From: a virus | Taxonomy: Duplodnaviria > Caudoviricetes | DNA length: 64,000 nt | Virus record (IMG/VR): IMGVR_UViG_3300042569_000831 | Location: 2,008-66,007 of that record | Reading direction: 5' to 3' (one strand) | Shown: positions 1 through 64,000 of the stretch, piece by piece | Layout of the letters: each line of letters begins with the position of its first letter | Position numbering within the stretch: position 1 is the stretch's first letter | Notes under the pieces: model-generated | Told to the model about the DNA's origin: nothing | Database searches by the model: none | What the model saw: only the letters and a program-made list of their open reading frames with translations | Position numbers and translations under genes: made by a program

Positions 1-360
1 GATTCTGTTGTTAAGGAATTTTACAATGTTCCGTGCAAGGATTTTGATACTACCTTCGGTGATACTAGAATTTCTGTCAGTTCGGGGGTCCTAAGGTACG
101 TGCATACTTGTCCAAAGTGCGATGTAAAGATTATAAAACAAACAAACACAATAGTAGACAGAACACTAGAGAAGGTTCTCAGAGCCTCTATAGTTACTAA
201 GGATTCTATTATAAGTTCCTATATTAAAGTTATTGCCGAAAGGGATGCTACTATTTCTGAGCTAAAAAAGAAGAACAGGTGGATGACTATTAAGATGGGT
301 GCCGCTTTTGCTTTGTTTATTGTGATATTGTTTAGAAAGTTTTTAATACGCCTGATATGA
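1..360 (+). CDS. 5'-truncated membrane-anchored protein, possible spanin-like lysis protein
   Basis: Frame is open from base 1; coiled coil followed by a C-terminal hydrophobic helix and basic tail. Confidence 0.45.
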   Translation, partial: DSVVKEFYNVPCKDFDTTFGDTRISVSSGVLRYVHTCPKCDVKIIKQTNTIVDRTLEKVLRASIVTKDSIISSYIKVIAERDATISELKKKNRWMTIKMGAAFALFIVILFRKFLIRLI

Positions 361-1085
361 ATATAAAGGAAGTTCACGATGTTATATTGTTCTATCTAAA
401 GAAAGATCAGCAGGGGTTTGTTACTCACGCTGAGATAGATGAAGTATTAGATAGAAGTCAGATGGCGTTGTTTAATAAGTATCACTCTAACCCGGTTGTT
501 TACACTGTACCGGGAAAGAAGGAAGGGTTTGGGTATGGAGATTCATTGAGGATGGACGAGGCTTTGGCTCCGTTTAAATCCAAGTACACTTTCTTGAACG
601 TGGATACTCCTTCGGGAATTATAACACTTCCATCTAACCACATGCATATAATCTCATTGTACACTACTACCTACGTGCAATCATTGGCAAGAAATGTTTA
701 CAATGCTATACAGGTATTAAACGAGGAGGAGTTGATTGATAGGCTTAACAGTCAGGTTATTCCTGTTAGTATTGACGACCCTGTGGCGATATTAAATTCT
801 AACAAGAAGATTCAGATGTTCCCGGAGCAGCCTGCGAGTGGAGCGGTTTTCTATTTTAGAAGACCGGCAGTGCCGAGGTTTGGGTACACTGTAAGCGGTA
901 GAACTATTACTTATGTTTCTACTCAGTACGATGCGACTACTAATCCTAATGGGTCGCAGGAGTTAGAGTGGAATGAATTAGACAAGAACAATGTAATTAT
1001 TGAGGCATTATCTTATTATGGAATTAATTTAATGTCTTCTGATATTGTGCAATTTGCTGAGAATAAAATAAATCAAGGACAATAA
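357..1085 (+). CDS. tail ring/adaptor protein (crAss-like)
   Basis: Starts a run of overlapping ~200-250 aa ORFs before the nozzle gene; 'EIDEVLDRSQ...YFRRPAVPRFGY' resembles podovirus ring proteins. Confidence 0.6.
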   Translation: MNIKEVHDVILFYLKKDQQGFVTHAEIDEVLDRSQMALFNKYHSNPVVYTVPGKKEGFGYGDSLRMDEALAPFKSKYTFLNVDTPSGIITLPSNHMHIISLYTTTYVQSLARNVYNAIQVLNEEELIDRLNSQVIPVSIDDPVAILNSNKKIQMFPEQPASGAVFYFRRPAVPRFGYTVSGRTITYVSTQYDATTNPNGSQELEWNELDKNNVIIEALSYYGINLMSSDIVQFAENKINQGQ

Positions 1086-1699
1086 TGACGACCCGCTACA
1101 AAATTTATGAACAAATTCAGAGGCTTTTGTCAGGCAATCCTATTATTAGTGGGCGTGTTCAAAAGAATGATATAAAGTTATTGATTGGGCAGGTGTCTAA
1201 TAAGCTATTAAAGGCTGAGCACTTTTCTATTAATATGCCTGAGGGAGATAGTATTCCCCCGAACTGCATGATTTATACCTACGAGTCGGTTCCTGTAGTT
1301 TCTTATGGTACCGGCAAGAGTAAGTGTACGCTTCCTTCAATGCCGATTAACCTACCTAAGAATGTTGGCGTATTCCATATCTCTAAGACTAACGCATTGG
1401 ACGAGCCTTTTGTTCCGATACCATCAGGGCTTTACGGTATCATAAAGCCGCAAAGTTTATTGGGACAATTAAGTGGATTGATAGGTTACGAGGTTTACGG
1501 GAGCACAGTTATATTTACTCAGGACCTTCCTGCAAATGGTGCTAATGCTGTATTTATGAGATTGGTTGGTGTTGATATTGAATCTGTTGATGACTACACT
1601 ATCCTTCCGATAACAGCAGACATGGAAGCGGATATTGTTACTACTGTATATCAAATATTAGTTGGATTGCCTGTGGCAGATAAACAAACGAACGATTAA
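1085..1699 (+). CDS. tail ring/tubular protein
   Basis: Position and translational coupling (TAATG) within the tail operon. Confidence 0.5.
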   Translation: MTTRYKIYEQIQRLLSGNPIISGRVQKNDIKLLIGQVSNKLLKAEHFSINMPEGDSIPPNCMIYTYESVPVVSYGTGKSKCTLPSMPINLPKNVGVFHISKTNALDEPFVPIPSGLYGIIKPQSLLGQLSGLIGYEVYGSTVIFTQDLPANGANAVFMRLVGVDIESVDDYTILPITADMEADIVTTVYQILVGLPVADKQTND

Positions 1700-2460
1700 T
1701 GAAAACATACACAATAGATAATATAGTTAGGCAAACCCTGACAGATCGGGGGTACACAATGCATTGGTATTTACAATTCCTTAATTACGCTATTAATGCA
1801 CTAAGGGAGTTGAATTTTGATACATTGCAGAATGTGAAGAGTGTTAGGATGCCGGTAGATTCTATAGGTGCCTTAAAGCTTCCTTGTGACTACGTGGACT
1901 TTATTCGCATAGGTAACGAGCTTGGGGAATTTATTGACCCATACGTTCAGCGAGAAGCATTTAATAACATGTACAGATTTGACGAGAACGGAAATAAAAC
2001 AAAGTACGATAATATAGATGCAGCTTCCGGGTACTTTCCGGCTAACTACGATGGATTATTTTACTCTAACTATGCCAATGATAAGGGCGAGTTGACCGGT
2101 AGGATATTTAATGGCCAACCTTCGCTAAGACATTCATTTAAAGTAATCAAAGAAAGAAACGAAATACAGTTGGATATTACCTTTGCTAAAAGCACGATAG
2201 CTTTGGATTATATAACTGACGGGACTAGTGTTGATGCTTCTAATGCAGTTCATCCTTACGCCATTAATACGATTAAGGCTTTCATAGTATGGCAAATGAA
2301 AGAGCATAATAGGTATTATAATTTATCGGAAAGAGAAACTAGCAAGAACATTTACTACAACGAATTAAGAATACTCAGAGGTAGATTAAATTCTATGGAT
2401 GATGTTGATATTAGAAGAAGCCTTGCAGTGGCTTATGGTCCTACAATTAAAATGGCATAA
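1699..2460 (+). CDS. tail ring/tubular protein
   Basis: 'LKLPCDYVDFIRIG' motif typical of crAss-like ring proteins; coupled TAATG. Confidence 0.6.
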   Translation: MKTYTIDNIVRQTLTDRGYTMHWYLQFLNYAINALRELNFDTLQNVKSVRMPVDSIGALKLPCDYVDFIRIGNELGEFIDPYVQREAFNNMYRFDENGNKTKYDNIDAASGYFPANYDGLFYSNYANDKGELTGRIFNGQPSLRHSFKVIKERNEIQLDITFAKSTIALDYITDGTSVDASNAVHPYAINTIKAFIVWQMKEHNRYYNLSERETSKNIYYNELRILRGRLNSMDDVDIRRSLAVAYGPTIKMA

Positions 2461-5400
2461 TGGCAATAACAAAAAAAATATTATTAGGTGGTATTAACTC
2501 TGACGATGTAGAGCATATTATAGATACGAAAGATTATCTTAATGCGCTTAATATGAGATTTATTACCAACGAGAACGGCAAGGCCGGTAAGATGTCTGCT
2601 GTAGAAGGTACCGTTATGAAGAATGCTTTGTTCAACGGGGCTACTACTATTCCATTTGTACTACCTGCCGGGACCAATACTACCATTGGTGTTGTTGAGG
2701 ATTTCAGAAGAAACAGAGTAATATTTTTCAATAAGAACTCTAATAATAACAACGGCATATACTGCTACGATTATTTAGCAAATGTTGTTTATAAGGTTGT
2801 TGACTACTCTCAGGTTGTTGGAGGCTTGGAGTTCGGGAGTGATATACATTCGTGTGCAATTATGGGCGATGTGGTGTATTGGACTGATGGTGATACGCCT
2901 CAGAAAAAAATAAACATAGAAGCAGGTATTAAGGGTAATCATCCTTCTTACGTTTCCGATTATGCTGCATATACTTTCCCTATGGCGGCTAGTGTATTGG
3001 GTTTAGTTAGGAACCAACCTGCATACCCTTTATTGGCATCTAAGTCGAATGACGCTGCGTACTTAAATAATTTTATTAAAAACGAAGCATTTCAGTTTTG
3101 CTACAGATTTGTTTACAGGGATTTTGAAGTAAGTACGTTTTCTCCTTTATCTATTTTGCTCAACTACAATCTAAGTGAAAGCAATCTAAATAGAATAGAA
3201 ATAAATATACCTACTGCTCAAAAAATACAACAAGACGTAATACGAATAGAGATAGCGGTTAAATACGTTTACGGTAATAAATACAGTATTGTAAAGGTTT
3301 GGGATTATTTAAAGGATGCAACTGCTATAGCTAATCATAATTCAGGAACCGCTACTGCGTTAAGGTATTATTTTTATAACGACACTATCGGGGTATCTGT
3401 AGATGATGCAACTGCTACCAAGCCATTTGACTCTATACCGTTATTATCTGAGACTTTGGAAATAGCTAAGGATAGATTATTCTTAGGAAATAATACTGAT
3501 GGATACGCTTCTCCTTCTACTACTTCCCTTTCCAATAGCTTGAACACAACGTCAGGAACTACTCCTACGGGGCAGTGGTATCAGATTCAGTATTACAAAA
3601 TATCTGACCCTACTGCTTACTATGCTTACGTTTTAAAAATAACTAATATTCTTGCGGAAGGATATTATATACCCTCTATAGGAGGTCCATTTGAAAATAC
3701 TCCGCTACCTACTAGTGTGGACTTTAATACTTATATTAGAATTGCTACTGATGAAGATAGCCTTAGGAATTATGTAGATGGTGGTCTTGGTGGTATTAAA
3801 GCTACTGCGGTAATATCTGTAACACCTTACACTGCTACGATTACAAATGCCCCGTCATCATCGGGATTGGTAGGCAAGACAGTATTTAAGAGCGATTCTT
3901 ATTATAAATTAGGCGTAGTTTTCTACGATGAAGCGGGAAGAAAATGCGGCGTTGTGACTAACGATACTGCTAGTACTAAGGCTGTAATACCTGATAGAAA
4001 TTATGCTTCTATTACTTATACAGAGAGTGTAAATTGGACATTATCTAACGCATCCTCTGCTATAGAAATTCCTGATTGGGCTAGGTATTACGGAATAGTA
4101 ATGACTAAGTGTTTGAGAACTAATTTCTTTATGCAGGCACGGGCTGATTATGTTGGGTATATTTCTAAGGATTCTACTACCGGAGAGTTTCAAGCGCCGG
4201 TAACTTCTTATAGTGCTACTGCTTATGGGATAGTAGTACAGGCTAAGAGTCTTAATAGTTTTGGGATAGGGTATGCTTACCAAGCAGGAGATATTTTAAA
4301 ATTGTATAAGTCGGGCGTTACTACCGCTCCATTATCACTTGCTGTTAAAGGAACTTACTCCGACTATGTTATTGTAGAACTTAAGGATATAGGATTAACG
4401 GGATCTACAAATTACTTCTACGAGTTATATACCCCGTACACTTTAAGTTTTAACGAGTATTATTACGAAACCGGGAATACTTATTTGGTGAATAATCCGG
4501 GAACTCCTAGTAGGTCTTATAGTTCGTTAACCGGAACTATAACCGGTGACGTGACTATTCTTCAAAGAAACACTTCTTATTTAGTTGAGGCGATGTCTCC
4601 TAATGATACTTATTGGAAGAATTGGATAACTAATGCGGGAAGAGTTAACATTGTAAACGCAGGGAAACAGACTAAAAAAAGAACGTCTGTCTATTTTAGT
4701 GATGTTAGGATACTTGGTACAGAGTCAAACGGACTAAGTTCTTTTGACGCCCTGAATCAATACGAATTACCTTACGAATTATCGGCCGTTAGAAAGCTTC
4801 AATTAGTAAACAAAGTAGAAACGGAAGGTACTTTAATGTTGGCTATAGGAGAGAACGAAACCGCTGTTATGTACTTGGGCGAGACTCAGGTGTTTGACAA
4901 TACCGGGTCTTCATTCTTAGCTAAGAGTTCGGGGGTGATAGGTAATGTAAATGTTCTTAGGGGAAGTTACGGAACTATAAATCCTGAGAGTGTTTGCAGG
5001 TTTGCCGGAAGTGTTTATTGGTTTGATGCTAATAAGGGCTGCATGGTAGCCTTTAACGAAAGCGGGTTGAATAATATTTCTGACATGAAAATGTTTAACC
5101 ATTGGAAGAAGGTGGGCCAAGATATTTTAGCTAACGGTAAAAAGATATACGGAGGAATAGATCCTTACAACGGTGAAGTGCTAATGTATGCGCCTTACAA
5201 ATCAGTTATACCTGTAGGGATTATATTGAGCGATACTATTGTTAGTAGTACTAATCATTCGTACTCGGCCGGAAGCGGGTCAATAACACTGACATTAACT
5301 TCTGATTGCACTTATACTATATCTTCTACCAACAACGTTACCGTAACTTATGCCGGGGAAACTATTACAAATGCCGGCAGTTCGGGGGTGTTCGTGGCAA

Positions 5401-6020
5401 GAACAGGAATAAACAACATATCTGTAACTGCTGCTGCTTCCGGGACTATAACATTGAATTTAATACAAGAATCTATATACGATACGTATAACGCATTAGA
5501 CGCAACATGGGGTTATTCTATTGCTAATAACAGATGGGAAACTAAATACAGCTTTAAGCCTGATTGGATGAACATGGTTGGCAATAGGTTGATTAGTTTT
5601 TATAATGGCATTCCGTACATACACAACGGACCGATAAATAACTTCTACGGCAGGGTGTACGACAGTGCTGTAGCTGTGGTTCATAGCGAAGGAGGTAATT
5701 CTATTAAGGTTTACAAGTACCTATCAGTAGAGGGCGATACTCCCGACTACGTTCATATTAGGACCGAGATACCTTACGTACAAAGCACTGACATATTAAA
5801 AGATGAATTTGTTATAAGGGAAGGCGTTAATTACGCTGCAATTAAAAGGGACAGATTATCACCAAACGTTACCGGTACTTATGATAGCAAGATGTTTACC
5901 GGTGATCAAATGAGAGGTGAGGTGGCTAAGATTATGATTGTGTACAAGGCGCCTACAACCAAGAAGTCAATTAAGTTTATAGATATAGACTTCGATTTAT
6001 CAATAGGACAAACAGTGTAA
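2460..6020 (+). CDS. tail nozzle/muzzle (stabilization) protein
   Basis: 1186 aa; N-terminal 'GGINSDD...YLNALNMR', 'RLFLGN', 'GVVFYDEAGR', 'YGTINPES' are characteristic of crAss-like/P22 gp10-type nozzle proteins. Confidence 0.75.
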   Translation: MAITKKILLGGINSDDVEHIIDTKDYLNALNMRFITNENGKAGKMSAVEGTVMKNALFNGATTIPFVLPAGTNTTIGVVEDFRRNRVIFFNKNSNNNNGIYCYDYLANVVYKVVDYSQVVGGLEFGSDIHSCAIMGDVVYWTDGDTPQKKINIEAGIKGNHPSYVSDYAAYTFPMAASVLGLVRNQPAYPLLASKSNDAAYLNNFIKNEAFQFCYRFVYRDFEVSTFSPLSILLNYNLSESNLNRIEINIPTAQKIQQDVIRIEIAVKYVYGNKYSIVKVWDYLKDATAIANHNSGTATALRYYFYNDTIGVSVDDATATKPFDSIPLLSETLEIAKDRLFLGNNTDGYASPSTTSLSNSLNTTSGTTPTGQWYQIQYYKISDPTAYYAYVLKITNILAEGYYIPSIGGPFENTPLPTSVDFNTYIRIATDEDSLRNYVDGGLGGIKATAVISVTPYTATITNAPSSSGLVGKTVFKSDSYYKLGVVFYDEAGRKCGVVTNDTASTKAVIPDRNYASITYTESVNWTLSNASSAIEIPDWARYYGIVMTKCLRTNFFMQARADYVGYISKDSTTGEFQAPVTSYSATAYGIVVQAKSLNSFGIGYAYQAGDILKLYKSGVTTAPLSLAVKGTYSDYVIVELKDIGLTGSTNYFYELYTPYTLSFNEYYYETGNTYLVNNPGTPSRSYSSLTGTITGDVTILQRNTSYLVEAMSPNDTYWKNWITNAGRVNIVNAGKQTKKRTSVYFSDVRILGTESNGLSSFDALNQYELPYELSAVRKLQLVNKVETEGTLMLAIGENETAVMYLGETQVFDNTGSSFLAKSSGVIGNVNVLRGSYGTINPESVCRFAGSVYWFDANKGCMVAFNESGLNNISDMKMFNHWKKVGQDILANGKKIYGGIDPYNGEVLMYAPYKSVIPVGIILSDTIVSSTNHSYSAGSGSITLTLTSDCTYTISSTNNVTVTYAGETITNAGSSGVFVARTGINNISVTAAASGTITLNLIQESIYDTYNALDATWGYSIANNRWETKYSFKPDWMNMVGNRLISFYNGIPYIHNGPINNFYGRVYDSAVAVVHSEGGNSIKVYKYLSVEGDTPDYVHIRTEIPYVQSTDILKDEFVIREGVNYAAIKRDRLSPNVTGTYDSKMFTGDQMRGEVAKIMIVYKAPTTKKSIKFIDIDFDLSIGQTV

Positions 6021-6070
6021 AATTCACTGTTAAAGTATATTATTTTGTTATTTTTGTAAAAATTATTATT

Positions 6071-6607
6071 ATGCCATTACCACTTATATTTGCAGCGGCA
6101 GGAGCGGCAAGTAGTTTATTTGGAGCAGCAAAGGGTATTCAAGCCGGGAATCAAATGAAGAGACTTGCCGAGCAAGTTCCTACTAGAGAAAGGTCTCAAT
6201 ACGTGGGCCAACAATTAGGTACCGCTCAGATGGAGGTTAACGCCAATCCTTTTTTATCTGCTCAAAATAGAGCTACTCTTGGAAGACAAGCTAATATGAT
6301 GGCAGGTGCTCAAAAGAATGTTACCGACCCGTCACAATTACTAGCCTTAACTTCTGCGTATGGTGCTCAGGCTTCTGAGGATGCATTTAGAAACGATCAG
6401 GCCAATCAGCAAATGAGGATGCAAAAGCTTCAAGATTTATACAACGCTCAGAGATTAGGTTATACAGAAGACCAAGCAATGTACAACGATAAGATGACTG
6501 CCTTTAATTCTAGGGCTAACTTAATGTCTGCCGGAAATCAATCTATTACAGGAGGACTTCAAAACTTAGGTAAGACATTGGTTTCTGCCGGTGGATTAAA
6601 ATTTTAA
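6071..6607 (+). CDS. ejection/internal virion protein
   Basis: Ala/Gly-rich hydrophobic N-terminus, Gln-rich helical body, follows the nozzle gene. Confidence 0.6.
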   Translation: MPLPLIFAAAGAASSLFGAAKGIQAGNQMKRLAEQVPTRERSQYVGQQLGTAQMEVNANPFLSAQNRATLGRQANMMAGAQKNVTDPSQLLALTSAYGAQASEDAFRNDQANQQMRMQKLQDLYNAQRLGYTEDQAMYNDKMTAFNSRANLMSAGNQSITGGLQNLGKTLVSAGGLKF

Positions 6608-6617
6608 AAAATAAACT

Positions 6618-8195
6618 ATGGCGCAGGAAACTAGAGTAAACCCAATACAATATTCCGACATGGCCGCATCGGCTCTTGATAACTTGGCTGCATTACAGCA
6701 GAGAAGAGAGGAGACTGATAGTGCCGCTGAGCTTGCTAGGTATAAACTTAGAGAGGCAGAGAACTTACGTGTAAGACAAGAGGCTCAGAAAAAGAAAGAG
6801 GATATTGACAAAGAGTATTTAGGCTACTTTGATATACCGGGAACCATGAAGGGGCTTAGTCAGCAGAAAACCACAGAATTATTAGGGGCTATTACTGCAT
6901 TTAAAGGAAGCGATCAGGAAAAAGCGGCGCAAGCTAAGTCGGTTATAGAAGGAATATACAGAGGAAAACAAATAGAAAACTCTGTTAATGAGGCTATAGA
7001 AAAGGGTGTGTCGTTGTTGCCGGAAGATCAGAAAAAGGGCATTAACGTACAGGCCTTGAAGAACATGGCGATACAGGATGCGTTTTATACTAGAGACGCC
7101 AATGGTCAATTAGTTAGAAAAGATTTAGGTCAGATGGACCCTACGGTAGATTACGTGTCGAATATATTGGGGTCTAATAAAGCATTAAAAATATACGACC
7201 CATCATCGGGCCATAACGACTTAGTTAAGTTCTTAAAGGACGTTCCATCTGAAACAGAAAATTTAAAAGTAAAAACAAGAGTAGGTAATAGCGTTAAATC
7301 AGAAATGAATAATGTTACTTATCCTAAATTGTTTTATACGTACAACCCTAAGACGGAAGAGGTTAAGTTGAATACTGATGAGAACGGGTACATAGCTGAT
7401 AACATATACAAACAAGCTACTACTGTTAAAAATATTGACAGGCTATTAGAAAGCAGAACCGATAATTTGATTAATGACTATAATAGCGCTCAGGCTAATA
7501 AGCAAAACTTAGGTGTATTTTATTCTAAGTATGGTATTAAGCCAATGGAGGACGGTCAGTTGATAGACCCTGAAAGCCCGGAGTCTAGGGACTTGATTAA
7601 GAAGGCGATACTTACAGACTACGTGAAGAATAATACCGGAGTTAAACAGGCTGAGTCTTCTGAAAAAACTACCATTATTAATACCGGCGGTGGGTCGGGT
7701 GGTGGAACAGGCGGCGGAGCGGGTAGTGATGTTGGATTTAGAGACGTTTACAGCAAATTAGAAAGAGCTTTTGAATCCGCTTTACCTACTAATGAGGTTA
7801 CTACAAAAAAGGTGGACGGCAAGGTTACTAAAACAAGAAAAGAAGTTGGAAGAAATATTAATTCTTTAGGGTCCGAGTTGCAGCCTTATTTGATTGACAT
7901 GGCTAATAAAATAAACCCTTCAACAGAAGAGGGGGGGAAATACACCCAAGACAACTTGATAATTAGTAAGCAGGGTGGTTCTTATAAACTATACGAATGG
8001 AAGCCTGACACTAAGAGTTTAGGTAAGTTAATTACTTCTATAGACCCTGAGACAATACAAGCGAAAGGTAACAAAGAATTAGGCACTAAATCAGTAAGAA
8101 AAGCCTTATCTTCGGGGCCTGCCGGTTCGGGGCTAAAAAAGTACACGCCTGATGAGATAGCAGAAAGAAGAAGAAGACTAGGATTACCACAATAA
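6618..8195 (+). CDS. internal virion (cargo) protein
   Basis: Helical protein with a Gly-rich linker, lying between the ejection protein and the giant cargo gene. Confidence 0.55.
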   Translation: MAQETRVNPIQYSDMAASALDNLAALQQRREETDSAAELARYKLREAENLRVRQEAQKKKEDIDKEYLGYFDIPGTMKGLSQQKTTELLGAITAFKGSDQEKAAQAKSVIEGIYRGKQIENSVNEAIEKGVSLLPEDQKKGINVQALKNMAIQDAFYTRDANGQLVRKDLGQMDPTVDYVSNILGSNKALKIYDPSSGHNDLVKFLKDVPSETENLKVKTRVGNSVKSEMNNVTYPKLFYTYNPKTEEVKLNTDENGYIADNIYKQATTVKNIDRLLESRTDNLINDYNSAQANKQNLGVFYSKYGIKPMEDGQLIDPESPESRDLIKKAILTDYVKNNTGVKQAESSEKTTIINTGGGSGGGTGGGAGSDVGFRDVYSKLERAFESALPTNEVTTKKVDGKVTKTRKEVGRNINSLGSELQPYLIDMANKINPSTEEGGKYTQDNLIISKQGGSYKLYEWKPDTKSLGKLITSIDPETIQAKGNKELGTKSVRKALSSGPAGSGLKKYTPDEIAERRRRLGLPQ

Positions 8196-8206
8196 AAACA
8201 AACATA

Positions 8207-11200
8207 ATGCCGGATAAAATCAAGGATTTTTTTAAAGCAGAGATAGCACCTACAGGTTTATTTAAAAGTGAAGACGAGTTTAGAACTTATATTTCAGATC
8301 CAAAGAATGCAAGTAGCTTCTATGAGTCGGAAGTAAAGCCGGTTGGACTTTTCAAGGATGCAGAAGAGTTTAATAGTTTTTTAGGTTTAAAAAAAAACGA
8401 TGGTTTGGTTTCTCCTACACAAAATCAGCAAGAGGTTTTACCATCAAATTTGGCGCCTACACAATCAAGTGTACAAAATCCAAGAATAGAGCCAAGTCAA
8501 GAAGAAGATCTTAGCTTGCTTTCTGTTGATGAGCTTTCTAAAAGATACAATAAATCAAAGGAAACTATTAACGCATACAAGGAGCAAGTAGATAAATTTA
8601 AGCAAGAAGGAGAGAAAGGTCAGGTTAGGTTAAGTGGTGTTGCTAATTTGTATAATTACGAAAACAACAACCTAAAGAATATTGCTGATGCGTACAATCA
8701 AAAGATACAGCAGAAAGCACCTAAGACCCCCGAACCGGCACCTCAGGCACCTACGCTTTTAGCTAAAGTTCGGGAGTACCAAAAGATTGCCAATGCTCCT
8801 GTAACTAAGGATTACGAGTTGAACTCTATGGGCGACTTGGATGAGGTTGATAATCCGGCTAGTTTAAAATCTAAGGAGAACGCTAAGGTTGAGTACGACA
8901 AATTAATAAAAGAATACGCTACTACTACAGGAATATCTGAGGATGATTTAAAGCAGACCTTGAATGATTTCCCTAAGATAAGTGAAGACCAAAAGTTAGT
9001 TGATTATACTAAGCAAAGATTAGAAAACCCTGCTGCCTATAAAAGACAAAAGGCCGCTTCTAGTTGGAGTAATGGGCTGAATGATGCGCTTGTTGATTAC
9101 AATCAAAAGGCAATCGCTGAAAATAAAAAGCCTCCTATTGGTAATCCTGTTAGGTTTGCTAATCAAAAAAGAGAAGACCTTAAGGTTATATTAAAAGGAG
9201 CTAATCCTTATTCTCAGTTTATTAATTTTACTGAAAATCTTAGAAAAGAAATAAGCTATTTGCCAAACGAGGTGGTAAATGGTATTATGAAAAATGTAGC
9301 AATAGAAGGCCAAGGTATATTGGAAGGCGCTCCCGATAAGGACCAATATATAAGTAGCGACCCTAAAAGTAAAAATCTTAATAAGTATCAGGTAAGTTGG
9401 TTGAATAGTATTAAAATATCCGACCCTGATTTATACAAAAACAGAACTAGGTTATTGTCGGTACCAATGTCTAAGCTAGAGGAGCAATCATCTGCTAAAA
9501 ACGAGTTTAGTTCTTTAAGTCCAACGTCTGCTATTGGCGCAAGTAAAGCTGCATCTGCCGCAAGAAATCAAAGATTAGCTAGTGAGAGAGTTCAGTTAGA
9601 AGCTGAGGAGGGTGGTATTAGTATGGCAAAAGAAGATAAGACTGAAAAGTTAGACGACTTGATAAGAAAGTCTAAAACTACAGGTATTACTCAGCAGGAG
9701 AAAGAAGTGGCCGATCAGTTGATTGTTGATTTGAATCAATTAGACAAAGACTCTAAGGCGTTAAATGAAAAATACCCATTAGCTACCAAGGATAGAGACG
9801 ATCAGTTATTATTCTCGGCTACCGGTGGTGAATTAAATAGAGCGGAAAGGTTTGCAGCAAAAACAGTTAAAGGATTTGATAATGCTCTTGGATTTATTTC
9901 CGATATAATATCAACCCCTTTCATGTCAAAGGAGCAAAGAGTTATTCAGGATTTGGACGAGCTCGGGGGAAAAAGAAGATTTGAAACTAAAACAGCAAGA
10001 AAGCAGGATGACATTGTTGTAGGCAACTATACTATCAATGCGACTCCTGAGTTTTTAAAATACATAGAAGAAGTAGACAACGACAAGTCTTTGACGTTTG
10101 AGCAAAAGCAACAAAAGAAAAGAGACAAATACAGAGAGGATCCGTACCTAATAACAATTAAGCGAAACGATAATGCGGGTGATTTGTTATTTACTAGCGA
10201 AACTGTATTGAATGCCGTAGAGGATTTTGGGTCGCAAATATTACCGCAACTTGGATTGAGTGCGATTACCGGAGGTGGTGCTGCTATATCTAAGCTAAGA
10301 AGTCTTTCTACTTTATTTGGAACTACATTTGCTTCGGGATACAAAGACAATTATTTATCTGCCGTAGAAGAAGGGGACGCTGCGCCATCTACAACTGCAT
10401 TTAGGAATACCTCAATTGACGCCTTGTACGAATTGATTGGTGATGACTTAGCAATGGTTAAGAAGGTATTTGGTAAAGCGAGTGGATCTATAGGTAAGCT
10501 AGTAAATAGTATTGACGAGGCGGAGTGGAATAAAATATTGTCTAAAAAAACAGGAGCATTTAGAGCGGTAAAAAACGTAGCTAAATCTTTTGGCAAGGAC
10601 GTGTTACTTGAAGGAGCAAAAGAAGCTACCGGTGAGGCTGCTGCCGCAGGTACTACTTCTTATTTAGATAATAAGGAAGCTTACGAGCCAATGAAGACTG
10701 CATTTGTAAATACATTTGTAGGCTCTGTTGCCACAATGGGATTGGGTACCGTGTTTAATTACAAGAATATTACAAGAGCAGAGAAGTACGCAATGTACGC
10801 TGCCGGTGCAAATTCTTCTGCTTACTTGGCCGATATAGATGAAAGCTTAAAGAACGGTACAATTACCGAAGACGAGGCTAATAAGAGAAGGCAAGTTATT
10901 CAATCAATGTCAAACATTGTTAATGAAATGCCTAAAGTAGATGGTATGTCGGACAATGAAGTAGTTGACTTTGCCTTTAACAAATACATTCAAGAGCAGG
11001 CGGGTAAGGCTGAAAAGGTTATACCTGATAACGCCAAGGTAAAGGAGTTGGTTCAAAATTTAAATAACGAAAATAATAATATAATCAATGCCGCTACAGA
11101 AAGCACACAACAAGCAGGGTCTACAGAAAGCAATATCGGCCAACCTACGGGAACTTTACAAGGACAACAAGAAGTTGGAGAAGGGCAACAAGGGGAAGCC

Positions 11201-14200
11201 ACGCAGCAAGGCGCAAATGTTAGCGATAGCAATATCGTCAGCGAAGGGGAATTAACTCCTGAGCAAAAGAAGGAAAGAATTAAATCAAAGTTTGATTTTG
11301 TATCTGAAAATGATTTTGTACCTGAGGCGTTTACTAAAGAAGAAGACGCTCAGTATAGAGATTCTCTTGCTCCGTCAAGGTTTAAGACAGAAAAAGAACT
11401 GACTGATTTTCTTGAAAATAATGAGTACGCAATGTTGACCGGTCAGAATCCTGATGTGGTATCATTATCTAAAGGCGCAAACGCACAGTTAAACGATAAG
11501 GCTAAGCAATGGTTGGCAGATCGGGGGTTAACTGCTGAGCCTATATTTGGAAGGTACGATGGATCGGAAAGGTCGTTCTTGGTTCCTAATATGACTAAAG
11601 AACAGGCATTAGAGTTTTCTAATGATTTCCTGCAACAGTCCGTAGCTCATAGCGAAGGCCTTGTGTATAAGGATGGAACTATTAGAAAAAGAGTAGAAGG
11701 ATATAGTTTAGAACCTAGGTTTGATGCTGACGGAAACAATTACTCTACATTAAAAATAGGCGATAAAAAGGTAGACTTTTCTATAAATTATGATTGGGTT
11801 AGTCCTGTATCTAAAATGGAGGCGCCTAAGCCATTGCCTGCAAAAAACCAAAAGTCTACGGAAATAGCTACCGAATTATCAAGGGAATTAACAGGTCCGA
11901 GTGATATGATTGAATCAGTTAGTCAATCACTTAAGGCTACCGGTATTAATACGGTTCAGTTATCAGGTGAAGAGTTTGCCGCAAGGGCTGCTAAGGATGG
12001 CGCTCAGGCTGACAGTATGGGTTACTTTGACGATCAAGCCAAGGAGTTTGTTTTGAATAAAGATAAGGCTGATAAAGCTACGGTAATTCACGAAGGTGCT
12101 CATCCGGTAATGAATATTATCTACAATACCAATAGGCCATTGTACGACAAGGTTGTTTCCGGAATGAAGCAGGCTGCTGCTAAGAATGCAGGTGTTCAGT
12201 CAGCCATCGAGTTCGGGGGGCAATACGAAATGCAGGAAGGAGAAACAAAGGAGCAAGCGCAAGCCCGGATGGATAACGAAGCACTAGTGGAAACATTAGC
12301 TAAGATAGAAGATGGAGAGATAGACTTGGACGAATTACCAAAATCATTTAAGCAATCCTTAATTGACATGGTGAACTCCGTGGCCAAGTTTTTTGGATTT
12401 GATCAGGTACTTGATGATACTGACGTTGCTGCGTTCAAGAAATTAGTCGGACAGGTTTACGATGCACTAACTACCGGGGAGGATATCTCTAGTATTGTTG
12501 GCGTAGAAAATGTAACCAAGTTTGAGAATAAGATAGGGGAAGGGGTTCAAGAAAGAAGCTCGTTTGTTAATACCGATAAACTAAATTTATCAACAGACAA
12601 AAGAGGTAATGTAAAAATTGAATTAAAGAAAGTTCAGCCTACATCTGAATTAATGAGCGAATACAATAATGCAAGAAACGAAGCATTTAAAATAAGCGAT
12701 AGAGCTGAGGAGCAGTACGACAAAGGGAATGATAAGGAAGGGGATGCATTAATGATTGAATACAAGAAAGCTAGAAAGGACGCAGAAAGATTAATAAAGG
12801 GAACAACTGCATCTACAAGTTCTAGTATAGAGTTGCAAGACGTATTGCCTAAAGAATTTATAGATAAGTATCCTTCTTTAAGTGATATAAAAATAAAATC
12901 ATCTGACGTTTCTTTTGGCAATAGAGGTAATTACAATAAAGAAACTAATACTATTAATGTCATAACTAAAGGAGAAAACTTTGAGCATACATTGTCTCAC
13001 GAAATAGGTCATTTGTTGTGGGATAAAATATTGACTGATAATCAGAAGAAGTTATTTTCAGACAACAATCCTGTAACAGAGCATGGCAAAAAAGTCTTAG
13101 ATAATAAAGAAACAAATTATCAGGAATCTTATGGCGGGAAAAATATACATAATGAGGAGGATTTTGCAGAATTATTCGCAGATAATAATGGAAGTTTAGA
13201 TGATGCAATTAAAGCTAAGAAAAACCAATCCGCCACTTCTAAGAAGGTTCAAGAAAGAAAAACAGAATTACCTGAGAAGCAAGCAAGACAAATGACCGAG
13301 GATGGTAAAGGCAACTACGTATTCTACCACTACTCAGGTAAAAATATTAATACAATTGATCCTAACAAGTTCGGGAGTAACCTAGCTACAGGAAGAGACG
13401 AGAAGCCGGGAGTTGGAATATCAATGTATTACACAAAGAAGGACACATCAGAGCCGGGAGTTCCAAGTAATTTTGGTTATGTAGTTAGAGTTCCAAAAGA
13501 TAAGGTTTATTCTTTTAACGATGATCCGTTGAATTTATTGCCTGCCGCTGAGAAGTTATTTAAAAAGCAATATCCTAATCAGGCGTTTGACCCTAACAAG
13601 CAAATAGGTTTCTTAACAAAAGTAGCTAACAGTAAAGGATACAAGATGACTGTAGCTAATTGGAATATAAAAGGATCCTTTGCATTAAGAGCACAAACTA
13701 CAGAAGCATTAAAGCCTGAGAAGTACACAAGAATAAAGCCGGGTACGTTAAACCAAACAGAGGTTTTATCTCCCGAGCTTGACAAATTAAAGCCTAATTC
13801 TAAGAAGCGAGTTCAGCAAAGAGTTGATACATTAAGTGACGTAGAGAGAAAGCAGAAACAATTAGAAATAATTAATAAGGAGAATCCGGCACCAAATGAC
13901 TATAATACATGGATTAGAAAAGTAGAAGATATAAAAACAGCAGAAGAGGCATTTAAATCATCAGAAAAAGAAGGAGCTATGTATCCTGATTTTACCGAAA
14001 AGGATATGAAAGATGCTTTAAGTAGCGGGGAAGTAACTGTATATTCAAGTCAGCCTATAAAAGAAGGAGTTTTCGTTTCTCCGTCAAAAATAAATGCACA
14101 AGAATATGCAGGTGGCAAAACCGGCAAGCTGTATTCTGAGAAGGTGAAGCTAGAAGATGTTGCATGGATTGATGAAGGCGAAGGGCAGTTTGCATCAACT

Positions 14201-17176
14201 AAAGCAATAGAAGGCCTTTTAGGTAAGCCTAAGAAAGTTCAGCAAAGAAAGTCTGCTGTTGAAAAAACAAAAGAATTTAAGTTAGCTGCGTTTGTAATTA
14301 GAAAGAAATCAGAAGGCGCCTCTGTATTAGAATTAGCTACGGGTATAGCTTCTGTTATGCCGGGCATGTCGCCTGTTGAAATCAACAACTTGATTAACGA
14401 TCCTCAGCAGTACATAAGAGACAAGTTTAGCTACCTAAGCTCTCTTCTTCAAGAAAACTTAATAGCTAGAGCCGGAGGTCAAAACATTTACGCAAACATA
14501 CCTACTAAAAAAAGTGGAGCATTTTCTGCACTATCAGTAGACATATCTAGCATTGAAAACTACTTGTCTTCTAAAAAGAAAGGAAGAATTGATAAAGCGG
14601 TAAAATTCTTAGGCGATGTAAAAACTCAATGGTTTAGTGCTGCTAAAGGAGCTCCTAATTGGGTGCTTGCTTTGAGGGATATTTCTTCCGGAACTAGAAA
14701 CTTAGAAATAGATGTAGCTGTTAATACTACTAAGAAATTAAAGAAGACGGCTAATAGTATTAAATTTAATGATTGGGATGCGTTTACTAAGGCAATCAAA
14801 TCACTATCAGTTAACGCTACTCCTCAGCAGAACAGCTTGCAGGTAGTTCCGCCTGAAATACTAGCATTGCCTCAGGAAATACAGCCGTTTGTGTACGAGA
14901 TGAGAGATCAGATAGATGGACTTACCAAGGACCTTGTTGCGTCAGGGTACGTTACGCCCGATCAGGCCGTTGCGCTTGAATCAAATATTGGTCAGTACGT
15001 AAACAGAGCGTATAGATTGTTTAATGAAAAAGGATATAAGCCATCTAAGGAAGACATAGCTAATGCAATGAAATATTATTCCGATATTTATATTGACGAG
15101 TTAGCAAATAAGAATGCGGGAGTATTAACCTACGATCAGGTAAAGCAGAAAGCTATAGAGATGGCCGACATGGAAGTAAAGGATATTTTAAACAAAAAAG
15201 TAACTCCTTACTTTAAGTCAGGCGATTCTAGGAATGTTGATATACTTAAAAAGAAGGAAGATATTCCGGAGCCAATTAGAAAGTTAATGGGTGAGTACAC
15301 CGATCCGGGAACTGTATTTGTGATGACTGTTGCTAAGCAAGCTGCTTTAAGGTCTGCTAGTCAATTATTAACCGGCCTTAGAGATAGAGGCATGGGGTCT
15401 GTATTCTTTGAGGAGAATGACCCTGAAAGGCCCGATACTCATAGCGAACGAATAGTAGCAGAAGGTACTGAAACTAAGAATCCATTAGGAGGACTTTACA
15501 CGACTCCTGAGATGGCCGCTCAGTTACAGGGTATAGCTAAAACTACAAACCAAGTTTTAGATGTATGGATGAAATTAGTTGGTACTGTTAGATGGGGAAA
15601 GACTGTTGGATCCGTGGTTACTCAGGTTAAAAACTTTGAAAGTAACGTTGGATTTGCGGTAATGAATGGATTAATATTTACCGGTAAGTCGGGGCAGGGA
15701 TTAAAAGGAGCTGCTAGTTATTATGGCGGAAGAATAAGTGGAAGAGAGTTGGATGAATTAACAGCTAAGGTGGTTAGCTTAGGACTTGTTGGCCAAGGCG
15801 TTAACGCAATGGAGCTTAAAAAAATGCTCGGTTCGGGGGACGTACATGACATAGCTGTAGATTTAGCAGTAAATGGAAGATCTAATTACGCTAAAGCAAG
15901 AAACTTTGTATCAGCGCCAATAAGAGCAGCTAATAAGTTTTATCAATTAAGTGATGACTTTTGGAAAGTTTACGCTTACATGAACGAAAGGCACTTAATA
16001 GCTAAGGCGATGTTCGGAAAATCATACGACAAACTAACAGAAGATCAGCAAGTTGATGTGGACATAGAATCGTCCGAAAGAGTTAAGAGCACATGGCCAA
16101 CCTACGACCGTGTATGGGAGGGTGCTAAATACTTGTCAGAAAGAGTTCCACTAATAGGTAACTTTATTTCCTTCCAAGCTGAATCAGTGAGAGTGTTATC
16201 AAATACTGTTAAAATAGCCTTAAAGGATATTAAATCAGGCGACCCGGGCTTTCAAGCGTTAGGGTACAGAAGGCTCTTTGGAATAGCTTCTTACCTATCA
16301 ATAAGAGCAGGATTAACTTACGCTGCCGCTACCTCAGCAGGTATGGCTGTTGCAGGATTGTTAGGAATTATTACAGGGGATGATGAAGAAAAGGAAAAGC
16401 TAAAGGGGATTAAGGACGCCTTACCTCAGTTCATGAAGACCGGGGACTTGTTAGTAATCAAAGGCGATAAGCCGGGAGTATTCACTGTTTACAATATGTC
16501 TTCCATAGACCCTTACAACGTAATGTTTAATACAATGAATGCACTGACAGAGGGCAGGGAAGGAATGGATGCAGGTCCGGCTGCTGCGGTTACTGAGTTC
16601 TTTAATGGATTCATGGAGCCCGAAATGACTTACGAGACTGTATCAAGCTTATTAAGTAATAGAAGCTTAAAAACAGGCGATAAGATTTACTTAGATGCAG
16701 ACAATCCGGGTGACAAGATTCTTAAAGGAGCCAAGTACGTATGGGATAATTTAGAGCCATCGTCAGTTTCATTGGTGAATAGATTAATGGAGAAGGAAAA
16801 TAAGGGAGCAGAAGTTTCCGCTGTATTCGGAGCAAGACCTTACGATGTAGACTTGAACAGGTCGTTTAGAATATTATTATCCACTACTACTCAGGATTTA
16901 GAAACTATAAATAAGCAGTACGGAGCGATAAAGAAAAGCGAAACAGCTACAGCCGAAGAGAAGAAAGCGGCAGAGAAGGAGGCAGAAGAAAAGATTGCCT
17001 ATTACTCAGAAAGAATAGGCAATACTTATAAAAGATTCTTATTATTAGGTGCTAGCAAGGAAGAGCTAGACAATATAGTTAAAGAGAAGAGAGCTGTTAA
17101 ATCAACCGGATGGAGTAAGCAATTAAAGAAATCCATCATATCAGGCAAGATTAACAAGGACGACTTTTTAAAGTAG
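8207..17176 (+). CDS. giant polyvalent cargo protein (two HExxH metallopeptidase-like and ADP-ribosyltransferase-like modules)
   Basis: 2989 aa; HEGAH and HEIGH motifs, 'FYHYSGK' and 'VTVYSS...FVSPSK...EYAG' ART-like segments, hydrophobic helices in the C-terminal region. Confidence 0.7.
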   Translation: MPDKIKDFFKAEIAPTGLFKSEDEFRTYISDPKNASSFYESEVKPVGLFKDAEEFNSFLGLKKNDGLVSPTQNQQEVLPSNLAPTQSSVQNPRIEPSQEEDLSLLSVDELSKRYNKSKETINAYKEQVDKFKQEGEKGQVRLSGVANLYNYENNNLKNIADAYNQKIQQKAPKTPEPAPQAPTLLAKVREYQKIANAPVTKDYELNSMGDLDEVDNPASLKSKENAKVEYDKLIKEYATTTGISEDDLKQTLNDFPKISEDQKLVDYTKQRLENPAAYKRQKAASSWSNGLNDALVDYNQKAIAENKKPPIGNPVRFANQKREDLKVILKGANPYSQFINFTENLRKEISYLPNEVVNGIMKNVAIEGQGILEGAPDKDQYISSDPKSKNLNKYQVSWLNSIKISDPDLYKNRTRLLSVPMSKLEEQSSAKNEFSSLSPTSAIGASKAASAARNQRLASERVQLEAEEGGISMAKEDKTEKLDDLIRKSKTTGITQQEKEVADQLIVDLNQLDKDSKALNEKYPLATKDRDDQLLFSATGGELNRAERFAAKTVKGFDNALGFISDIISTPFMSKEQRVIQDLDELGGKRRFETKTARKQDDIVVGNYTINATPEFLKYIEEVDNDKSLTFEQKQQKKRDKYREDPYLITIKRNDNAGDLLFTSETVLNAVEDFGSQILPQLGLSAITGGGAAISKLRSLSTLFGTTFASGYKDNYLSAVEEGDAAPSTTAFRNTSIDALYELIGDDLAMVKKVFGKASGSIGKLVNSIDEAEWNKILSKKTGAFRAVKNVAKSFGKDVLLEGAKEATGEAAAAGTTSYLDNKEAYEPMKTAFVNTFVGSVATMGLGTVFNYKNITRAEKYAMYAAGANSSAYLADIDESLKNGTITEDEANKRRQVIQSMSNIVNEMPKVDGMSDNEVVDFAFNKYIQEQAGKAEKVIPDNAKVKELVQNLNNENNNIINAATESTQQAGSTESNIGQPTGTLQGQQEVGEGQQGEATQQGANVSDSNIVSEGELTPEQKKERIKSKFDFVSENDFVPEAFTKEEDAQYRDSLAPSRFKTEKELTDFLENNEYAMLTGQNPDVVSLSKGANAQLNDKAKQWLADRGLTAEPIFGRYDGSERSFLVPNMTKEQALEFSNDFLQQSVAHSEGLVYKDGTIRKRVEGYSLEPRFDADGNNYSTLKIGDKKVDFSINYDWVSPVSKMEAPKPLPAKNQKSTEIATELSRELTGPSDMIESVSQSLKATGINTVQLSGEEFAARAAKDGAQADSMGYFDDQAKEFVLNKDKADKATVIHEGAHPVMNIIYNTNRPLYDKVVSGMKQAAAKNAGVQSAIEFGGQYEMQEGETKEQAQARMDNEALVETLAKIEDGEIDLDELPKSFKQSLIDMVNSVAKFFGFDQVLDDTDVAAFKKLVGQVYDALTTGEDISSIVGVENVTKFENKIGEGVQERSSFVNTDKLNLSTDKRGNVKIELKKVQPTSELMSEYNNARNEAFKISDRAEEQYDKGNDKEGDALMIEYKKARKDAERLIKGTTASTSSSIELQDVLPKEFIDKYPSLSDIKIKSSDVSFGNRGNYNKETNTINVITKGENFEHTLSHEIGHLLWDKILTDNQKKLFSDNNPVTEHGKKVLDNKETNYQESYGGKNIHNEEDFAELFADNNGSLDDAIKAKKNQSATSKKVQERKTELPEKQARQMTEDGKGNYVFYHYSGKNINTIDPNKFGSNLATGRDEKPGVGISMYYTKKDTSEPGVPSNFGYVVRVPKDKVYSFNDDPLNLLPAAEKLFKKQYPNQAFDPNKQIGFLTKVANSKGYKMTVANWNIKGSFALRAQTTEALKPEKYTRIKPGTLNQTEVLSPELDKLKPNSKKRVQQRVDTLSDVERKQKQLEIINKENPAPNDYNTWIRKVEDIKTAEEAFKSSEKEGAMYPDFTEKDMKDALSSGEVTVYSSQPIKEGVFVSPSKINAQEYAGGKTGKLYSEKVKLEDVAWIDEGEGQFASTKAIEGLLGKPKKVQQRKSAVEKTKEFKLAAFVIRKKSEGASVLELATGIASVMPGMSPVEINNLINDPQQYIRDKFSYLSSLLQENLIARAGGQNIYANIPTKKSGAFSALSVDISSIENYLSSKKKGRIDKAVKFLGDVKTQWFSAAKGAPNWVLALRDISSGTRNLEIDVAVNTTKKLKKTANSIKFNDWDAFTKAIKSLSVNATPQQNSLQVVPPEILALPQEIQPFVYEMRDQIDGLTKDLVASGYVTPDQAVALESNIGQYVNRAYRLFNEKGYKPSKEDIANAMKYYSDIYIDELANKNAGVLTYDQVKQKAIEMADMEVKDILNKKVTPYFKSGDSRNVDILKKKEDIPEPIRKLMGEYTDPGTVFVMTVAKQAALRSASQLLTGLRDRGMGSVFFEENDPERPDTHSERIVAEGTETKNPLGGLYTTPEMAAQLQGIAKTTNQVLDVWMKLVGTVRWGKTVGSVVTQVKNFESNVGFAVMNGLIFTGKSGQGLKGAASYYGGRISGRELDELTAKVVSLGLVGQGVNAMELKKMLGSGDVHDIAVDLAVNGRSNYAKARNFVSAPIRAANKFYQLSDDFWKVYAYMNERHLIAKAMFGKSYDKLTEDQQVDVDIESSERVKSTWPTYDRVWEGAKYLSERVPLIGNFISFQAESVRVLSNTVKIALKDIKSGDPGFQALGYRRLFGIASYLSIRAGLTYAAATSAGMAVAGLLGIITGDDEEKEKLKGIKDALPQFMKTGDLLVIKGDKPGVFTVYNMSSIDPYNVMFNTMNALTEGREGMDAGPAAAVTEFFNGFMEPEMTYETVSSLLSNRSLKTGDKIYLDADNPGDKILKGAKYVWDNLEPSSVSLVNRLMEKENKGAEVSAVFGARPYDVDLNRSFRILLSTTTQDLETINKQYGAIKKSETATAEEKKAAEKEAEEKIAYYSERIGNTYKRFLLLGASKEELDNIVKEKRAVKSTGWSKQLKKSIISGKINKDDFLK
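11088..11255 (+). CDS. overprinted small basic phage protein (MPLQKAH...MLAIAISSAKGN)
   Basis: 55-aa ORF in the +1 frame of the giant gene, with an A-rich leader; resembles the widespread 'MPLKK..IS.NI.E..GK..QA.AIAL' phage family. Confidence 0.65.
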   Translation: MPLQKAHNKQGLQKAISANLRELYKDNKKLEKGNKGKPRSKAQMLAIAISSAKGN

Positions 17177-17488
17177 ACTCTTAGCGTAACGCTCTATCTC
17201 TAGTCTACCCTCTACGGTAAGGTTGCTCATTATCCGGGCAACCTCATCGTAGATTAATGTATCATCAAACTCTTTGTCCCTTACATCGGTTAGCGATCTC
17301 GGCACCCTTAAGTCAAGGGCGGTTTTGATATAGTCTATTTTCTTCCCTAATGGCCTGATAACATCGTTCTTTGCTCCAACGTGGAAGTCTCGGTCTGCTA
17401 TTAGACTATCACAATACATCTTAGCATTCTTGATGCTTTTGTACATTAAGCACATTGTTTCGCTCTGCGTGTTCGTTAGTTTTATCAT
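17168..17488 (-). CDS. hypothetical protein
   Basis: ORF converging on, and overlapping, the stop of the giant gene. Confidence 0.6.
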   Translation of the reverse strand: MIKLTNTQSETMCLMYKSIKNAKMYCDSLIADRDFHVGAKNDVIRPLGKKIDYIKTALDLRVPRSLTDVRDKEFDDTLIYDEVARIMSNLTVEGRLEIERYAKSLL

Positions 17489-17606
17489 TAATTTCGTTTT
17501 CTAATTTTACTAATATTTGCCCTATTACTATCCCTATCTTAAGGGTATCACCTTCTTCAATAGCCCTAGATAGCGATACGTGTATGTTCTTAAGTAGGTC
17601 AATCAT
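17421..17606 (-). CDS. hypothetical protein
   Basis: Coupled ORF in the - strand operon. Confidence 0.5.
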   Translation of the reverse strand: MIDLLKNIHVSLSRAIEEGDTLKIGIVIGQILVKLENEINDKTNEHAERNNVLNVQKHQEC

Positions 17607-17830
17607 AACTTGTCGTTTAATAATTTTAATACATCATTTTTTTCAATCCACTCCCTAATCAATAGGGAGTCCTCGTGTACGTACGAGTCTTCATCCCAAG
17701 TAAATTGCACTATAGCGTTGCGCTTGATTTTTTCTGTACCAAACTCGTGAGTAAAACTCTCGTCCACCTCTTCTACCTCACCGTAGAATGTGACGTACAG
17801 GTCTTCTGTTATTTCAACTTCAATTTCCAT
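17603..17830 (-). CDS. acidic hypothetical protein
   Basis: ATG ORF, coupled to the next gene. Confidence 0.55.
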   Translation of the reverse strand: MEIEVEITEDLYVTFYGEVEEVDESFTHEFGTEKIKRNAIVQFTWDEDSYVHEDSLLIREWIEKNDVLKLLNDKL

Positions 17831-17987
17831 ATTGCTATTGTTTGAATATAATTATTATTATTTGAAGCCTTTAATTGTACTGTAAGATATTTTATTGGTA
17901 AACAGTGTGTAGTTCTTGTATTATTATTAATAAGGTTCTTCCATACCTCAATAAAATGTGTTGGATTATTCATGGGTAAATGTTTGG

Positions 17988-18239
17988 TTATAATATTTCA
18001 ATTTCAGATTTTAAAAACTCTTGTTTAGATAATTCCATTCCCGAATTAAATTTAGTATTAAAAGAAATTTCCGCTAACTTTTCAGATGGTATTAGTTGTT
18101 GTTTAATTAAATCATAAACATTTAATATTGCTTTACTATCTGAAGATTTTAAAATACCATCTAATCCTTTAACAACATTTATTTGAGTTTCTATCCATTC
18201 ATTACTAATAAGTGAATAGTCTTGTAGTTTAATTTTCAT
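17988..18239 (-). CDS. hypothetical protein
   Basis: ATG ORF in an AT-rich accessory region. Confidence 0.55.
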   Translation of the reverse strand: MKIKLQDYSLISNEWIETQINVVKGLDGILKSSDSKAILNVYDLIKQQLIPSEKLAEISFNTKFNSGMELSKQEFLKSEIEIL

Positions 18240-18242
18240 ATA

Positions 18243-19142
18243 TTATTTCTTTTTAAATTTATTACACCATTCAATAAATAATTCTTCATTAGTTCTTTCT
18301 TTACCTGAAATTTGATTAACCTCTAAGTAGACCCATATTGCAAAATCAATCATATCTTTTTTAGTAAACATTCTTCCTTCCATCCATTTAGCGCCTTCAA
18401 TAAACTCATTTCTTAATTCAGAGTCTTTTTCAGACATACTTCTTGGATATTTTTCAAAGGCAAGTTCTTCTATTGTTTCTTTAGGTATAAACTGTCTATA
18501 ACAAGTTATTTCATTACAACCCTTCATTTGTTCTCTTAGTGTTTTATCGCAAAAATTACAAATCTCTTGTTCAGATTTTTCGATTAGGACTTTAACAAAA
18601 CACCCACAATCATGTCCCGGACTATCCAAAAAACAACCGTTTCCATTATTGCCATTACATTCGCCGATGTATTTTTGTTTAGATTCTTCTTGTGGGATGA
18701 TGATTTTATAAGGTTTGATAAATCTCATTTTTGGATACGGTACAGTATCATCCTGTTCTTTTTCCAATGTTGCAACCTCACAACTACTGTTCTTTACAAA
18801 CCACTCTGCAAATGTATTATCAATAGCTTGTACTCCGCTAACTATTAAATCTTCGTCTGTTGTCAGGATGACTTTTTTACAATATTCTGCACCAATGGCC
18901 ATGCCACCACTATTAGTGACATAGTATATAGTTTTTGAATTTTTTGTATGGCATCTATGTAAATAACCCCCTGTAGTGATGAACCATTCTCCTTCTTTAA
19001 TTTCTAAATCAGCAGTAATATAGATGTGTTGGTTAATTGTATGACCACCTGAATTTTGCAAGATGCTATCTAAGTGTAATTTACCGTTATTAGAGTATAA
19101 CCTACTTGGTTTATCTGTAGGGATTAAGTGAATATTTTTCAT
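18243..19142 (-). CDS. mosaic hypothetical protein with Cys-rich inserts
   Basis: 299-aa ORF 'MKNIHLIPTDKPSRL...KKVILTTD'. Confidence 0.65.
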   Translation of the reverse strand: MKNIHLIPTDKPSRLYSNNGKLHLDSILQNSGGHTINQHIYITADLEIKEGEWFITTGGYLHRCHTKNSKTIYYVTNSGGMAIGAEYCKKVILTTDEDLIVSGVQAIDNTFAEWFVKNSSCEVATLEKEQDDTVPYPKMRFIKPYKIIIPQEESKQKYIGECNGNNGNGCFLDSPGHDCGCFVKVLIEKSEQEICNFCDKTLREQMKGCNEITCYRQFIPKETIEELAFEKYPRSMSEKDSELRNEFIEGAKWMEGRMFTKKDMIDFAIWVYLEVNQISGKERTNEELFIEWCNKFKKK

Positions 19143-19277
19143 CTGTGAATTTTTTTGAATTTATAATGAGTGTATATACTAGATCCGCAGGCCTGAGTCT
19201 CGGATGGTGTTCTACAGGACTGTAAATATACAAGTAGAATAATTGCAATCAAAATCTTTTTCATGTTTTTTTTGTTT

Positions 19278-19325
19278 CGCAGTATTGTAATACCCCGCAA
19301 TGCGGGGATATGTGAGTTATAAGAA
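19278..19325 (+). other. attI-like site 1
   Basis: CGCAGTATTGTAATACCCCGCAATGCGGGGATATGTGA-GTTATAAG; palindromic, lacks an attC body; homologous copy at 32611. Confidence 0.5.
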
Positions 19326-19335
19326 ATAGCTACGT

Positions 19336-19542
19336 TTAGTAGTTTTCAAGATAATCTCTAACTTCTTCCCAATAATCTTTTCCTAAAAACATACCAAAAG
19401 GATTAATTGATTTTATAATCTCATCAACTGCTATTAATGCACATAATACTGCATCCTCATCAGTTATTTTTATATTTCTTTTGTTAAATAAATCATCCTT
19501 TATTTTATTTACAATTTGCTTAGCTTTTTCTTTTGCATCCAT
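19336..19542 (-). CDS. cassette 1 hypothetical protein
   Basis: 'AKEKAK...CALIAVDEII...YWEEV' small phage protein lying within cassette ends. Confidence 0.65.
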   Translation of the reverse strand: MDAKEKAKQIVNKIKDDLFNKRNIKITDEDAVLCALIAVDEIIKSINPFGMFLGKDYWEEVRDYLENY

Positions 19543-19570
19543 AATTACTATTTGTGTTTATATCCGCTAC

Positions 19571-19699
19571 TTCTTATAACAGCAATTTGTATAAAAGGCT
19601 TGTTTAGTGTATGTCGGATAGTTTTGTTGATATTCTTTTTTATTTGTTGTGTTTTAGCTTAATTCACGCCACTTATACAAGTTGCAAAACGTTATAAGC
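19571..19699 (+). repeat. attC-like site 1
   Basis: TTATAAC-AGCAATTTGTATAA...TTATACAAGTTGC-AAAAC-GTTATAA. Confidence 0.8.
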
Positions 19700-19704
19700 A
19701 AGTG

Positions 19705-20523
19705 CTACATTTCGTTTCCAAATAAAGTTCCTACCCATAAGTCTTTTTCTTTTCTTTTTTCTTCCACTTCTTTTTTTGATTTCCCACTGTTAGTAGTTAA
19801 TAACTCCATAAACATATCATAATTTTCATTATGATTATTTTCGCCATATTTTATTTTAACCACTAAATCGTGCTTAATTTGGTCTATCTTAGGGTAAGGT
19901 AGGGTTTCAACAATCAAATCCGAAATACATTTTTTGTCAAAAAAATAGAAATATCTATACTGTCCTCCAAAAACTTTGTATAATGGTGTTCCATAAATAC
20001 CTTCTAATACACGTCTTTCTATTGTTTTATGTTTATGCCACAAAGAAACACTGTGCAATCTTTCACCATCTTTTGTGTACCAAACTCCGCCATCTTTTCT
20101 AAATCCAGTATAAATAAAATTACTTGCTTGGTATATAGTGCCGTTTTTGTTCATCATACCGTCTGCAAATGAAATAACCCATTTAAGTTTAGGGTTTAAT
20201 TTTTTTACCATTTTTAATGACTTTGCGATAACATAGCTTTCAGAATTAAACCCTAATTTATCATCAAGCCACAACCTGTTTAGTTCTAAAAATTCATCTT
20301 GTTTAGTGTTTTTTACCCACTGTGCTGTTTTTTTAGGCATTATCCCAAACCCATATTGAGCAACTCCTAATAAATCACTGCTGTAAAAAATGCCTATATG
20401 GTACTTAACACCTTTTACGGATGTACCGCTATAATGATTTTTTTCAATAATTGAGTTAGCTACTTTTGGTTCTATTAGCTCTAAATGTATGTTCTTAAAA
20501 TCTATATTTTGTTTCTTTTGCAT
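19705..20523 (-). CDS. Mom-like (GNAT-fold) DNA adenine-modification protein
   Basis: 'HYSG', 'LELNRLW', 'ISFAD...GTIYQASNFIYTG' Mom-family motifs. Confidence 0.75.
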   Translation of the reverse strand: MQKKQNIDFKNIHLELIEPKVANSIIEKNHYSGTSVKGVKYHIGIFYSSDLLGVAQYGFGIMPKKTAQWVKNTKQDEFLELNRLWLDDKLGFNSESYVIAKSLKMVKKLNPKLKWVISFADGMMNKNGTIYQASNFIYTGFRKDGGVWYTKDGERLHSVSLWHKHKTIERRVLEGIYGTPLYKVFGGQYRYFYFFDKKCISDLIVETLPYPKIDQIKHDLVVKIKYGENNHNENYDMFMELLTTNSGKSKKEVEEKRKEKDLWVGTLFGNEM

Positions 20524-20617
20524 ATTTCAATTTTTTGTTTTATTTTCCCACCGCACAAAAAAGAAAAGAAAAAGGTTTTGTCTTTCAAATCAAGTTCTAC
20601 ACTATAATACCGCACCA

Positions 20618-20753
20618 GCTTATAACAGCGTGTATATGCAAGTGGCGGTTCTGTGGTTTATCCAACATTCGTTATTCTATCAAACTATCTGCGTAATTGA
20701 AAGGTAAGTGCTTCTAATCGCCACCTGACATATACACGCAAAACGTTAGGTGC
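20618..20753 (+). repeat. attC-like site 2
   Basis: TAAC-AGCGTGTATATGCAAGTGGCG...CGCCACCTGACATATACACGC-AAAAC-GTTA, with extra bases on the right arm. Confidence 0.85.
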
Positions 20754-20757
20754 AATG

Positions 20758-20973
20758 CTAATTTCTACTCCTAACAAAACCTGCTATTATTAGAAATCCT
20801 ATTACCATATTAGTTGTTGGTTTAAGGATTCTACTATTCTCACTATAACATATCAAATTCCCAATTATTAATCCTATTAATAACAAGATTGGGAAGATAT
20901 GTTTCCGCACTGCACCTAACACCGGTTTTGTGCCATTGGCGGTTTCGTTCTTCGATTTAACTTTTGTACTCAT
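20758..20973 (-). CDS. cassette 3 small two-TM membrane protein
   Basis: Two hydrophobic helices; start codon lies inside the attC-3 loop. Confidence 0.55.
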   Translation of the reverse strand: MSTKVKSKNETANGTKPVLGAVRKHIFPILLLIGLIIGNLICYSENSRILKPTTNMVIGFLIIAGFVRSRN

Positions 20974-21048
20974 ATCAAGTTTTGTTTTTCAATTTAAAAT
21001 TTGTGGTTTAAGTCGCCAACGGACACAAAGCCCCGAAACGTTATGCTC
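20912..21048 (+). repeat. attC-like site 3
   Basis: GCACCTAAC-ACCGGTTTTGTGCCATTGGCG...CGCCAACGGACACAAAGCCCCGAAAC-GTTA. Confidence 0.8.
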
Positions 21049-21104
21049 CATTGCTACATTCGTGCTTCGATTGAAGTTTTGTGCTAACATACCGTATTTA
21101 TTTT

Positions 21105-21983
21105 TTATTTTCCTCGCTCTTTTGGATAAGGATAAATTTTATTTCTTTCTTCATATATTTTACGAAGTTGTTTTGTTTCTTTTTTATCTTTCCCTAAAAC
21201 ATAAGCGTATTTGTGTTTTGAAGGCATAGATATTTTTTCGCATACCGTTTGTTTGTATTTTGAATAATCTCTTAGTTGCTTCTCAATTTCTTTCGGCATT
21301 TTATCCCAATTCATGCCAGTAGCGTGTGACCAATCTTTTTGCCACTCAATATTTAATTCCTTTGCAAATTTTCGATAGGCTGTTTTTTGTCTAAAATATC
21401 TATCACTTACCACCTTTCCTGTATATGGGTTAATAAATCGGGTTGTAGTCCCAGCAGTTTGCCCCATATAGTAGAAATTACAAGCCTGATAGATAGTTCC
21501 AAGTTCCTTTGCTGTTGGGTCTGAATATGCAGTAAATAACCTCCATTGAGTATTATCAACCATATGTTTTATACACCACATTAAAAATGAACTTGCTAAA
21601 TTTTTTGGCGACCAAGATATACAAGCACCTCTACTAATCAATCTCTCCAATTCTTTGGTGTTATCTCCAAGTGTTTTTGAAAAAGCATTTGGCATATTAA
21701 ATAAAATTACACCAGCAATAATGCCTTTATGATAACAAGCAAACCAATGTGTTGTATATTGAGATAAATTCCCCAACCATTCGTGTCTTTCAATAAATTG
21801 TTTTAGCCTTTGTTGTTCCTTTTTATCTGTAACATTAACAAACAAAAAATCAGGAACTCTTAACGTATCAACATATTCTTTTGTAAAACCACATTCCGTT
21901 AAATCTCCTTCAAGGTTTTTCACTCTAATATCATACTGCCAACATTGGTCTTTATCGTATGTGTTCAATCTTTCTTGTATCAT
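21105..21983 (-). CDS. second Mom-like (GNAT-fold) DNA-modification protein
   Basis: 'RLISRGAC...AYSDP...GTIYQACNFYYMG' motifs. Confidence 0.7.
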   Translation of the reverse strand: MIQERLNTYDKDQCWQYDIRVKNLEGDLTECGFTKEYVDTLRVPDFLFVNVTDKKEQQRLKQFIERHEWLGNLSQYTTHWFACYHKGIIAGVILFNMPNAFSKTLGDNTKELERLISRGACISWSPKNLASSFLMWCIKHMVDNTQWRLFTAYSDPTAKELGTIYQACNFYYMGQTAGTTTRFINPYTGKVVSDRYFRQKTAYRKFAKELNIEWQKDWSHATGMNWDKMPKEIEKQLRDYSKYKQTVCEKISMPSKHKYAYVLGKDKKETKQLRKIYEERNKIYPYPKERGK

Positions 21984-22077
21984 TTTAATTTTTTAAATTA
22001 ATTTTTGCCAACGCTCATAAAAAATAAATACTACTTATGTGCTTCGATTTAAATTCCTCGTTAATAAACCGCAACGA

Positions 22078-22176
22078 GAGCATAACACGTGCTATAAGCA
22101 AGTTTGCCAATAATATTTGTGCTAATTTGAAACATTCTACAAGGCAAACCTGCTCATAGCACCATACGTTAGTTGC
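22078..22176 (+). repeat. attC-like site 4
   Basis: GAGCATAAC-ACGTGCTATAAGCAAGTTTGCC...GGCAAACCTGCTCATAGCACCATAC-GTTA. Confidence 0.85.
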
Positions 22177-22411
22177 AATTTTTCTTACACCACATTATCT
22201 TGCTACCTCTCCGCAAATGAACTAATCGTAATTCATAACCTTTATTCATCATTTGTTGCATTTCTTCTAATTCTTTAAGTTCTACATCATTGAAAGAGCG
22301 TTCATTTGCTCCATCTTTAATCTTAATGTAATTCTTAGCAAAATCATAAAAACTGCAACTAACATCGTGTATAGCACATTGCTTTTCGTGTTTCAAATTA
22401 TCTTTATTCAT
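22169..22411 (-). CDS. cassette 5 hypothetical protein
   Basis: Starts inside attC-5; its TAA stop overlaps the GTTA of attC-4. Confidence 0.55.
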   Translation of the reverse strand: MNKDNLKHEKQCAIHDVSCSFYDFAKNYIKIKDGANERSFNDVELKELEEMQQMMNKGYELRLVHLRRGSKIMWCKKNCN

Positions 22412-22484
22412 ATTATTAAGTTTTGTGTTTGCATTTGTTTTTTTTAATTAAGTTCCTACTGATAAGCCGCCAAACGTTAATACC
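22355..22484 (+). repeat. degenerate/chimeric attC-like site 5
   Basis: GCAACTAAC left end and AAAC-GTTA right end, but the arms pair poorly; GTTA coincides with the thyX stop codon. Confidence 0.55.
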
Positions 22485-23121
22485 CGAACGCCTTTAACGT
22501 CCACTTAAAGGGATTTCCCTCTATGTTTTTCACAGCTTCTAGCATTTGACTTGCCACCTCCCTAGTCTCTTGCTGCGCATCCGGTTTTAACCTAAGGTTC
22601 CATAAATGAATAAATGCTAGCAAACTTCCCGTCCAAATAAATGTAGTATTAAGATTTAAAGGAAGAATTGTCCTTGCTTGTTCTTTAGATACGCCTAATT
22701 TTAACAACTCTTCGTATGCTTTTTTGCACTGATCAATTACACATCTTTCAATATAAGCGGCTGACAATTGTGATTGTATTAGTCCATCACTCCCCTGCTT
22801 GCTATCTTTAGATTGCTTTCTCCATTCCTTAATAGTAGTGTAACTATCACTAAAGTCTACATACCTACCACTTATACTATTGGCGGATAGTCCAATTTGA
22901 TGTTTAAAAAGCTGTCTTTCTACATAAATAGGACAAGTTATTCTAAACTGTAACTGAGGGTGTCTAAAAGGCGCTGTGTGTTTATGTTCAACTAAATATT
23001 CTATAAGTCTTTCATCCTTTTCATCTAGCATGTCTTTTGACTTGCCGAATGACACACGAGCCGAATTTACCGCCATTAAATCATCTCCAAAATGCGAAAG
23101 CAATTCTACTTTATTTTCCAT
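22477..23121 (-). CDS. thyX: flavin-dependent thymidylate synthase
   Basis: 'HTAPF', 'RQLFKHQIGLSANSISGRY', 'EQARTILP', 'LRL...AQQE' ThyX motifs. Confidence 0.95.
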   Translation of the reverse strand: MENKVELLSHFGDDLMAVNSARVSFGKSKDMLDEKDERLIEYLVEHKHTAPFRHPQLQFRITCPIYVERQLFKHQIGLSANSISGRYVDFSDSYTTIKEWRKQSKDSKQGSDGLIQSQLSAAYIERCVIDQCKKAYEELLKLGVSKEQARTILPLNLNTTFIWTGSLLAFIHLWNLRLKPDAQQETREVASQMLEAVKNIEGNPFKWTLKAFGY

Positions 23122-23338
23122 TCTCTAATAATTGTATTTTTCTGTTAAGATAAAATGATGCCTTCTTTAAATCTTCAATCTCCGTTTCTACGCTTTTCTT
23201 CCCGGCTCTAGCTATGTACTTCGCTACATTAAATAAATAGGCGTCCATGTGCAAGCCCCATGCTTCGCACACATTAATTACTTCATACGTTCCTTCACCC
23301 CCATAATGGGATGGGTGATCTACTAAATTATTTGGCAT
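23111..23338 (-). CDS. DUF3310-family protein
   Basis: 'VDHPSHY...NVAKYIARAGKK...EDLKKA.FYL'. Confidence 0.85.
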   Translation of the reverse strand: MPNNLVDHPSHYGGEGTYEVINVCEAWGLHMDAYLFNVAKYIARAGKKSVETEIEDLKKASFYLNRKIQLLENGK

Positions 23339-23389
23339 TATTTATTGTTTTAGTTATTGTTTTTTTCTCTAAATTCAATCCTAGAATCG

Positions 23390-23584
23390 TTAATATGCAA
23401 TAATATTATTAACAATTCGGTTAGCTTCCGAATAGCTTAGTTTAATATTACTGTCCTTAGCTCGTTGGATAGTAATATTATTACCATCGTCAACAGCTTT
23501 CATTACTATTTTGCCCCTGTACTCTTTATTCCAATGTTTAGAATATTTTACACAATTATTATCTATGTCGTACTCATTAGACAT
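23390..23584 (-). CDS. hypothetical protein
   Basis: ORF in operon. Confidence 0.45.
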   Translation of the reverse strand: MSNEYDIDNNCVKYSKHWNKEYRGKIVMKAVDDGNNITIQRAKDSNIKLSYSEANRIVNNIIAY

Positions 23585-23613
23585 TAAATTAGGCTATGCT
23601 TCTATGTGAACCC

Positions 23614-23862
23614 TTACCATATTTTTAGTATTTTATCTCCTTTAGTTAATATTCTTATTTCAAAGTGGTTGTCATAAAAGGATACAATATCGCTAACTAA
23701 ATTGTTTATATTACTAAAATTAATCATTAAGTACTGATTGATTGAGTGTATAAACCCATTGAAATCTAAGACACGCTTTGGATTAGTATCCAAGTACACA
23801 TCGTACATGAATTGATAAGTCATATTTGACCTATTAGCTAGATAGTATTCCTTTGTTATCAT
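23614..23862 (-). CDS. hypothetical protein
   Basis: ORF in operon. Confidence 0.55.
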   Translation of the reverse strand: MITKEYYLANRSNMTYQFMYDVYLDTNPKRVLDFNGFIHSINQYLMINFSNINNLVSDIVSFYDNHFEIRILTKGDKILKIW

Positions 23863-23863
23863 T

Positions 23864-24397
23864 TTAAAAGTTTTTAAACATCATTGATTCGACCGGTAGG
23901 CTTGATTGATGATTGTACTTTGCTGATTTTTTTGTATCATAAGGATTAATTACATTTCCCTTTATAGCATGATATACTAATTGGCCTATTGGCATGTTTG
24001 CATATATTCTAACAGGCTTTACGGCGGTAATTTCTAGCGTCCAATACCCTTTAAAATTTACGTCACCTAGCCCTGCTGTTATATGGATAGAAATACCTAA
24101 CCTGCCGGTGCTTGACTTGCCTTCTAATATTGGAACATGGCGGTAAGTTTCTGTGTACTCGATAGTAGAACCTAGATAAAGCACGTTTGGCTGTAATACA
24201 AATCCTTCTTTCGGTATGTTAAAACAATTAATCTTATTGTGCTTCTTAGCGTCTAATACTTCTGAGTCGTAAACAGCTAGTGTCTTGCCCAAGTGAACAT
24301 CGTAACTATTGCTACCTAAATGTTCTATGTTAAATGGGAATATCGCAATATTACCATCTTCCATTTGATTTAATATTTCACTGTCTGATAGTATCAT
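23864..24397 (-). CDS. dcd: dCTP deaminase
   Basis: 'MILSD.EI', 'SYDVHL', 'EGKSSTGRLG', 'GYWTLEI', 'PIGQL' trimeric dUTPase-fold Dcd motifs. Confidence 0.9.
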   Translation of the reverse strand: MILSDSEILNQMEDGNIAIFPFNIEHLGSNSYDVHLGKTLAVYDSEVLDAKKHNKINCFNIPKEGFVLQPNVLYLGSTIEYTETYRHVPILEGKSSTGRLGISIHITAGLGDVNFKGYWTLEITAVKPVRIYANMPIGQLVYHAIKGNVINPYDTKKSAKYNHQSSLPVESMMFKNF

Positions 24398-24407
24398 AAA
24401 TTTAGTT

Positions 24408-24436
24408 TAAAAGCCCCCGAACTCTCAGGGGCTTTA
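24408..24436 (-). terminator. intrinsic terminator-like hairpin
   Basis: AAAGCCCC...GGGGCTTT stem with flanking A/T runs. Confidence 0.6.
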
Positions 24437-24441
24437 TTGAT

Positions 24442-24681
24442 TTAAAATGGTAATCCGTCATTGCTCTGCTTGTCTTCTGCTTTTTTTTCAGTAGGAACCC
24501 AAGTATTTAACTCTAGGTACGGTCTACCATCCTTAGAACTTTTAAGTACAAAGTTTTTCCAACCATCGAACTTAACGCCAATCTTTTCCCAATCCTGAGG
24601 ACCAAAAGAGATGGCTGTTTCAACTTGTCCAAACTTGTTTTCCTTTTGGGATACTTTCCCAACATAGATTTTTTCGCTCAT
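24442..24681 (-). CDS. small SSB-like protein
   Basis: Acidic C-terminal tail ending DGLPF. Confidence 0.55.
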   Translation of the reverse strand: MSEKIYVGKVSQKENKFGQVETAISFGPQDWEKIGVKFDGWKNFVLKSSKDGRPYLELNTWVPTEKKAEDKQSNDGLPF

Positions 24682-24829
24682 GTTTATTAAAATTTAAAAG
24701 TTAATTCAAACGCAAAATTTAAGAACCCTACCGCTAACGCAACTTCCTTTCGATAACTATCATAAATCAGTGCAACTGCCGGAAATAATAAATAGATAAA
24801 CTCTTCCTTTTCTACATTAAAAGTTGTTT

Positions 24830-25165
24830 TCATATAATTTTATTTAATTTAAGCATGTCAATTAATTCTTTGAAACTATCTAAGCTCATTGCTACGATGG
24901 TTCCTTGTCTTGTTTTTTTGTGGAACACTAGATTGTAATTAGAGTCTTTAGGCATACTGTCTAGTACTTTATGAATACTACCAAGATTCTCTACCGCCTT
25001 TAATTGGCAGTTAAATGGATTGGTATTGGTTAAGTCTACCTTAAGATCGTCTAGCATCTTTGATTCGTACCGAGAGGTTTTACAATTCTCGAACCCCCGA
25101 TCTCGCCACCATTTAGCTATCTCCCTTTCGTATGTATGCCCTTTGGCTCTAGCGTTAATCTTCAT
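24830..25165 (-). CDS. Holliday junction resolvase (PD-(D/E)XK, Hjc-like)
   Basis: 'RAKGHTYERE...VDL...CQLK'. Confidence 0.75.
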   Translation of the reverse strand: MKINARAKGHTYEREIAKWWRDRGFENCKTSRYESKMLDDLKVDLTNTNPFNCQLKAVENLGSIHKVLDSMPKDSNYNLVFHKKTRQGTIVAMSLDSFKELIDMLKLNKII

Positions 25166-25358
25166 AGTGTATTTTTGTTTGTGTGTACATTGGCGGTAAA
25201 GTGTAAAACCTATTGGATTTTTTTACTACACCTTCCTCTACCATGTTATTTAATTCGATTGATACGTCCGCAAAACTAGAAGAGAGTAGACTGAATATCC
25301 CTACTATGCTTACTGACGGGTGGTTTGCTATCGCTCTTTTTATCTGTTCTCTTAACAT
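25155..25358 (-). CDS. small hypothetical protein
   Basis: Coupled ORF. Confidence 0.45.
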   Translation of the reverse strand: MLREQIKRAIANHPSVSIVGIFSLLSSSFADVSIELNNMVEEGVVKKSNRFYTLPPMYTQTKIHYED

Positions 25359-25582
25359 AAATTCTTTTTGCTGTTAAAAAATCTTCTATTGTTGACCATT
25401 CAACTTCGTTATGGAAAGTGCTAAGATAGAAAATATTTTTATTAATTGGGTCAACTAAATAAAATTTATTTTCATTTGGCACAACTTCTTCCGGCTCAGC
25501 TAGCCTTAACATATCAATCCCCTTTTCTAATATCACCCACTCCCTGATTTTACCTCCGTTATTAGCGCTCTTCCATGAATCT

Positions 25583-27304
25583 TTATAGATTACCTGCTGC
25601 AAGGAATCGTGTATAATCGGTTGGTTGGTTTTTAAATTTCGTTTTATCGAGGACATTTAAGTTACTTGTTGGTGTGTAAATAGAATTTGATATGTTAAAA
25701 ACAAAGCTGTCGGTGCCTAGCTGACCTGAGAATTTAAACCTTACTTTCCAAAAGTGAATCTCGGTTGTGTTCTCACGCCTGTAAACTGTGATGCCATTAT
25801 CGGGGGCGTTGTAATAGTGGGAAGAGTCGCCAACATCATAGCCGGTAGGGATTTCGTAAACGCCATTTGCCTTGCTCATTTTTTTAGGGTGAGCCACTAG
25901 CCAAACGTGTACATCGTGCTTTCTTGCAAACTTCCTTAGGTCTCTCATCATATCACCTATGGCGTTATGCCTTTTATCCCCCGAACTGACAATTCCACGC
26001 TCAACAGAAGACATGTTGTCTATAACGATACCCCTTATTCCGGTGCGCTTAATCATCTCTTCGGCCTTGGCCATGATGGACTCTATTGTGCTATCATTCT
26101 CGTCAAGTTCGTAATACTTAAAGTGGTCGTTGATAAATAAAGTCTCCATTTCTACCTCCGACTTTGTGATTCTCTGACAGTTCGGGGAAAAGAAAAAACT
26201 CTTACCGGTCTTAATAGAAATCAAATCAGTAATAGCCATCTTTGCGCTTGCCTCCTCAGCAGAGTACAACATAAACGACCATCCATGACGGTTAGCTAAA
26301 TTCATCAAGACATTCTTTAGCCAAGTAGTTTTACCATGACCCGGTATCCCGGTAATCAAAGTAACCATTCCGGGGTGCCAAACGAAGTGGTCGTCCATAT
26401 TTGCCCATCCGGTATCGTACCCCTTAGGATAACCCTCTTCCCACAGTAAGGCCATATCAGCCCCATTAACGACCTCAATACCGTCAATAGGGAAATACTC
26501 GGCATTTAAAATACAAGCCTCTAATGCCTCCTTTCCGTGCGATTTCAGCGTATCGTTAGCGTCCTTTTCAGGGAAGACAACTACCTTACAGTTTTGTTTA
26601 CCTAGTCTTCTAGCTAACTCATCCCTAAGGTTTCTGCCGGCCTCATCCATATCAACTGCCAAGTAAATAGTTTTGCCTTCCAAATACGGGAGCATTTCTT
26701 CCAACCACTCTAGCTTCTGATTACCCTTAGATGCGCCATTTGGAACGCTTACCGCATTCTTAATACCCGCTTCGTAAAACGCCATAACATCACACTCGCC
26801 TTCACAAATAACCAATGAGTCAGAACTGTTATCCAATGCAACATCAAGTCCATACAAGCACAACTGAGCGCCGCTAACAAGCTTAAAGTTCTTGTCACGA
26901 TCCCTAAATTTAACATTGACTAATTCGTTATTGATGAAGTAATTAAAGTGTATGGCGTTTCTATTCTCTCCGGCTTGTGGCATGAATACAGATCCTTCTG
27001 ATACTTGGTATCTAAGAAGAGTTTGATTAGTTATCCCCCGAGCTGCGAACCAATCTATTACAGGCTGAGAAAGCCTTTTAAGTTCAGTTGTGTTAGGGCG
27101 AGTGTATTCCTTTTTAGAAAAGTTACTTACCCCTCCTTTGAAGTCGCAATGATGGCACCTATAAAGACCCTTCTCTACGTTAACCGATAAAGATAAATCG
27201 CTTTTGTTTTTTCGATCAGGGCTGCACTTCGGGCATTTAACCTTAACGTCTCCTCTTGATCCTAGTTTAACATCTATCCCTAGATTACGTAGTTTATTGA
27301 TCAT
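25583..27304 (-). CDS. T7 gp4/Twinkle-like primase-helicase
   Basis: Zn finger (CPKC...CHHC), TOPRIM (CEGECD, DMDEAG, KDAND), Walker A GIPGHGKT, 'LVAHP'. Confidence 0.95.
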   Translation of the reverse strand: MINKLRNLGIDVKLGSRGDVKVKCPKCSPDRKNKSDLSLSVNVEKGLYRCHHCDFKGGVSNFSKKEYTRPNTTELKRLSQPVIDWFAARGITNQTLLRYQVSEGSVFMPQAGENRNAIHFNYFINNELVNVKFRDRDKNFKLVSGAQLCLYGLDVALDNSSDSLVICEGECDVMAFYEAGIKNAVSVPNGASKGNQKLEWLEEMLPYLEGKTIYLAVDMDEAGRNLRDELARRLGKQNCKVVVFPEKDANDTLKSHGKEALEACILNAEYFPIDGIEVVNGADMALLWEEGYPKGYDTGWANMDDHFVWHPGMVTLITGIPGHGKTTWLKNVLMNLANRHGWSFMLYSAEEASAKMAITDLISIKTGKSFFFSPNCQRITKSEVEMETLFINDHFKYYELDENDSTIESIMAKAEEMIKRTGIRGIVIDNMSSVERGIVSSGDKRHNAIGDMMRDLRKFARKHDVHVWLVAHPKKMSKANGVYEIPTGYDVGDSSHYYNAPDNGITVYRRENTTEIHFWKVRFKFSGQLGTDSFVFNISNSIYTPTSNLNVLDKTKFKNQPTDYTRFLAAGNL

Positions 27305-27445
27305 TTGTATAGTTTTTTGTATAGCAACCTTAACTCTTCATTCTTTGCAGCTATATCTTTTTTCAGATACTTTGCTTGCCGGTGTAGCTCATTGAAATTG
27401 TCAATCATTTTGACTAACTTATCTTCCAACTGCTCTACTTTTAAT

Positions 27446-27871
27446 TTAATGTTGTCCGCCATTTTGTTTTGATTTTAATATCCAATACTCATTGGCGTCC
27501 TCCCAATAAGTCATAAATTTATTTTTACTTCCGAACAAAGTAGCCGGCCTAAGGTATTGCCTCATCTCCGGATCGTTACCCCACTTTTCTTTTTTATGAA
27601 GAATAACGCTTTCAAAGTGAGCAAATGTAACCTTAGGAATTTGTCTTATTACTGCCTTTATTTTTTCAGTATTAGAATAATTTGTTTCGCAAGTTTCATT
27701 AAAAAAATCTAGTACTTTCTTAGCTAAGCCCTTGTCATCAAACGATTCAATTTCTTTTTTCATTTGAATCCAATGCATATCGTCATCGGCATTAAATATT
27801 ATTAATAAATTGATAGCGGCAAGAGCATCGGCCTTTGTACTGAATAGGTTAATTATCTTCTGAGTATTCAT
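27446..27871 (-). CDS. replication initiator-type protein (conserved phage C-terminal domain)
   Basis: 'W...EMRQYLRPATLFG.KF..Y' motif. Confidence 0.75.
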   Translation of the reverse strand: MNTQKIINLFSTKADALAAINLLIIFNADDDMHWIQMKKEIESFDDKGLAKKVLDFFNETCETNYSNTEKIKAVIRQIPKVTFAHFESVILHKKEKWGNDPEMRQYLRPATLFGSKNKFMTYWEDANEYWILKSKQNGGQH

Positions 27872-28055
27872 TCATTACGCTTTTAATTGTATCAATACTC
27901 CATCCCGCTAGAACCAATAAGTTAGCTATTGCCTCTATTGCATCAGGAAGGCTTGTCTCATCAATCACGTCCTTGTTCATAAATGGAAGGCCATTTGCCC
28001 CCCATTCATTCTCATAGGTGTATTTATTCTTGTAATGCTCGATAGTTATTTTCAT
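27849..28055 (-). CDS. hypothetical protein
   Basis: Coupled ORF. Confidence 0.5.
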   Translation of the reverse strand: MKITIEHYKNKYTYENEWGANGLPFMNKDVIDETSLPDAIEAIANLLVLAGWSIDTIKSVMNEYSEDN

Positions 28056-28345
28056 ATCTCCCTGATTGATTGTAAATTAATTTTATGAAAAAACAGTTCG
28101 GGGGACTTACGGTTATTCTCAGAACTTATCTTAACAGTAAACTTGCATACTGAACCGACCTCCGGTAACTCTAAATCGTACCAATCAGTAACAGCTAACC
28201 TATTCTTACCAATTAATAACGGCTCTTGGTTATTGTCTGACAACAGAAACAAGATAGTCCGGTACGTATAGTCTGTATTATTTTTATTAAAAACAATGGG
28301 GTCTGATACGCTGATAATCCTTCCGTGAAACGTTATGTTACTCAT
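28052..28345 (-). CDS. OB-fold ssDNA-binding protein (DUF3127-like)
   Basis: Beta-rich 'ITFHGRII...VGSVCKFTVKISS' pattern; located in the recombination operon. Confidence 0.5.
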   Translation of the reverse strand: MSNITFHGRIISVSDPIVFNKNNTDYTYRTILFLLSDNNQEPLLIGKNRLAVTDWYDLELPEVGSVCKFTVKISSENNRKSPELFFHKINLQSIREI

Positions 28346-28730
28346 GTGTTATGTATTTTTCTAGTTTTAAGTAGGGTTCGGTATTGTAATTAAGTTTAAT
28401 GTAATTTAATACTAAGCTTGTTTTGTAGTAAAACTTCTTGATATTGTCTTCTTCAAGGTTTATGTAACCTCTATTTACTCTTCTCTGAGCTTCCTTAAAT
28501 GAAGCCTTAAACTCGCTTAACTTGTTTCGGTATGAGTCGTAGCCCATATCTAAGAAGTTTGTAATGTCTCCGGATTTAAACCCGTACATGTCAGCCACAC
28601 CAACAAAAATCATTCTAGCTAAATCCTTGGTTCCTTCCTGATCCTGATTCAATTGAAGGGGCTTTAACGCCGATCTGTCAAAGATAAACTGTGGTCTCAT
28701 TGCTCTTTCGATGTCTCTAAGTTTTGTCAT
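28338..28730 (-). CDS. hypothetical DNA-binding protein
   Basis: ATG follows the exonuclease stop; HTH-like middle segment. Confidence 0.5.
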   Translation of the reverse strand: MTKLRDIERAMRPQFIFDRSALKPLQLNQDQEGTKDLARMIFVGVADMYGFKSGDITNFLDMGYDSYRNKLSEFKASFKEAQRRVNRGYINLEEDNIKKFYYKTSLVLNYIKLNYNTEPYLKLEKYITHE

Positions 28731-28732
28731 GT

Positions 28733-29734
28733 TTATTGTTTTAATTTTACTAAAAAGGATTTTCTCCAAGTTATTTTTCCGGATGGCAAGGTCATACTAG
28801 TAGCGCCTTGCTTTTCCATGTGTTGTTTTAATTTGTTTTGTAATAGTTGTTTATTTTCTTCTAAGGATTTTATCTCACTACTTACAGTGACATACTCCAA
28901 AGCTAAGTTATTTTCAGCTTCTTCGCCAATTATATTTATTTCTTCTTCCCTTTGCTTGTGCTTCTCAGATATGAATCTATTGAAATCATCAGAGGCGTCC
29001 GCATCAGGCTCGTATTGGCTAGCTATTTGCCATAACATATCCTTATCAGTTATGCCGGCAGTGGCTTCTCTAAAAGCTAATACCCTAGACTGAAACTCAT
29101 TGGCCGATTCTAATATTGCATTCTGAATAATTGGGTCAGCTTCGTAAACCACTCTTCCCAACTCCCTGCCATCCTTAAGATAACAAATGCACGCCCACTT
29201 AAATCCGGTAACTAGCATGTAATGGTTAATCTGACAAACGTATGATGGGGGAATACCGCCAACGTAACTATCGGAGGCGTAACCTGATATAGTTTTGATT
29301 TCTAATATACCATGTTCGCTTTTCTTGCCATCAAACTTTGTTATAATCCCATCAATATTTGCAGCAAGAGCCGGATACTTAGGATTTACAATTATTTTCT
29401 TGTACTTTCTGTACTTGTTTACTTTATTATTTGCTAAGGTATTGGCAATCCATCCTTCGTCAGTGCCGTCATAGTACTGCCAACACTTTGCAACGTAATC
29501 TTCCAACTGCTTACCGTGAAGTAAGGCGTTGTTCATTACACTAGGTAGTGGGACTAATCCAATGGCGTTATAAAATAAACTTATAGGCGATTTGTATTTG
29601 CTGAGCCCTAATAAGACTGCGCAATCCGATCCGCCTATACAACCCTTTAATGAGAACTGAGACCTAGCAAACTGCCATTCTTCTTCGCTCATTTTAGAGG
29701 CATCAATCAAGGTAAAGTTTTTAAATGCTTTCAT
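28733..29734 (-). CDS. YqaJ/lambda-type exonuclease
   Basis: 'IGGSD', 'G..LE', 'ANIDG', 'LEIKT', 'Y.CQ..HYM'. Confidence 0.92.
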   Translation of the reverse strand: MKAFKNFTLIDASKMSEEEWQFARSQFSLKGCIGGSDCAVLLGLSKYKSPISLFYNAIGLVPLPSVMNNALLHGKQLEDYVAKCWQYYDGTDEGWIANTLANNKVNKYRKYKKIIVNPKYPALAANIDGIITKFDGKKSEHGILEIKTISGYASDSYVGGIPPSYVCQINHYMLVTGFKWACICYLKDGRELGRVVYEADPIIQNAILESANEFQSRVLAFREATAGITDKDMLWQIASQYEPDADASDDFNRFISEKHKQREEEINIIGEEAENNLALEYVTVSSEIKSLEENKQLLQNKLKQHMEKQGATSMTLPSGKITWRKSFLVKLKQ

Positions 29735-29746
29735 ATTTTTTAAATT

Positions 29747-29776
29747 AAAAAAGGCAGGCCGTAGAAACAGCCCGCC
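29747..29776 (-). terminator. intrinsic terminator-like hairpin
   Basis: GGCGGGC...GCCTGCC followed by a T-run on the - strand. Confidence 0.5.
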
Positions 29777-29800
29777 GTAGTGCTTAAACGATGGAAATAT

Positions 29801-30454
29801 TTATTTCTTGTTAATAAGAGTTGTTAATAAAGTTCTTTGTTGTAAGGTTAAATCGTACTTTGGTAGTGCCGCCTTTACATCATCAACCTTTCCGTCATTA
29901 ATAGCTTTTACCATTGCATCATAGGTCTTAGAATCTAGCTTCTTTAATTCTGCCGGTTCGGGGGAAGAAGGTTTCTCAGGTTGTTTAACCTTTTTACTGC
30001 TTCTAGTATTAATATGTTTAGTAAGATCCCAAACTCTCTGTCCGCTATCATCTACAACATTACCAAACTGATCGCACGGCAATGTAACCGGAGGTATTTC
30101 ATAAATAAATCTACCAATACCCCACTGAACAGCAGCTCTTTTAAAGGCATCCGATGCTGACGATTTTCCCGCTTGCTCGAACATATTGTCTTTAGAGTCA
30201 TTCTCTATTCTTGATCCGGCATCCCACTTCCAATAAGTTTTCCCGTCAACCTCTATACCAATACCGGCAAATATAAACCCTGCAATCTCCTTAAAATCTG
30301 ACTGCCAAGCTGCACCTGAGGAGTCCAACAGAGTCATCACATCCCTAGCATCAATGTAGGCAGTACAGATGGCTTTAGTTTTGTCTTTGTTCCTAGACTG
30401 CACCCGCCACTGATAGGGGATTTCTTTGCTAAGCTGTTTAATTAGTTCATTCAT
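29801..30454 (-). CDS. Rad52/Sak-family single-strand annealing protein
   Basis: 'AYIDARDVM', 'SDAFKRAAVQWGIGRFIY'. Confidence 0.9.
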   Translation of the reverse strand: MNELIKQLSKEIPYQWRVQSRNKDKTKAICTAYIDARDVMTLLDSSGAAWQSDFKEIAGFIFAGIGIEVDGKTYWKWDAGSRIENDSKDNMFEQAGKSSASDAFKRAAVQWGIGRFIYEIPPVTLPCDQFGNVVDDSGQRVWDLTKHINTRSSKKVKQPEKPSSPEPAELKKLDSKTYDAMVKAINDGKVDDVKAALPKYDLTLQQRTLLTTLINKK

Positions 30455-30468
30455 TCGATAAAATTTAG

Positions 30469-30541
30469 TTGCGGGAGTTGGATTCGAACCAACGACTCAG
30501 AGCTTATGAGGCTCCGCTGCTGACCACTGCATTATCCCGCA
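30469..30541 (-). tRNA. tRNA-Met (CAT)
   Basis: Acceptor TGCGGGA/TCCCGCA, anticodon loop CTCATAA, T-arm GTTGG-TTCGAAT-CCAAC. Confidence 0.85.
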
Positions 30542-30546
30542 TTTAG

Positions 30547-30617
30547 GAGTGGGAGCCGGAATCGAACCGACAACTAAGCGAACAGGTGAAAACGTCCCTG
30601 CCAACCTTTTTCCCACT
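30547..30617 (-). ncRNA. aberrant tRNA-like RNA
   Basis: Acceptor AGTGGGA/TCCCACT and T-arm GTCGG-TTCGATT-CCGGC intact; no canonical D or anticodon arm. Confidence 0.55.
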
Positions 30618-30843
30618 ATAAAGAATTAATATACTCGTTAATTATACCGTACTCGGAAGCGGTAAAATAAATACATTGCCAATCAAAAGTAAACACAATC
30701 TTCTTATCTTTTAAAATTGCCTTAATAAAATGATTGGTGCATAAATCACTTTGATTAGCTAAAAGCCATTTACGGTAAGGCTTTAATTCGTAAGTCTTAC
30801 CGTTAAGCGTAAACGTATCGTTAATATAATCGTATTTCACCAT
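30616..30843 (-). CDS. hypothetical protein
   Basis: ATG at 30843 (MVKYD). Confidence 0.5.
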   Translation of the reverse strand: MVKYDYINDTFTLNGKTYELKPYRKWLLANQSDLCTNHFIKAILKDKKIVFTFDWQCIYFTASEYGIINEYINSL

Positions 30844-30884
30844 GCGAATGTACGACACTATAAGTAAAAATATATTCACATTGA

Positions 30885-31208
30885 CTATAATTTACTCACA
30901 TAGACGTTATTCATTTTGGTAGAAAGTTTTTTGTTGTGAATCAGTACATCAATTCTTTTTGTGTGTCTCTTGTTCATTAGGTCGTGTACGTAATAGATGC
31001 CGTTAAATATTCCGGCGTTAGATACGAGCACCCGATCTCCCCATTTTAAGGTTTTTTTAAGGTCTCTTGATACTGCTATTATTTTTTTATTGGACGATCC
31101 TATTCTGTAACCTGAGGCTGTAATGTTTGGACTACTATCGCACTCCCGAACCGTAGGCATGTAGGTAGTAAGTGTTACTATCTGTATTAAAATGGCTAAT
31201 AGTTGCAT
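30885..31208 (-). CDS. 3D-domain (MltA-like) putative peptidoglycan-active protein
   Basis: 'T.Y...D..P.ITASG...IIAVSRDL...V.D.M..R...RIDV', N-terminal hydrophobic stretch. Confidence 0.8.
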   Translation of the reverse strand: MQLLAILIQIVTLTTYMPTVRECDSSPNITASGYRIGSSNKKIIAVSRDLKKTLKWGDRVLVSNAGIFNGIYYVHDLMNKRHTKRIDVLIHNKKLSTKMNNVYVSKL

Positions 31209-31233
31209 GTTTTAAGTTTTATTTAGTGTCAGT

Positions 31234-31419
31234 TTAATCAGTAGTTATGTCTTCCGGCATTATGACCGACCTTATATAACCCTTACTCTTAAACTCTTCA
31301 ATCTTTAATTCTAATTCTAAGACCGCCTCTCCGCTATAAATCATAGCGTCAACTAGTTCGCCTAATATTTTATGTCTTTCAGGCAGAGACATTTCGCACC
31401 ATGTTGGTAGTTTGTTCAT
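31234..31419 (-). CDS. hypothetical protein
   Basis: ATG ORF with A-rich leader. Confidence 0.5.
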   Translation of the reverse strand: MNKLPTWCEMSLPERHKILGELVDAMIYSGEAVLELELKIEEFKSKGYIRSVIMPEDITTD

Positions 31420-31429
31420 GTGTTTAGTT

Positions 31430-31456
31430 TTAAAGCCCCTCCATTACAGAGGGGCT
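31430..31456 (-). terminator. intrinsic terminator
   Basis: AGCCCCTC...GAGGGGCT-TT downstream of the YadA-like gene. Confidence 0.65.
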
Positions 31457-31463
31457 GTGTTAT

Positions 31464-32573
31464 TTAGAATCCAAAAGAAAATCCAAGGCCGGCAGCAGCA
31501 GCTCGTGTGTTACTACCTGACGCCACGTTTGCAGAAATCTTAGCATTAGGGCTTACAAAGTAAGAAAACCCTGCTGAAACAGCGGCAGCATTACCATAAA
31601 ATCCCGTACCAAAAGACAAGTTTCCTCTCTTCTGAGAGTTGTAAATCTGTGATCCGTTAGCCGCACTCATTGCCGCAGACATTGCAGCAATACCCATCAT
31701 CTCATTTGTTATTGCTCCTTCGGCAAGTCTCGCTCTTCTTGATTCAAGGCTTAAATCGGTACGCAATTCACGCTCTGCTTCTCTAGCTCTTTCTGCTTCC
31801 TTATCAATTCTATTACCTAACGCATTCTCTGCGTTGATTGCTCTAATACTTTCAGCGTCCGTGTATGCTTTTGCTTCTGCTTTATTAGACTCAACGGTTT
31901 TGGTTAAGTCAGCTACCTTAGTGTCGGTTGCGCCAATACGCTTATCTAGGCGAGTAACTTCTGTGTTGACCTTATTGTCTAATGAAGTAAACTTACTGTC
32001 TGTATAATCATTAGATGTTTTAATGGCTTCATCTTTAGCTTTCTTAATATCTAATGCAACTTGCGTCTTATCTGCTTTATTGTTCTGTAAATTTACAATA
32101 TCAGCTTCTGTTGCAGTTACTCTATTGGTTAAATTAGTAACACTTGATGCAGATGCTTTTAATGATACAGCGTCTTTTAAGTTTATGATTTCATTACCTA
32201 CATTCATTCCGCCTGTAAATAATTGAGATCCTGTAATAGTTCCTGCTGTGGAAATGCCTGTTTTATTAATGGTAGTAATCGTTCCTTGCTGATTAAATAC
32301 AGTTTTTTCACCGTTAATAAACGTTTGGGCGCTCCCAATGGTAGTATAAGTAGTTTGAATATTAGTAGAGTTACCAATAATAGTAGTGTTCTTGCCGGAA
32401 CTTCCTATTTCAACACCCCCTAAACCGCCACTTACAGTTGTCGTGTAAATACTTGTAATCTTTGTGTCTTTGCCTTGTAGTGTTGTCTGCGTTGCAACAG
32501 CTCCTACTGTCGTTTGTGCGTTTAAAACTGCTGTATTCATCAATACAGTTAATGCGAAAATAATTCTTTTCAT
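31464..32573 (-). CDS. YadA-like trimeric autotransporter
   Basis: Signal peptide, coiled-coil stalk with 'YTD' repeats, 'GIAAMSAAM' helix, four alternating beta strands, terminal Phe. Confidence 0.85.
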   Translation of the reverse strand: MKRIIFALTVLMNTAVLNAQTTVGAVATQTTLQGKDTKITSIYTTTVSGGLGGVEIGSSGKNTTIIGNSTNIQTTYTTIGSAQTFINGEKTVFNQQGTITTINKTGISTAGTITGSQLFTGGMNVGNEIINLKDAVSLKASASSVTNLTNRVTATEADIVNLQNNKADKTQVALDIKKAKDEAIKTSNDYTDSKFTSLDNKVNTEVTRLDKRIGATDTKVADLTKTVESNKAEAKAYTDAESIRAINAENALGNRIDKEAERAREAERELRTDLSLESRRARLAEGAITNEMMGIAAMSAAMSAANGSQIYNSQKRGNLSFGTGFYGNAAAVSAGFSYFVSPNAKISANVASGSNTRAAAAGLGFSFGF

Positions 32574-32610
32574 TTTGTTTTTATTTTTTGATTATTAAAT
32601 ACTTTATTGT

Positions 32611-32975
32611 TGCGCAGTATTACAATACTGCGCATTGCGGTGATTTGAGAATTAGTGGATATCAATTGCCTAGTCAGCTATTCTCCATATTTGTTCGTGC
32701 GTTGGATTTTGATTATCACATATCTTTTCAATGTTATGTAAGGCAATTAACAGTTCGCTTCGCCCACTAACATCGGATATACTCAATAATTTTAACTTAG
32801 CATCGTGGTATCTACGAAGTGCATCTTTTATTTCATTCAGTTCCTTGTAGCTGTACCTGCATAAATCTATTCCCGCCTCTTGTAAGCAATTTTCTTTAAT
32901 TTCGTTATCTGTCATTGTTTCTATTTTAAAGTCGTTAAAATTACTGCGTATAGCCGTTTACCGTCCGTTAGCAGT
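32611..32975 (+). mobile_element. second cassette locus (attI-like site plus one cassette with attC-like site 32764-32975)
   Basis: Homologue of the 19278 site followed by TTAGTGG, which matches CCACTAAC; arms CGGATATACTCAATAATTTTAAC / GTTAAAATTACTGCGTATAGCCG. Confidence 0.7.
32670..32915 (-). CDS. cassette hypothetical protein
   Basis: Starts within the attC-like loop and reads through its arm ('ISDVSGRS'). Confidence 0.55.
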   Translation of the reverse strand: MTDNEIKENCLQEAGIDLCRYSYKELNEIKDALRRYHDAKLKLLSISDVSGRSELLIALHNIEKICDNQNPTHEQIWRIAD

Positions 32976-32979
32976 AAGT

Positions 32980-33159
32980 TTACAATCCTAAACTCTTAGC
33001 ATCTTTCCATTCATCCTGAGAAAGCTCTCTACTATAAAGTAAATGTACTTCCCTACCTAACTTAATCTCAATAGCCATAAATGCTTCCAATGAACTTACT
33101 TCTGCAAATTCTGTTACATATTTTCCATCACGTAAGAATGTTAAATGATACCTTTTCAT
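32980..33159 (-). CDS. small hypothetical protein (59 aa, MKRYHLTF...)
   Basis: ATG ORF below the ORF-track cutoff, fills the gap in the operon. Confidence 0.45.
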   Translation of the reverse strand: MKRYHLTFLRDGKYVTEFAEVSSLEAFMAIEIKLGREVHLLYSRELSQDEWKDAKSLGL

Positions 33160-33165
33160 TATTAT

Positions 33166-33747
33166 TTATTTATTAATGTATGGATTTTCAGTGGTTAATA
33201 AATTATAACAAATTCCGTTTTCATCATTAAATGGATCTATGGCTGTTGTTATATAAACTCCTTTCTCTTTCCGCATAAATTGCGCACATATCCAATCAGA
33301 ATTTTCACTATCTCTCACCCATACAATTTGCCCTCTTTCGGGTAATAGTTCTGCTCTTTCTTGGCTGAAACCTTGTAAGGTGTATTCTGTGAAGGATAAT
33401 AAAGGGGTTAAACTATCTAAATCATTGTCAAGACCGGCATAAGTATAATAATCGTTATAACCGTTGCATTTATCAAATGCAACCTCAATAGGATATTTTG
33501 TACTAAAAGATATATCAGTAACTTCACCCCATCCATAGCGAGCATCGTACACTTTATCCCCAACTTTAAATACTGTTTTCATATTATTTACTATTTGATA
33601 ATTTAATGAATCAATTAATTCTTTTTCGGTTACTCCTAATGGAACTCTAACAACTTTATTGTCAAAATCAATAAGACTTCCTATTTCTTTTATTATTTCT
33701 ATCGGGGTAGTGTTAGGGTCTTGTTCAGCTTTTACTTTTATAATCAT
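33166..33747 (-). CDS. hypothetical protein
   Basis: 'FKVGDKVYD..YGWGEV' domain preceded by an apparent fused N-terminal piece. Confidence 0.6.
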   Translation of the reverse strand: MIIKVKAEQDPNTTPIEIIKEIGSLIDFDNKVVRVPLGVTEKELIDSLNYQIVNNMKTVFKVGDKVYDARYGWGEVTDISFSTKYPIEVAFDKCNGYNDYYTYAGLDNDLDSLTPLLSFTEYTLQGFSQERAELLPERGQIVWVRDSENSDWICAQFMRKEKGVYITTAIDPFNDENGICYNLLTTENPYINK

Positions 33748-34949
33748 TGTTTAAATATTTTATTGTAATAAGATCCTATTTCACTTTTAAAATTACTCTC
33801 TACAAATCCAACGTACCGGTTAAAGGAACTTGAATTTGGTTTGTGACCACTTGCAAATCTGACATGCTCGGGGGACACTCCGTTGGAAAGCATACAAGTA
33901 ATAGCTGTTTTCCTTAACATGTGTGGATGAACCCAATCGTACATTTTTTTTGTTTCAACTACTTTAGATCCATCCGGCTTAGTTATTTTAATGGATACTT
34001 CTTTGTGCATGGCAGGGAACTTGCTGAAATACTTTTTAATGTTTTTTCTGTAATAGCTTTCGTCAGCGTTCAGACTATATACTCCCCCGAACTCGGAAAT
34101 ATTGCCGGAAATATGGTCTGCCAATACCTTAGGAAGCGGGATGGAAGTGTTGGTTCCGGTCTTCTTATTTTCTTTAATCAAGAATCCATTATTTATATCC
34201 GACTTATCTAGGCTGATTGCATCCGATATTCTAAGCGAAGTAACCATCATAACGCATGACAACTCCCACATAAACCGGTCTTTATTGTTAGTATGCAGCG
34301 TATTTAATACAAAGTCGTTAACAAATTCTTGATCCAATACTACTATTGGCGGCTCGTTTCTACCCAAACTTTTTATTTTAGGTAAATTCAGGAACAACTT
34401 TTCTTTGTAGTGGTTAACTATGATAGTTATGTTCTTGATTACGTCAGCTCGTGTGTTAATTTTGTACTCCTTTTCTTGCATCCAACTATCTAACCCATTA
34501 AAGTATGCGTCAAATCGATCAGAAAGGGCTGATTTAACCCTTAAATCTAGTCCGTCAAGTGTAAAGTCGTTAAGATCAATAGATCCTTTAAATGAGGCGT
34601 ATTCTCGCAAAGTTTTAATAGAAAATCCGTAGGTGCTGATTGATGATGGTTTAATGATGGAGTTGGACTTTGTTCTAATAGTCCCCCGAACTGCCTCCCT
34701 TATATATTTTTCGCAAAGCTCCACTAAGTCGCTGCTGCTTTCGCCTTTGGTTTCTAAGTATCTGTTCTTAATATTAGCAATACCGCCATCAGTGATAAGC
34801 CTCTCTATCTTAAACAGTTCTTCTTTAGCCAAATTCAAGTCCTTGCATCCGGTAGATAGCCGGATAGCTTCTTTGTTGTGGTAAATTCTAGCGTAATAAA
34901 CGCCATCACGGGAGTATAGTTTTATATTCATACGTATTGGGGTTGACAC
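33744..34949 (-). CDS. tyrosine recombinase/integrase
   Basis: N-terminal arm-binding-like domain (YYARIY...RLSTG); catalytic 'LRISD', 'KKTG', 'HMLRKT', 'SGH', 'RY'. Confidence 0.9.
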   Translation of the reverse strand: MSTPIRMNIKLYSRDGVYYARIYHNKEAIRLSTGCKDLNLAKEELFKIERLITDGGIANIKNRYLETKGESSSDLVELCEKYIREAVRGTIRTKSNSIIKPSSISTYGFSIKTLREYASFKGSIDLNDFTLDGLDLRVKSALSDRFDAYFNGLDSWMQEKEYKINTRADVIKNITIIVNHYKEKLFLNLPKIKSLGRNEPPIVVLDQEFVNDFVLNTLHTNNKDRFMWELSCVMMVTSLRISDAISLDKSDINNGFLIKENKKTGTNTSIPLPKVLADHISGNISEFGGVYSLNADESYYRKNIKKYFSKFPAMHKEVSIKITKPDGSKVVETKKMYDWVHPHMLRKTAITCMLSNGVSPEHVRFASGHKPNSSSFNRYVGFVESNFKSEIGSYYNKIFKQ

Positions 34950-35251
34950 TGCTCCATCAACTCTTCAATTGAAAAGTCGATATCTTCGCAGTCCTTAATG
35001 AGTGCCTTTAATTTAAGCAGGTTTTCTTCTGTGAATGCGAACCTATGAGACGAAAAATACTCGTATGGTAAATTATCGTCAGTAAGTTCTATTTCAGCCA
35101 ACTGAAAGGCTAGAGTTTTTTTAGTAAATGCTGCATCTAAAAATGCGGTACACGTAAAGATTACATTGTACTTTTTGTTTTCTTCTAGCCATTTATTTTT
35201 AGGTATTTCCTTTGGCCTATTGGCGTTATTTATACAGATAGTTTCTACCAT
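34928..35251 (-). CDS. hypothetical protein
   Basis: ATG ORF (MVETICIN). Confidence 0.6.
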   Translation of the reverse strand: MVETICINNANRPKEIPKNKWLEENKKYNVIFTCTAFLDAAFTKKTLAFQLAEIELTDDNLPYEYFSSHRFAFTEENLLKLKALIKDCEDIDFSIEELMEQCQPQYV

Positions 35252-35278
35252 AAAAAAAACCGGCAATAGTTGCCGGTT
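35252..35278 (-). terminator. intrinsic terminator
   Basis: AACCGGCAA-cta-TTGCCGGTT followed by a long T-run. Confidence 0.65.
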
Positions 35279-35285
35279 CGGGGGA

Positions 35286-35612
35286 TTAAATGTTATTAAT
35301 AAGTGTAAGTACCTCTACTAAGTTAGGGTCAGGAGAATCGCTTATTTTTTTAGTAAGAGCTTTGTGTATATCGTAATACATTACATCGCTTCTCATCCAA
35401 CTTTCGTGCTGATTTCTGTGGTATATAATGGAGGTATGATCTCTATACTTTAAGAATGCGGCAATCTCTTCAAGAGTAAACCCGTACATTCTAGTGGAAA
35501 TATAAATAAATGCCACCTTAACTCTGATATTGTGGCGCTTTCTGCCTTTAATACGGAGTACGTCAATATCAGTTATCTCCTTTATCCAATTTCTTAATTC
35601 TTCTAGCTTCAT
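35286..35612 (-). CDS. DnaA C-terminal-like HTH protein
   Basis: 'TLEEIAAFL.YRDHTSIIY' matches the DnaA domain IV signature. Confidence 0.8.
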   Translation of the reverse strand: MKLEELRNWIKEITDIDVLRIKGRKRHNIRVKVAFIYISTRMYGFTLEEIAAFLKYRDHTSIIYHRNQHESWMRSDVMYYDIHKALTKKISDSPDPNLVEVLTLINNI

Positions 35613-35772
35613 GTTCTTTAATTAATCTAACTAAACGGTCATTAAGTGCTTCCATGTATATAATCTGCCTATTTATACAAGCCTTGCGGTCTACATCATT
35701 GGAACTTAACGCCTGATTTAATTCGTTTACAATTTTGTTAAATGTTCGGTTTATTGTTGGGATACTACTCAT
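35569..35772 (-). CDS. hypothetical protein
   Basis: Coupled ORF. Confidence 0.5.
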   Translation of the reverse strand: MSSIPTINRTFNKIVNELNQALSSNDVDRKACINRQIIYMEALNDRLVRLIKEHEARRIKKLDKGDN

Positions 35773-36007
35773 AATACAATGCTATTTTTCCGTTAGGTAA
35801 TGGTTCAAATCCCATAATTAAATAGTCTTTATATAAAGATTTCTTTACAAACTCTTGTAAATGCCAACCTACTGCCGATGAATTTTCAACTACGCAGTTG
35901 GGCTCTTTACCTACAAATCTATCGGGGAAATGATTAAAGCCATTTAGATCGAACCCAAACGGCTTGTTAAGTTCTATGTGCTCAATAACTTTTTTAAATA
36001 TACTCAT
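35765..36007 (-). CDS. hypothetical protein
   Basis: Coupled ORF. Confidence 0.5.
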   Translation of the reverse strand: MSIFKKVIEHIELNKPFGFDLNGFNHFPDRFVGKEPNCVVENSSAVGWHLQEFVKKSLYKDYLIMGFEPLPNGKIALYYE

Positions 36008-36207
36008 CTGAATGTAATTTTTTTGTTTAAACGATTAGTGTAGCTTCTGTGTTTGAATTTGATGCAGTCCTGAATGATTGAATGCTTAAGTCCGGTAAGG
36101 CGGGAAGCTTCGCTCATCGTTTCGCATTCTGCAATCAGTTCTTTTTTGTCTATGTCGTAGACCTTGACTTTACGTTTATTAAAGTCGTTTAATTCGTGTA
36201 CTTTCAT
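36004..36207 (-). CDS. NUMOD1-like HTH DNA-binding protein
   Basis: 'KVKVYD....LIAE..TMSEASRLTG....I..CI'. Confidence 0.7.
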   Translation of the reverse strand: MKVHELNDFNKRKVKVYDIDKKELIAECETMSEASRLTGLKHSIIQDCIKFKHRSYTNRLNKKITFR

Positions 36208-36227
36208 GTTGTTTAGGTTTGTTTTAG

Positions 36228-36297
36228 CGACCAATGCCGGAATCGAACCGGCAACTACCCGATACAGTCAGGCGCTTTCCCATTAAGCTAAGTGGTC
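36228..36297 (-). ncRNA. tRNA-like RNA with 5-nt anticodon loop
   Basis: Acceptor GACCACT/ATTGGTC, D-arm GCTT/AAGC, stem CCTGA-CTGTA-TCGGG, T-arm GCCGG-TTCGATT-CCGGC. Confidence 0.7.
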
Positions 36298-36313
36298 ATT
36301 GCATTTCTGCAAT

Positions 36314-36523
36314 TTAATAAAGATTGGCTAGTGCCTCGTCTTCGGTCTTATAAACTTTAGAAGTGGCGAGAATTGAATTGTCGGACAATTCCTTTCTAAC
36401 CGCTCTGAATCCATTTTTAACGGGGTAAACTTCCGTTTTTTGACCTAGGACTTTTTCTGAATTAGCTAGAATTTCACTAGCTAGTAAATGTTGGTTGTAC
36501 GGTACTTGATTTAATGCTCTCAT
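36314..36523 (-). CDS. hypothetical protein
   Basis: ATG ORF with A-rich leader. Confidence 0.55.
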   Translation of the reverse strand: MRALNQVPYNQHLLASEILANSEKVLGQKTEVYPVKNGFRAVRKELSDNSILATSKVYKTEDEALANLY

Positions 36524-36568
36524 AATATGTGTTTTTTACGAATTTACTAATAATTGTTTTTAAAAGGC

Positions 36569-36598
36569 AAAAAAGAGAGGCAGCCTGAGCCGCCTCCC
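36569..36598 (-). terminator. terminator of the early operon
   Basis: GGGAGGCGGC-TCAG-GCTGCCTCTC followed by TTTTTT. Confidence 0.75.
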
Positions 36599-36667
36599 TA
36601 ACCTCAACAACCAAAACTTGTTACTAGTTACGATTGAACGCCACGGCTTGACCGCTAGTATAGAACT

Positions 36668-36904
36668 TTATATAAGTCCTAAGTCCGACTGCCTGAAAAG
36701 TGATCTTAACTTGCAGTCGTTCATGTATTCCTTTACGTCAATATTAAGTTCCCTTAATATGATTAAAGTCCTACTGTGGTTTGATGGTTTCACAAATCTT
36801 CTTATAATTCGTCCATCAGGTTTAGCGGATACTACCGCTTTTGTTTTTTTGCGCATGAGGCTTGATTTGAAGATTAAAAAAGGAACTGCATGTGTATCGC
36901 TCAC
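36668..36904 (-). CDS. early hypothetical basic protein
   Basis: ORF between repeat elements; start uncertain. Confidence 0.45.
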   Translation of the reverse strand: MSDTHAVPFLIFKSSLMRKKTKAVVSAKPDGRIIRRFVKPSNHSRTLIILRELNIDVKEYMNDCKLRSLFRQSDLGLI

Positions 36905-37068
36905 AATAACATCTAAATGTTTGCAGTTCGGGGGACTAAATGTTATCAGCTAGTGTACATAGTAACAAGACTAAAATAATAGCAATAACTTTAAGGGCGT
37001 TTTTCATAGTGTAGTATTTTATACCCGATAGGGCATTATTAATAAGGTTTAAGGGGAAACTGTACCCG

Positions 37069-37290
37069 TTAAGGTACATTGAGCATAGCTTCAATAGCCC
37101 AATGATGAAGCGTATCCCATGTAATACCAATACTTGCATCATGGCTAGATATCATTTTTTCTAGTGCCCATTTAGCCTGATTTTCGCTTAATCCCCAATC
37201 GGAAAAGTCGCTTACAGACCATTTAACCGATTCTTTTTTGTACTGTTCAAATTCAGCTAGTAGCTGTTCGTACTTTTGTTTGTAATCCAT
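37069..37290 (-). CDS. early hypothetical protein
   Basis: Preceded by the AAACCTCAAAAC leader. Confidence 0.65.
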   Translation of the reverse strand: MDYKQKYEQLLAEFEQYKKESVKWSVSDFSDWGLSENQAKWALEKMISSHDASIGITWDTLHHWAIEAMLNVP

Positions 37291-37356
37291 GTTTTGAGGT
37301 TTTGATGAGTGCCTATTTACAATTGAATGTTACGGCTAAACCGATAGGCAAGAAAG

Positions 37357-37554
37357 CTAAAAATAAAAATTATCAATATGGATATCGTGACCCTGCAATC
37401 CATATATCAATTCTACAAAATTATTATAGGTATTTTCGCCTATAATGCCGTTGGTGACTATTTTACCGTCCTTAATTTCTACATGCCCAATACATTCTTT
37501 ATTTTGCCTTATAGACATCAAATGTTGGTCTCTAGTTAAATCTAAATTTTGCAT
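37357..37554 (-). CDS. early hypothetical protein
   Basis: Preceded by the AAACCTCAAA leader. Confidence 0.65.
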   Translation of the reverse strand: MQNLDLTRDQHLMSIRQNKECIGHVEIKDGKIVTNGIIGENTYNNFVELIYGLQGHDIHIDNFYF

Positions 37555-37749
37555 CTGTTTGAGGTTTTGATGAGCTCCTGAGTGTAATCGAATACCACGG
37601 CTAAACCGTCAGGAAGTTTTGCTATTCAAATATAGCGTTAAATTCTACATCAGTATCGGGCTCCTTAAGTGCATCATTTGCGATTAACACAGAAATAAAG
37701 ATAGCGCCTAAAATAATAAAAAATGTCATGTGACTGAGGTTTTAAAGGT

Positions 37750-37947
37750 TTAAAATAAAATTCCGTTTTTATCTAGCTTATTTGCTAATTCTAACTTTTC
37801 AGGATCGTTTTTTATGGCTCTCATTCTGAAAAACATCATTTTATCTATTACAAATGTGCTTTCTTCTTTTGGGATGCCATACAATCTAACATGCTCTATT
37901 AATTCGAGTACGTTTTTTTTAAAAGTTGACTTTTCTTTTGTAGTCAT
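37750..37947 (-). CDS. early hypothetical protein
   Basis: Preceded by the AAACCTCAAAAAC leader. Confidence 0.65.
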   Translation of the reverse strand: MTTKEKSTFKKNVLELIEHVRLYGIPKEESTFVIDKMMFFRMRAIKNDPEKLELANKLDKNGILF

Positions 37948-38013
37948 GTTTTTGAGGTTTAATGAGAGCCTATTCGTAATTGAATACCACGGCTAAACCG
38001 ATAGGCTAGTTAA

Positions 38014-38298
38014 CTAAATTTTAATCCACGAACCGTTCCATTTTTGCCCGTTTAAATACCACTCGCCCTTTTTTTGGCAGATACTTACATTAGGGATAGC
38101 GTTCAAGCGCTCTTTTGTAGTTCTAGTTTGCCATCCCGCATTAGAGATAAAAATACCTTCGCTGTTTTTTTTGGCGATTAAATTGTTGTGCAGTCTTAAT
38201 TCTACACAGTCGGGATAAATACGAACAGTAGTGTTATCCTTAACAAAATTTTGACTGTTCAAAAAAGCGCTAACCGCTTGTTGTGTAATTTGTTTCAT
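38014..38298 (-). CDS. early conserved phage protein
   Basis: Start reassigned to MKQITQQ after the leader; 'LH.NLIA...GW.T.TTKERLN...QK...WY' motif. Confidence 0.7.
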   Translation of the reverse strand: MKQITQQAVSAFLNSQNFVKDNTTVRIYPDCVELRLHNNLIAKKNSEGIFISNAGWQTRTTKERLNAIPNVSICQKKGEWYLNGQKWNGSWIKI

Positions 38299-38363
38299 GT
38301 TTTGAGGTTTGTTGAGCTCCCATTTGCGATCGAACGCCACGGCTTAACCGACGGGAAAGGGGA

Positions 38364-38708
38364 TTATACGATAGGCGAAGGGATAATTTCAAATACTCTT
38401 AAGCAAATATTATTAGTGTATAAGGTTTTTTTACCTTGTTTCCATTGCTCAATTTCTGATTCGGTAGCTTCTGAATTATTACCGTCTACCAAATTTGAAT
38501 AATGCAATGAATTTTCTTCGTCAATAATGCAATGATCAAAATTAAAAGAAAAGTACAATTCTTTTTGAAAATAGAGCTCAATTGCTTTTTTTACATTTTC
38601 AGCTTCTATTTTAGCTTCCTGAATATAACCGTTTGCATGGCCTAATTCGCCCTGATCATAACTATCTACATAAACATCATGGATAGTTTTAATTAAAAAA
38701 TACTTCAT
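38364..38708 (-). CDS. early hypothetical protein
   Basis: Preceded by the leader. Confidence 0.65.
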   Translation of the reverse strand: MKYFLIKTIHDVYVDSYDQGELGHANGYIQEAKIEAENVKKAIELYFQKELYFSFNFDHCIIDEENSLHYSNLVDGNNSEATESEIEQWKQGKKTLYTNNICLRVFEIIPSPIV

Positions 38709-38774
38709 GTTTTTGAGGTTTTGATTAGAGACTATTCACAATTGAATGTCACGGCTTAACCGATAGTCTATTTT

Positions 38775-38906
38775 TTAGCATCCTAGCCCGTCACAACTGC
38801 AATTTCCATCACATTCAATATGAAGCGGCATATTGCAATAATGTTTATTATAATCAATTGGCAAATTTATTAGCAATATTGCTAATATTAAAAGTAATTT
38901 TTTCAT
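38775..38906 (-). CDS. small secreted Cys-rich peptide (43 aa)
   Basis: Leader followed by MKKLLLILAILL and a C-terminal CDGNCSCDGLGC. Confidence 0.55.
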   Translation of the reverse strand: MKKLLLILAILLINLPIDYNKHYCNMPLHIECDGNCSCDGLGC

Positions 38907-38979
38907 GTTTTTGAGGTTTTGTTGAGGAACTGCCCGTGTATTGATCACGTTAACATCTACATGTTGGCAGCTCGGGGGA

Positions 38980-39297
38980 TTAATAGTTAATAAAGTACTC
39001 TTCATTATAAGAATACCTTTCACCTACATAAGAGGGATTATAAACAAGATAGCCAACTTCATTAACCTTTATGGCAATTGCATCCTGCTCTAAGGTAACA
39101 CATAAACGCTCTACCATAATAATAATGTCCGATAAGTCCCAATTTTCAGTTATTCTACTAACTACAGTTGGTTCAACTGCTTCGCTCCATTGGCTATGGT
39201 CTAGTCTACTTTCAGCTAAAAACATTAAATTCAATATTCTGCTGCATTGCTCGAATGAATACGGGTTGTTATTTAGCCCGATGTTTAGTTGGATCAT
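38980..39297 (-). CDS. first gene of the early operon, hypothetical
   Basis: 'NIGL...EPTVV...LCVTLEQDAIA'; immediately downstream of the hammerhead. Confidence 0.65.
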   Translation of the reverse strand: MIQLNIGLNNNPYSFEQCSRILNLMFLAESRLDHSQWSEAVEPTVVSRITENWDLSDIIIMVERLCVTLEQDAIAIKVNEVGYLVYNPSYVGERYSYNEEYFINY

Positions 39298-39309
39298 TTT
39301 GTTTGTTTT

Positions 39310-39362
39310 GAGGTTTCGCTATTCTGTAGCTCATCAGTATAGATAACACATCTATAAACCTC
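39310..39362 (-). ncRNA. type III hammerhead ribozyme
   Basis: GAGG-U-U / stem I UAUAGAU-GUGUU-AUCUAUA / CUGAUGA / stem II GCUA-CAGAA-UAGC / GAAA-CCUC; complete core, GUU cleavage triplet. Confidence 0.9.
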
Positions 39363-39562
39363 TACGACCTTTTTAGCCTCGTGACTACGCCTATATTATA
39401 ACGATAAATCAGAAATAACAGCGAAAGGAAGACTACTAATTAACGCATGTAAGGGGTAAGACGGGTAAACTATTGTTTATTTGTGGGTTGCAATCGTGTA
39501 GGATGCAGTGCCGATGTCCGTACTTAACGGCGGTGTACCGTGTCGCATGTGTAACTTTCGTG

Positions 39563-39579
39563 CCAATATTTCAGAGAAC
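39563..39579 (-). promoter_or_regulatory. boxA-like antitermination element
   Basis: GTTCTCTGAAATATT about 30 nt downstream of the promoter; resembles rrn boxA. Confidence 0.4.
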
Positions 39580-39609
39580 TCGAAAACGATTCGTTAACCG
39601 TTAACAATG

Positions 39610-39642
39610 CAAACATAAGGCGAATGTGAATATCAATCCAAA
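39610..39642 (-). promoter_or_regulatory. Bacteroidota primary-sigma promoter of the early operon
   Basis: TTTG-N21-TATGTTTG (-33/-7 consensus TTTG...TAnnTTTG). Confidence 0.75.
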
Positions 39643-39979
39643 TTTATTTTTAAAAAATGCCAATTAAAGTTTTGTTAAAAGCCTGAAATGCAATGCAGTA
39701 TTGAATTGTAGCCAAATGTTAAAGTTTTGTTAACGCTAATAAATGTGAATATAAATACTAGAAAACAATCAAAGTTTGACGGCTCGGGGGACTAATAGTG
39801 TAAAGGGATATATAAGACCAAATAAACAGTAAAATAGGCGCAAAACAATATAAATAAGCGCAAATAACGATTAAAGCAGAATAAACGCATTCAGGTACGA
39901 ATAAAAACCGTATAAACGATTCTGACAGCCTTTAAATGTTAAAATAGTGTTAAGTTTAGTTAAAGAAATGTTAAACGGG

Positions 39980-40303
39980 TTATAATCTGAAATTGATCAA
40001 ATAACGGTTAACACGATAAATAAATTCCCTACCTTCTGCCGTAACCGTATAAAAGTCTTTATCCTTTATAAGAAGATTATTTTCGGCTAAAGTGATTAAT
40101 CCTTCCCGTATAGTTCTGACTGTAAAGGTTAGAAAGTATTTGTCACATAGTCGGCCAACAATTGCAGCCGATATGTTGCCATGTATCCGCCTACATAGGT
40201 ATAATAAGGTTAGCTCAGATAAAGTAAGGTTTTTAACTTTCATCCTTTGCGAAGTTAATCGGACTGCTTCGGGAAATAGAAATAAATATTTATCAACTTT
40301 CAT
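39980..40303 (-). CDS. winged-helix transcriptional regulator
   Basis: 'LTLSELTLL...RTIREGLITLAENNLL....YTVTAEGR' wHTH pattern; isolated gene in the control region. Confidence 0.7.
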   Translation of the reverse strand: MKVDKYLFLFPEAVRLTSQRMKVKNLTLSELTLLYLCRRIHGNISAAIVGRLCDKYFLTFTVRTIREGLITLAENNLLIKDKDFYTVTAEGREFIYRVNRYLINFRL

Positions 40304-41706
40304 ATACAACAAATATATAGATTATTAGACTAATTGGAAAGGTTGCCGGTTCGGGGGTATACTTGTTACATAGAGAGAGAACAAAGCAATGAGATATATA
40401 GGAGGGTAAGAAAGGATTAAAACATGGATTAATATATAAGGAGAAAGGATGGCATATTGAAATAAGGATGAATAGATGGCAAAGTATTAATTGAAAAGTA
40501 GATGGATTGATATATTATGGAAGGTATTAAGGACTGAAATAAGGAGGAGCTAATATGTTGGAAAAGGTATTGAATGATGAAAAGTAGGGGGGTTATTGCT
40601 CTTTTACGTCCAATATTGGCGTACAAATGTCAACTAAAAACCGTATAAGCTATTCTCAGCGCCTTCATTCGCTACTTTTGCCCCAATTTGCCCCAATATA
40701 TACCAATGGGATAATATATTTTTTATATATGTTTCCCTATATGAGGTAGTTTAGCACAGTTCAGCACAGTGTGTGTGTCACGGGTATAAACATAACACGC
40801 TATGTATCAACACATTACATACGCATATATACTAACAAGTCAGTAGTTAGCCGCCTGATTTTGGATTTTGGAATTGGAATTTGAGACCCCACTCGGTCGC
40901 TCGTTCGCAGTTCGCATACGGACTCATGTGTACCCGATATATGATATAACCCCCTCTCTTCACCCTCACAAACCCCTTAATCGCCACGTTGGGACGTAGG
41001 ATTTTGATTTGTCAAATACCACGACTTCTTGTTTGGCGTATTTCTTCATTACAGGCTGATTTAGACACTTTAATTTTAAAATGATACAATCACCCTCTTT
41101 CTCCCCTCCCCTCCTTAAACAGCCCCAAAATGGGCATTAATTAATATACCCACTTACAAACCCCATGTGGAGAAGTTTGTTTTATTAGTTCGGGGGTATT
41201 GGTTAAGTTTGCTTGTCAGTTTATGCGTCTTTTTCTCGATTCGGCTGATAGTAAGAAGTGATTAGAATGGGGCGGTAGTCAATCACAGGGGAGTGCTGAA
41301 TAATGAACCCTACTACCATGACAGAGGATATGTCATTAAGTTACATTAGAGTGTTGTAATTCCTAATATCAACACAGCCATAAGCGGTGGAGAGGAGACT
41401 CGAAACATATAGCAGAGGTTAGCACTGAATAGTTTAAACACTTGTTAGGGCTATTTGTGCTTTAACCACTGTACGATGAAGGAAAAGATCTGAAACATAT
41501 ATTTAGAATAGTAATTATAATTGTTAATATAATTATTAATTGTTTTCTTATATTTGCTTAACAGTACTAATTAATATACCATAAGAATTATTAATAAGTC
41601 ATTTTGGCTCGGGCTAGTTACCGGAGTTTTGCTTCGGTAACATTTTTAAATTATCATTTATAGTAAAAACGTCAGGTTAAACCTGATATTAATAATATAA
41701 AAAAAT

Positions 41707-41737
41707 TTTGTAGTTGTTTAATAAAACCCTATATTTG
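41707..41737 (+). promoter_or_regulatory. Bacteroidota promoter for the rightward arm
   Basis: TTTG-N19-TATATTTG. Confidence 0.7.
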
Positions 41738-41897
41738 TATCCGGTCAAATTTTTTTATCAGCCATGGGCAGCTACCTGAGTACGGGAATACTTCGGTAGC
41801 ATTTTAAAAATTAATTATATGAGACTTTAAATAAACTTATAGGACAGGGCGACTTGCTTAACAGTTAATTAACAGGCGAGTTGTCTGAGCAGTCCTT

Positions 41898-42053
41898 GGT
41901 CGGGTGGCGGAATGTAGGTACAAAGAGCAATAGTATGTGCTTACTTGGTAGACGCTAAGTTAGAATTGGTATTGGGAGATGCAGCGTGGAAACTGTACCG
42001 CCCGTCAGAAAAGCCGCTAACAACTATTACGGGTTCAAATCCTGTCTTGACCG
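41898..42053 (+). ncRNA. expanded tRNA-like RNA (156 nt)
   Basis: Acceptor GGTCGGG/CTTGACC, Leu-type D-arm TGGCGGAA...GGTAGACGC with an inserted hairpin, T-arm ACGGG-TTCAAAT-CCTGT, long insertion replacing the anticodon arm. Confidence 0.7.
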
Positions 42054-42127
42054 CTCCCATGCTGACAATAGCATTGGTAAATTCAACGGAAGTTGATGAC
42101 AGCCGGGAAAGCCCGGCACTTTTTATT

Positions 42128-42382
42128 ATGAAAAAGCACACTAAAATTTACTTTGACTACTTCGGCCACGGTGAGCAATCCTTCGTTCCGTGCGAGGTTT
42201 GTGGAATGCGTGCAAATGACATTCATCATATCGAAGCTCGGGGGATGGGTGGTAGTAAAGAAAAAGATAATATAGAAAACCTTCAAGCCTTGTGTAGACC
42301 ATGCCACATAAACTTTGGCGATAAAAAACAACACATGCAGTTTCTCCGTGATATTCACGAACTTCGATTGAAAGTGATTTAG
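42128..42382 (+). CDS. HNH endonuclease
   Basis: CEVC...DIHHI...NLQALCRPCH; start reassigned to ATG 42128. Confidence 0.9.
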   Translation: MKKHTKIYFDYFGHGEQSFVPCEVCGMRANDIHHIEARGMGGSKEKDNIENLQALCRPCHINFGDKKQHMQFLRDIHELRLKVI

Positions 42383-42426
42383 TATAATTTGATTTTTATT
42401 TATTAACTTTGCTTTAAAACAAAACC

Positions 42427-42639
42427 ATGACAAAAGAACAAGCCTTACAAGTATTACAAGTTTTCGTAGATTTTTCTTGGGAATGTTTCCGAGAGGAATA
42501 TGTATCATGCGATCTAAAGTCTATGTTGCTTGAAATAGAAGAACTAGATGTAACAGGATTTTTAGAACATCAAGATGGTGAGACAATATTAGACATCAAG
42601 AAACTAGCCGAAGCGGCATTAAATACTTTAAAGAATTAA
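42427..42639 (+). CDS. hypothetical protein
   Basis: ATG ORF with A-rich leader. Confidence 0.55.
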   Translation: MTKEQALQVLQVFVDFSWECFREEYVSCDLKSMLLEIEELDVTGFLEHQDGETILDIKKLAEAALNTLKN

Positions 42640-42655
42640 TAGTATATTTGCGTAT

Positions 42656-43231
42656 ATGCAACCCGTATTTAACAAAATATTTGTACAGATAGATAAAAAG
42701 TTCCGTGATGAGGTTTCTACCGACAGCGGAATAGTTTTCTATAAGGATACTTCCTACGCATTGGAGGATAACTCGACTACGTTTGGTACCGTGGTAGCCA
42801 TCCCGGTTAACGTTGATAAGAACTTGGTAGATAAGGATTTTATCCATAATGTTCAAGTTGGCGATAAGCTTTACTTTAACTTTAATGTGGTGCTTGATAC
42901 TGATAATCTAATTGAGCACGAAGGCCAAGAGTATTGGATTGTTGACTATTGGAATGCCATCTGTATTGTTCGTGATGGCGTTGTTATTCCTACCGGGTCT
43001 TACATCTTGGTATCCCCTGTAGAGGAGGAGATTAAATCTGATTTGATTGTTATACCTGATATTGCTAAGAAGAAGGAGAAGAATCGTGGTGTAGTTTGGT
43101 CCACGAACTGTCCGGATTTGCCGGTCGGTTCTGAGGTCGAGTACGATGCTATAGGTAAGTTTTGGAACGTGATAGAAGGAAAGAGGGTATATTGCATGTT
43201 CAACGATAATATATCACTTAAATTTAATTAA
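42656..43231 (+). CDS. GroES-like co-chaperonin (tandem domains)
   Basis: 'QPVFNKIFV...SGI...GTVVAIP...VQVGDKLYF' and a second 'PTGSYILV...LIVIPD...GVV' repeat. Confidence 0.75.
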   Translation: MQPVFNKIFVQIDKKFRDEVSTDSGIVFYKDTSYALEDNSTTFGTVVAIPVNVDKNLVDKDFIHNVQVGDKLYFNFNVVLDTDNLIEHEGQEYWIVDYWNAICIVRDGVVIPTGSYILVSPVEEEIKSDLIVIPDIAKKKEKNRGVVWSTNCPDLPVGSEVEYDAIGKFWNVIEGKRVYCMFNDNISLKFN

Positions 43232-43232
43232 C

Positions 43233-43592
43233 ATGTTAATAAAAATGTTTTTGATTAAGCCTGACGTACTCATCAGGAAGTTTTACTCTCTATCTGTATT
43301 AGCTCATATCGAGCACGTCAATACTAAGGTTGGGTTTCACCACGAGGCTCTTGGTGAGTTCTACGAGCAGGTGAACGATGTAAAGGACCGGATAGCTGAG
43401 TATTTGATTGGCGATCAGCAATTGTCAAGAGTTAACGTGCCAATGCTAGAGATTGGTACCGACATCAAGGCCGAAGCTTACAGTGCGGCAGAGATGCTGT
43501 GTAGCTTTTCGGATGACGAAGCAATAGAGAATATTGCCGGTGAGTTTAAAGAACACGTAGCCAAATTAAAATACAAACTATCAATGAGCTAG
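43233..43592 (+). CDS. ferritin/Dps-like four-helix protein
   Basis: 'AHIEH...HEALGEFY...DRIAE...KLKYKL'. Confidence 0.65.
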   Translation: MLIKMFLIKPDVLIRKFYSLSVLAHIEHVNTKVGFHHEALGEFYEQVNDVKDRIAEYLIGDQQLSRVNVPMLEIGTDIKAEAYSAAEMLCSFSDDEAIENIAGEFKEHVAKLKYKLSMS

Positions 43593-43601
43593 TTTTAAAA
43601 T

Positions 43602-43946
43602 ATGAAAAAAAACCAAATCAAGCACATCAGAGGAATAGCTAATAGATTACCTCCGGTTTACGAGCAATGCGTGTCCGGGGGTACTTTAGTTGATGACAAG
43701 TTCGTTCCTAACGTTTACACTGTTCAAGTAAATCACCAAAGAAGACTTAGGCTCGCATACGAAAAACTTGGAATGTCAGGAATAATGTCGTACCTTGAAT
43801 CCATCAGTAAACTACAAAAAGAGCGCAATGAAAAAGCACTTGGAGATAACGGGAATCAATCAGTTGATGTTTTACCAATACTACCTGATAGTGTTGGGGA
43901 TTCGGATACCGTACAAGCTCAGGACCAAGTCTCTGACGGAGTTTAG
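43602..43946 (+). CDS. hypothetical protein
   Basis: ATG ORF in operon. Confidence 0.5.
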   Translation: MKKNQIKHIRGIANRLPPVYEQCVSGGTLVDDKFVPNVYTVQVNHQRRLRLAYEKLGMSGIMSYLESISKLQKERNEKALGDNGNQSVDVLPILPDSVGDSDTVQAQDQVSDGV

Positions 43947-43967
43947 AAAAGAAATCTACAGAAATTA

Positions 43968-44474
43968 TTGGGAATGCAACTAGACTGTAATACAGAGAAG
44001 GGCAAGGTGTTTATTAATGAGCAGTATAATGTTCAGGATAGGATTTCTAAGTTCGGCTATGTGGTAGTTAGTACCAATGGTTACAGTAATAATGCTGACG
44101 CTATTCTGTGCAAAAATATTAATGAAAGATTAACTGTTTGCGGTGTAGCTGAGATTAAAAGTCGTAAGACGGCTCGGGGGATTCCATTAACTCAGAAGTA
44201 CTTGGAGGAAAATGGAGGGTACTTAATTACTGCCGAAAAAATTACATTTGGGGTGGACTTGGCTAAGAAGCTGAGTGTACCCTTTTTTGTTATAGTTAGC
44301 CTGATGGTAGAGAATAAATTGTTGATTTGGAAGATTAGCGATAAGTTTGGTAGTATCTATCCCGGCATTAAGTACCAAAAAACTAAGACCATGGCTACTA
44401 TTAATGGCGGTGTTGCCGAAAGATTAAATGCGTTTTTGCCTATGTTTACTAAAAACTTGACCATAATTGAATAG
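43968..44474 (+). CDS. PD-(D/E)XK nuclease-like protein
   Basis: 'ADAIL...VAEIKSR'; probable start ATG 43974. Confidence 0.65.
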   Translation: MGMQLDCNTEKGKVFINEQYNVQDRISKFGYVVVSTNGYSNNADAILCKNINERLTVCGVAEIKSRKTARGIPLTQKYLEENGGYLITAEKITFGVDLAKKLSVPFFVIVSLMVENKLLIWKISDKFGSIYPGIKYQKTKTMATINGGVAERLNAFLPMFTKNLTIIE

Positions 44475-44832
44475 CGGATTAGAAGCAGAAGTGCTGTTTG
44501 ACTACTTGGCGATTGAGAAAAATATCATGGTCTCCCGACCTGCCGGTGATGCCGACTACGATCGTATCTGTGATTGTAACGGCAAGCTTACCAAAGTGCA
44601 GATTAAGAGTACCACTTTCAGAGAAAAGGGCTGTTATATTATAAAAACTAGCAAGCGCTTCAAAGGTGCTAGGGTGATTTATGGCTCGGACGTTGATATT
44701 ATTGCGGTTTATGTTAAGCCGGAATCTTGTTGGTTATTAGTACCTTCGGCTATCATTAAATCAACTGTACTTAAGTTTAGCGTTAAGGGTAAGTACAGGA
44801 AATATATAAATAATTGGTCATGCCTTGTATAA
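44467..44832 (+). CDS. PD-(D/E)XK homing-type endonuclease
   Basis: 'G..AE...VS.P....YDRI......KVQIKST...Y...DVDIIAVY'. Confidence 0.75.
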   Translation: MNSGLEAEVLFDYLAIEKNIMVSRPAGDADYDRICDCNGKLTKVQIKSTTFREKGCYIIKTSKRFKGARVIYGSDVDIIAVYVKPESCWLLVPSAIIKSTVLKFSVKGKYRKYINNWSCLV

Positions 44833-45200
44833 AAAAAGTAAGTTTTAAAGTTGACTTATTCTCTGTAAAAGTAAGCTTATACCTTTACGATACTGATGAT
44901 AATATGCTTGTTGGTTGTAATAGAGTTATTAAAAAACATGGAGAAGAACCGATGCAACATCAATGTCACGGTGTGACGTTTACCCCCGATGAGGACGGAT
45001 CTTTATATTATATTTTTTTATCATTAGAGAGTTTGGATATTAATACCATTACCCACGAAACCGATCACGTAAGAAATTATATAATGAACTACTTTAATAT
45101 AAGTCAAGACCTAGACTCTAACGAGGCGTCAGCTAATTTGAGTGGGTACATCAACGAGAAAGTATTCTCATTCTTAAAACAGTATAAAATTAAAATGTAA
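44820..45200 (+). CDS. HExxH metallopeptidase-like protein
   Basis: 'TITHETDH...NEASA' zincin-like motif. Confidence 0.6.
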   Translation: MPCIKKVSFKVDLFSVKVSLYLYDTDDNMLVGCNRVIKKHGEEPMQHQCHGVTFTPDEDGSLYYIFLSLESLDINTITHETDHVRNYIMNYFNISQDLDSNEASANLSGYINEKVFSFLKQYKIKM

Positions 45201-45448
45201 TGTTTACAAACAGATACGTAAAGCTTGAAGTAATTAAAGAGGAAGAGGGCGATACCGGCATTGCCGTAGTGTTTGATTTAATGATTAACCCGTTTCATAT
45301 TAAGTGTTACTGTGAAAGCTTTGCTCAATACGTCAACGAAAATAATAAACTGCAAAAAGTTACAACAACTAAGGTTTATACTTCTGAGGATGAGTTCGAT
45401 GTTCTGATGACGGTACCGCAGTTCGAGGAATATATGAACCAATTTTAG
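45200..45448 (+). CDS. hypothetical protein
   Basis: Coupled ORF. Confidence 0.55.
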   Translation: MFTNRYVKLEVIKEEEGDTGIAVVFDLMINPFHIKCYCESFAQYVNENNKLQKVTTTKVYTSEDEFDVLMTVPQFEEYMNQF

Positions 45449-45498
45449 GTGTTATTTTTGTTTAATGTGATTAATAACGTTAATATCTTTGGGGCTTT

Positions 45499-46089
45499 AT
45501 GATAACAGACTATTCAAAAATGGAATTTGATCCGACTAGTAAAAAATCATTACTAGTTCAGTACCCTAAATTAAAGCATGTTGTTGGAGATGTTGATGAC
45601 AAAATGCTTAGGTACGTGCTGCTTATGTACGATCAAAAATCTCCGTTAAGGGAGTATTACCCCGAACTGTCAAAAAGAAAAACCTTTGCAGCTTCAATAG
45701 CCGGGTACGATGTTGACGATGATAGTATTGTGGAACTGTTTGATTTTAAGGTTAAAAACGATGAGGGTGAGTTAGAGCACAATGAAGAGATATTGGAATT
45801 GATTATTAAATACCTTAAGTACCAAAACAATTGGGTTTGGTCTTTGATTATTAGTAACGAACAGGCTTTCTACGAGTTTAACAAGAGAGTGTTAATGCCG
45901 GTAGACGGTCAGAAGGACAAGGATATTTTGCAGGCAATTGATATTAAAACTAAGATTATGCAGTCTCAGGATGAAATATCCCAAAGACTAAAAAAGTACT
46001 TCAAGGAATTGTCCGGTGGTGATGACGACTTGGAGGACGCTATTGTAAAAAGAAAAAGACTAAGTCCTGAATCACAGGCTAAAAGATAA
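45499..46089 (+). CDS. putative terminase small subunit
   Basis: Helical protein coupled directly upstream of TerL (positional inference). Confidence 0.45.
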   Translation: MITDYSKMEFDPTSKKSLLVQYPKLKHVVGDVDDKMLRYVLLMYDQKSPLREYYPELSKRKTFAASIAGYDVDDDSIVELFDFKVKNDEGELEHNEEILELIIKYLKYQNNWVWSLIISNEQAFYEFNKRVLMPVDGQKDKDILQAIDIKTKIMQSQDEISQRLKKYFKELSGGDDDLEDAIVKRKRLSPESQAKR

Positions 46090-48080
46090 TGTATAGAAAA
46101 ATAGAAAACGGTACATTAGAAACTATTCAAGGCATAGACTGTTGGATTCCACCGGTCGGTTACGGCGTTGATAGGCTTACTAATGAATTGGTTTTTGTTG
46201 GCGTTCATACCTCCTCCCCTAGAAAAGCAGAGCAAAAGTTTGAGAGAATATTACTACCAAAAGATTACGACAAGAAGAGGGCTAAGGAAGAAGCCCGCAT
46301 GTCTCAGGACCCGGATTATTTTGACCCGGAGTTGGAGGAGATAAGGACTAAACATTGGAATTGGCGTAAGTGTGGATTTTGGTTTAAGAATAATGGCGTT
46401 GATACCTACATAACCGGCACCCATTGGTTTTACCTTAATTGGTGTGTAACCAATATTGGGTACATGGATTACCGTAATACTGACCGTAAAATATTTTATT
46501 GTTTACTGTCCTGCGAGACGGATGACCGTTCGGGGGGATTAGTTTACATATCACGGAGGAGGGGCGGGAAAACTTTTGCTGCGGGATCATGGATGCTAGA
46601 CCGTGTCAGTCTTGGGTTAGACAAGATTGGGGGAATACAAAGTAAGACCGATGAAGATGCTAAATTAGTGTTCAATAAAACGATTGTCAACTATTTCGTA
46701 AACCTTCCCCATTTCTTTAAGCCAATCTATGATACCTCTCAGGGATTAAGACCTAAAAAGGAATTAAGATTTTTCAAGCCTACTATTAAGGGGAAAAACT
46801 CAGACGCCATGTTGTTTGGCGATGAGCTCAGAAGTATAATCAACTTCGGGTCTTCCGAGCCTTTCCATTACGATGGTAACGCATTGTACGCCTACATATT
46901 GGATGAGTTTGGTAAGCCGCAAAGGTCTAACGTTTGGGATACTTTGAATATCGTAAGGTATTGTATGGACCAAGACGGCAGGTGGGTTGGTAAGGCGTTT
47001 ATTACTTCTACCATTGAGGACATGCAGGTTACAGGTAAAGGCCCTAAAGATATTTGGGTAAACTCTGACCAAAACGTTCGAGACGAAAACGGTCGTACTA
47101 CTTCCGGAATGTACAGAATATTCTTCGGTGCGCACGAATCTACCTTCTTTGACGAGTTCGGTAACGAAATGGTTGAGAAAGGTTTGACGTATTATAATAA
47201 CATGCGTAGTGGATTTAAAAATGATACTAGGCAATTATCGTCTATTATCAGAAAGAATCCATTTACTATTGAGGAGGCGTTTAGGATAGATGGGGACGAT
47301 TGCTTGTACGATGCAATGTTATTGAATGAAAGATTAGACTTACTTAGTTGGAAGGAGAATCTTACCACTAGGGGTAGTTTTGTGTGGGTTAACGGTGAGC
47401 GTGATTCTCGTGTAGAATTTCAGCCGTCTTTGAATGGTAAGTGGGAAGTAGCGTACCTTGATGACGAAAAATCAAACAGGATTCAGAAGAGAAGCGATCA
47501 GTACTACCCGAACAATCAGGAGTATGTGGCCGGTGTCGATCCCTTTGACCACATCAAGACCACGGACAGTAGAATGTCTAATGGTGCAATAGTTATTTTA
47601 AAAAAATATAGTCCGGTAGATGATAAGTATAATAATGCATTTGTTGCCAAGTATTGTTACAGACCTGATACTCCTCAGATATTTTATGAGGAAGTTATTA
47701 AGGCTTGTGTATATTATGGCTGTGAAGTGTTATTTGAGAATCAGAAAATAGGAATGCAGCATTATTTGACAGATCGGGGGTACTATAATTTCCTTATGTG
47801 GCTTCCTGAAAGAAACCAACCGGGTATTGCAGCTAGCCCTAAAACTACTCAGTACATAGCAGAAATAACTGACACTTACATTAAGGAAGACATTCAAAAC
47901 GTTTACTTTAAGGACTTAATTAAGGATTGGCTAGAGTTTGATACACTTAATACTACCGCTAGAGACTTATCTATGGCGGCCGGTTACACGTTGATAGCTG
48001 CTAGAAATAAACTAAAGAAGGTTAATAAAGAAGAAGTTGTTGAAGTAAAAGAATATTTTAGGTTAAATAAAATAAGATAA
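46089..48080 (+). CDS. terL: terminase large subunit
   Basis: 'ITGTHWFYL', Walker A SRRRGGKT, Walker B YILDEFGK, nuclease 'AGVDPFD', 'P.TIEEAF'. Confidence 0.95.
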   Translation: MYRKIENGTLETIQGIDCWIPPVGYGVDRLTNELVFVGVHTSSPRKAEQKFERILLPKDYDKKRAKEEARMSQDPDYFDPELEEIRTKHWNWRKCGFWFKNNGVDTYITGTHWFYLNWCVTNIGYMDYRNTDRKIFYCLLSCETDDRSGGLVYISRRRGGKTFAAGSWMLDRVSLGLDKIGGIQSKTDEDAKLVFNKTIVNYFVNLPHFFKPIYDTSQGLRPKKELRFFKPTIKGKNSDAMLFGDELRSIINFGSSEPFHYDGNALYAYILDEFGKPQRSNVWDTLNIVRYCMDQDGRWVGKAFITSTIEDMQVTGKGPKDIWVNSDQNVRDENGRTTSGMYRIFFGAHESTFFDEFGNEMVEKGLTYYNNMRSGFKNDTRQLSSIIRKNPFTIEEAFRIDGDDCLYDAMLLNERLDLLSWKENLTTRGSFVWVNGERDSRVEFQPSLNGKWEVAYLDDEKSNRIQKRSDQYYPNNQEYVAGVDPFDHIKTTDSRMSNGAIVILKKYSPVDDKYNNAFVAKYCYRPDTPQIFYEEVIKACVYYGCEVLFENQKIGMQHYLTDRGYYNFLMWLPERNQPGIAASPKTTQYIAEITDTYIKEDIQNVYFKDLIKDWLEFDTLNTTARDLSMAAGYTLIAARNKLKKVNKEEVVEVKEYFRLNKIR

Positions 48081-50507
48081 ATGGCAATTCCACAGAGTTT
48101 TCCGTCACATTTGATTCCGTCCAACGAGAAGGGGAGGGATTGGATACTACAGTATTGTAAAGCCGCTTGGTTTAATTTCGATACTGCTACTCCAAGGAAT
48201 ATCTTCTTTCATGCAAGGTACAACTACGAGCAGCAGAAGATGTATGCTTTTGGTAGTCAGTCTATTAATAAGTACAAGCCGTTACTTGGCGTTGACGAAG
48301 AAAGTAACGAAACTGCTTTAAATATAGATTGGTCAGTAATTCCTATCGTTCCTAAGTTTAGGAGAATTGCGCTAGGCAAACTGAATAAAATTGACTACAA
48401 TATTGTTGCTACTGCTATTGATGCGTTAGCTAACGAGGACGTAAACAAGTACTTCGATGAAGTTAAAGCGAAGATTATTATACGTGAACAAGCGGCTCAG
48501 ATAGACCCCGAACTGTTAGACAATCCGGCCCTTCAATTAAGTCCTAAGGAAGCCAAGGATTTGGAAGAGTTAGAAATGCAAATGAATTATACCTTTAAGC
48601 ATCAAATGAGTTTGGAGGCGGAGCAGGCTATTAAATTGGTATTGGAGCAGAACTTTATCGAGAAGATGAGGGAGAAAATCAAGGAAGATTTTTTTGACCA
48701 TGGTGTTGCCGGATACAAGGAGTGGATTGACAATAACGGTGCTATAAAAATCCGGGCAATTAATCCAAGAAACATTATATCTAACCACTGCAAGAATAAA
48801 GACTTTAGTGATGCCGAGTACGTTGGTGAGATTGTGGAGCTATCAATAGCAGACCTTAAGCAAATGGCGGGACGTCAATTCTCAGAAGAGGAATATCAGG
48901 ACATTGCCAAGAGAAACGTAGGTGCCTTCGGTAATCCTACCGATTGGCCGGTATCTTATTCCATCTACAATAGAGGTTACGATAAATTTAAGATACGTGT
49001 ACTAGACTTGGAGTTTTTCTCCGTGAACGAAATGGTGTACGAGGGCCGTGTTGACAAAAGAGGCAATAAGATTTATGCTCGTGCTAAGTTTGAAGATAGG
49101 AACAAGAAAAAAGACAAGTTCGAGAGATTTGCTTACAAGGTTGTTTACAAGGGTTGTTGGGTATTGAATACAGAATACATTTATGATTACGGTTTGCAGA
49201 CTGACATGAAGAGGGCTAAGAATAGTTTGATGGATACTACGTTGAATTATCACTTGTACGCTCCTGAGTTTTGGGATATGAGGGCTTTTGGAATGATGGA
49301 GCAGCTTATCCCTATCGCAGATGCTATTCAATTGAATTGGTATCACTTACAGAACGCCATAAACCAAGCAAGGCCAAAGGGTATTATTATTGAGATGGGC
49401 GCTTTGGAAGACATTCCGTTGGGTGCCGGTGGAAAGAAGCTTACGCCGATGAAGGTGTTAGACTTGTACAACAAGACGGGTACGTTAGTTTACAGAAAGT
49501 CTGACTCTCAGGGTAGGGCTACCAACTATAAACCTATTGAGGAATTAGAGAATGGTCTTGGCCGGGACGTTATGAACTATTGGCAATTAATCCAAAATAA
49601 TATTCAATTAATTCGTGATATTACCGGAATGAACGAGATGACCGATGGGTCAACTCCTGACGCAAGAACGCTTACCACTGTAGCCAAGTTGGCTTACGAA
49701 GGAACAAATAACGCATTGGCTCACATTGTTCAGGGCGACAAGAAGCTTTTGGAATCATTGTCTAACGCTATCGTCCTAAGAATGCAGGACGTAGTTCAGG
49801 CAGGAGAGGTGAAAGGTTACGTTAGGGCGTTGGGTAATAATACCATGAACTTTATTAGAGTTAATCCTAATTTGAGTTTACACGAGTTCGGTATATTCTT
49901 GGAGGATAAACCAACTGACGATCAAAGACAAATGCTAATGCAGCAGGTAATGTCAAGTCAAGCGAGCGGTTTACTTGACATCGAGGATTCTATTATCATA
50001 CAAAATACCGATAACCTTAAGGTTGCTCAGCAGATGTTGGCGTACAAGATTAAGAAGAGAAGGGAAGAAGAAGAGAAGAAGGCTATCAGAATGCAGCAGA
50101 TGAATGCAGAAACTCAGCAGCAGTCGGCATTGGTTGCAGAGCAAGCTAAACAGCAGACTATGCAGGTTGAGGGTCAGGTTAAAGCTCAGGTTGAGCAAAT
50201 TAAAGGTGAAGTTGAGGGTAAGTTAATAGAGCTTAAGTATAAGTACGAATTAATGTTGGAGGAGATGAGACAGACCGGGAAGTACGTTACTAAGCGTGTT
50301 GAGAATAAGGGTAACAAGAGTGTTGCTAAAATTAAGACCGGACAGATTGATGATGAGGATGATGATTTGAGTTCTGAGTTTCAGGCTCAGCAGGTGGACG
50401 AGCAGCAGATGGCGGAGCAGCAAATGATAGAGCAGCAGATGAATCAACAACAAGCAATTCCGGAGGATTTTTCTAATACTCCTTCTGACGAACTAATAAC
50501 TGAATAG
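48081..50507 (+). CDS. portal protein
   Basis: 808 aa after TerL; 'IPIVPKF', 'IRDITGMNE..DG', long Gln-rich C-terminal barrel helix. Confidence 0.9.
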   Translation: MAIPQSFPSHLIPSNEKGRDWILQYCKAAWFNFDTATPRNIFFHARYNYEQQKMYAFGSQSINKYKPLLGVDEESNETALNIDWSVIPIVPKFRRIALGKLNKIDYNIVATAIDALANEDVNKYFDEVKAKIIIREQAAQIDPELLDNPALQLSPKEAKDLEELEMQMNYTFKHQMSLEAEQAIKLVLEQNFIEKMREKIKEDFFDHGVAGYKEWIDNNGAIKIRAINPRNIISNHCKNKDFSDAEYVGEIVELSIADLKQMAGRQFSEEEYQDIAKRNVGAFGNPTDWPVSYSIYNRGYDKFKIRVLDLEFFSVNEMVYEGRVDKRGNKIYARAKFEDRNKKKDKFERFAYKVVYKGCWVLNTEYIYDYGLQTDMKRAKNSLMDTTLNYHLYAPEFWDMRAFGMMEQLIPIADAIQLNWYHLQNAINQARPKGIIIEMGALEDIPLGAGGKKLTPMKVLDLYNKTGTLVYRKSDSQGRATNYKPIEELENGLGRDVMNYWQLIQNNIQLIRDITGMNEMTDGSTPDARTLTTVAKLAYEGTNNALAHIVQGDKKLLESLSNAIVLRMQDVVQAGEVKGYVRALGNNTMNFIRVNPNLSLHEFGIFLEDKPTDDQRQMLMQQVMSSQASGLLDIEDSIIIQNTDNLKVAQQMLAYKIKKRREEEEKKAIRMQQMNAETQQQSALVAEQAKQQTMQVEGQVKAQVEQIKGEVEGKLIELKYKYELMLEEMRQTGKYVTKRVENKGNKSVAKIKTGQIDDEDDDLSSEFQAQQVDEQQMAEQQMIEQQMNQQQAIPEDFSNTPSDELITE

Positions 50508-50509
50508 AT

Positions 50510-51691
50510 ATGAATCTTAACTTAATTATTCCCGAAGGATTTGCAACTGACGGGTTAAAGAAAAAAGAGGCCCCCGAACCGGTACCTTTAGTAAAGGCCG
50601 GGGGTATTGCAAATAACTCTCAGCTTGCGCCAACCGAAGGTGACACACCCGATATCCTTAAAAAGAAGGCAGAAGACCGGGCTAAGCTTTGGGATACATC
50701 AAATATTGATGATATAAATCAGCGTGTTAAAATAAACGAGAACAGGATAAAGTTTGGCGTTAATGATAAAGAGAAATACAATTGGGATAAACAAGAGTTG
50801 TATCAATCTTTGAACACGCCATTGCCTATTGACAACAAGACTGTTACCGAACTTTCCGGCCAAGCAGCTAAAAAGATTGGCATTAGCCCGGAGCTTCTTT
50901 CTATGAATATGCTACAGGAGGGAGTTCGGGGGATAGTAAAGCAAGGTCTAGCTAAATCACAAGCCTACGATGAGGCGAATATAGACAAAGAAAAGTACAA
51001 GATAGATGGAGGAGCCTTGAACTACGGATTAGACAACTTCGGCGATATGGCCGACATGTTTAAAAAGAAGGGTTATCTTCCTAAGGATTTTGATTTTGCT
51101 AAAGTTCCCGGTACTAATAACAGAGGTGTTGTTGCCAACGGTCCGGCATTTAAAAATAACGAAGACGCCATGGTTGCGGTTGCTGCTTATCTTAAGTACA
51201 ACCAAGATCAGGTTAGCGATTACGCCAAAGAGAAGGGTGTTAAGCTTACAGAAGAGGCTAAGGATTACTTGACAAGTAAGGCTTATAATTCCGGGCCGAA
51301 AAGGGCTAACGAAATTATAGACGGCATCAAGTCCGGGAAAGTAAAGATGGAAGACTTTGAGGGTAATGCTGATAAGATGCAGGGCAAAACGAACGCTCAT
51401 TTTAATATCGGCGCTAGAATGTGGATTAGGAATCAATTAAAAAATCCTGATGCATTAAAAGGCGAGGGGTCTAATGTAAAGCAAGAGCAGCCGGCACCCA
51501 AGAAACAACAGTCAGATCCTAAATGGAATAGCGTAAACATTGTTCCTAATATGGAGTCGGGCACAATGATAATGAAAAACAGTTCGGGGGACGCTATTGA
51601 TTTAGGTGTAGATATTTCTGAATGGAAAAAGCTTAGTCCTCAGGAAAAGGTAGCTATAACTTCCAAAGCAAGGCCCATAAATCACCCCTGA
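50510..51691 (+). CDS. putative lysozyme/lytic-transglycosylase-like virion protein
   Basis: 'AAKKIGISPELL...QEG...YGL...AVAAYLK...AYNSGP' SLT-like motif order. Confidence 0.55.
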   Translation: MNLNLIIPEGFATDGLKKKEAPEPVPLVKAGGIANNSQLAPTEGDTPDILKKKAEDRAKLWDTSNIDDINQRVKINENRIKFGVNDKEKYNWDKQELYQSLNTPLPIDNKTVTELSGQAAKKIGISPELLSMNMLQEGVRGIVKQGLAKSQAYDEANIDKEKYKIDGGALNYGLDNFGDMADMFKKKGYLPKDFDFAKVPGTNNRGVVANGPAFKNNEDAMVAVAAYLKYNQDQVSDYAKEKGVKLTEEAKDYLTSKAYNSGPKRANEIIDGIKSGKVKMEDFEGNADKMQGKTNAHFNIGARMWIRNQLKNPDALKGEGSNVKQEQPAPKKQQSDPKWNSVNIVPNMESGTMIMKNSSGDAIDLGVDISEWKKLSPQEKVAITSKARPINHP

Positions 51692-51747
51692 TTTTTAACT
51701 ATAATATAAACTGTTAATATCAATTTTGTAAAACCAAATTATAAACA

Positions 51748-52743
51748 ATGAGTGAAGAACTAGATTTTAGTACTTTGAAATTAGATGACATAAGTGTAGG
51801 TGGTCAGCCTTTAGTTGCTCCTAGTGAAGCGCAAGCAGAACCTAGTCAGCCGGAAACAGTAAACACGCCCACAGAACAAGTGGTCGATCCTGTTGAAACT
51901 CCTGCTGAAACTCCTGCTGAGCAGCCCGTTGAAACGGTTGCTGATCAGGTAAGTGCTGAGTACAAGTTTAAAGATGATTTCATCAAAGGCGTTGTAGATT
52001 TCTACGAAAAGACCGGAGATATATCAGCTTACTTACAAGCAAAACTTACCGACTTTAATCAGATGTCTGACGAAGAGATTATGAGACGTAGTCTTAAAGA
52101 GCAGTACCCTGATGTTTCTGAAAAAGCTTTTGAAAGGCTTTATCAGCAACAAGTTGGTGACAAATATAAACTAGACGCAGATGTGTACGATGAAGATGAT
52201 GTGCTGCTTGGTAGAGAATTACTGAAAGGTGAAGCTGATAAGGCACGTCAAAAGTACATGGATTGGCAAAAAAACTTTTCGGCACCGGAACCAAAAAGTG
52301 AAAATACCCAACCTGACACATCTGTTTCAGATGCGATTCAAAAATTCAACGAGACTGTTAAGTCTGATGCTAACACCAAGTCTCTCTTAGAAAACAAGAG
52401 AATTGTTGTAGGGGGAGGTGAATCAGAGTTTAACTATGAAGTTCCGGAGGTTGAATCGCTATTAGAAATGACACTCGACAATGACAAGTTCTTTTCGCAG
52501 TTTGCTTTAGGCGAGGGCAAAGTGGATCTTAACAAGTGGTACAAGATGGCTGCTTACAGTAAGAACCCTGAGCTTTTTGAAAAATCCCTAATCAATCACG
52601 GCAAGGCTCTTGGCAGGCAAGAGGTCACAAAAGAAATCAAGAATCCTTCTCAGGCTCTTAAGGGGGATATTCCTACTGAGAGTTCGGGAGACTTCGCTTC
52701 GGGATTACTGCAAGCGTTTGCTGATAGAGGGGTTCATAAATAA
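51748..52743 (+). CDS. scaffolding protein
   Basis: Acidic Pro/Glu-rich N-terminus; directly upstream of the capsid gene. Confidence 0.7.
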   Translation: MSEELDFSTLKLDDISVGGQPLVAPSEAQAEPSQPETVNTPTEQVVDPVETPAETPAEQPVETVADQVSAEYKFKDDFIKGVVDFYEKTGDISAYLQAKLTDFNQMSDEEIMRRSLKEQYPDVSEKAFERLYQQQVGDKYKLDADVYDEDDVLLGRELLKGEADKARQKYMDWQKNFSAPEPKSENTQPDTSVSDAIQKFNETVKSDANTKSLLENKRIVVGGGESEFNYEVPEVESLLEMTLDNDKFFSQFALGEGKVDLNKWYKMAAYSKNPELFEKSLINHGKALGRQEVTKEIKNPSQALKGDIPTESSGDFASGLLQAFADRGVHK

Positions 52744-52769
52744 TTTAACCCAATTTAAAAAAATAACAA

Positions 52770-54071
52770 ATGGCTATTAGTACAGGTTTATTGGATAAGA
52801 AGTACGTGTCTTCTATCTCGTTCTTGGATCAACGTGAGATCCTTAATAAAGTGTTGGACATCACCAACGAAGAAAGTTCATTCCTAGATGTAATGGAATT
52901 GAGTGGTCGTTCTACGCCTACTGCTGTTCCGTCTTACCATCACTTTGTGAATGAAGAGTTGTATGTAATTGGTACGGCTGCTGCTGTTACCGGTTCGGGT
53001 ACTACTTCATTAACAATTACATTGGATGCTACTTCTGCCGCTGCAACAACTGTTGGCGAGTTGGTATTGTTCCCTAACAAGAATGTAGGTTACATTTTCT
53101 CTAAGAACAACTTAGATATCGTTGTTAAGAGTGTTGATGGAACTAACTTGGTTTTAGCTTCTACAAACAAAATTTCATTCTTCTCTACTGCATCAGGTGA
53201 AGGTTCTCTTTCTCCGGAAGCTAAGAAGTGGGGTGTTATTAAGTACTACAACCAAGTTCAGACCTTCAAGGGTAAGTTTACTATCACTGATATTCAAAAG
53301 ACCTCTAAGGTTGAAGTTGAGTTCCAAGGCAAGCCGTTCTACATGTACAAGGGTCAGCACGAGAGCTTAATGAAGTTCCGTGGCGATATTTCTGCTGCTT
53401 TAATGTTCGGTAAGATGAGTGCTACTCAGTACGGTGACGCTTCTCCTGTTCTTGTTGATTCAGAAGGAAAGGCTATCCAAACTACTGCCGGTCTTGATCA
53501 GTACACGACTAGCTACGGTATCAATCAGGACTTAGCTACCGCAGGTACTTTAGCTTTAGCCGATATCACCTCTTTGACTCAGAAATTAAACGCTGCTCGT
53601 TGCCCACAAGAGTACTTCTTGTTTACAGGTACTACTCAGAACATTGCATGGGATAACTTCTTCAATGCATTAGGTAACGGTGCGATTGTTTCTCAGGCTG
53701 CAAGATTCCAAATCAACTCTAAGTTAGACTTAGGAATTGACAGTGTGAAAATCTATGGTCGTACCTTCCACAAGAAATACTTGCCATTGTTAGATCACAA
53801 GAACATTGTTAACTTTACCGGTGGACCTAACTTTGCTTCTTCTGCTTACGGTGCTCCTGCTACCAAGCAAAAGACTATTGATGGTCAAATGGTTGATCGT
53901 ATCGGTACAAGATACATGGTTGGAGATGGTACTGACTTAAAATATCGTGAGATTGTTTTAGGTGGACTTGCTCCGGTTCCTACTAACGAAAGATCTGTAT
54001 TAGAGTTACACTACTCTTCTACTCAGGGTCTTGAAATCTTAGGTGCTAATCAGTTCTTCAAGATAGTTTAG
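52770..54071 (+). CDS. major capsid protein
   Basis: 433 aa, strong codon bias, 'NQVQTFK', 'ALMFG', 'T.GL' HK97-fold hallmarks; followed by a terminator. Confidence 0.85.
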   Translation: MAISTGLLDKKYVSSISFLDQREILNKVLDITNEESSFLDVMELSGRSTPTAVPSYHHFVNEELYVIGTAAAVTGSGTTSLTITLDATSAAATTVGELVLFPNKNVGYIFSKNNLDIVVKSVDGTNLVLASTNKISFFSTASGEGSLSPEAKKWGVIKYYNQVQTFKGKFTITDIQKTSKVEVEFQGKPFYMYKGQHESLMKFRGDISAALMFGKMSATQYGDASPVLVDSEGKAIQTTAGLDQYTTSYGINQDLATAGTLALADITSLTQKLNAARCPQEYFLFTGTTQNIAWDNFFNALGNGAIVSQAARFQINSKLDLGIDSVKIYGRTFHKKYLPLLDHKNIVNFTGGPNFASSAYGAPATKQKTIDGQMVDRIGTRYMVGDGTDLKYREIVLGGLAPVPTNERSVLELHYSSTQGLEILGANQFFKIV

Positions 54072-54080
54072 TTCTAAATA

Positions 54081-54104
54081 AGGGAGTCATTAATTTGGCT
54101 CCCT
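54081..54104 (+). terminator. hairpin after the capsid gene
   Basis: AGGGAGTCA-ttaatt-TGGCTCCCT. Confidence 0.6.
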
Positions 54105-54133
54105 TAATATTTTAATAACCAACAAATAAAGAG

Positions 54134-54961
54134 ATGAAAAAAACGAAATTGTATAACAATTTGCCTGACAAGTTGTTAAAAAAAATGTTGCTTAAACCGG
54201 GGGAGAGAGTTGTCTACAAGTTATACAACATTACTTCCGCTCCAATGGACCCAACTAGATTAGCCATCCCGGCCTATAGGAATGTTCCGCCGATTGATCA
54301 GATTTACGATAAAGAATCAGAGTCGTACATTGACATTGCTGCCGTAAAATCGGTAGACGCAGAGGGTAATCATACCTTCCATGATATTTACTTCACATCT
54401 CAGCAAGCCGGCCACATGATCCTGTTCGGGGGTAGAGCTGTTGATCAGGAAATTCACAGTTACTTATCATTATGTAATCATAATGCATCCAATAAAGACA
54501 GGGACACTACAAAAGAAGTTATATTTGAATTGGTTGATGAGGAAGCTAAAGCAGAAAAAGAATCTACCACACGTAATAAGAAGCGTGACGCCTTAAATAT
54601 TGCCGCTGATTTAACTCCGGAAGATGTTAAGGATTACACTGCTGCATTGGGTAAGAGCGAAGACAGGCCAATTAAAGTTCTTAGAAATGAATTAGAGGCC
54701 TTGGCGGATAGAGATCCTGAGGAGTTCTTAAGCTTGATTAATAACAAGCAAGCTGTAATGAAAGCTACCATTAACAGGGCATTAGCTAAAGGCGCTATCT
54801 TATTCTCAGAAGAGCAATCTATGTACAAGTGGGCGAACGGAGAAGCTATCCTCACTGTTGCACGAGGAACAGAAGCGATTGACGAGTTTGTTTCATTCTG
54901 TGTTAGCTCTGCTAAGGGAGAAAAAGTATATCAAAATTTACAATCAAAATCAAAAAAGTAG
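54134..54961 (+). CDS. conserved crAss-like protein downstream of the capsid gene
   Basis: Helical C-terminal half 'LRNEL..LA..DPEEFL'; conserved position. Confidence 0.55.
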   Translation: MKKTKLYNNLPDKLLKKMLLKPGERVVYKLYNITSAPMDPTRLAIPAYRNVPPIDQIYDKESESYIDIAAVKSVDAEGNHTFHDIYFTSQQAGHMILFGGRAVDQEIHSYLSLCNHNASNKDRDTTKEVIFELVDEEAKAEKESTTRNKKRDALNIAADLTPEDVKDYTAALGKSEDRPIKVLRNELEALADRDPEEFLSLINNKQAVMKATINRALAKGAILFSEEQSMYKWANGEAILTVARGTEAIDEFVSFCVSSAKGEKVYQNLQSKSKK

Positions 54962-55012
54962 GGACCTAGTCTACAACTAGACAAGGGTTCATTCTCTGTT
55001 TTTGGTTTGGTT

Positions 55013-55044
55013 ACCCCGTCTAATTCTTTAGATGGGGTTTTTTA
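55013..55044 (+). terminator. intrinsic terminator
   Basis: ACCCCGTCTAA...TTAGATGGGGT followed by a T-run. Confidence 0.75.
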
Positions 55045-55093
55045 TAAGGGTATTTTATTGATGTAAAAGTTATTATATAGTTAATTTTGCAGA

Positions 55094-57217
55094 ATGCCAA
55101 CAATAGCAAACGTTTCATTTAATGTGAAGTTCGACTTAACGGGAGTCCCTTCTCTTGTTCTTACGGACACTACATCGAGTGCTCCTACAGGATTGGTTGG
55201 AATATTTGAAATTACTCAACCTGACAAATACACCCGTTCGGGGGATATAAATTCACCTGACGTTTCATCTGCCGGTGATGATTTTACTTACCCATTAAGA
55301 TTAGATTCTTTAGGTAAAACACAATGCGGAACTTATACAATTAAATACACGGCTAACGCTCCGGGGTATTTATCTACTGACTTTACTAGAACATTTGTTT
55401 TTCAATACGTAGCTTCTGAATTAGTTTTAACAGAAGATTTTGATGTTTTTACCCCCGAACTGAGATATTTAGACGATACTGTCTACGCTCAATCGGGTTA
55501 TACAAATTCTAGCGTATCAAGAAGTTGGTCCGCAATATCTACCCCTACCGGTACAATAACCGGAACGGCTCAGATATTTGACATGAAGTATAATACTAAA
55601 TACTACTCTGCTGTATATTCTGTTAGTTTAACTTCTGCTTTAACTTATACAAGCACAACGTACCCTTGGCTTACAATACAAGAGTCTTTATCGGGAACCG
55701 CTTCTTCTTGTGCGGGCGTTCCTCCGGGAGTTGAAGAAATTATTCAGCAGATTTCTGATATAAAATTAGAGTACGATAATAGTGTTAATGCATGCAAGGA
55801 AAGAGTTGATTTAAAGGCTCAGTTTGAATGGGCCGAAACATTATTTCAACATATAATTGACAGGGTTAGTATTGGCGATACTGATAATATATCTAACGAC
55901 CTGTTTGATTTGATTAAGGTATTGAATAATAATCAATACGTATGCAACCCTACTAATGCAATCATACCTCCTTACGATATAAACCAATTAATTAGCTCTG
56001 CTATTTGGGGGTATATAGTTGGAGATATAACTCAACAAACTGATTTAATGTTGCTTCTTGCGCAGAAGCAGGATGATATAACGCTTACTACTATTGGAGA
56101 AAGCGGACCGGCTACTTTTAACCCTACTACTTCTGTTTTAAATATACCTAATTACCAAGGTGGCGTTACTTCATTTAATACTCGTACCGGTGCAATTACC
56201 TTAACAAATGGAGATGTTGTTTCTGCGTTAGGGTTTACGCCTGAAAATGTTGCCAATAAAAGCACAAGTACTAGTTTAGGCACTAGTAATACGTTGTACC
56301 CAACTCAGAATGCAGTAAAGGTTTACGTAGACTCGCAGGTTGCGGGTGCCACTATACCTGACGCTACGGCTACCGTAAAGGGTAAATTAAAGTTGACAGG
56401 AGATTTGGGAGGTACGGCAGATTCGCCTACTGTTCCTGATCTTGCAAATAAAGAGCCATTAATAAGTGCCGGAACCACTTCTCAGTATTGGAGGGGAGAT
56501 AAGAGTTGGCAAACGTTAGATAAGTCTGCGGTAGGATTAAGTAATGTTGACAATACTAGTGATGCAGATAAGCCAATTAGCGATGATACTCAGGATGCGT
56601 TAGATTTAAAAGAAGATGTTGCCAATAAAAGTACTGACGTAAATTTAGGTACTAGTGATACTCTGTACCCTTCTCAGAAGGCGGTTAAGGAGTATGTAGA
56701 CGGTAAGTTGGTTACTAATATAAGATCGGTACAGACTTTTAATGCAACTGCCGGGCAGACTTCGTTTACTATTTCGGGCGGATATACTGTAGGACAGGTT
56801 GATGTTTTTATAAATGGTGATAGGCAGACGAGTTCTGAATACACTGCGACTAATGGAACTAGTATAAGTTTCACTTCGGGATTAGTTTTAAATGACGTTG
56901 TTGATGTTGTTATATACACGGTGTCTACCGGACTGACCGGAACTATGACTGTGTCTACTAGCGGGTTCGGGGATAATATAAGTTACAATCCTATAACCGA
57001 TGTGCTTGTAATTGACAAGTATAATTGGATGGACCTAGCTCGGGGATATACTGTTGAGCCAACTTTGTTTTCATCATCTGCATCAGCAGAGGTTTACGAA
57101 TACGTGTACACAACATCTACATTTTACAGAAACATAAAAACAGACGGAACAGAAGATGCGTTTTATAGCGACAGCGCATTGACAATTAAATTGTGTGATA
57201 AAAAGATAATAATATAA
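55094..57217 (+). CDS. tail hub/fibre protein
   Basis: Fibre repeats 'E.VANKST...LYP.Q.AVK.YVD' x2, 'VGLSNVDNTSD.DKP', 'ATAGQTSF'. Confidence 0.75.
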   Translation: MPTIANVSFNVKFDLTGVPSLVLTDTTSSAPTGLVGIFEITQPDKYTRSGDINSPDVSSAGDDFTYPLRLDSLGKTQCGTYTIKYTANAPGYLSTDFTRTFVFQYVASELVLTEDFDVFTPELRYLDDTVYAQSGYTNSSVSRSWSAISTPTGTITGTAQIFDMKYNTKYYSAVYSVSLTSALTYTSTTYPWLTIQESLSGTASSCAGVPPGVEEIIQQISDIKLEYDNSVNACKERVDLKAQFEWAETLFQHIIDRVSIGDTDNISNDLFDLIKVLNNNQYVCNPTNAIIPPYDINQLISSAIWGYIVGDITQQTDLMLLLAQKQDDITLTTIGESGPATFNPTTSVLNIPNYQGGVTSFNTRTGAITLTNGDVVSALGFTPENVANKSTSTSLGTSNTLYPTQNAVKVYVDSQVAGATIPDATATVKGKLKLTGDLGGTADSPTVPDLANKEPLISAGTTSQYWRGDKSWQTLDKSAVGLSNVDNTSDADKPISDDTQDALDLKEDVANKSTDVNLGTSDTLYPSQKAVKEYVDGKLVTNIRSVQTFNATAGQTSFTISGGYTVGQVDVFINGDRQTSSEYTATNGTSISFTSGLVLNDVVDVVIYTVSTGLTGTMTVSTSGFGDNISYNPITDVLVIDKYNWMDLARGYTVEPTLFSSSASAEVYEYVYTTSTFYRNIKTDGTEDAFYSDSALTIKLCDKKIII

Positions 57218-57218
57218 T

Positions 57219-60065
57219 ATGGCATTTGCGTATTCAGCAGCAGTAGCAGGAGTAGGAACAGTAAGTTGTGCAGGAACTACAACCGTAACAGGTTCGGGTA
57301 CTGCATTTGCCATTGGGCTTGGCGGTGCAGCAGGTACTAACCAAGCAAGAGTAGGCGGAACGATTACCGTTGGCGGAGTTACTAAAACTATTGTAGCTAT
57401 TGCATCAGCAACTTCATTAACCGTAGATACTGCATTTGGTACTTTTACAGGGCAAGCCTTTACGGTTCAAACTGAAATTATCCAAACCGGAACAGATACA
57501 ATGAATCTTTCATTAGGTGCCGCAACAGGTATATTAATTACCAATAGAGCAGACCTCCAAAGAACATTTGATGTAAGAGGTTGCGATTTTACTATTAACG
57601 GAATTTTAACAGTAGACAGTACCGTTGCTCAATTACGAAACGATGGAAGTTGTACTAATAGATTTACGGTTAATGGTTCTGTAAGTGGTGGCGAAGTTAT
57701 ATTTAATGGTAGAATAGCGGCTGCCGCAAATGCCCCATTCCCGTATGTAGGATTTGATTGGTTGGGTCAGAATGGGCAAAAGATAATTAAATTAGCGAGT
57801 ACCAACGCTACTTACCCGGCAAAATTCACAATGATTAACGCTGCTGTAAGATTTGGTTCTGATTGGTTAACAACCGATTCGGGTAACTTCTCAAGAATTA
57901 CAACGCAAGGAAATGAATGTTGGATACTTTGTGCAAGAGGTACAGGTACTTCACAAGCACGTTTAAGACAAGACAATACAACCGCTTCAATAGATTTCCA
58001 AGCCGGTCAAACATGGGTAGGGGTATGGCTAAACTTTGGAGTACCTCAATTAAGTTTGAAAGGGTACACTCCAATTAACACAGATGGACCCGAAATTAAC
58101 CTTGCATCAGTTCCGGTAGCTTCATTGATTACAATTGATAATTATAACACAACCCACGTAGTAGCGAACTATTATGCAGGGGTTCAAATAGTTTTATTAG
58201 GTTCTGCATGGACAAGGTTAAAAAACAACTTATTAGGCACTAACATTGCTTGGCGTAGTTCAAGTTCTTCGGGTGGCAGACATAACGTAATTGAGTTCTC
58301 AAAGCAAATTACTATTAAAGTTCAAGATACAGCAGGTAATTTATTGAGCGATGGATATATGTACTATCAGCCCGTTGGTAGTAACGTAGCGGGGGTACGT
58401 GGTAAAGCAATGACTACTGATATTACTTTTGATTTATCCCAACAAAATATTGCAACAGTAGCAGGTGTAGCAACAAGTGAGTTCCGTTTTGCATGGGGCT
58501 TCACAACAGCAACAACAAACCTTAGTACATACGCTTACTTTTGTACAGGGCAAACAAAAGGGGCTGAAACGCATTTGGTTGGTTCGAGCCGTTACGGATA
58601 CGATAAGCAATACATTACAGTAGGATTAGCAGGTAACAACGATGCGACCCCAACTTATGTACATACTTCATTACCAACCTCAAGTAAAGTAATTGCAACG
58701 GCGGCGGCTATTAGTGGTATTGCATTTAACTTTACTACCAAGGTAATGAGTATTACAGGTAATTTAACTTATCAGCAGATTTATGATGCTTATCAATACG
58801 CTCTAAATGTAACCGCAAACTTATTTCAAGCTGATAACTGTTTGACTGCAAATTCAACTTCAAACTATGTAGGTTGGACTATTAATGTAGCAACAGGAGT
58901 TACAATTTCAGCAGGTAGCGGTAACTTCACTAAACTACAAGCACAAACAATAACCTTAACAGGAACGGCTCAAATTACAGGTATCTACCAAGACAGTACC
59001 GGCACTTCAACCGTATTACAAATAAGCGGCTTCGATGCAGGCAGCGCGGTATTTGTAGAAGATAATTTATTCGTACAAAAGTTTTATTCAGCATCAGCAA
59101 GCGGTACGGTTACGGTTTACATTCCACCAACGGGGACGGGCAGTTGGTACTATGCAGTTGAAAAGTATGGTATTCAGAGACAATCTGATTTCTTTACTTT
59201 TAGCGGAGGGTTAAAATCAATAGTAGTAAAAGCAATACCTGATACCGGAATTACAGTAAGCAACAGCGCAACAGTAGCGGCTTATGCGGCATTAGAAAAC
59301 CCGGATAAGATATACGACTACGTGGCTTATCTACGTTTATCGGTACCGCACATTAGTTATGGGCAGATAGTATTTAAAGATGGTACAAGCCTTGACTTGC
59401 AAGATGCATCAATGTTGGTTAATCAATCGTTCGGGAGTGTTGCGAGTTTTGATTACGATACCAAGTTGCTTACTGTTAAATCTTTGATTCTTGAAACAGG
59501 AGTTTCTTATAATAAAATAGTAGCCGACCCGCCTGCAACGGTTACAGCAAATACAAATGAGATTATTACAATTCTTATTGAAGATGCTAATGGAGACTCA
59601 AAGCTTTCTATATTGGGAGGTGATAATTTAGGTTATGAATTATGGAAGGTTACTACTGCTACTGCAACTGACGACTATGCGACAGGAACTTTACTTACTA
59701 CATTAGCTGATAATACATTGTCTTATAGATTCATAGGAATAAGTGGTTTTGATATAGTTGGAAGAGATGTCAGTTCGGGGGTTCGTAGAAGAAGTTCAAT
59801 GCTTAAGGGTACTTATGAACAAGCGTTTTACGTAGGTACACAAATTCAACTTGCAACGGATGCACCTCAATTAATTGAGAATAATCAAAAGTTAGATGAA
59901 TTAATTTTAAAGACTGATACTAATTTAGATGTAAAGGTTAGCACAAGAGCAACGCTTGCTCAAATAGAAAGCAGTACTGTGATTGGCAAAAAGGAAGACC
60001 TAGTAATTATTAACAACGGAGTTAAAAAAGCAAGTAAATTCATTCCACATAACACAAATATATAA
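57219..60065 (+). CDS. tail spike/fibre-associated protein
   Basis: 948 aa, Thr/Gly/Ala-rich beta structure, located in the tail operon. Confidence 0.6.
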   Translation: MAFAYSAAVAGVGTVSCAGTTTVTGSGTAFAIGLGGAAGTNQARVGGTITVGGVTKTIVAIASATSLTVDTAFGTFTGQAFTVQTEIIQTGTDTMNLSLGAATGILITNRADLQRTFDVRGCDFTINGILTVDSTVAQLRNDGSCTNRFTVNGSVSGGEVIFNGRIAAAANAPFPYVGFDWLGQNGQKIIKLASTNATYPAKFTMINAAVRFGSDWLTTDSGNFSRITTQGNECWILCARGTGTSQARLRQDNTTASIDFQAGQTWVGVWLNFGVPQLSLKGYTPINTDGPEINLASVPVASLITIDNYNTTHVVANYYAGVQIVLLGSAWTRLKNNLLGTNIAWRSSSSSGGRHNVIEFSKQITIKVQDTAGNLLSDGYMYYQPVGSNVAGVRGKAMTTDITFDLSQQNIATVAGVATSEFRFAWGFTTATTNLSTYAYFCTGQTKGAETHLVGSSRYGYDKQYITVGLAGNNDATPTYVHTSLPTSSKVIATAAAISGIAFNFTTKVMSITGNLTYQQIYDAYQYALNVTANLFQADNCLTANSTSNYVGWTINVATGVTISAGSGNFTKLQAQTITLTGTAQITGIYQDSTGTSTVLQISGFDAGSAVFVEDNLFVQKFYSASASGTVTVYIPPTGTGSWYYAVEKYGIQRQSDFFTFSGGLKSIVVKAIPDTGITVSNSATVAAYAALENPDKIYDYVAYLRLSVPHISYGQIVFKDGTSLDLQDASMLVNQSFGSVASFDYDTKLLTVKSLILETGVSYNKIVADPPATVTANTNEIITILIEDANGDSKLSILGGDNLGYELWKVTTATATDDYATGTLLTTLADNTLSYRFIGISGFDIVGRDVSSGVRRRSSMLKGTYEQAFYVGTQIQLATDAPQLIENNQKLDELILKTDTNLDVKVSTRATLAQIESSTVIGKKEDLVIINNGVKKASKFIPHNTNI

Positions 60066-63000
60066 TGGGCAAAACAAGAAAGTTAGCGGATTTGGTAAAT
60101 GTAGTAGTCACAGATATGCAAAATAATGTGACATTACCTAAGGCATTAACTATTGGCGAAGTGCCGGCTATTGATGATGATAGCTTTAAGGTGCCCACTA
60201 CTAGTTGGGTAAATGACAAGTTAGTTGGATCTAACATACCGGCAGGTGGAACTACCGGGCAATTATTAGGCAAGCAGTCTAACACAAACTACGACTTTAC
60301 GTGGTTTGATCCATCTTCCCCTGCGTCATTTGCAAGTGTTTTAAAGCACACGGTAAAGGCAGGTGAGGCATTAACTAAGGGACAAGCGGTTTACGTTAGT
60401 AGTGCTGACGGTACGAATATTATTGTATCGAAAGCTTCTAATACTACCGAGCAGGCTAGTAGTAAGACGATGGGTTTGATTGCTCAGAACTTAGCTAATA
60501 ACGGAATAGGCGAGGTTGTTACCGAGGGATTGCTGGCCGGATTAAATACGAGTACTGCTTTGGCCGGTGATCCGGTTTGGTTAGGTGTTAATGGTAATTT
60601 AATTTTTGGTCTTACAAATAAACCATACGCTCCCAATCACTTGGTATTTATAGGTATAGTGACTAGGGTTAATACTAATAACGGAGAGATATTTGTTAAA
60701 GTTCAGAATGGATTTGAACTTCAAGAAATTCACAATGTAGATTTAAAGACTAATGCCCCTGTAAATGGGGAGTTGCTTGGATTTAACGGTGCGTTGTGGG
60801 TGAATAAAACAATTGCCGGTTGGTTGGGTTATACTCCTGCTAACGCTGCTGCGTATGTTCCGTACACGGGGGCTACTACTAATGTTAATTTAGGTTCTAA
60901 TAGCATTACAGCTAATTCGTTTATAAAATCGGGTGGTACTTCTTCTCAGTTTTTAAAGGCGGATGGCAGTGTTGATAGTTCTATTTATAGCACTACTACC
61001 GGGACGGTTACGAGTGTAGCTGCCTTAACGTTAGGCACTTCCGGAACCGATTTGTCTAGTACGGTTGCAACAGGAACTACTACTCCGGTAATTACATTGA
61101 ATGTACCTACGGCTTCTGCTACTAATAGAGGTGCGTTGAGTTCGGGGGATTGGATTTTATTTAACGGAAAGCAAGCTCAGTTAAATGGTACCGGATTTGT
61201 AAAGGCAAATGGCACTACAATTACTTACGACAATAGTTCTTATTTAACGTCTATATCAGGCATTACTGCCGGGGGTGAACTTTCAGGAACATACCCTAAC
61301 CCGACATTGGTTAACAGTGCTGTTACAGGCAAGTTATTGACCGGGGTTAATATTACCGGGGGAAGTATTGCTGCTACTGATAGCATATTGACCGCATTTG
61401 GCAAGGTTCAAAATCAAATTAATAGTTTAGTTGGCGGGGTTAACTACCAAGGTACTTGGAATGCTAGTACAAATTTGCCTGCGTTGACTAGTAGTGTTGG
61501 TACAAAGGGGTATTATTATGTTGTAACTACTGCCGGGACTACAAGTTTGAATGGTATTAATGATTGGAAGTTAGGTGATTGGGTTATTTTTAATGGTACA
61601 ACATGGGACAAGGTTGACAATACCGATTCGGTTATATCGGTTAATGGATTTACAGGGGCGGTTAGTTTAACTACTGATAATATTAGCGAAGGGTCTACAA
61701 ATTTATACTACACAAATGCGAGAGTTCGGGGGGCTATAGGTTTAACCACAAGTGGTAGTTCAGGTGTAGCTACTTATACTGCTTCAACAGGAGTTTTAAA
61801 TATCCCTACTTATACATTAGCAGGATTGGGTGGACAACCATTACTTACCAACCCAACCACAGGGACAGGTACTACCAACTATGTAACTAAGTGGACAGGA
61901 ACAAGTGCGTTGGGTAATAGTCAAATATTTGATAATGGTACTAATGTGGGGATAGGGACGGCTTCGCCAACCACTAAAACACAGATAACAACTAATTTAG
62001 GTGGAACTAATCCTTCAACATATACAGACGTATTAACAATAGGAGTTTCTAATGGACAAAATGAAACCGTAAAACCAAATATTGGAAGTTCATTAGTATT
62101 CAGAGGTATTGAATATTATAACCAAGAATTTGCACTAGCAAGAATAGCGGCACAAAAAACATTAGCAGATTGGAATGGGTTTTTGACATTTCATACTAAT
62201 CCCGGTAATCAAGATGGAACTACAACCGAACGCCTCCGTATCACCTCCGCAGGTAACGTAGGTATAGGAACTGCTTCACCTGCTGAAAAACTATCAGTTG
62301 CAGGAAATATATACCAAACAGGAGATACATATCGGATTAAAAATAATTCTTCAAATGTTTCATACATAAGAGCAGAAGAAAATACAACAACTGCTGCATA
62401 TACTTATGTTACTATGGATGGTAGGTCTACTGGTTATTATGCTATTAGCACTAACGACATTGAACGTATGCGTATAACCTCCACAGGCAACGTAGGTATA
62501 GGAACTGCAAGTCCAACAACAAAATTGCACGTTTTAGCAAATAGTGCAGCAGATGAGGGCAATGCAGCTGTAATTATAAGACAAGGAGGTGGTAATAATA
62601 ATAACGGATTATTAGTAGACGTTACAAATTCTGTTAATGCTTACATAGCTGATTTTAGACAAGCTAATTCGTCTTTAATGAGATTGACTGGCGCTGGGAA
62701 TTTAGGTATAGGAACTACTTCGCCTGCTGATAAATTAGAAGTAGCAGGTGTAGCAAGATTTACAGGTTCAGGAGGAAGAAGTGTTGTTGTAAATGGAACA
62801 AGCAATGGTAGAATAGATATTAATGGAGATGGCTCTACGTATGCCACAGGGATTTTATTTAATAGTCAACTTGGCGGTACAGCATTAAGTGGAATATGGA
62901 ATTTTGGCAGCGGAACAAGTCAGCAATGGTTAGCGTTGGGTGGTACTGCATACAACACTTCAGCAATGTACATATTGCCTTCAGGTAACGTAGGTATAGG

Positions 63001-63346
63001 TACTACATCGCCTACTTATAAATTAGATGTAAACGGAAATGTAAGAGTAACAGGAACAATGACAGCAACATTAGGAGGATTTAATTCCGATATTAATGAT
63101 AAGAAAGATTTGATTTACGGAGCTAAGAGTAACGTATTAGACTTGAACGCTGTATCATATTTAAGAAAATCTACCAATAATAAAGAGTACGGTTATATAG
63201 CACAAGATGTTAAGAAGGTGCTTCCCGAAGCGGTTTACGAAACTGTATCAGGGTTAGCGGTATCATACCACATGGTAAACGCAGCTAAGATACAGGCATT
63301 ACAAGAGGAGATAAAAGAATTAAAAGCTAAACTATTAAGTAAATGA
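60065..63346 (+). CDS. long tail fibre with C-terminal S74 chaperone domain
   Basis: Five GN(V/L)GIGT repeats, 'YQGTWNA...GDWVI', C-terminal 'SD...K...GYIAQDV...PEAV' and coiled coil. Confidence 0.9.
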   Translation: MGKTRKLADLVNVVVTDMQNNVTLPKALTIGEVPAIDDDSFKVPTTSWVNDKLVGSNIPAGGTTGQLLGKQSNTNYDFTWFDPSSPASFASVLKHTVKAGEALTKGQAVYVSSADGTNIIVSKASNTTEQASSKTMGLIAQNLANNGIGEVVTEGLLAGLNTSTALAGDPVWLGVNGNLIFGLTNKPYAPNHLVFIGIVTRVNTNNGEIFVKVQNGFELQEIHNVDLKTNAPVNGELLGFNGALWVNKTIAGWLGYTPANAAAYVPYTGATTNVNLGSNSITANSFIKSGGTSSQFLKADGSVDSSIYSTTTGTVTSVAALTLGTSGTDLSSTVATGTTTPVITLNVPTASATNRGALSSGDWILFNGKQAQLNGTGFVKANGTTITYDNSSYLTSISGITAGGELSGTYPNPTLVNSAVTGKLLTGVNITGGSIAATDSILTAFGKVQNQINSLVGGVNYQGTWNASTNLPALTSSVGTKGYYYVVTTAGTTSLNGINDWKLGDWVIFNGTTWDKVDNTDSVISVNGFTGAVSLTTDNISEGSTNLYYTNARVRGAIGLTTSGSSGVATYTASTGVLNIPTYTLAGLGGQPLLTNPTTGTGTTNYVTKWTGTSALGNSQIFDNGTNVGIGTASPTTKTQITTNLGGTNPSTYTDVLTIGVSNGQNETVKPNIGSSLVFRGIEYYNQEFALARIAAQKTLADWNGFLTFHTNPGNQDGTTTERLRITSAGNVGIGTASPAEKLSVAGNIYQTGDTYRIKNNSSNVSYIRAEENTTTAAYTYVTMDGRSTGYYAISTNDIERMRITSTGNVGIGTASPTTKLHVLANSAADEGNAAVIIRQGGGNNNNGLLVDVTNSVNAYIADFRQANSSLMRLTGAGNLGIGTTSPADKLEVAGVARFTGSGGRSVVVNGTSNGRIDINGDGSTYATGILFNSQLGGTALSGIWNFGSGTSQQWLALGGTAYNTSAMYILPSGNVGIGTTSPTYKLDVNGNVRVTGTMTATLGGFNSDINDKKDLIYGAKSNVLDLNAVSYLRKSTNNKEYGYIAQDVKKVLPEAVYETVSGLAVSYHMVNAAKIQALQEEIKELKAKLLSK

Positions 63347-63642
63347 GTTGGTCTACATTAGCAAGTAATCAGTTCGTCTGTTTTAACGATATGTCTGAAT
63401 CGGGCATACCATTAAACAGCGGACAATCCCATACCTACACGCAGCAATTTATTACCAAAGCGGAGGTGATAACTAAATACAATGTTAATACTTCTTATTT
63501 AGCTTCTTTTACTTCAAGCCAATGGATACCTAAAAGCGCATTAACAACAGGAGTGATAGCTTATTATTGGTGTATGGGATATTCAACAACGGCAGCTTCA
63601 TTAGCTTGTTCGGATGCAGCGGAGGGTTGTACATCACTTTAA
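63343..63642 (+). CDS. small tail-associated protein
   Basis: Coupled to the fibre gene. Confidence 0.55.
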   Translation: MSWSTLASNQFVCFNDMSESGIPLNSGQSHTYTQQFITKAEVITKYNVNTSYLASFTSSQWIPKSALTTGVIAYYWCMGYSTTAASLACSDAAEGCTSL

Positions 63643-63653
63643 ATTAAAAAATT

Positions 63654-64000
63654 ATGCCATCAATATTATGCACCTCTACCCCTACAATATCAGTAGGTAC
63701 GAGCATTTACACATCAGACACCCTCACTACATTAGTACCAACAGGCTATTACTCAACAGGAGGAAATAGTTATTATGTACTTAATGGTGTGGTTCAGAGT
63801 ATTGGAAGTTGTAGTCCAAGTAATTCAGGATACGTTAAAGTAGCTGCTTTTGGAGATTCATCAATATGTAGTTCATCGGTCGTTGCGTTACTTGTGTTTT
63901 TTAGTAATATATATATAGACATAGACGCAGCTTTAACAGGGGGAGCTACAATCTATACTGATTCTTTTCTTAGTAGCCCATTAACAGGATACGGTTGGAT
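63654..64000 (+). CDS. 3'-truncated tail-associated protein
   Basis: ATG with A-rich leader; frame reads open toward the window end; 'IYTSD.LT..VP.GYYS'. Confidence 0.55.
   Translation, partial: MPSILCTSTPTISVGTSIYTSDTLTTLVPTGYYSTGGNSYYVLNGVVQSIGSCSPSNSGYVKVAAFGDSSICSSSVVALLVFFSNIYIDIDAALTGGATIYTDSFLSSPLTGYGW

Follow-up and report, generated by a model that had tools for sequence, protein, structure and literature searches.

The phage genome and its sites

The window analysed here, a 64-kb stretch of a 66-kb virus record (IMG/VR, full length 66,007 bp), belongs to a crAss-like phage of Bacteroidota from lake water and has a G+C content of 37.5%, where a preliminary description of the same DNA had assumed about 35%. 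The phage and its clade are probably temperate, and an integrase is found in six of the seven relatives compared (G001, G002, G004, G411, G416 and G417; not G412). The phage codes for an exonuclease and annealase pair, the sole Gam-like match being a weak, sub-threshold one to Mu Gam in the tail of the exonuclease ORF. It also codes for two Mom-family ORFs, ThyX and a dCTP-deaminase-like gene. Among the ORFs searched, no DNA polymerase was recognised and no methyltransferase or DpdA-like gene was seen. The first gene of the late block (41945..42382, +) encodes a small HNH endonuclease, a candidate reader or nickase. A PD-(D/E)XK endonuclease gene (44467..44832, +), present in the clade genomes compared, is a further candidate, and the ORF directly upstream of terL (45499..46089, +), a possible small terminase with no family match, is a candidate for a role in packaging. 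The minus strand carries the gene for a primase-helicase with Zn-ribbon, Toprim and DnaB-like parts (25583..27304, −). A megablast search of isolated phages with 12 kb of the sequence gave no match. Contigs from four further public runs cover the 20 kb tested; these contigs place the phage in lake-water samples and make strain differences visible. Among the contig ends listed, about 4 of about 58 fall within about 30 nt of a site, against about 4% expected, which is not counted as evidence.

The 9-mer GTTCGGGGG and its variants GATCGGGGG and GCTCGGGGG are scattered over most of this DNA. At the left end, GTTCGGGGG lies in sense within ORF 1..360 (80..88, +), the sole site kept in five of five aligned relatives, and within ORF 2460..6020 (4927..4935 and 5380..5388, both +), and antisense within ORF 1085..1699 (1256..1264, −); GATCGGGGG lies within ORF 1699..2460 (1744..1752, +). 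The 2989-aa ORF has an antisense copy of GTTCGGGGG at 8727..8735 (−) and sense copies at 12211..12219 and 15831..15839 (both +), together with GCTCGGGGG in sense at 9961..9969 (+) and GATCGGGGG at 11519..11527 (+). The copy at 15831 is the final one ahead of an empty stretch of 8.6 kb; the gap noted earlier is real and runs from 15.8 to 24.4 kb. The next copy is intergenic (24414..24422, −) and supplies the 3' arm of a hairpin (GCCCC..GGGGC) with TTTT behind it. ORF 24830..25165 includes GATCGGGGG (25094..25102, −), and the primase-helicase gene has, in sense, GTTCGGGGG at 25978..25986 (−), where relatives encode other residues, and GCTCGGGGG at 27035..27043 (−). Antisense copies of GTTCGGGGG follow in ORF 28052..28345 (28096..28104, +) and in the Rad52-like gene (29956..29964, +), while the integrase gene carries two in sense (34084..34092 and 34683..34691, both −) and an antisense GCTCGGGGG (33866..33874, +).

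An intergenic copy of GTTCGGGGG at 35276..35284 (+) adjoins a terminator-like hairpin on the minus strand and is part of repeat families D4/D6. The early region contains GTTCGGGGG at 36926..36934 (+; within a doubtful plus-strand ORF, repeats D4/D6/D7) and 40349..40357 (+; intergenic, repeat D4), and GCTCGGGGG at 38970..38978 (+; repeats D4/D6/D7) and 39782..39790 (+; intergenic, repeat D6); a further GTTCGGGGG (41188..41196, +) lies in the ORF-free 1.3-kb stretch preceding the late block. To the right, GCTCGGGGG occurs in sense in the HNH gene (42236..42244, +) and in ORF 43968..44474 (44172..44180, +). terL has a sense GTTCGGGGG at 46528..46536 (+), where relatives have an opposite-strand variant 5 nt off, and a GATCGGGGG at 47772..47780 (+). 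The remaining copies are all GTTCGGGGG: in ORF 50510..51691, one antisense (50571..50579, −) and two sense (50924..50932 and 51582..51590, both +); in ORF 54134..54961, one in sense common to G411 only (54424..54432, +); in ORF 55094..57217, one sense (55236..55244, +) and one antisense (55452..55460, −); and, all in sense, one in ORF 57219..60065 (59773..59781, +) and two in ORF 60065..63346 (61140..61148 and 61724..61732, both +).

A selected DNA word with absolute polarity

The 27 copies of GTTCGGGGG, 19 on the plus and 8 on the minus strand, agree exactly in coordinates and strands with those listed in the preliminary description. The excess is stronger than was claimed there, since 100 dinucleotide-preserving shuffles give a chance expectation of 0.16 (sd 0.39, largest 2). 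The roughly 11 variants G[C/A]TCGGGGG are likewise confirmed as 11 (7 GCTC and 4 GATC; 9+/2−), with 0.12 expected. The full consensus, [C/G][A/G]G[T>C>A]TCGGGGG, occurs 38 times (28+/10−), one copy per 1.7 kb. Across all 66,007 bp of the record, no other 9-mer is as common as GTTCGGGGG and no other 8-mer as common as its 8-mer core; the 2,007 bases of the record beyond the window contain no copy. Even the minor strand in the window is about 100-fold enriched (8 exact copies, about 0.08 expected).

The word resides in DNA rather than in codons or protein. When synonymous codons were shuffled within each ORF 500 times, the mean total was 4.42 (maximum 7), a figure that takes in the 4 intergenic copies, which were left unshuffled; within genes, 23 copies are observed against about 0.4 expected. 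A codon-usage artefact is thereby ruled out. So is a protein-level repeat, as the copies are 17 sense, 6 antisense and 4 intergenic and occupy all three codon phases. Nor is the word an assembly artefact, an objection raised earlier: 13 virus records that stem from different assemblies have it too, with matching polarity, and contigs of the four further runs cover the 20 kb tested.

The lean towards the plus strand noted in the window extends to the whole clade. Among 155 non-redundant sites from eight genomes, 125 lie on the terL-carrying strand and 30 on the other, and this polarity of about 4:1 is absolute, whatever the local gene direction: rightward genes give a ratio of 77:16 and leftward genes one of 40:13, so that in leftward territory 40 of 53 sites are oriented against the genes. 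The in-gene sites are spread evenly over gene fifths (21, 24, 18, 22 and 22), sites within 200 nt upstream of a start (17 of 106) compare with 13.6% of random positions, and only 1 of 19 terminator-like hairpins touches a site, which together rule out a late-promoter or terminator element. With its survival of codon-preserving shuffles and its conservation as a word across the clade, this polarity bears out the earlier proposal of a selected DNA signal; selection acts on the word itself, at the level of DNA, in one clade of freshwater crAss-like Bacteroidota phages.

About three quarters of the sites are within genes. Intergenic DNA holds more than its share, 32 of 139 sites where non-coding DNA makes up about 7%. 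The early region immediately ahead of the late block has a cluster of copies, and the intergenic ones there are embedded in longer repeats and hairpins, which could mean a binding or regulatory site in place of a nick site. The word might thus be the dispersed binding site of a phage DNA-binding protein, either a stoperator-like repressor or a small-terminase or condensing protein that marks self for packaging. The probably temperate lifestyle of the clade is in line with such a protein, as is the ORF upstream of terL, kept at 48–76% in the clade and at only 25% in the motif-less G005. In the available text of PMC6550527, the stoperators of Cluster A mycobacteriophages are 13-bp asymmetric sites found genome-wide in similar numbers per genome; the word resembles them in its asymmetry, similar length, tens of copies per genome and occurrence in temperate phages. 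Stoperators, however, all point one way with respect to transcription, and they drift in step with their repressor (PMC6550527), whereas the orientation here is absolute and the 9-mer core is identical in every clade member. The high share of in-gene sites also speaks against a binding site, and the small ORFs on either side of the integrase lack conservation in the clade; no repressor was recognised. We regard this explanation as unlikely.

The spacing of the sites bears on a second explanation, in which the word is a polar replication signal: the T7-gp4-like primase-helicase would start or load there by preference on the template of the lagging strand, and the strand bias would reflect a predominant fork direction that agrees with late transcription. 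Because a primase reads only one strand and the fork sets its direction, absolute polarity would result; the enzyme is conserved at 54–66% in the clade genomes compared, and the lack of a recognised DNA polymerase among the ORFs searched may be added. The mean spacing on the major strand, 2.4–4.4 kb, is of the order of Okazaki-fragment length, and the variable core, G-[T/C]-T, would correspond to the template triplets GTT/GCT of T4 primase. That likeness is prone to coincidence, since the same five bases also fit the Mu Mom target, and known Toprim primases read trinucleotides; we know of none with a site of 9–11 nt. The spacing is also Poisson-like (CV 0.71–1.18), with major-strand gaps of 9–20 kb that do not suit obligatory priming sites. 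A replication signal of this kind seems quite unlikely.

Distribution among relatives, hosts and metagenomes

Every relative examined with a portal identity of at least 68% has the word. The 13 related records counted are all enriched and polar (G001–G004, G411, G412 and G416–G420, with L198 and L318 by locus), while the more distant G005 and G413–G415 have 0 copies, and no substitute word was found in the four profiled out-group records (L005 and G413–G415). The positions of the sites are another matter, with 31 of 42 aligned sites private to one genome. As judged from these alignments, it is the word that is kept, and its positions turn over, so that the conservation looked for in related phages holds for the former and not for the latter. 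In G416 and G417, TerL has been swapped (50–51% identity, with the portal at 71–72%) and both word and polarity are kept, which rules out TerL as the reader.

Sites are rare in recently acquired genes, and the cassette region is empty of the word because it is recently acquired DNA. This cassette, with the Mom, ThyX and dCTP-deaminase genes, occurs in this genome only, and relatives without it still have the word. A link between the word and the cargo or cassette proteins, among them the Mom-family proteins, ThyX and dCTP deaminase, is therefore ruled out. More generally, the word could be the target of a sequence-specific DNA modification whose density is protective or marking; besides the cassette genes themselves, its 5' half, S-A-G-N-T, fits what we take to be the Mu Mom target, and the match of CAGTT in the word to that target is treated as coincidence. 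To our knowledge, modification targets are normally neither over-represented nor polar, and no methyltransferase or DpdA-like gene is among the ORFs searched, so that this explanation appears extremely improbable.

The word has several features that are the signature of Chi and similar words: it is G-rich, asymmetric, enriched on either strand at a skew of 4:1, scattered through coding and non-coding DNA alike, subject to turnover and rare in new DNA. A Chi-like or nuclease-taming signal would be read on one strand by host AddAB or RecBCD, the helicase-nuclease entering at a free end of rolling-circle or packaging intermediates, and would protect the phage DNA; the exonuclease and annealase pair, accompanied by no Gam-like match better than the weak one to Mu Gam, would agree with this. 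A host Chi site must be frequent in the host. In the Bacteroidota sampled, 401 genomes drawn evenly and 5 named ones, the word reaches at most 111 copies (one per 32 kb) and usually fewer than 20, and in 5 more-enriched genomes the 11-mer is at control level (5–16 against 5–11). None of the 411 Bacteroidota genomes exceeds one copy per 32 kb, and no host-wide enrichment was found in those searched. All 8 motif-rich viral loci are clade members, which indicates that no unrelated phage shares the word, and at 9–11 nt it is longer than any Chi known to us. On this sample a host Chi site is unlikely, and the Chi-like explanation as a whole is very doubtful. The infrequency of the word in all Bacteroidota sampled suggests instead that its reader would be supplied by the phage lineage itself.

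A metagenome scan for two 11-mers 30–60 nt apart returned 87 stretches, all of which were looked at; the 23 loci inspected in detail were nearly all tandem arrays (unrelated 14–62-nt units) or high-G+C DNA, L198 being the one clade relative. No low-G+C metagenome contig with dispersed copies was found other than a phage relative. A search for the host in 185,579 representative genomes gave no TerL relatives, by single protein or alignment, and no exact match to the 3' half of the phage tRNA-Thr. Among the matches listed in a 14-mer scan of genomes there were only scattered single ones in unrelated, mostly high-G+C organisms. A literature search finds GTTCGGGGG and its complement in 132 papers, and the 20 listed all concern unrelated subjects such as animal viruses and human and mouse genes; crAss-like phages and nick words came up together only in the Pseudomonas study, where crAss-like phages are mentioned once.

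Nick words and the possible reader

The open-ended list of functions in the preliminary description can be narrowed: a nick site or another site for a phage protein appears to fit best, a host Chi-like site is disfavoured, and the cassette link is rejected. Our tentative preference, possible rather than probable, is that the word may be the recognition site of a putative lineage-specific, strand-specific phage nickase, as in Pseudomonas phage tf. Its activity would leave localized single-strand interruptions, mainly in the terL-sense strand, in mature or replicating DNA. The roles proposed for nicks in model phages are recombination or replication priming, and packaging.

According to the available text of PMC3517423, the tf word 5'-TACTRTGMC-3' has 14 copies in 46 kb, all of them nicked and all on one strand in spite of convergent transcription units, with similar positions reported among relatives in the tf group. 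The word WACTRTGAC, in the available text of PMC11780129, has 13 copies that correspond to 13 strand-specific drops in Nanopore depth; 60 related phages are enriched for it although they have very little nucleotide similarity, and 88% of the copies overlap coding sequence at least in part. The word described here resembles these tf-type words, as far as the available accounts describe them, in length (a 9-mer, some of its positions degenerate), in a frequency well in excess of chance (for the tf type, 0.7 expected per 45 kb), in having a strand bias regardless of transcription units, in lying mostly inside genes, and in being shared across a phage group of little nucleotide similarity and absent outside it. 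It differs from them in that about 20% of copies are on the other strand, itself enriched, whereas tf-type copies are all one-stranded; its positions turn over, it is denser (a copy every 1.7 kb, compared with every 3.3 kb for the tf type), and both phage group and host phylum are unrelated. Nicks were shown physically for the tf type and are putative here. In tf, Rembedalsseter, T5 and the phiKMV group, a single strand carries all the sites (available text of PMC3517423 and PMC11780129). The T5 and phiKMV types are likewise strand-specific, sequence-associated interruptions, such interruptions being putative here, and differ in having few sites per genome and, in the available text, no genome-wide over-representation; the consensus is long in phiKMV, at 20 nt, and short and loose in T5.

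A nickase is favoured by the 50- to 200-fold over-representation that does not come from codons, by the asymmetric form of the word (9–11 nt with one or two degenerate positions), by clade-wide enrichment and polarity with none in the out-group, by polarity that is absolute and not relative to transcription, by sites that are not promoter-like, by the exclusion of TerL as the reader, and by the conservation of an HNH endonuclease among the packaging genes. The catalytic candidate would be this small HNH protein or one of the neighbouring PD-(D/E)XK nucleases. Phage HNH enzymes adjoining terminase genes are site- and strand-specific nickases with a specificity of 3–7 bp (available text of PMC3592412). 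The HNH protein is 60–65% identical among the clade genomes compared; its core of about 84 residues is too small to read 9–11 bp alone, so that a partner protein would be needed. A search of solved structures with it gave marginal zinc-finger matches only. No DNA-reading domain is visible in it, which weakens the nickase reading. It is also weakened by the presence of a 42% homologue in the motif-less G415, which makes the HNH protein not clade-specific, by the enrichment of the minor strand with 30 of 155 clade sites, and by the many private sites, which are unlike the positions in the tf group. Strong selection for density is, finally, hard to square with the nicks of T5, which are dispensable (available text of PMC3517423).

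Enrichment on both strands, the 4:1 skew, turnover and scarcity in new genes fit better with a polar 'architecture' signal than with one-strand nick sites. The word might accordingly be compared with Chi or KOPS, as a phage-private signal read by a putative phage-encoded strand-tracking enzyme, which we consider somewhat unlikely. Candidates for its reader would be the primase-helicase and a nuclease that acts together with the exonuclease and annealase pair; the signal would orient or protect a one-directional genome-wide process such as rolling-circle replication or packaging, and would mark phage DNA as self against a host without the word. Skewed architecture words are a property of bacterial chromosomes and their enzymes. 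The word shares with Chi and architecture words that it is G-rich, asymmetric, located in genes, skewed rather than one-stranded, maintained in density and lacking in recently acquired DNA; it differs in being private to a phage clade, rare in the 411 Bacteroidota genomes, and longer.

Few sequence features show how a genome is handled, be it in replication, cutting, packaging or protection, and dispersed polar words belong to those few. A small number of Proteobacteria phages have supplied the only well-documented phage cases, nick words that have resisted explanation for fifty years. A signal of this kind is now found in uncultivated, abundant crAss-like phages of lake Bacteroidota, with comparative data that are unusually rich: they cover at least 14 genomes and 155 independent sites, show clear gain and loss, and include a TerL swap that arose naturally. 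The word is a simple marker for this phage clade in metagenomes, and the analysis narrows the candidate enzymes to a few, one of which may be a rare-cutting nickase. For the question of what these words are for, the clade is a second system, independent of the first.

Copy number, consensus and coding context of the word

The preliminary description listed 27 copies of the dispersed 9-mer GTTCGGGGG, and all of them are present with positions and strands exact (19 on the + strand and 8 on the - strand); the 11 G[C/A]TCGGGGG variants are genuine, too (seven GCTC and four GATC; 9 on + and 2 on -). Dinucleotide-preserving shuffles of the window give a chance expectation of 0.16 copies for GTTCGGGGG, and 0.12 copies are expected for the variants. 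GTTCGGGGG is the commonest 9-mer of the 66,007-bp record and its 8-mer core the commonest 8-mer; the window spans positions 2008–66007 of that record, and the 2 kb outside it have no copy. The minor strand, too, is enriched in the word, about 100-fold. Once the flanks of the 27 copies are compared the word grows to 11 nt, with C (19 copies) or G (7) at position -2 and A (18) or G (6) at position -1; beyond these two positions, the flanks show no relatedness among copies. G precedes every TTCGGGGG, and GTTCGGGAG occurs six times.

When assigned on a simple ORF map of the window, 17 of the 27 copies are sense (one of them in a doubtful ORF), six are antisense and four are intergenic. They are found in all three codon phases, 10 of the 17 sense copies using the Ser-Ser-Gly phase, and the codons that the word uses (TCG, GGG, CGG and CCC) are minor codons in this genome. 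The excess survives codon-preserving shuffling: 500 shuffles of synonymous codons inside each ORF, which left the four intergenic copies untouched, predict about 0.4 in-gene copies versus 23 observed (the total averaged 4.42 and reached at most 7, four being the unshuffled intergenic ones). The word is a DNA signal, and neither a protein nor a codon effect.

Occurrence, polarity and turnover of the sites

All IMG/VR records close to this phage by portal (68–78%) carry the word, and it is kept whether the TerL identity is 69–78% or, in four records (G416–G419), just 50–52%. Counts of the exact 9-mer on the major and minor strands are 8:1, 9:1, 12:1 and 13:3 in the related records G001, G002, G003 and G004, respectively. 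For GYTCGGGGG they are 16:4 and 21:4 in G411 and G412, and 11:4, 12:2, 8:1, 7:1 and 8:1 in G416, G417, G418, G419 and G420. In every counted record that contains terL, the major strand is the one carrying this gene (G420 is a 15.8-kb fragment without terL), and all profiled relatives are enriched in the GCTC form as well. No copy is present in the out-group records G005 (portal 34%; a 22-kb fragment), G413 (TerL 42%; a record estimated to be 56% complete) or G414 and G415 (TerL 38%, both complete), and no substitute word of comparable excess appears in the profiled out-groups (locus L005 and G413–G415). Of 103 viral loci retrieved with a single 14-mer, eight have at least four copies; all eight are clade members, so sharing of the word with an unrelated phage was not observed.

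The lean to the + strand noted earlier extends to the clade. Eight genomes hold 168 sites, or 155 after contexts at least 80% identical were collapsed to one site, and these split 125:30 between the strands. The major:minor ratio is 77:16 where genes run rightward and 40:13 where they run leftward, even though in leftward blocks the G-rich strand is the opposite one. As the same bias holds in both kinds of block, in the leftward ones against the local G-rich strand, the polarity is absolute, and it is independent of transcription and of base skew. Intergenic sites are over-represented (32 of 139, versus approximately 7% non-coding DNA) and cluster in the leftward early region immediately upstream of the late block, pointing rightward; the clustered copies lie within longer repeats, at 35258, 36908, 38952, 39764 and 40342 of the window. 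Terminator-like hairpins touch a site in just 1 of 19 cases, sites are not concentrated ahead of gene starts, and those inside genes are spread evenly along them. On the major strand the sites are spaced in a Poisson-like manner (CV 0.71–1.18, gaps of 9–20 kb).

Conservation of individual sites was scored in codon alignments of orthologues. The word is found in a single genome only in 31 of the 42 aligned site columns and in two or more genomes in nine, the remaining two being alignment artefacts; among the shared columns, one has the word in all five aligned genomes (site 80 of the window), another has it in both of its two genomes, and a third in five out of six. Where a copy is private, the protein sequence often differs at exactly that spot, as in the primase-helicase (25583–27304, -), which has Ser-Ser-Gly here and other residues at the same site in relatives. 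In terL, the word lies on the + strand at 46528–46536, and G001, G002 and G004 bear a GCTC variant on the - strand 5 nt away, the encoded residues being DDRSGG versus DPRAGG. Within this genome, 31 sites fall in 45.2 kb of ORFs with clade homologues and two in 15.4 kb of ORFs without them (P = 0.0017); the empty stretch at 15.8–24.4 kb corresponds to a cassette of low G+C that only this genome has. Selection therefore acts on how many sites there are and which way they point, rather than on their places.

The phage, its genome and the host question

The terminase and portal match PHROG families, and a 1186-aa ORF has a weak match to the crAss muzzle domain. Among isolated phages, those of Flavobacterium and Cellulophaga have the closest TerL relatives; none reaches 60% identity, and the top matches are at 28.8%. 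A Shine-Dalgarno-like word precedes only 2 of 48 ORFs, and the regions upstream of ORFs are A-rich, as in Bacteroidota. Recognised genes encode, among others, an integrase of the tyrosine type, an exonuclease resembling YqaJ/RecE, an annealase resembling Rad52, a Toprim-DnaB primase-helicase and a small HNH protein. No prophage relative was found in the representative prokaryote genomes searched. Near-identical DNA is present in at least 20 public runs from 17 studies, labelled lake water, freshwater or plain metagenome; in 11 of the 20 listed runs, half or more of the sampled words are present, and two may be the source sample.

Several other features of the window deserve mention. The 2989-aa ORF at 8207–17176 (+), with DUF3293 as its sole match, was compared in six clade genomes: five have it at 40–63% identity and G417 at 24%. 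The out-groups yielded no match to it, and, judging by its location, it may correspond to the giant virion protein of crAss-like phages. A 369-aa ORF at 31464–32573 (-), absent from relatives, has a C-terminal YadA-like outer-membrane anchor domain and may encode a lysogenic-conversion surface protein. Two tRNA genes, tRNA-Met(CAT) at 30468–30541 and tRNA-Thr(TGT) at 36227–36297, are on the - strand, and a 14-nt stretch of the T-arm of the latter is repeated inverted at 35267–35280, adjoining a copy of the word. At 36600–38800, five to six copies of a 27–90-nt repeat, one ahead of each small leftward ORF, terminate on the - strand in AAACCTCAAAAAC followed by ATG; they are likely early promoters or leaders, distinct from the 9-mer. 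The leftward early and rightward late blocks are separated by 1.3 kb without ORFs (40627–41944), AT-rich, with palindromes at 41499–41536 and one copy of the word; this stretch may be an origin or genome end region.

The private cassette (17600–24400, 31–35% G+C) has two Mom-family ORFs (19705–20523, E = 6e-58; 21105–21983, E = 9e-15), ThyX (22477–23121) and a dCTP-deaminase-like gene (23864–24397), which suggests DNA modification by this phage alone. Being private to this genome, the Mom, ThyX and dCTP-deaminase cassette is unlinked to the word and was rejected as its partner. That the word might be a modification target ranks fifth among the readings and is very improbable.

On the host side, the word is not frequent in any of 401 genomes sampled evenly across the phylum to which a Flavobacteriales genome belongs, or in five named Bacteroidota genomes (maximum 111 per 3.6 Mb, mostly below 20), and the 11-mer is only at control level in five of the more enriched Bacteroidota genomes. 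Such rarity rules the word out as a chromosomal Chi for the genomes sampled. Chi-like words have the same skewed, two-strand, density-selected pattern as the present word, but belong to hosts, and a signal for a host nuclease is placed fourth, as an improbable reading. A metagenome scan for paired 11-mers returned 87 stretches; among those inspected closely, almost all proved to be tandem arrays or DNA of high G+C, and one was a relative from the clade. The arrays (metagenome loci L213, L226, L232, L249–L252, L255, L259 and others) consist of 14–62-nt units each with (C)AGTTCGGGGG and lie in unrelated contigs of varied G+C, one of 366 kb; they may reflect chance or a shared binding site.

Candidate readers and known systems

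TerL was rejected as the reader, since it is swapped in G416 and G417 with the word unchanged. In these two records (loci L375–L380), TerL is 50–51% identical to that of the window, the portal is 71–72% identical, the ORF upstream of terL 65–66%, and the major structural ORFs are close to those of the window, a pattern resembling a natural exchange of only the large terminase. The clade genomes compared all keep the HNH protein (41945–42382, +; 60–65%), whose core is only about 84 residues (42128–42382), a PD-(D/E)XK nuclease (44467–44832, +), a RusA-like resolvase, the primase-helicase, a protein resembling replication initiators, both the exonuclease and the annealase, the ORF just ahead of terL (45499–46089, +) and several small unknowns. 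Two more PD-(D/E)XK proteins are encoded at 43968–44474 and 24830–25165, and the conserved small proteins include, besides the ORF ahead of terL, those at 28338–28769, 30616–30879 and 43602–43946. A signal for the conserved primase-helicase, third in order, is an unlikely reading.

Among documented cases, the nick word of phage tf, TACTRTGMC, comes closest; PMC3517423 describes 14 copies, all nicked and all on the top strand, in a genome with convergent transcription. PMC11780129 generalises this word to 60 relatives, in which 88% of the copies fall in genes, and outside that group it is not enriched. The present word resembles it in form, excess, clade pattern and independence from transcription, but is enriched on both strands, turns over in position and is denser; the tf nicks were shown physically. 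The public runs that carry the present phage are available as contigs. Phage HNH enzymes adjoining terminase genes are described as strand-specific nickases (PMC3592412). Stoperators, as portrayed in PMC6550527, orient with transcription and drift alongside their repressor, unlike the present word, and a dispersed protein-binding site is the second, rather doubtful reading. The word is a real, strongly selected and strand-polar word of one phage lineage, and the reading placed first, tentatively, is that it may be a site nicked by a phage enzyme.

Follow-up and report, generated by a model that had tools for sequence, protein, structure and literature searches.

Region 19316–22479 of the window, which is the whole stretch of 64,000 nucleotides that was analysed and comes from a lake-water phage with Flavobacterium-type bacteria as hosts, is probably a five-cassette array of the integron type that has no integrase of the phage's own and is therefore classed as a CALIN in integron terms. 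Each cassette consists of one gene and one attC-like site, and the five co-oriented sites lie within 3.2 kb. Comparison with related phages, lake metagenomes, and host chromosomes established both the family to which the sites belong and the unit in which exchange takes place.

Cassettes, sites, and matched ends in the window

The positions of the cassettes and their boundaries are listed in Table 1. On the left, a scan of the window with covariance model R1 found no family hairpin upstream of the leftmost GTTA, only a small GC stem, and this boundary is an attI-like or a secondary recombination point. On the right, the array directly abuts a core gene, as the initial annotation had proposed, with the TTA of the last GTTA (22476–22479) being the stop codon of thyX. 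The site family was missing at 79 of the 80 viral loci with a thyX relative (58–79% identity), indicating that the array was inserted specifically in the lineage of this phage.

Table 1. Positions, contents, and matched ends of the five cassettes and their flanking features (strand of each gene in parentheses).
Feature	Position	Strand	Contents	Ends (start position) and match
Left boundary	19278–19319	+	Small GC stem CCCCGCAATGCGGGG, then first GTTA (19316–19319)	
Cassette 1	19317–19691 (375 nt)	+	68-aa ORF 19336–19542 (−); site A 19571–19694	GTTATAAGAA (19316) / TTCTTATAAC (19571); 10 nt matched
Cassette 2	19692–20745 (1054 nt)	+	Mom-like gene 19705–20523 (−), 272 aa; site B 20618–20748	GTTATAAGC (19691) / GCTTATAAC (20618); 9 nt matched, 12/14
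Cassette 3	20746–21040 (295 nt)	+	71-aa ORF 20758–20973 (−); site C 20912–21043	GTTAGGTGC (20745) / GCACCTAAC (20912); 10 nt matched, 13/14
Cassette 4	21041–22168 (1128 nt)	+	Mom-like gene 21105–21983 (−), 292 aa; site D 22078–22171	GTTATGCTC (21040) / GAGCATAAC (22078); 9 nt matched
Cassette 5	22169–22476 (308 nt)	+	80-aa ORF 22169–22411 (−); degenerate site E 22355–22479	GTTAGTTGC (22168) / GCAACTAAC (22355); inverted pair, 16 nt at 94%
thyX	22477–23121	−	Core gene abutting the array; PF02511 at 3.3e-44	

The cargo comprises five small accessory genes, two of which are Mom-like DNA-modification genes of a family annotated as anti-restriction. The gene of cassette 2 matched Mom (PF25680 at 6.2e-58) and also phrog_1384, that of cassette 4 is a second, divergent member (PF25680 at 8.6e-15), and the ORF of cassette 1 matched phrog_21441, a family of unknown function. 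The first codons of the cassette 3 ORF sit within the left arm and loop of site C, and the stop codon of the cassette 5 ORF falls inside the GTTA at 22168. DNA methyltransferases and Mom account for 25 and 3, respectively, of 147 viral cassette ORFs, and the recognisable cargo is, as judged from sequence, predicted to serve counter-defence, represented by the two Mom-like genes here and mostly by DNA methyltransferases in related arrays. All five ORFs in the window are antisense to their sites, a feature missed in the initial annotation; this was also the case for 178 of the 185 viral cassettes bearing ORFs, whereas the cargo was in sense in 39 of 41 host cassettes. The cassette genes in the window are co-directional with the surrounding minus-strand gene block and would be transcribed from that operon. 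Neither a Pc promoter nor an attI site was definable in the window, and the cassettes are not of the sense, promoterless type driven by Pc.

On the plus strand, the sites read in the order of YAAC, left arm, variable loop, right arm, bulge, and GTTR, and the extra bases previously noticed on the right arm correspond to this bulge of 4–5 nt adjoining GTTA. Covariance model R1 was built from 36 distinct sites and gave scores of 97, 98, 100, and 54.5 bits for sites A, B, C, and D, all of which were training members, and 28.9 bits (E = 0.0026; match at 22354–22485) for site E, which was not. Beyond these five, the window held no R1 match at E < 0.1, and reading the sites on the opposite strand gave 11–12 bits. 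The idea that hairpins part the five units was borne out at four junctions, which are strong and of one family, and the fifth, beside thyX, is degenerate: sites A–D are imperfect inverted repeats that fold as DNA into hairpins with a variable loop, the minus strand being the more stable at all four, whereas site E is without the family hairpin in the DNA fold (z of +0.8 and +1.0). A structure of 23 pairs is common to the 36 sites, with 83% of its cells paired compared with 32–37% when the partner column was slid, and its stem covaries, 180 cells being changed on both sides against 57 in shuffles (none of 500 shuffles as high). The family includes three conserved non-Watson–Crick positions and matched no Rfam family. 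Its conserved core is GTTR/YAAC and not the full 7-nt consensus boxes, since GTTRRRY and RYYYAAC were present in only 33 and 32, respectively, of 378 viral sites and in 4 of 73 host sites each. In total, 320 sites were found in 73 viral contigs, and site A is 81–90% identical to hairpins of 46 Flavobacterium phage records. The sites are also biased in strand: at ten isolate-phage loci, a simple detector counted 101 plus-strand sites against 1 minus-strand site.

The proposal that the left end of each unit is the reverse complement of the start of its own downstream hairpin held for all five pairs (Table 1), although the ends proved not to be fully cassette-specific. A repeat search lengthened two pairs, one reaching 15 nt (93%) and the other 16 nt (94%). 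The matched ends span about 14 nt, and an A facing a C is conserved at their position 11. Among 78 cassette instances, the complementarity between a cassette's own ends averaged 9.1 nt compared with 4.7 nt between the two ends of one hairpin. A matched run of at least 8 nt was present in 205 of 279 unique viral cassettes, and all five in the window start complementary to their own R'' box. Inverted GTTA/TAAC pairs of 9 nt at a distance of 150–1300 nt occurred 8 times in the 64 kb, 5 in the array and 3 elsewhere, and block shuffles yielded 2.9 on average and never more than 10, indicating that a single matched pair is not rare. What is rare is a run of five such pairs tiled within 3.2 kb and each next to a hairpin, for which the expected number is about 0.14.

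Cassette exchange in relatives and lake metagenomes

The isolate phages mumin6-1 and mumin6-3, which are 99.9% identical, differ by one indel of 506 nt that consists of one gene and one hairpin, and its junction falls in the shared AACGTTA. Of 166 homology ends inside isolate arrays, 71 lay within 12 nt of GTTA and 9 that near TAAC, with about 6 expected at random. Another 49 were at least 200 nt from any detected site; either other recombination also shapes the arrays or the detector misses sites.

The window was further compared with lake metagenome runs as assembled contigs, which cannot show circular cassettes. In run X4, a contig joins 19315 to 21040 across the shared GTTAT, its match beginning exactly at 21040, although the joint is thin, at a depth of 2 and with a shorter side of 26 letters. 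In run X6, a contig follows the window at 19243–19319, continues with 500 other letters and then with 21024–22171, and ends there, so that both contigs part from the window at 19315–19319. A contig of run X8 departs just after 20748, and loose contig ends were found at 20748, 21044, and 22172. The metagenome contigs thus delete or replace cassettes of the window at 19316–19319, 20748, 21040–21044, and 22171–22172. Furthermore, the contig of a relative with 99.3% identity (L133) stops 1 nt past the first GTTA (19316–19319) and differs at that base, and cassette 3 occurs alone in an unrelated viral contig (L083), where 10617–10920 is 96% identical to 20742–21045 of the window; the sole other homology to that locus, at 22002–22182 (76.6%), is not adjacent. 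Breakpoints in relatives are at the GTTA end of the hairpin and not at the TAAC end. The suggestion that the phage gains and shuffles accessory genes by attC-type recombination is supported, every prediction of it that was testable here having held.

A MITE or another transposon was considered and rejected: the flanking bases are not direct repeats, the moving unit is a gene with a hairpin, and the sites are strictly co-oriented.

Taken together, cassettes would be gained, lost, and replaced by site-specific recombination with a crossover within AACGTTA, as at G|TT of classical attC. Such a crossover would explain why each cassette opens with the reverse complement of the sequence preceding its own YAAC. 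The substrate would be the folded minus strand.

Host arrays and the candidate recombinase

As had been noted, no IntI-type integrase adjoins the array, and none was found in the window or the rest of the 66-kb record. The only tyrosine recombinase in the window (33744–34949) is a generic one located 11 kb away with weak XerA/XerC matches; it gave no match to TIGR02249 and is 24% identical to the host array enzyme described below. PF00589 was not found at E ≤ 1 in any of five complete Mumin-type phage genomes, nor was PF00239 in any of five records. This lack of a tyrosine recombinase in five complete relatives makes a host enzyme the likely catalyst, although the record of the window phage is 58% complete (CheckV) and a recombinase could lie outside it. 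An adjacent intI with the IntI-specific insertion, as in a complete integron, was present neither in the window nor in the form of the host recombinase, and the arrangement in the window is that of a CALIN, with at least two co-oriented attC sites and no integron integrase nearby.

R1 sites were present in all of five Flavobacterium genomes (57, 27, 14, 37, and 20 sites, with 14 in F. columnare), and the best match to the IntI model in each is a recombinase, which is co-oriented with and adjoins the array in at least three. Among Bacteroidota genomes with a close homologue of this recombinase, 18 of 19 had sites (215 in total), whereas the 20 genomes lacking one included 7 with sites (17 in total). 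The array was found to begin no more than 2.5 kb downstream of the recombinase in at least another 10 genomes, which brings the number of such Bacteroidota genomes to at least 13. The enzyme is an Xer/IntI-like tyrosine recombinase that scores 205 bits with TIGR02249 against a cut-off of 265 and leaves positions 177–237 in the middle of the model unmatched, which we take to be the segment holding the IntI-specific insertion; with this low score and this gap, it is not an IntI by the usual definition. The earlier idea of a host recombinase gains support from the same sites lying directly downstream of such an enzyme, which would act on phage DNA during infection.

A catalyst of another kind, that is, a phage-encoded nuclease, or a recombinase outside the known families, that has escaped recognition and acts on the same true recombination sites, is unlikely. 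It would fit the persistence of the arrays in virulent-type phages without a known recombinase and the palindrome AACGTT at the crossover, and the viral pool's own polarity of antisense cargo suggests handling apart from host cassettes. However, just four weak protein matches link the window phage to the Mumin/Lillamy phages, with no plausible recombinase among them, and the same sites, down to the three conserved mismatch positions, lie beside the tyrosine recombinase in the host genomes.

It is very unlikely that the hairpins are shared intergenic modules and that genes are shuffled by ordinary homologous recombination, as in T4-type promoter-stem-loops, since the hairpins flanking the mumin indel share just 7 nt at the junction, breakpoints favour one hairpin end, homologous exchange does not produce cassette-specific inverted ends, and the gene-sense strand shows no enrichment of the Bacteroidota −7 promoter motif (13 of 375 sites). 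Hairpins that are 80–96% identical between unrelated phages, homology ends inside hairpins or far away, and two hairpins of filifjonk9-1 with a common left arm and different right arms do speak for such exchange. The promoter-stem-loop (PeSL) modules of T4-type phages, said to have been described by Arbiol and co-workers in 2010, reportedly shuffle genes by homologous recombination. Like the present sites, they are stem-loops that recur between genes in plastic parts of phage genomes, on either side of small accessory genes, and are proposed to mediate shuffling. Here, however, crossover is restricted to a core of 7 nt at one end of the site, and in hosts a site-specific recombinase is linked to the sites. 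That the hairpins are mainly RNA elements, such as terminators, processing sites, or translation controls, with a secondary link to indels, is highly improbable: an RNA role must work both ways, as sites and genes are oppositely related in host and viral arrays (39/41 sense vs 178/185 antisense), and it finds no Rfam match and leaves the matched ends and the recombinase linkage unexplained, even though the mRNA-sense (minus) strand folds more stably and several ORFs begin within a hairpin.

With recombination by the host enzyme as the preferred reading, we regard as about evenly balanced the broader proposal that a single integron-like platform for gene capture, unseen by standard integron tools, is common to Bacteroidota and their phages. 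An Xer-like recombinase without the IntI insertion would serve a distinct attC class; hosts would bank sense defence and immunity cassettes, and phages without a recombinase would keep a separate antisense pool, in which DNA methyltransferases and Mom-like genes abound, and would rely on the host enzyme during infection to reshuffle counter-defence genes. The host Flavobacterium arrays carry Imm33-like, SUFU, and DMP19 genes beside Abi, TIR, and SIR2 genes.

Relation to known systems

Integrons are best known for the spread of antibiotic resistance in Proteobacteria, and sedentary and mobile integrons contrast in the uniformity of their sites. The sites of the present family are more uniform in host arrays than in phage arrays, which resembles this contrast. 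Their presence in 73 viral contigs, in all five Flavobacterium genomes, and in 18 of 19 Bacteroidota genomes bearing the associated recombinase points to a large, only partly described integron-like branch, which uses a simpler recombinase, reaches virulent-type phages, and represents a natural experiment on the need for the IntI-specific insertion. Should the DNA of an infecting phage be a substrate of the host enzyme, phages could alter their set of counter-defence genes in the course of one infection cycle, with a bearing on phage escape from restriction and on host-range evolution in aquatic Flavobacteriia. If the platform is shared, hosts and phages would owe the diversification of their opposing genes to one and the same recombination machinery. 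Given the sites in F. columnare, this may also be relevant to the design of phage cocktails against flavobacterial fish pathogens.

Compared with classical integrons and CALINs, as set out in the consulted parts of Cury (2016) and Neron (2022), the present arrays share single-gene cassettes, imperfect hairpin sites with an AAC...GTT core, a crossover at the GTT end only, cassette starts complementary to their own R'' box, co-oriented arrays, and one strand that folds better. The host arrays, with a co-oriented tyrosine recombinase at their head, resemble the "inverted integrase" layout described there (Cury, 2016). Unlike in classical integrons, the recombinase falls below the IntI cut-off with positions 177–237 unmatched, only GTTR/YAAC is conserved, three non-Watson–Crick positions are conserved, and the viral cargo is antisense, which has no counterpart there. 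The Bacteroidetes entries in the consulted part of Neron (2022) were limited to In0 elements and one Salinibacter integron, suggesting that standard tools apparently do not call these arrays.

We found no description of the present system in the literature, and phage CALINs (Qi et al, 2023) and rAID-1 clusters (Ross et al, 2019) are partial precedents. The view of the array as a phage-side cassette system is supported but is not wholly new, as Qi, Ghaly, Tetu, and Gillings (2023; Front Microbiol, PMC9892861) reported CALINs, with as few as two sites each, in 17 phage genomes, having found 17 in a set of 10,705 genomes. In the sections of that paper drawn on here, the CALINs occur in virulent phages, and that of the flavobacterial Polaribacter phage P12002L holds DNA methyltransferases and has an attC for which recombination with attI1 by IntI1 is reported; the main text of the paper has 0 occurrences of "Flavobacterium", and a link to a Bacteroidota host system or a polarity of cargo is not among what those sections describe. 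By eye, P12002L has the same TAAC...GTTA hairpins, matched ends, and antisense genes, and R1 found no site in it at E ≤ 0.01, so that its shorter sites represent another subtype.

The rAID-1 clusters (Ross et al, 2019; 10.1101/471110) are located on gut Bacteroidales chromosomes and mobile elements, not phages, according to the portion of the report consulted, which gives no hairpin structure, crossover point, or cassette boundaries. Their cargo includes immunity proteins, as do the Flavobacterium arrays with their Imm33-like, SUFU, and DMP19 genes. The rAID-1 layout consists of a 5' XerD-like recombinase, co-directional genes, and repeated intergenic sequences; the phage array, being without a recombinase, does not have it, and the host Flavobacterium arrays do, a likeness in layout, the recombinase criterion for rAID-1 in that portion being 44% identity to a B. 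fragilis reference.

The cassette array and its hairpin sites

The array lies inside a block of minus-strand genes in an IMG/VR virus record of 66 kb (58% complete according to CheckV), of which the window represents 64 kb with a GC content of 37.5%. It is flanked by a 299-aa gene of unknown function on one side and by thyX on the other, and a single 2989-aa ORF on the plus strand was observed just upstream of the block. On the plus strand, the intergenic regions run from TAAC to GTTA by way of a left arm, a loop tens of bases long, a right arm, and a 4-5 nt bulge. The initial annotation claimed that each unit begins with the reverse complement of the start of its own downstream hairpin, and all five of the end pairs that it listed were found to be exact and correctly placed; the ORF positions also indicated that the last GTTA contains the thyX stop codon, as it had claimed. 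The window holds 8 inverted GTTA/TAAC pairs of 9 nt compared with a mean of 2.9 in block shuffles, and a single such pair is unremarkable by chance; five of the eight follow one another head to tail within 3.2 kb, with a hairpin beside each. No family hairpin is present upstream of the left end of the array at 19316, which may be an attI-like site.

Coordinates of the array and associated features in the window
Feature	Position	Strand	Remarks
ORF of 2989 aa	8207-17176	plus	
Gene block	17168-35612	minus	contains the array
Array	19316-22479		five cassettes
Cassette 1 / site A	19317-19691 / 19571-19694	ORF minus	68 aa
Cassette 2 / site B	19692-20745 / 20618-20748	ORF minus	272 aa, Mom-like (PF25680, 6e-58)
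Cassette 3 / site C	20746-21040 / 20912-21043	ORF minus	71 aa
Cassette 4 / site D	21041-22168 / 22078-22171	ORF minus	292 aa, Mom-like (PF25680, 9e-15)
Cassette 5 / site E	22169-22476 / 22355-22479	ORF minus	80 aa
Loop-like fragments in cassette 4	21044-21110; 22002-22071		
Weak partial R1 matches in cassette 4	21050-21111; 21941-22016		
ORF starts inside hairpins	20912-20973; 22355-22411		
thyX	22477-23121	minus	
Weak R1 match	28232-28341		16.7 bits, E = 0.64
Integrase	33744-34949		generic phage integrase

To describe the site family, 36 distinct hairpins from the window and Flavobacterium phages were aligned (alignment A1), and a new covariance model, R1, was built from them, as the initial annotation had proposed. 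A stem of 19 pairs and the invariant TAAC/GTTA pairs were together 83% paired, compared with 32-37% when the partner column was slid. Changes on both sides were found in 17 of the 23 pairs, and covariation as high as that observed arose in none of 500 shuffles. R1 gave 54-100 bits for sites A-D, which were among its training members, 28.9 bits (E = 0.0026) for site E, which was not, and 11-12 bits for the opposite strand of the sites; over the whole 64-kb window, it detected nothing else with E < 0.1. Site E did not form the family hairpin in DNA folding and was therefore called degenerate. A site detector of our own agreed with R1 on the strand of 146 of 150 sites.

In integron recombination, the folded bottom strand is the substrate. 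Folding of the bottom strand, also proposed in the initial annotation, resulted in minus/plus energies of -14.4/-11.6, -23.2/-21.6, -23.0/-15.4, and -18.5/-14.8 kcal/mol, the minus strand being the more stable at each of the four good sites; the analogy of the integron bottom strand makes it the likely substrate strand. Two non-Watson-Crick positions were conserved within the aligned hairpins, T·G in 27 and A·C in 35 of the 36 sites (A1 columns 16/134 and 26/124, respectively), and a third, A opposite C, occupies position 11 of the stem formed by the two ends of a cassette. All three are common to host and viral sites, and they may mark polarity for the recombinase.

Other means of detection were less useful. 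A hairpin detector based on duplex energy reported 134 and 106 candidates in the window and was dropped as much too permissive, and two hits of a second detector, at 32768-32970 and 59472-59605, were judged false, having no covariance-model support. The pattern TAACN{60,90}AACGTTA was too narrow (2 matches, with 2.1 expected), and AAACGTTA alone gave 9 matches in the window, with 4.5 expected; the five of these that fall beyond the array are within coding sequence and lack a hairpin. Rfam, searched over 18500-23500 at E up to 10, returned only chance-level snoRNA and miRNA matches. A weak R1 match that ends in AAACGTTA lies at the boundary of two minus-strand ORFs and could be a decayed solitary site or a chance match. 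Within cassette 4, loop-like fragments flank the Mom-like gene on both sides; they comprise direct repeats (D1 and D2), with weak partial R1 matches, and could be remnants of cassettes that fused or decayed.

Matched cassette ends and exchange at GTTA

Over 78 cassette instances, the left end was complementary to the bases preceding the cassette's own TAAC for a mean of 9.1 nt (12.3/14), compared with only 4.7 nt between the opposite ends of a single array hairpin. Such matching would be expected if each unit of gene plus hairpin had formerly been a circle, closed at GTT. The same unit was delineated by the Flavobacterium phages mumin6-1 and mumin6-3: the two differ by a single stretch of 506 nt, which is exactly one gene and the hairpin to its right, and they match at 99.9% identity to either side of it. 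The alignment pieces overlap by 7 nt, AACGTTA, and the TAAC-to-TAAC distance, counted on the filifjonk copy, is 495 nt, which does not fit the 506 nt.

The initial annotation had predicted that breakpoints in relatives would fall at the GTT sites, and homology ends were indeed clustered at GTTA and not at TAAC. Among 166 homology ends from the arrays of seven isolate loci, which do not represent independent events, 71 fell no more than 12 nt from a GTTA site and 9 were equally near a TAAC end, whereas random placement gave about 6 with a maximum of 13; a further 49 were at least 200 nt from any detected site.

Independent lake metagenomes also vary the window's own array at its GTTA sites, as observed in those parts of the stretch with contig cover. 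In a contig of run X4, 19315 is joined to 21040 via a shared GTTAT, resulting in the loss of cassettes 1-3, with thin support (depth 2 and a short side of 26 letters), and in a second X4 contig of 2799 nt the match begins exactly at 21040. A contig of run X6 (depth 8.5) contains 19243-19319, then 500 unrelated letters, and then 21024-22171. Further lake contigs diverge from the window just past 20748, 21043, and 22171. Two joints in run X3, 21087>22351 and 22380>20731 (depth 2.7, with extra letters between), were set aside as uninterpretable. A contig of a 99.3%-identical relative stops one base beyond 19316-19319 and differs at that base. Furthermore, cassette 3 (20742-21045) recurs at 96% identity in the viral contig L083, where the sole other match to the window is weak and non-adjacent.

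Distribution and cargo in phages and Flavobacterium chromosomes

Counterparts of site A at 81-90% identity were found in 46 GenBank records, each of a vB_FspS Flavobacterium phage. In the left arms of these phages, 7-15 such hairpins form an array, with DNA methyltransferases and small ORFs between them; of the hairpins at ten loci, 101 share one strand and 1 is on the opposite one. These phages were described by Nilsson et al (2020), who noted that methyltransferase content varies among isolates, and the portion of that text searched contains "hairpin," "palindrom," "cassette," and "integrase" 0 times each. An IUPAC pattern derived from one common left arm was found in 82 IMG/VR stretches and 21 bacterial genome contigs, mostly of Flavobacterium, and R1 (E ≤ 0.001) detected 320 sites in the 73 of the 82 viral stretches to which it was applied (640 kb). 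As a contrast set, the 1.04 Mb around 80 viral thyX relatives contained only 3 R1 sites, all in a single locus. Neither these thyX loci nor four loci found through the 299-aa neighbor gene, none of which carries a family site, included an informative empty-site relative of the window phage.

R1 sites were also present in five Flavobacterium genomes (57, 27, 14, 37, and 20), and the best match to TIGR02249, the integron-integrase model, in each of them was a recombinase, which is co-oriented with and adjoins an array in at least three of the five. Host sites have the same matched cassette ends, including the A opposite C at position 11, and their fourth base, as GTTA or GTTG, covaries with the downstream cassette. 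Several of the contigs with Flavobacterium arrays are short and terminate within a hairpin, suggesting that the arrays break assemblies.

We determined cassette polarity from the direction of the longest ORF in cassettes with matched runs of at least 8 nt. The ORF was antisense to the site in 150, sense in 7, and absent (no ORF of at least 40 aa) in 17 cassettes of the IMG/VR loci; the respective counts were 28, 0, and 3 for the window and isolate phages and 2, 39, and 3 for the Flavobacterium genome loci. Thus, 178 of 185 viral ORFs were antisense, whereas 39 of 41 chromosomal ones were sense, which suggests that one site family serves two pools of cassettes. Among 147 viral ORFs of at least 60 aa were 22 N6/N4 DNA methylases, 3 other DNA methyltransferases, 3 Mom, and 5 YopX proteins, the majority being unknowns. 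Among a set of 39 host cargo ORFs were Abi_alpha, TIR, SIR2, AAA_21, AAA_15, Imm33-like, SUFU, DMP19, and ParE domains, which include anti-phage and immunity-type domains (contigs L105, L111, L112, and L123).

Some cassette ORFs start inside the hairpin, both in the window and at 3087-3135 and 6563-6611 of locus L001, so that the left arm encodes their first codons. Two different genes of filifjonk9-1 have the same hairpin-encoded N-terminus, with homology starting near TAAC, and the first 22 residues of the 71-aa ORF in the window recur in hairpins of other contigs. The hairpins were also considered as a promoter source for phage genes, which was unsupported: TAnnTTTG, the Bacteroidota -7 motif, was not enriched and was rarer on the gene-sense strand of viral hairpins (13/375) than on the opposite strand (61/375). 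On the hairpin's own strand, the motif occurred in 61/375 viral and 13/73 host hairpins, compared with 13 and 1 on the opposite strand; on the hairpin's strand it would face the next cassette's gene in hosts and be antisense to the genes in phages.

Candidate catalyst and relation to known systems

The array-associated host recombinase is 347-356 aa long. Its score is 218 bits with NF040815 (XerA / integron integrase), for which the cut-off is 220, 205 bits with TIGR02249, for which it is 265, and about 184 bits with XerC. Its TIGR02249 match is in two stretches, leaving unmatched model positions 177-237, which we take to be the location of the IntI-specific insertion. This insertion is not fully conserved in an "integron-like" recombinase subgroup (Smyshlyaev et al, 2021). 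Of 201 evenly sampled Bacteroidota genomes, 65 encode a homologue at E ≤ 1e-60, with at least 59% identity in about 19; R1 sites were carried by 18 of these 19 (215 in total) and by 7 of 20 genomes lacking a homologue (17 sites altogether). For at least 10 further genomes, the start of the array lies on the strand of the recombinase, no more than 2.5 kb downstream of it, and the array extends for up to about 35 kb.

As for enzymes encoded by the phages, no tyrosine recombinase (E ≤ 1) was found in five complete Mumin-type genomes, and no serine recombinase in four such genomes or in the window's record. A search of the phage records with the host recombinase as query also returned no candidate, a result that does not speak against such an enzyme. 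The integrase of the window shares 24% identity with the host array enzyme over the catalytic domain, and no plausible recombinase is common to the window phage and the Mumin/Lillamy phages. Therefore, the host enzyme, which co-occurs with the sites, is the best candidate catalyst.

The classical integron boxes GTTRRRY/RYYYAAC fit the site family of the window poorly (about 9% of viral and 5% of host sites), and arm identity was 0.44-0.55 in phage arrays compared with 0.61-0.67 in three of four host arrays examined, the phage sites being more varied. Integrons have been reported to be almost absent from Bacteroidetes (Neron et al, 2022), and rAID-1 clusters of Bacteroidales have been described in which a XerD-like recombinase at the 5' end is accompanied by co-directional genes and by intergenic repeats resembling those of integrons (Ross et al, 2019). 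From 10,705 phage genomes, Qi et al (2023) reported 17 CALINs (clusters of attC sites with no integrase), including one in the flavobacterial Polaribacter phage P12002L that holds methyltransferases and of which one attC was recombined by IntI1; "Flavobacterium" is absent from their main text. The literature searched, supplementary tables aside, gave no account of these arrays in Flavobacterium phages or chromosomes. Taken together, the poor fit to the canonical boxes and the comparison with known systems place the array of the window as a CALIN-type member of an integron variant and not as a classical integron.

P12002L has by eye the same layout as the window, and R1 found no match in it at E ≤ 0.01. 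At two places in this phage (29150-32290 and 37190-39260), TAAC..GTTA hairpins of about 60-70 nt, their cassette ends matched, lie between methyltransferase and Mom-like genes, and these sites look more numerous than the two given in the text of Qi et al (2023).

Follow-up and report, generated by a model that had tools for sequence, protein, structure and literature searches.

Two divergent Mom-family genes within a hairpin-bounded cassette array of a lake-water phage of flavobacteria

Why should a single phage carry two very different copies of a Mom-family gene, and how might they have come to lie 580 nt apart in an array of small genes punctuated by hairpins? The window (the whole 64,000-nucleotide stretch analysed, from IMG/VR record IMGVR_UViG_3300042569_000831) is a tailed-phage genome belonging to a lake-water phage of flavobacteria, and its early/replication block on the minus strand holds a variable low-GC stretch, with 29–32% GC at 18–24 kb compared with 38–40% in most other parts of the window. 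Following ThyX, five small cassettes occupy 19316–22483 on the minus strand, in the order 80-aa ORF, MomB, 71-aa ORF, MomA and 68-aa ORF, and the whole block is absent from the closest relatives (primase 67% identical). Read along the gene strand, each cassette consists of a TAAC|G foot, a hairpin (in four of the five), a GTTA box, a leader and a gene. The features are as follows.

19316..19323, minus strand: box at which the array ends, TTATAAC with a short GC hairpin after it instead of the G and arms
19336..19542, minus strand: 68-aa ORF of the final cassette; matches PHROG 21441 (unknown function) at E 7.6e-7
19573..19698, minus strand: E1, imperfect palindrome (126 nt) separating MomA from the 68-aa ORF; its crossover-type core G is 19691
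19705..20523, minus strand: MomA, 272-aa Mom-family GNAT, Pfam PF25680
20524..20600, minus strand: MomA leader, a conserved A/T-rich region of ~75 nt upstream of the gene
20619..20752, minus strand: E2, imperfect palindrome (134 nt) immediately 5' of the MomA leader; its core G is 20745
20758..20973, minus strand: 71-aa ORF between the Mom cassettes; basic N-terminus then hydrophobic stretches, membrane-like
20913..21047, minus strand: E3, imperfect palindrome (135 nt) on the 3' side of MomB; its core G is 21040
21105..21983, minus strand: MomB, 292-aa divergent Mom-family protein
21984..22044, minus strand: MomB leader, which travels with the MomB gene in other phages
22079..22175, minus strand: E4, imperfect palindrome (97 nt) on the 5' side of the MomB leader; its core G is 22168
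22169..22411, minus strand: 80-aa ORF, the first cassette following ThyX
22355..22483, minus strand: E5, degenerate element whose TAAC core overlaps the ThyX stop codon

Neither the 80-aa nor the 71-aa ORF has a Pfam or PHROG match, and the 68-aa ORF is not alignable to the gene that follows a 90%-identical hairpin in Flavobacterium phage filifjonk9-1. The terminal arrangement of the array recurs in Flavobacterium phages, where the equivalent terminal junctions read CTTATAAC|TACAAT.

Two divergent members of the Mom family

A first-pass annotation of this DNA had described two GNAT-fold ORFs sharing an (F/Y)xD...GTIYQAxNF motif and had likened them to Mom of phage Mu. Both ORFs are present, each with the motif (F-A-D ... 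GTIYQASNF in MomA, Y-S-D ... GTIYQACNF in MomB), and the likeness is borne out: both match PHROG 1384, 'Mom-like DNA modification protein', and both exceed the 27.1-bit cut-off of the Pfam Mom family PF25680, MomA at 196.2 bits (E 6.2e-58, profile positions 2–202 of 202) and MomB at 55.4 bits (E 8.6e-15). Aligned over residues 10–212, MomA and Mu Mom are 34.4% identical (tblastn E 7e-29), and MomA matches the Mu Mom structure 8bv8 in a PDB sequence search (E 8.3e-31); past the Mom domain it has a C-terminal extension of about 60 aa, and its stop codon lies within a conserved cassette tail motif. A plain PDB sequence search with MomB gives weak GNAT matches only and no match to Mom, and a Foldseek search of the PDB with its AF2 model (pLDDT 89.5) places 8bv8_A/B at the top (E 1.7e-8 and 8.4e-8; TMq 0.48, TMt 0.62–0.67), the next GNAT following at 3.4e-5. 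The best structural match of MomB is thus Mom itself, and not the non-DNA acetyltransferase that would have spoken against the annotation.

Mu Mom moves glycine from Gly-tRNA(Gly) onto adenine N6 in dsDNA, and rearrangement of the product then yields carbamoylmethyl-adenine, a modification that blocks restriction; R151 is essential and W48 is a dimer residue (PMC13219725, of which a part was available, and from which the residue list used here is taken). MomA keeps H58, Y59, R111, S124, D149 and Y159 of the Mu protein but not W48, R151 (replaced by M) or W181. MomB keeps R111, D149, Y159 and W181, has E for H58, W for Y59 and T for R151, lacks W48, and is ambiguous at S124, which falls in an alignment gap; compared with the Mu protein, it also carries two inserts, of about 8 and 29 residues. 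The reportedly essential R151 is therefore M in one protein and T in the other, an observation that counts against activity. Only 31 residues are alignable between MomA and MomB, and R111, D149, G156, Y159, Q160 and N163 are invariant in Mu Mom, MomA, MomB and a Vibrio phage homologue whose neighbouring genes encode a thymidylate synthase and a Dam methylase. There are 2282 relatives of MomB at E<=1e-5, the best 120 of which are 69–94% identical.

Judged from these sequences, MomA most likely has the function of Mu Mom, and would add glycine to adenine N6 in double-stranded DNA and so block restriction. MomB belongs to a marine subfamily that is large and tightly conserved and has a changed pocket, and it probably acts in another sequence context or with another donor; if the two proteins differ in this way, the pair would widen protection.

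The MomB gene and its leader of ~60 nt are also present in phages that have no hairpin elements. The homology block shared with sequences L007–L009 runs from 22044/22037 to 21095/21105 of the window at 84–87% nt identity, stopping about 40 nt before the E4 box and at most 10 nt past the MomB stop codon, short of the E3 core. The Mom genes are therefore also moron-like units, not strictly bounded by the elements.

Hairpin elements and the junctions they mark

The sub-motifs that had been noted near both ends of the Mom cassettes are indeed shared, and are pieces of larger repeated spacer elements, E1–E4. At the left end, GCTACATT(T)CGT (19704–19715 and 21053–21063) matches twice with 0.04 expected, and 0 of 100 shuffles reach two matches, for a pattern picked after being seen. 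At the right end, TTTT.CC..CGC complements a GCG..GG.AAAA box and ACCGCA a TGCGG box, the former box lying within the ~75-nt leader common to the Mom genes, the MomB homologues and a Polaribacter phage methylase; an alignment of this leader (MomA, MomB, three MomB homologues and the P12002L gp38 methylase) has a mean column identity of 75%. A motif of about 20 nt is conserved in the cassette tails.

There are several features of the elements. First, the palindromes E1–E4 are 97–135 nt long and attC-like in form, with arms of ~20 nt, an unpaired spacer of 5 nt against 1 nt, a closing GTTA box, and loops of 50–80 nt without a T run. Second, they fold to differing degrees as DNA: E4 most strongly (−18.4 kcal/mol, z −3.89, equalled by none of 200 shuffles, arm score 30), then E2 (z −2.70, arm score 32), E1 (−12.3 kcal/mol, z −1.95) and E3 (z −1.40), with E5, whose left arm and GTTA box lie inside the 80-aa ORF, forming no stable hairpin (z +0.57). 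Third, an independent HMM trained on other phages only scores three of the five left boxes above every shuffle: E1 yields 27.9 and 23.3 bits, E3 13.3 and 12.7 bits (shuffle maxima 8.1 and 10.1), and the E5 left box 13.7 bits (E 0.005). The left boxes of E2 (6.2 bits) and E4, the two elements ahead of the Mom genes, are at noise by this sequence model, so that the support for these two elements is their hairpins. Fourth, a 10-nt core pattern, chosen post hoc, occurs seven times in the window with 1.37 expected, five of these on the minus strand within 19685–22479, the E5 core being one of the matches. Finally, what is conserved is the structure rather than the sequence. The arms of E1–E4 vary from copy to copy and remain complementary; in one subtype a complementary partner arm and GTTA box accompany 83 of 88 instances and 1 of 88 after shuffling; and among 28 distinct arm types, with cognate arms selected by a score threshold, only 0.4% of 756 non-cognate pairs reach that threshold. 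Different genes read through the right arm in two frames. In E3 the right arm is translated, and the loop holds the ATG of the 71-aa ORF.

Elements of this family fill the genomes of Flavobacterium and Polaribacter phages. E1 is 90.2% identical to a spacer of filifjonk9-1 and 80–82% identical to 44 further Flavobacterium phage records, with genes on both sides that are unrelated to those of the window. Polaribacter phage P12002L has the same architecture directly upstream of its Mom-like gp53 and beside methylase genes, its spacers having the core of the window's elements, their 5-nt/1-nt spacer asymmetry and a related leader.

Comparison of near-identical phages (mumin6-1/6-3, lillamy9-2/9-6, sniff9-1/9-2 and filifjonk9-1) indicates what happens at these sites. 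Of 22 block junctions 10 were inspected, and all 10, each a gain, loss or replacement of genes, lie inside elements. At seven the TAAC core lies within or next to the crossover interval, and the sequence shared there is only 6–16 nt long; one lies at the GTTA box and two at the outer edges of the left half. Three junctions share only 6–8 nt, with unlike flanks on both sides. TAACGTT is the longest identical stretch at the crossovers, a location that short-homology recombination would give likewise. These junctions are all from other phages, and no indel adding or removing a Mom cassette was seen. In other metagenomes, a 2799-nt contig of run X4 with one difference from the window ends exactly at 21040, a run X4 contig ends at 19319, and a run X5 contig continues in unlike sequence beyond 20748; these are weak hints, as contigs break at repeats anyway. 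The description of the Mom genes as cassettes thus stands insofar as they are flanked by a hairpin family that marks gene-swap junctions, with the reservation that MomB and its leader also occur in element-free phages.

The elements are predominantly viral and their cargo is biased. A pattern of ~21.5 specified bases, estimated to occur by chance less than once, is found in 102 stretches of viral contigs and in 17 stretches among 185,579 prokaryote species (one genome each), all 17 on MAG contigs: about six times as many in the viral collection as in the prokaryote one, which is far larger. Among the ORFs directly downstream of one subtype, up to 31 of 81 encode DNA methylases or Mom (23 PF01555, 3 PF02086, 1 PF05869 and 4 Mom), compared with 5 of 81 control ORFs from the same contigs (3 PF01555, 2 PF00145, counted among the 25 most frequent of 41 families). 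This enrichment agrees with the earlier proposal of a swappable anti-restriction kit, which the cargo annotations suggest.

Alternative explanations

The best explanation, which we hold with somewhat more confidence than doubt, is that the Mom pair belongs to an exchangeable set of cassettes, with structure- or site-directed exchange at the hairpin foot. Cassettes would be gained, lost or replaced through recombination, mostly at the foot (TAAC|G) and in fewer cases at the GTTA box, without need of an integrase in cis; exchange would probably be directed by structure or site on folded single strands, as with attC sites, and carried out by a putative enzyme, and the outcome would be an exchangeable set of DNA-modification genes carried by the phage. 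Alternatively, the spacers may be primarily expression signals (a promoter or leader with a stem in the start region) that are shuffled by ordinary short-homology recombination without a specific enzyme, and we regard this as a real, if lesser, possibility. The downstream start codon lies in the loop of E3 and of many Flavobacterium phage copies, the leader is common to Mom and methylase genes of different phages, whole spacers are 80–90% conserved between differing genes, half-elements without a partner arm occur, and the crossovers fall in the longest stretch of identity. The arrays have no recombinase linked to them, which counts against directed exchange, and three complete phage genomes that bear the elements lack PF00589; a YqaJ-type recombination exonuclease is matched among the control ORFs of element-bearing contigs, an exonuclease is annotated in the Flavobacterium phages, and PeSLs are documented as mediating such shuffling (PMC2839356, available in part). 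However, the 6–8 nt shared at three junctions are short for homology-driven exchange, and hairpins whose arms are otherwise unrelated still retain TAAC and GTTA at their foot. Moreover, 19100–22600 holds 12 sigma-70-type promoters with 15.7 expected, in a scan that does not cover Bacteroidota promoters, and one terminator-like site with 1.6 expected, and long loops lacking a T run are unlike terminators.

That these are canonical integron cassettes, a strict CALIN captured from or exchanged with bacterial integrons by a host-supplied integron integrase, seems to us improbable, notwithstanding the AAC...GTT boxes, the paired arms with unpaired spacer bases, the attC-like lengths, and a junction geometry in the relatives that corresponds to cleavage within AA|C on the gene strand. 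The plus-strand reading of the E2 box, GTTAGGT, fits the GTTRRRY consensus quoted in PMC9892861 (consulted in part), and P12002L_attC2 is reported there to recombine with attI1 under IntI1 in E. coli. Against this, the integron integrase model TIGR02249 has no match above cut-off in 301 sampled genomes of the family to which a Flavobacterium MAG belongs, or in the three MAGs holding the element; that result also favours the expression-signal reading. The window's own tyrosine recombinase, 11 kb away, is generic, scoring 35.9 bits on an Xer/integron-integrase model (cut-off 220) with no match to TIGR02249. The genes are on the would-be recombinogenic 'bottom' strand and the element therefore lies upstream of its gene, and several ORFs start inside an element and would be split by a G|TT cut at the far box. 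The viral bias also argues against it, as does the conserved cassette-tail motif. We know of no such tail motif in attC. The canonical integron was rejected on the upstream position of the element and the integrase searches in the phages and the 301 genomes, and the resemblance to integrons suggested in the first-pass annotation holds for form only.

It is also conceivable, though we think it doubtful, that MomA, MomB or both do not modify DNA, MomB in particular perhaps being a Mom-fold GNAT that acylates a protein, small molecule or RNA, in which case the pair would not be an anti-restriction kit. The changes in MomB at H58, Y59 and R151, the ambiguity at S124, its weak GNAT matches in the PDB sequence search and its moderate TM-scores to 8bv8 are compatible with this, and the authors of the Mom structure state that Mom substrates are not predictable from it (PMC13219725, as far as available). 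Yet MomB is above the Pfam Mom threshold, 8bv8 leads its fold matches with an E-value over a thousandfold lower than the next, the six invariant residues are retained, the Vibrio phage homologue lies beside thymidylate synthase and Dam genes, the element family carries DNA methylases at up to 27 of 81 positions, and two randomly chosen metagenomic Mom homologues are described as active in the same source. Least credible, and very hard to sustain, is a reading of the spacers as chance or low-complexity similarity in AT-rich DNA and of the cassettes as ordinary small phage genes. The region is indeed only about 30% GC, some metagenome contig joints rest on sides of 20–30 nt and poly-T/CT runs, and by sequence only, E2 and E4 do not reach significance; this reading is contradicted by the megablast match of E1 to unrelated phages (E 1e-55), the clustering of the core pattern, the hairpin z-scores, the partner arms and the 102 viral stretches.

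Comparison with known systems

Relative to Mu, both proteins pass the Mom family model and both lack R151 and W48, MomB having its insertions and E/W for H58/Y59 and MomA its 60-aa C-terminal tail. In Mu a Com-like translational regulator overlaps mom, whereas none overlaps either Mom gene of the window, both of which have instead a common A/T-rich leader; and Mu has one mom at the genome end, whereas the window has two divergent copies in a cassette array. The cassettes also resemble the CALINs carrying methylases in virulent phages that were already described in 2023 (PMC9892861; these statements are limited to the part available), where IntI1 recombined attI1 with five of six attC sites taken from three virulent phages, P12002L_attC2 among them and P12002L_attC1 not. 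These, with two methylase cassettes in P12002L, share AAC/GTT hairpin sites between small genes of Flavobacteriia phages, a cargo of DNA-modification genes and a phage without an integrase. The available main text has no occurrence of Mom or of Flavobacterium, and relative to it the additions here are Mom cargo, natural core junctions in isolates, a strong viral-contig bias, a quantified enrichment of modification genes, the upstream position, and the lack of an integron integrase in the host family genomes sampled.

The PeSLs of T4-type phages, which are sigma-70 early promoters with terminator stem-loops termed 'mobile regulatory cassettes' and for which mini-circles were shown (PMC2839356, same portion), are likewise short conserved intergenic stem-loop motifs flanking non-essential genes in variable regions, to which insertions, deletions and replacements between close relatives map. 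The window hairpins differ in their long loops, often enclosing a start codon, and in their conserved TAAC/GTTA feet; the window array has no sigma-70 excess, and crossovers in the element family can rest on 6–8 nt. The Baltic Flavobacterium phages (Muminvirus, Lillamyvirus; PMC7077304, seen in part) have the same element family, with an E1 spacer 80–90% identical, and arrays of methylase and small genes on one strand near the genome end, and the presence or absence of one methylase was linked there to plating efficiency on another host. These phages are otherwise unrelated to the window phage, the spacer alone matching, and the stretches examined have no Mom annotation. The available text of that report contains none of 'intergenic', 'palindrom' or 'integrase', and the elements thus appear undescribed in it. 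Sedentary chromosomal integrons (bioRxiv 10.1101/2024.07.02.601686, available in part) also bank conflict genes in small, promoter-poor cassettes with hairpin sites, and do so on a bacterial chromosome, with IntI and attI and with anti-phage defence genes. The window array, by contrast, is in a phage, has inverted gene orientation and no IntI, and would carry counter-defence genes; it may be seen, as was first proposed from the sequence, as the mirror image of the defence-carrying integron cassettes.

Divergent Mom-family proteins in one genome

The window makes up most of a 66-kb viral record. Its structural genes lie on the plus strand; the minus strand has a block for replication and nucleotide metabolism that encodes a primase-helicase, a dCTP deaminase, DUF3310 and ThyX. 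Both open reading frames that the first-pass annotation had put forward as Mom-like are present as it described them:

19705–20523, minus strand: MomA, 272 aa, PF25680
21105–21983, minus strand: MomB, 292 aa, PF25680

Both proteins pass the threshold of the Pfam Mom profile PF25680 (cut-off 27.1), MomA with 196.2 bits (E 6.2e-58, profile positions 2–202 of 202) and MomB with 55.4 bits (E 8.6e-15, positions 9–195 of 202). Both also match PHROG 1384, and NCBIfam gives sub-threshold matches only for either protein. MomA is 34.4% identical to the Mom protein of phage Mu across residues 10–212 (tblastn E 7e-29) and finds the solved Mu Mom chain 8bv8 by sequence (E 8.3e-31). A plain sequence search of the PDB returns no Mom match for MomB. 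Its AlphaFold2 model, built from 22 sequences, has a pLDDT of 89.5, and a Foldseek search of the PDB with this model places 8bv8 chains A and B at the top (E 1.7e-8 and 8.4e-8), with ordinary GNATs beginning at 3.4e-5. The assignment of both proteins as Mom-like is therefore upheld, and because the 8bv8 chains outrank the ordinary GNAT acetyltransferases, the best fold match of MomB is to Mu Mom and not to a non-DNA acetyltransferase.

The two proteins are only distantly related to each other, and BLASTP aligns them over just 31 residues around the GTIYQAxNF motif; they are old paralogues or independent acquisitions, not the products of a recent duplication. MomB has 2282 relatives at E≤1e-5, the best 120 of which are 69–94% identical and all carry PF25680; its subfamily is both large and tightly conserved. 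Positions 21115–21959 within the MomB gene share 68% nucleotide identity with a gene (2997–3869) of Vibrio phage 501E54-1 (149 kb), where the homologue adjoins thymidylate synthase and Dam methylase genes, a likeness that points to transfer between phages whose hosts belong to different bacterial phyla. A peptide-pattern search of IMG/VR for relatives of MomA gave a single weak locus, L006, with 28% identity.

Mu Mom uses Gly-tRNA(Gly) as donor of the glycine that it attaches to the N6 position of adenine in double-stranded DNA, after which there is a rearrangement on the base, and its activity requires R111, S124, D149 and R151, the loss of which is abolishing or strongly reducing; H58, Y59, Y159, W48 and W181 are also important (PMC13219725). 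In our alignments R111, D149 and Y159 are invariant across Mu Mom, MomA, MomB and the Vibrio phage homologue. MomA also keeps S124, H58 and Y59, with R151 replaced by M, W181 by R, and W48 gone, and it aligns with Mu Mom through the helix-turn-helix-like insertion (Mu residues ~175–209), which is needed for Mom activity, up to a C-terminal PYPK. MomB keeps W181 but has E at H58, W at Y59 and T at R151; at S124, MAFFT aligns M, and hhalign gives a three-residue gap beside a nearly invariant S131. The alignment and the model place helices in the region of MomB that matches the insertion, and H183 and PYPK are common to MomB and Mu Mom. From the residues kept or changed, therefore, MomA is a probable Mu-like adenine modifier, and MomB is rated as a Mom-fold enzyme whose donor or target may differ from that of Mu Mom. 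The only tRNAs encoded in the window are tRNA-Met and tRNA-Thr; the tRNA scan found no tRNA-Gly there that could be linked to Mom chemistry.

Hairpin elements of the array and their relatives in other phages

All four long spacers around the Mom genes are elements (E1–E4) whose single strands fold into long imperfect hairpins. With a degenerate fifth element (E5) and a lone terminal box they form a five-cassette array (all in plus-strand coordinates):

19316–19323: lone terminal box, which closes the array
19573–19698: E1, 126 nt, DNA-fold z -1.95
20619–20752: E2, 134 nt, DNA-fold z -2.70
20913–21047: E3, 135 nt, DNA-fold z -1.40
22079–22175: E4, 97 nt, DNA-fold z -3.89
~22355–22483: E5, degenerate, overlapping the ThyX stop codon, without a hairpin, z +0.57

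Read on the gene strand, E1–E4 begin with a conserved tail that follows the stop codon of the upstream gene, and then have a TAAC box, five unpaired bases and an arm of about 20 nt. A loop of 40–80 nt leads into the complementary arm, and a single unpaired base separates this arm from a GTTA box and a short GC-rich motif; the 5′ arm, as read from the sequences, is one base longer in three of the four. The short sub-motifs reported at the cassette ends at first pass are real, and are pieces of the element tail, of the motif after the box and of a ~75-nt leader common to MomA, MomB, the MomB homologues on other contigs and a methylase gene of Polaribacter phage P12002L. Half-site HMMs trained on Flavobacterium phages alone score E1, E3 and E5 higher than any shuffle but miss E2 and E4, whose standing as elements rests on their predicted structure. 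Rfam has nothing at E≤1 in 19000–22700. Neither sigma-70-like promoters nor terminator-like sites are in excess in the array, by a scan not modelled on Bacteroidota promoters; the best promoter-like site (22011–21982) was set aside because its transcription start would fall past the MomB ATG. The loops of E2 and E4 (20630–20700 and 22060–22140, minus strand) contain short ORFs of about 22–24 codons that run through the right arm and GTTA and then stop, in frames that, as read from the sequences, are those of real genes in related phages. These ORFs could be relics of earlier cassette genes ousted by the Mom units.

When 17000–26000 of the window was compared by megablast with 50,697 phage records, the E1 spacer was the only match, with 90% identity to Flavobacterium phage filifjonk9-1 and 80–82% in 44 more Flavobacterium phage records. 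These spacers have unrelated genes on either side and belong to arrays with many DNA methylases, and the genes that flank the 90%-identical hairpin are non-homologous between the window phage and filifjonk9-1. P12002L has the same architecture immediately upstream of an annotated Mom-like gene and beside methylases: its Mom-like and methylase genes lie side by side at 37305–38015 and 38118–38816, with a hairpin element before each.

A search with a 22-base pattern of one element subtype gives 102 stretches in the viral collection and 17 among 185,579 prokaryote species (one genome each), all of the latter on MAG contigs and mostly from Bacteroidota. In 83 of the 88 instances with enough flank, a complementary partner arm and then GTTA follow, typically 89 nt on, as compared with 1 of 88 when shuffled. 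It is the pairing that is conserved rather than the arm sequence, since non-cognate pairs among 28 distinct arm types reach the cognate threshold in only 0.4% of 756 comparisons. E3 and many of its relatives have the start of the downstream ORF inside the hairpin loop, and the right arm is read in two different frames by different genes; the constraint on the element therefore acts on the nucleic acid.

The Mom genes are, to judge from their relatives, not purely element-bounded. MomB and about 60 nt of its leader are also found in three other viral contigs (L007–L009) with 84–87% nucleotide identity, and the homology ends about 40 nt before it would reach the E4 box. In L007 the ~220 nt upstream of the homologue contain neither a TAAC core nor a hairpin; L008 and L009 have a bare TAAC/G core about 85 nt before its ATG, without a hairpin, and L008 has an element copy about 520 nt upstream. 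About 2 kb upstream of its 87%-identical MomB homologue, L009 also has the leader and first ~300 nt of this gene a second time, as a partial, inverted copy (1615–1923, reverse orientation).

Cargo and probable gene exchange

The first-pass annotation had described the two Mom genes as part of a swappable anti-restriction kit, and this appears to be borne out as a property of the element family by the enrichment of modification genes downstream of it relative to controls. As downstream ORF we took the longest one that begins no more than 260 nt from the core and has 50 codons or more; 81 of 95 distinct pattern instances had one. These 81 ORFs include 23 with PF01555, 3 with PF02086, 1 with PF05869 and 4 Mom, the methylase families being assumed to lie on separate proteins; if they overlap, there are at least 23 methylases and 4 Mom among the 81. 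An equal number of control ORFs, drawn at random more than 3 kb from the pattern on the same viral contigs, gave 3 PF01555 and 2 PF00145, and Mom is absent among the 25 families listed for them.

Evidence for exchange comes from near-identical phage isolates. Phages mumin6-1 and mumin6-3 differ by a 506-nt one-gene segment and are elsewhere >99.9% identical; at the junction there is a 7-nt overlap, TAACGTT, and the sequences on either side of it are dissimilar. We read 10 of the 22 block junctions from such isolates, and all ten are inside elements. In seven, the TAAC core is in or abuts the crossover interval, which is 6–16 nt long; one of the others is at the GTTA box, and the last two fall on the outer margins of the left half-element.

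For the window phage itself, the closest relatives (L013–L016, primase 67% identical) have the primase and three more genes in common with it, beyond which all that lies between dCTP deaminase and the Mom array is missing. They have no homologue of any gene tested in 17168–24397, including Mom, ThyX and dCTP deaminase, and gave no element matches and no junctions. The Mom-array region is thus seen, in these sequence comparisons, to be variable between the window phage and its relatives. The GC content of 18–24 kb is 29–34%, compared with 38–40% in most of the remaining window, and because of this drop and the lack of the tested genes in L013–L016 the whole low-GC block (18001–24000) looks acquired.

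Assembled metagenome contigs were also aligned to the window. A 2799-nt contig from lake-water run X4 has a single difference and breaks off exactly at the E3 core (21040); a second lake-water contig stops at the terminal box (19319), and a third continues on dissimilar sequence past the E2 core (20748). Assemblies break at repeats regardless, and these ends are only a hint of exchange in the window's lineage. Depth in X4 is zero over 19453–20537, which we do not take as evidence, nor do we so take the back-joints with short inserted letters in runs X3 and X9, or the X9 joints that skip from 21106 to 21983, from 19337 to 19538 and from 19766 to 20543, whose sides are at most 30 nt and in some cases poly-T or CT. 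In X9, a wastewater run, the four spacers (19236–19886, 20538–21188 and 22057–22273) reach a depth of 561–1925, summed over many organisms, as against 5–60 on most of the Mom bodies, a difference of tens to hundreds of times; spacer-like sequence is very abundant in this sample, presumably across many phages.

Several other features of the genome were seen. Beside the structural genes, one ORF of 2989 aa (8207–17176, plus strand) has a HEIGH zinc-protease-like motif, and a gene in the relative L015 matches the last ~1000 residues of the ORF with 52% identity; the product may be a giant protein that is ejected or belongs to the virion. Past the end of the array, the product of a small ORF (19139–19300, minus strand) starts, from an internal ATG, with MKKILIAIILLVYLQSC, which looks like a lipoprotein signal peptide, and it could be a lipoprotein of the superinfection-exclusion type. 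A tyrosine recombinase (33744–34949, minus strand; PF00589, E 1.7e-11) lies near genes for tRNA-Thr (36227–36297, minus) and tRNA-Met (30468–30541, minus), which suggests a temperate lifestyle; no link between it and the cassette array was found. Downstream of this integrase block, a gene-free stretch of ~590 nt holds an inverted repeat (32765–32962) with arms of ~22 nt placed 187 nt apart, a candidate attachment site or origin.

Explanations and likeness to known systems

The observation made at first pass is thus confirmed and its interpretation is supported in substance. We consider it somewhat probable that the general picture holds together with structure- or site-directed exchange by an unrecognised enzyme. 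A more far-reaching reading, which is unlikely though not remote, is that Bacteroidota phages have a cassette exchange of their own that does not depend on integron integrases. In that reading the hairpin of ~100–130 nt with its TAAC/G foot would be both a recombination site and a 5′ expression element of the following gene, the recombinase would be an unrecognised phage or host enzyme working on folded single strands, and the cassette system would preferentially bank counter-restriction enzymes, namely N6/N4 and Dam-type methylases and Mom; the MomB subfamily (>2000 relatives, with the H58, Y59 and R151 positions altered) would install a hypermodification unlike Mu's carbamoylmethyl-adenine. 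To read the exchange instead as short-homology recombination between regulatory linkers is doubtful, though by no means negligible. RNase III-type processing sites are known in T7; such processing is rejected as the main role of the hairpins, since a start codon enclosed by the arms would be severed from its ORF by the cut. IS200/IS605-like (HUH) elements move by a peel-and-paste mechanism, and a version of this with TAAC as target is only a remote option, since the cassettes show one hairpin, with neither a second end structure nor a transposase.

That the array is a true integron is very improbable, notwithstanding the resemblance in form. Sites of the attC type are 57–141 nt long, and E1–E4 are likewise imperfect palindromes, of 97–135 nt, with TAAC and GTTA boxes and unpaired spacers of 5 nt versus 1 nt, E5 being unlike attC in having no hairpin. 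With four full elements and one degenerate element in 3.2 kb, the array also fits the definition of a CALIN, at least two close sites without an integron integrase (PMC9892861). An integron cassette, however, has its ORF followed by attC, with exchange at G/TT of the far box, whereas here the crossover box and hairpin precede the gene; in integron terms the window genes are on the recombinogenic strand with the site upstream of the gene, the reverse of the usual cassette. The sole tyrosine recombinase of the record is generic and not of the integron type, three complete element-bearing phage genomes have none, and the integron-integrase model TIGR02249 is above cut-off in 0 of 301 sampled genomes of a Flavobacterium MAG's family and in 0 of 3 element-bearing MAGs. 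Because the recombinase is generic or absent, no integron integrase was found in the genomes searched and the crossover box is ahead of the hairpin, the array is not a canonical integron.

If the preferred account is correct, phages of abundant aquatic bacteria hold anti-restriction genes in an exchangeable array, a counter-defence mirror of bacterial defence cassettes, which would help to account for quick host-range shifts in nature. Muminvirus, Lillamyvirus and P12002L provide cultured phage-host pairs fit for direct tests of the exchange mechanism, and the element core is a simple search handle for counter-defence genes in viromes. MomB marks a branch of the Mom family that is large, conserved and as yet uncharacterised, and two divergent paralogues in one genome are a natural test of variation in donor or sequence specificity at a time when the charged-tRNA chemistry of Mu Mom is only just solved.

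Phage-borne attC clusters that have no integrase were described in 2023, among them one in P12002L that holds two methylase genes; 5 of the 6 phage attC sites tested under IntI1 recombined (PMC9892861). The main text of that report mentions neither Mom nor Flavobacterium, and gives the P12002L cargo as methylases only. Baltic Flavobacterium phages have variable methylases with an effect on host range, one methylase being tied to plating efficiency, in an account whose text has nothing on intergenic repeats (PMC7077304). Within the literature covered, which leaves out subscription journals and supplements, we found neither Mom genes in such cassettes nor junctions at a TAAC core. The closest functional analogue is the PeSL cassettes of T4-type phages, which are shuffled via conserved intergenic stem-loop motifs (PMC2839356). 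As in those, a conserved intergenic motif flanks variable genes, and the insertions and deletions of close relatives map to it, as seen here in the near-identical Flavobacterium phages, with only the contig ends at the cores for the window's own lineage. PeSLs also combine a strong sigma-70-like early promoter with a terminator stem-loop; in the array there is a conserved leader, and the scan, which is not modelled on Bacteroidota promoters, shows no excess of either kind of site. Such arrays being already known, what is new here is Mom cargo in attC-like phage arrays of inverted geometry in which no integron integrase was found.
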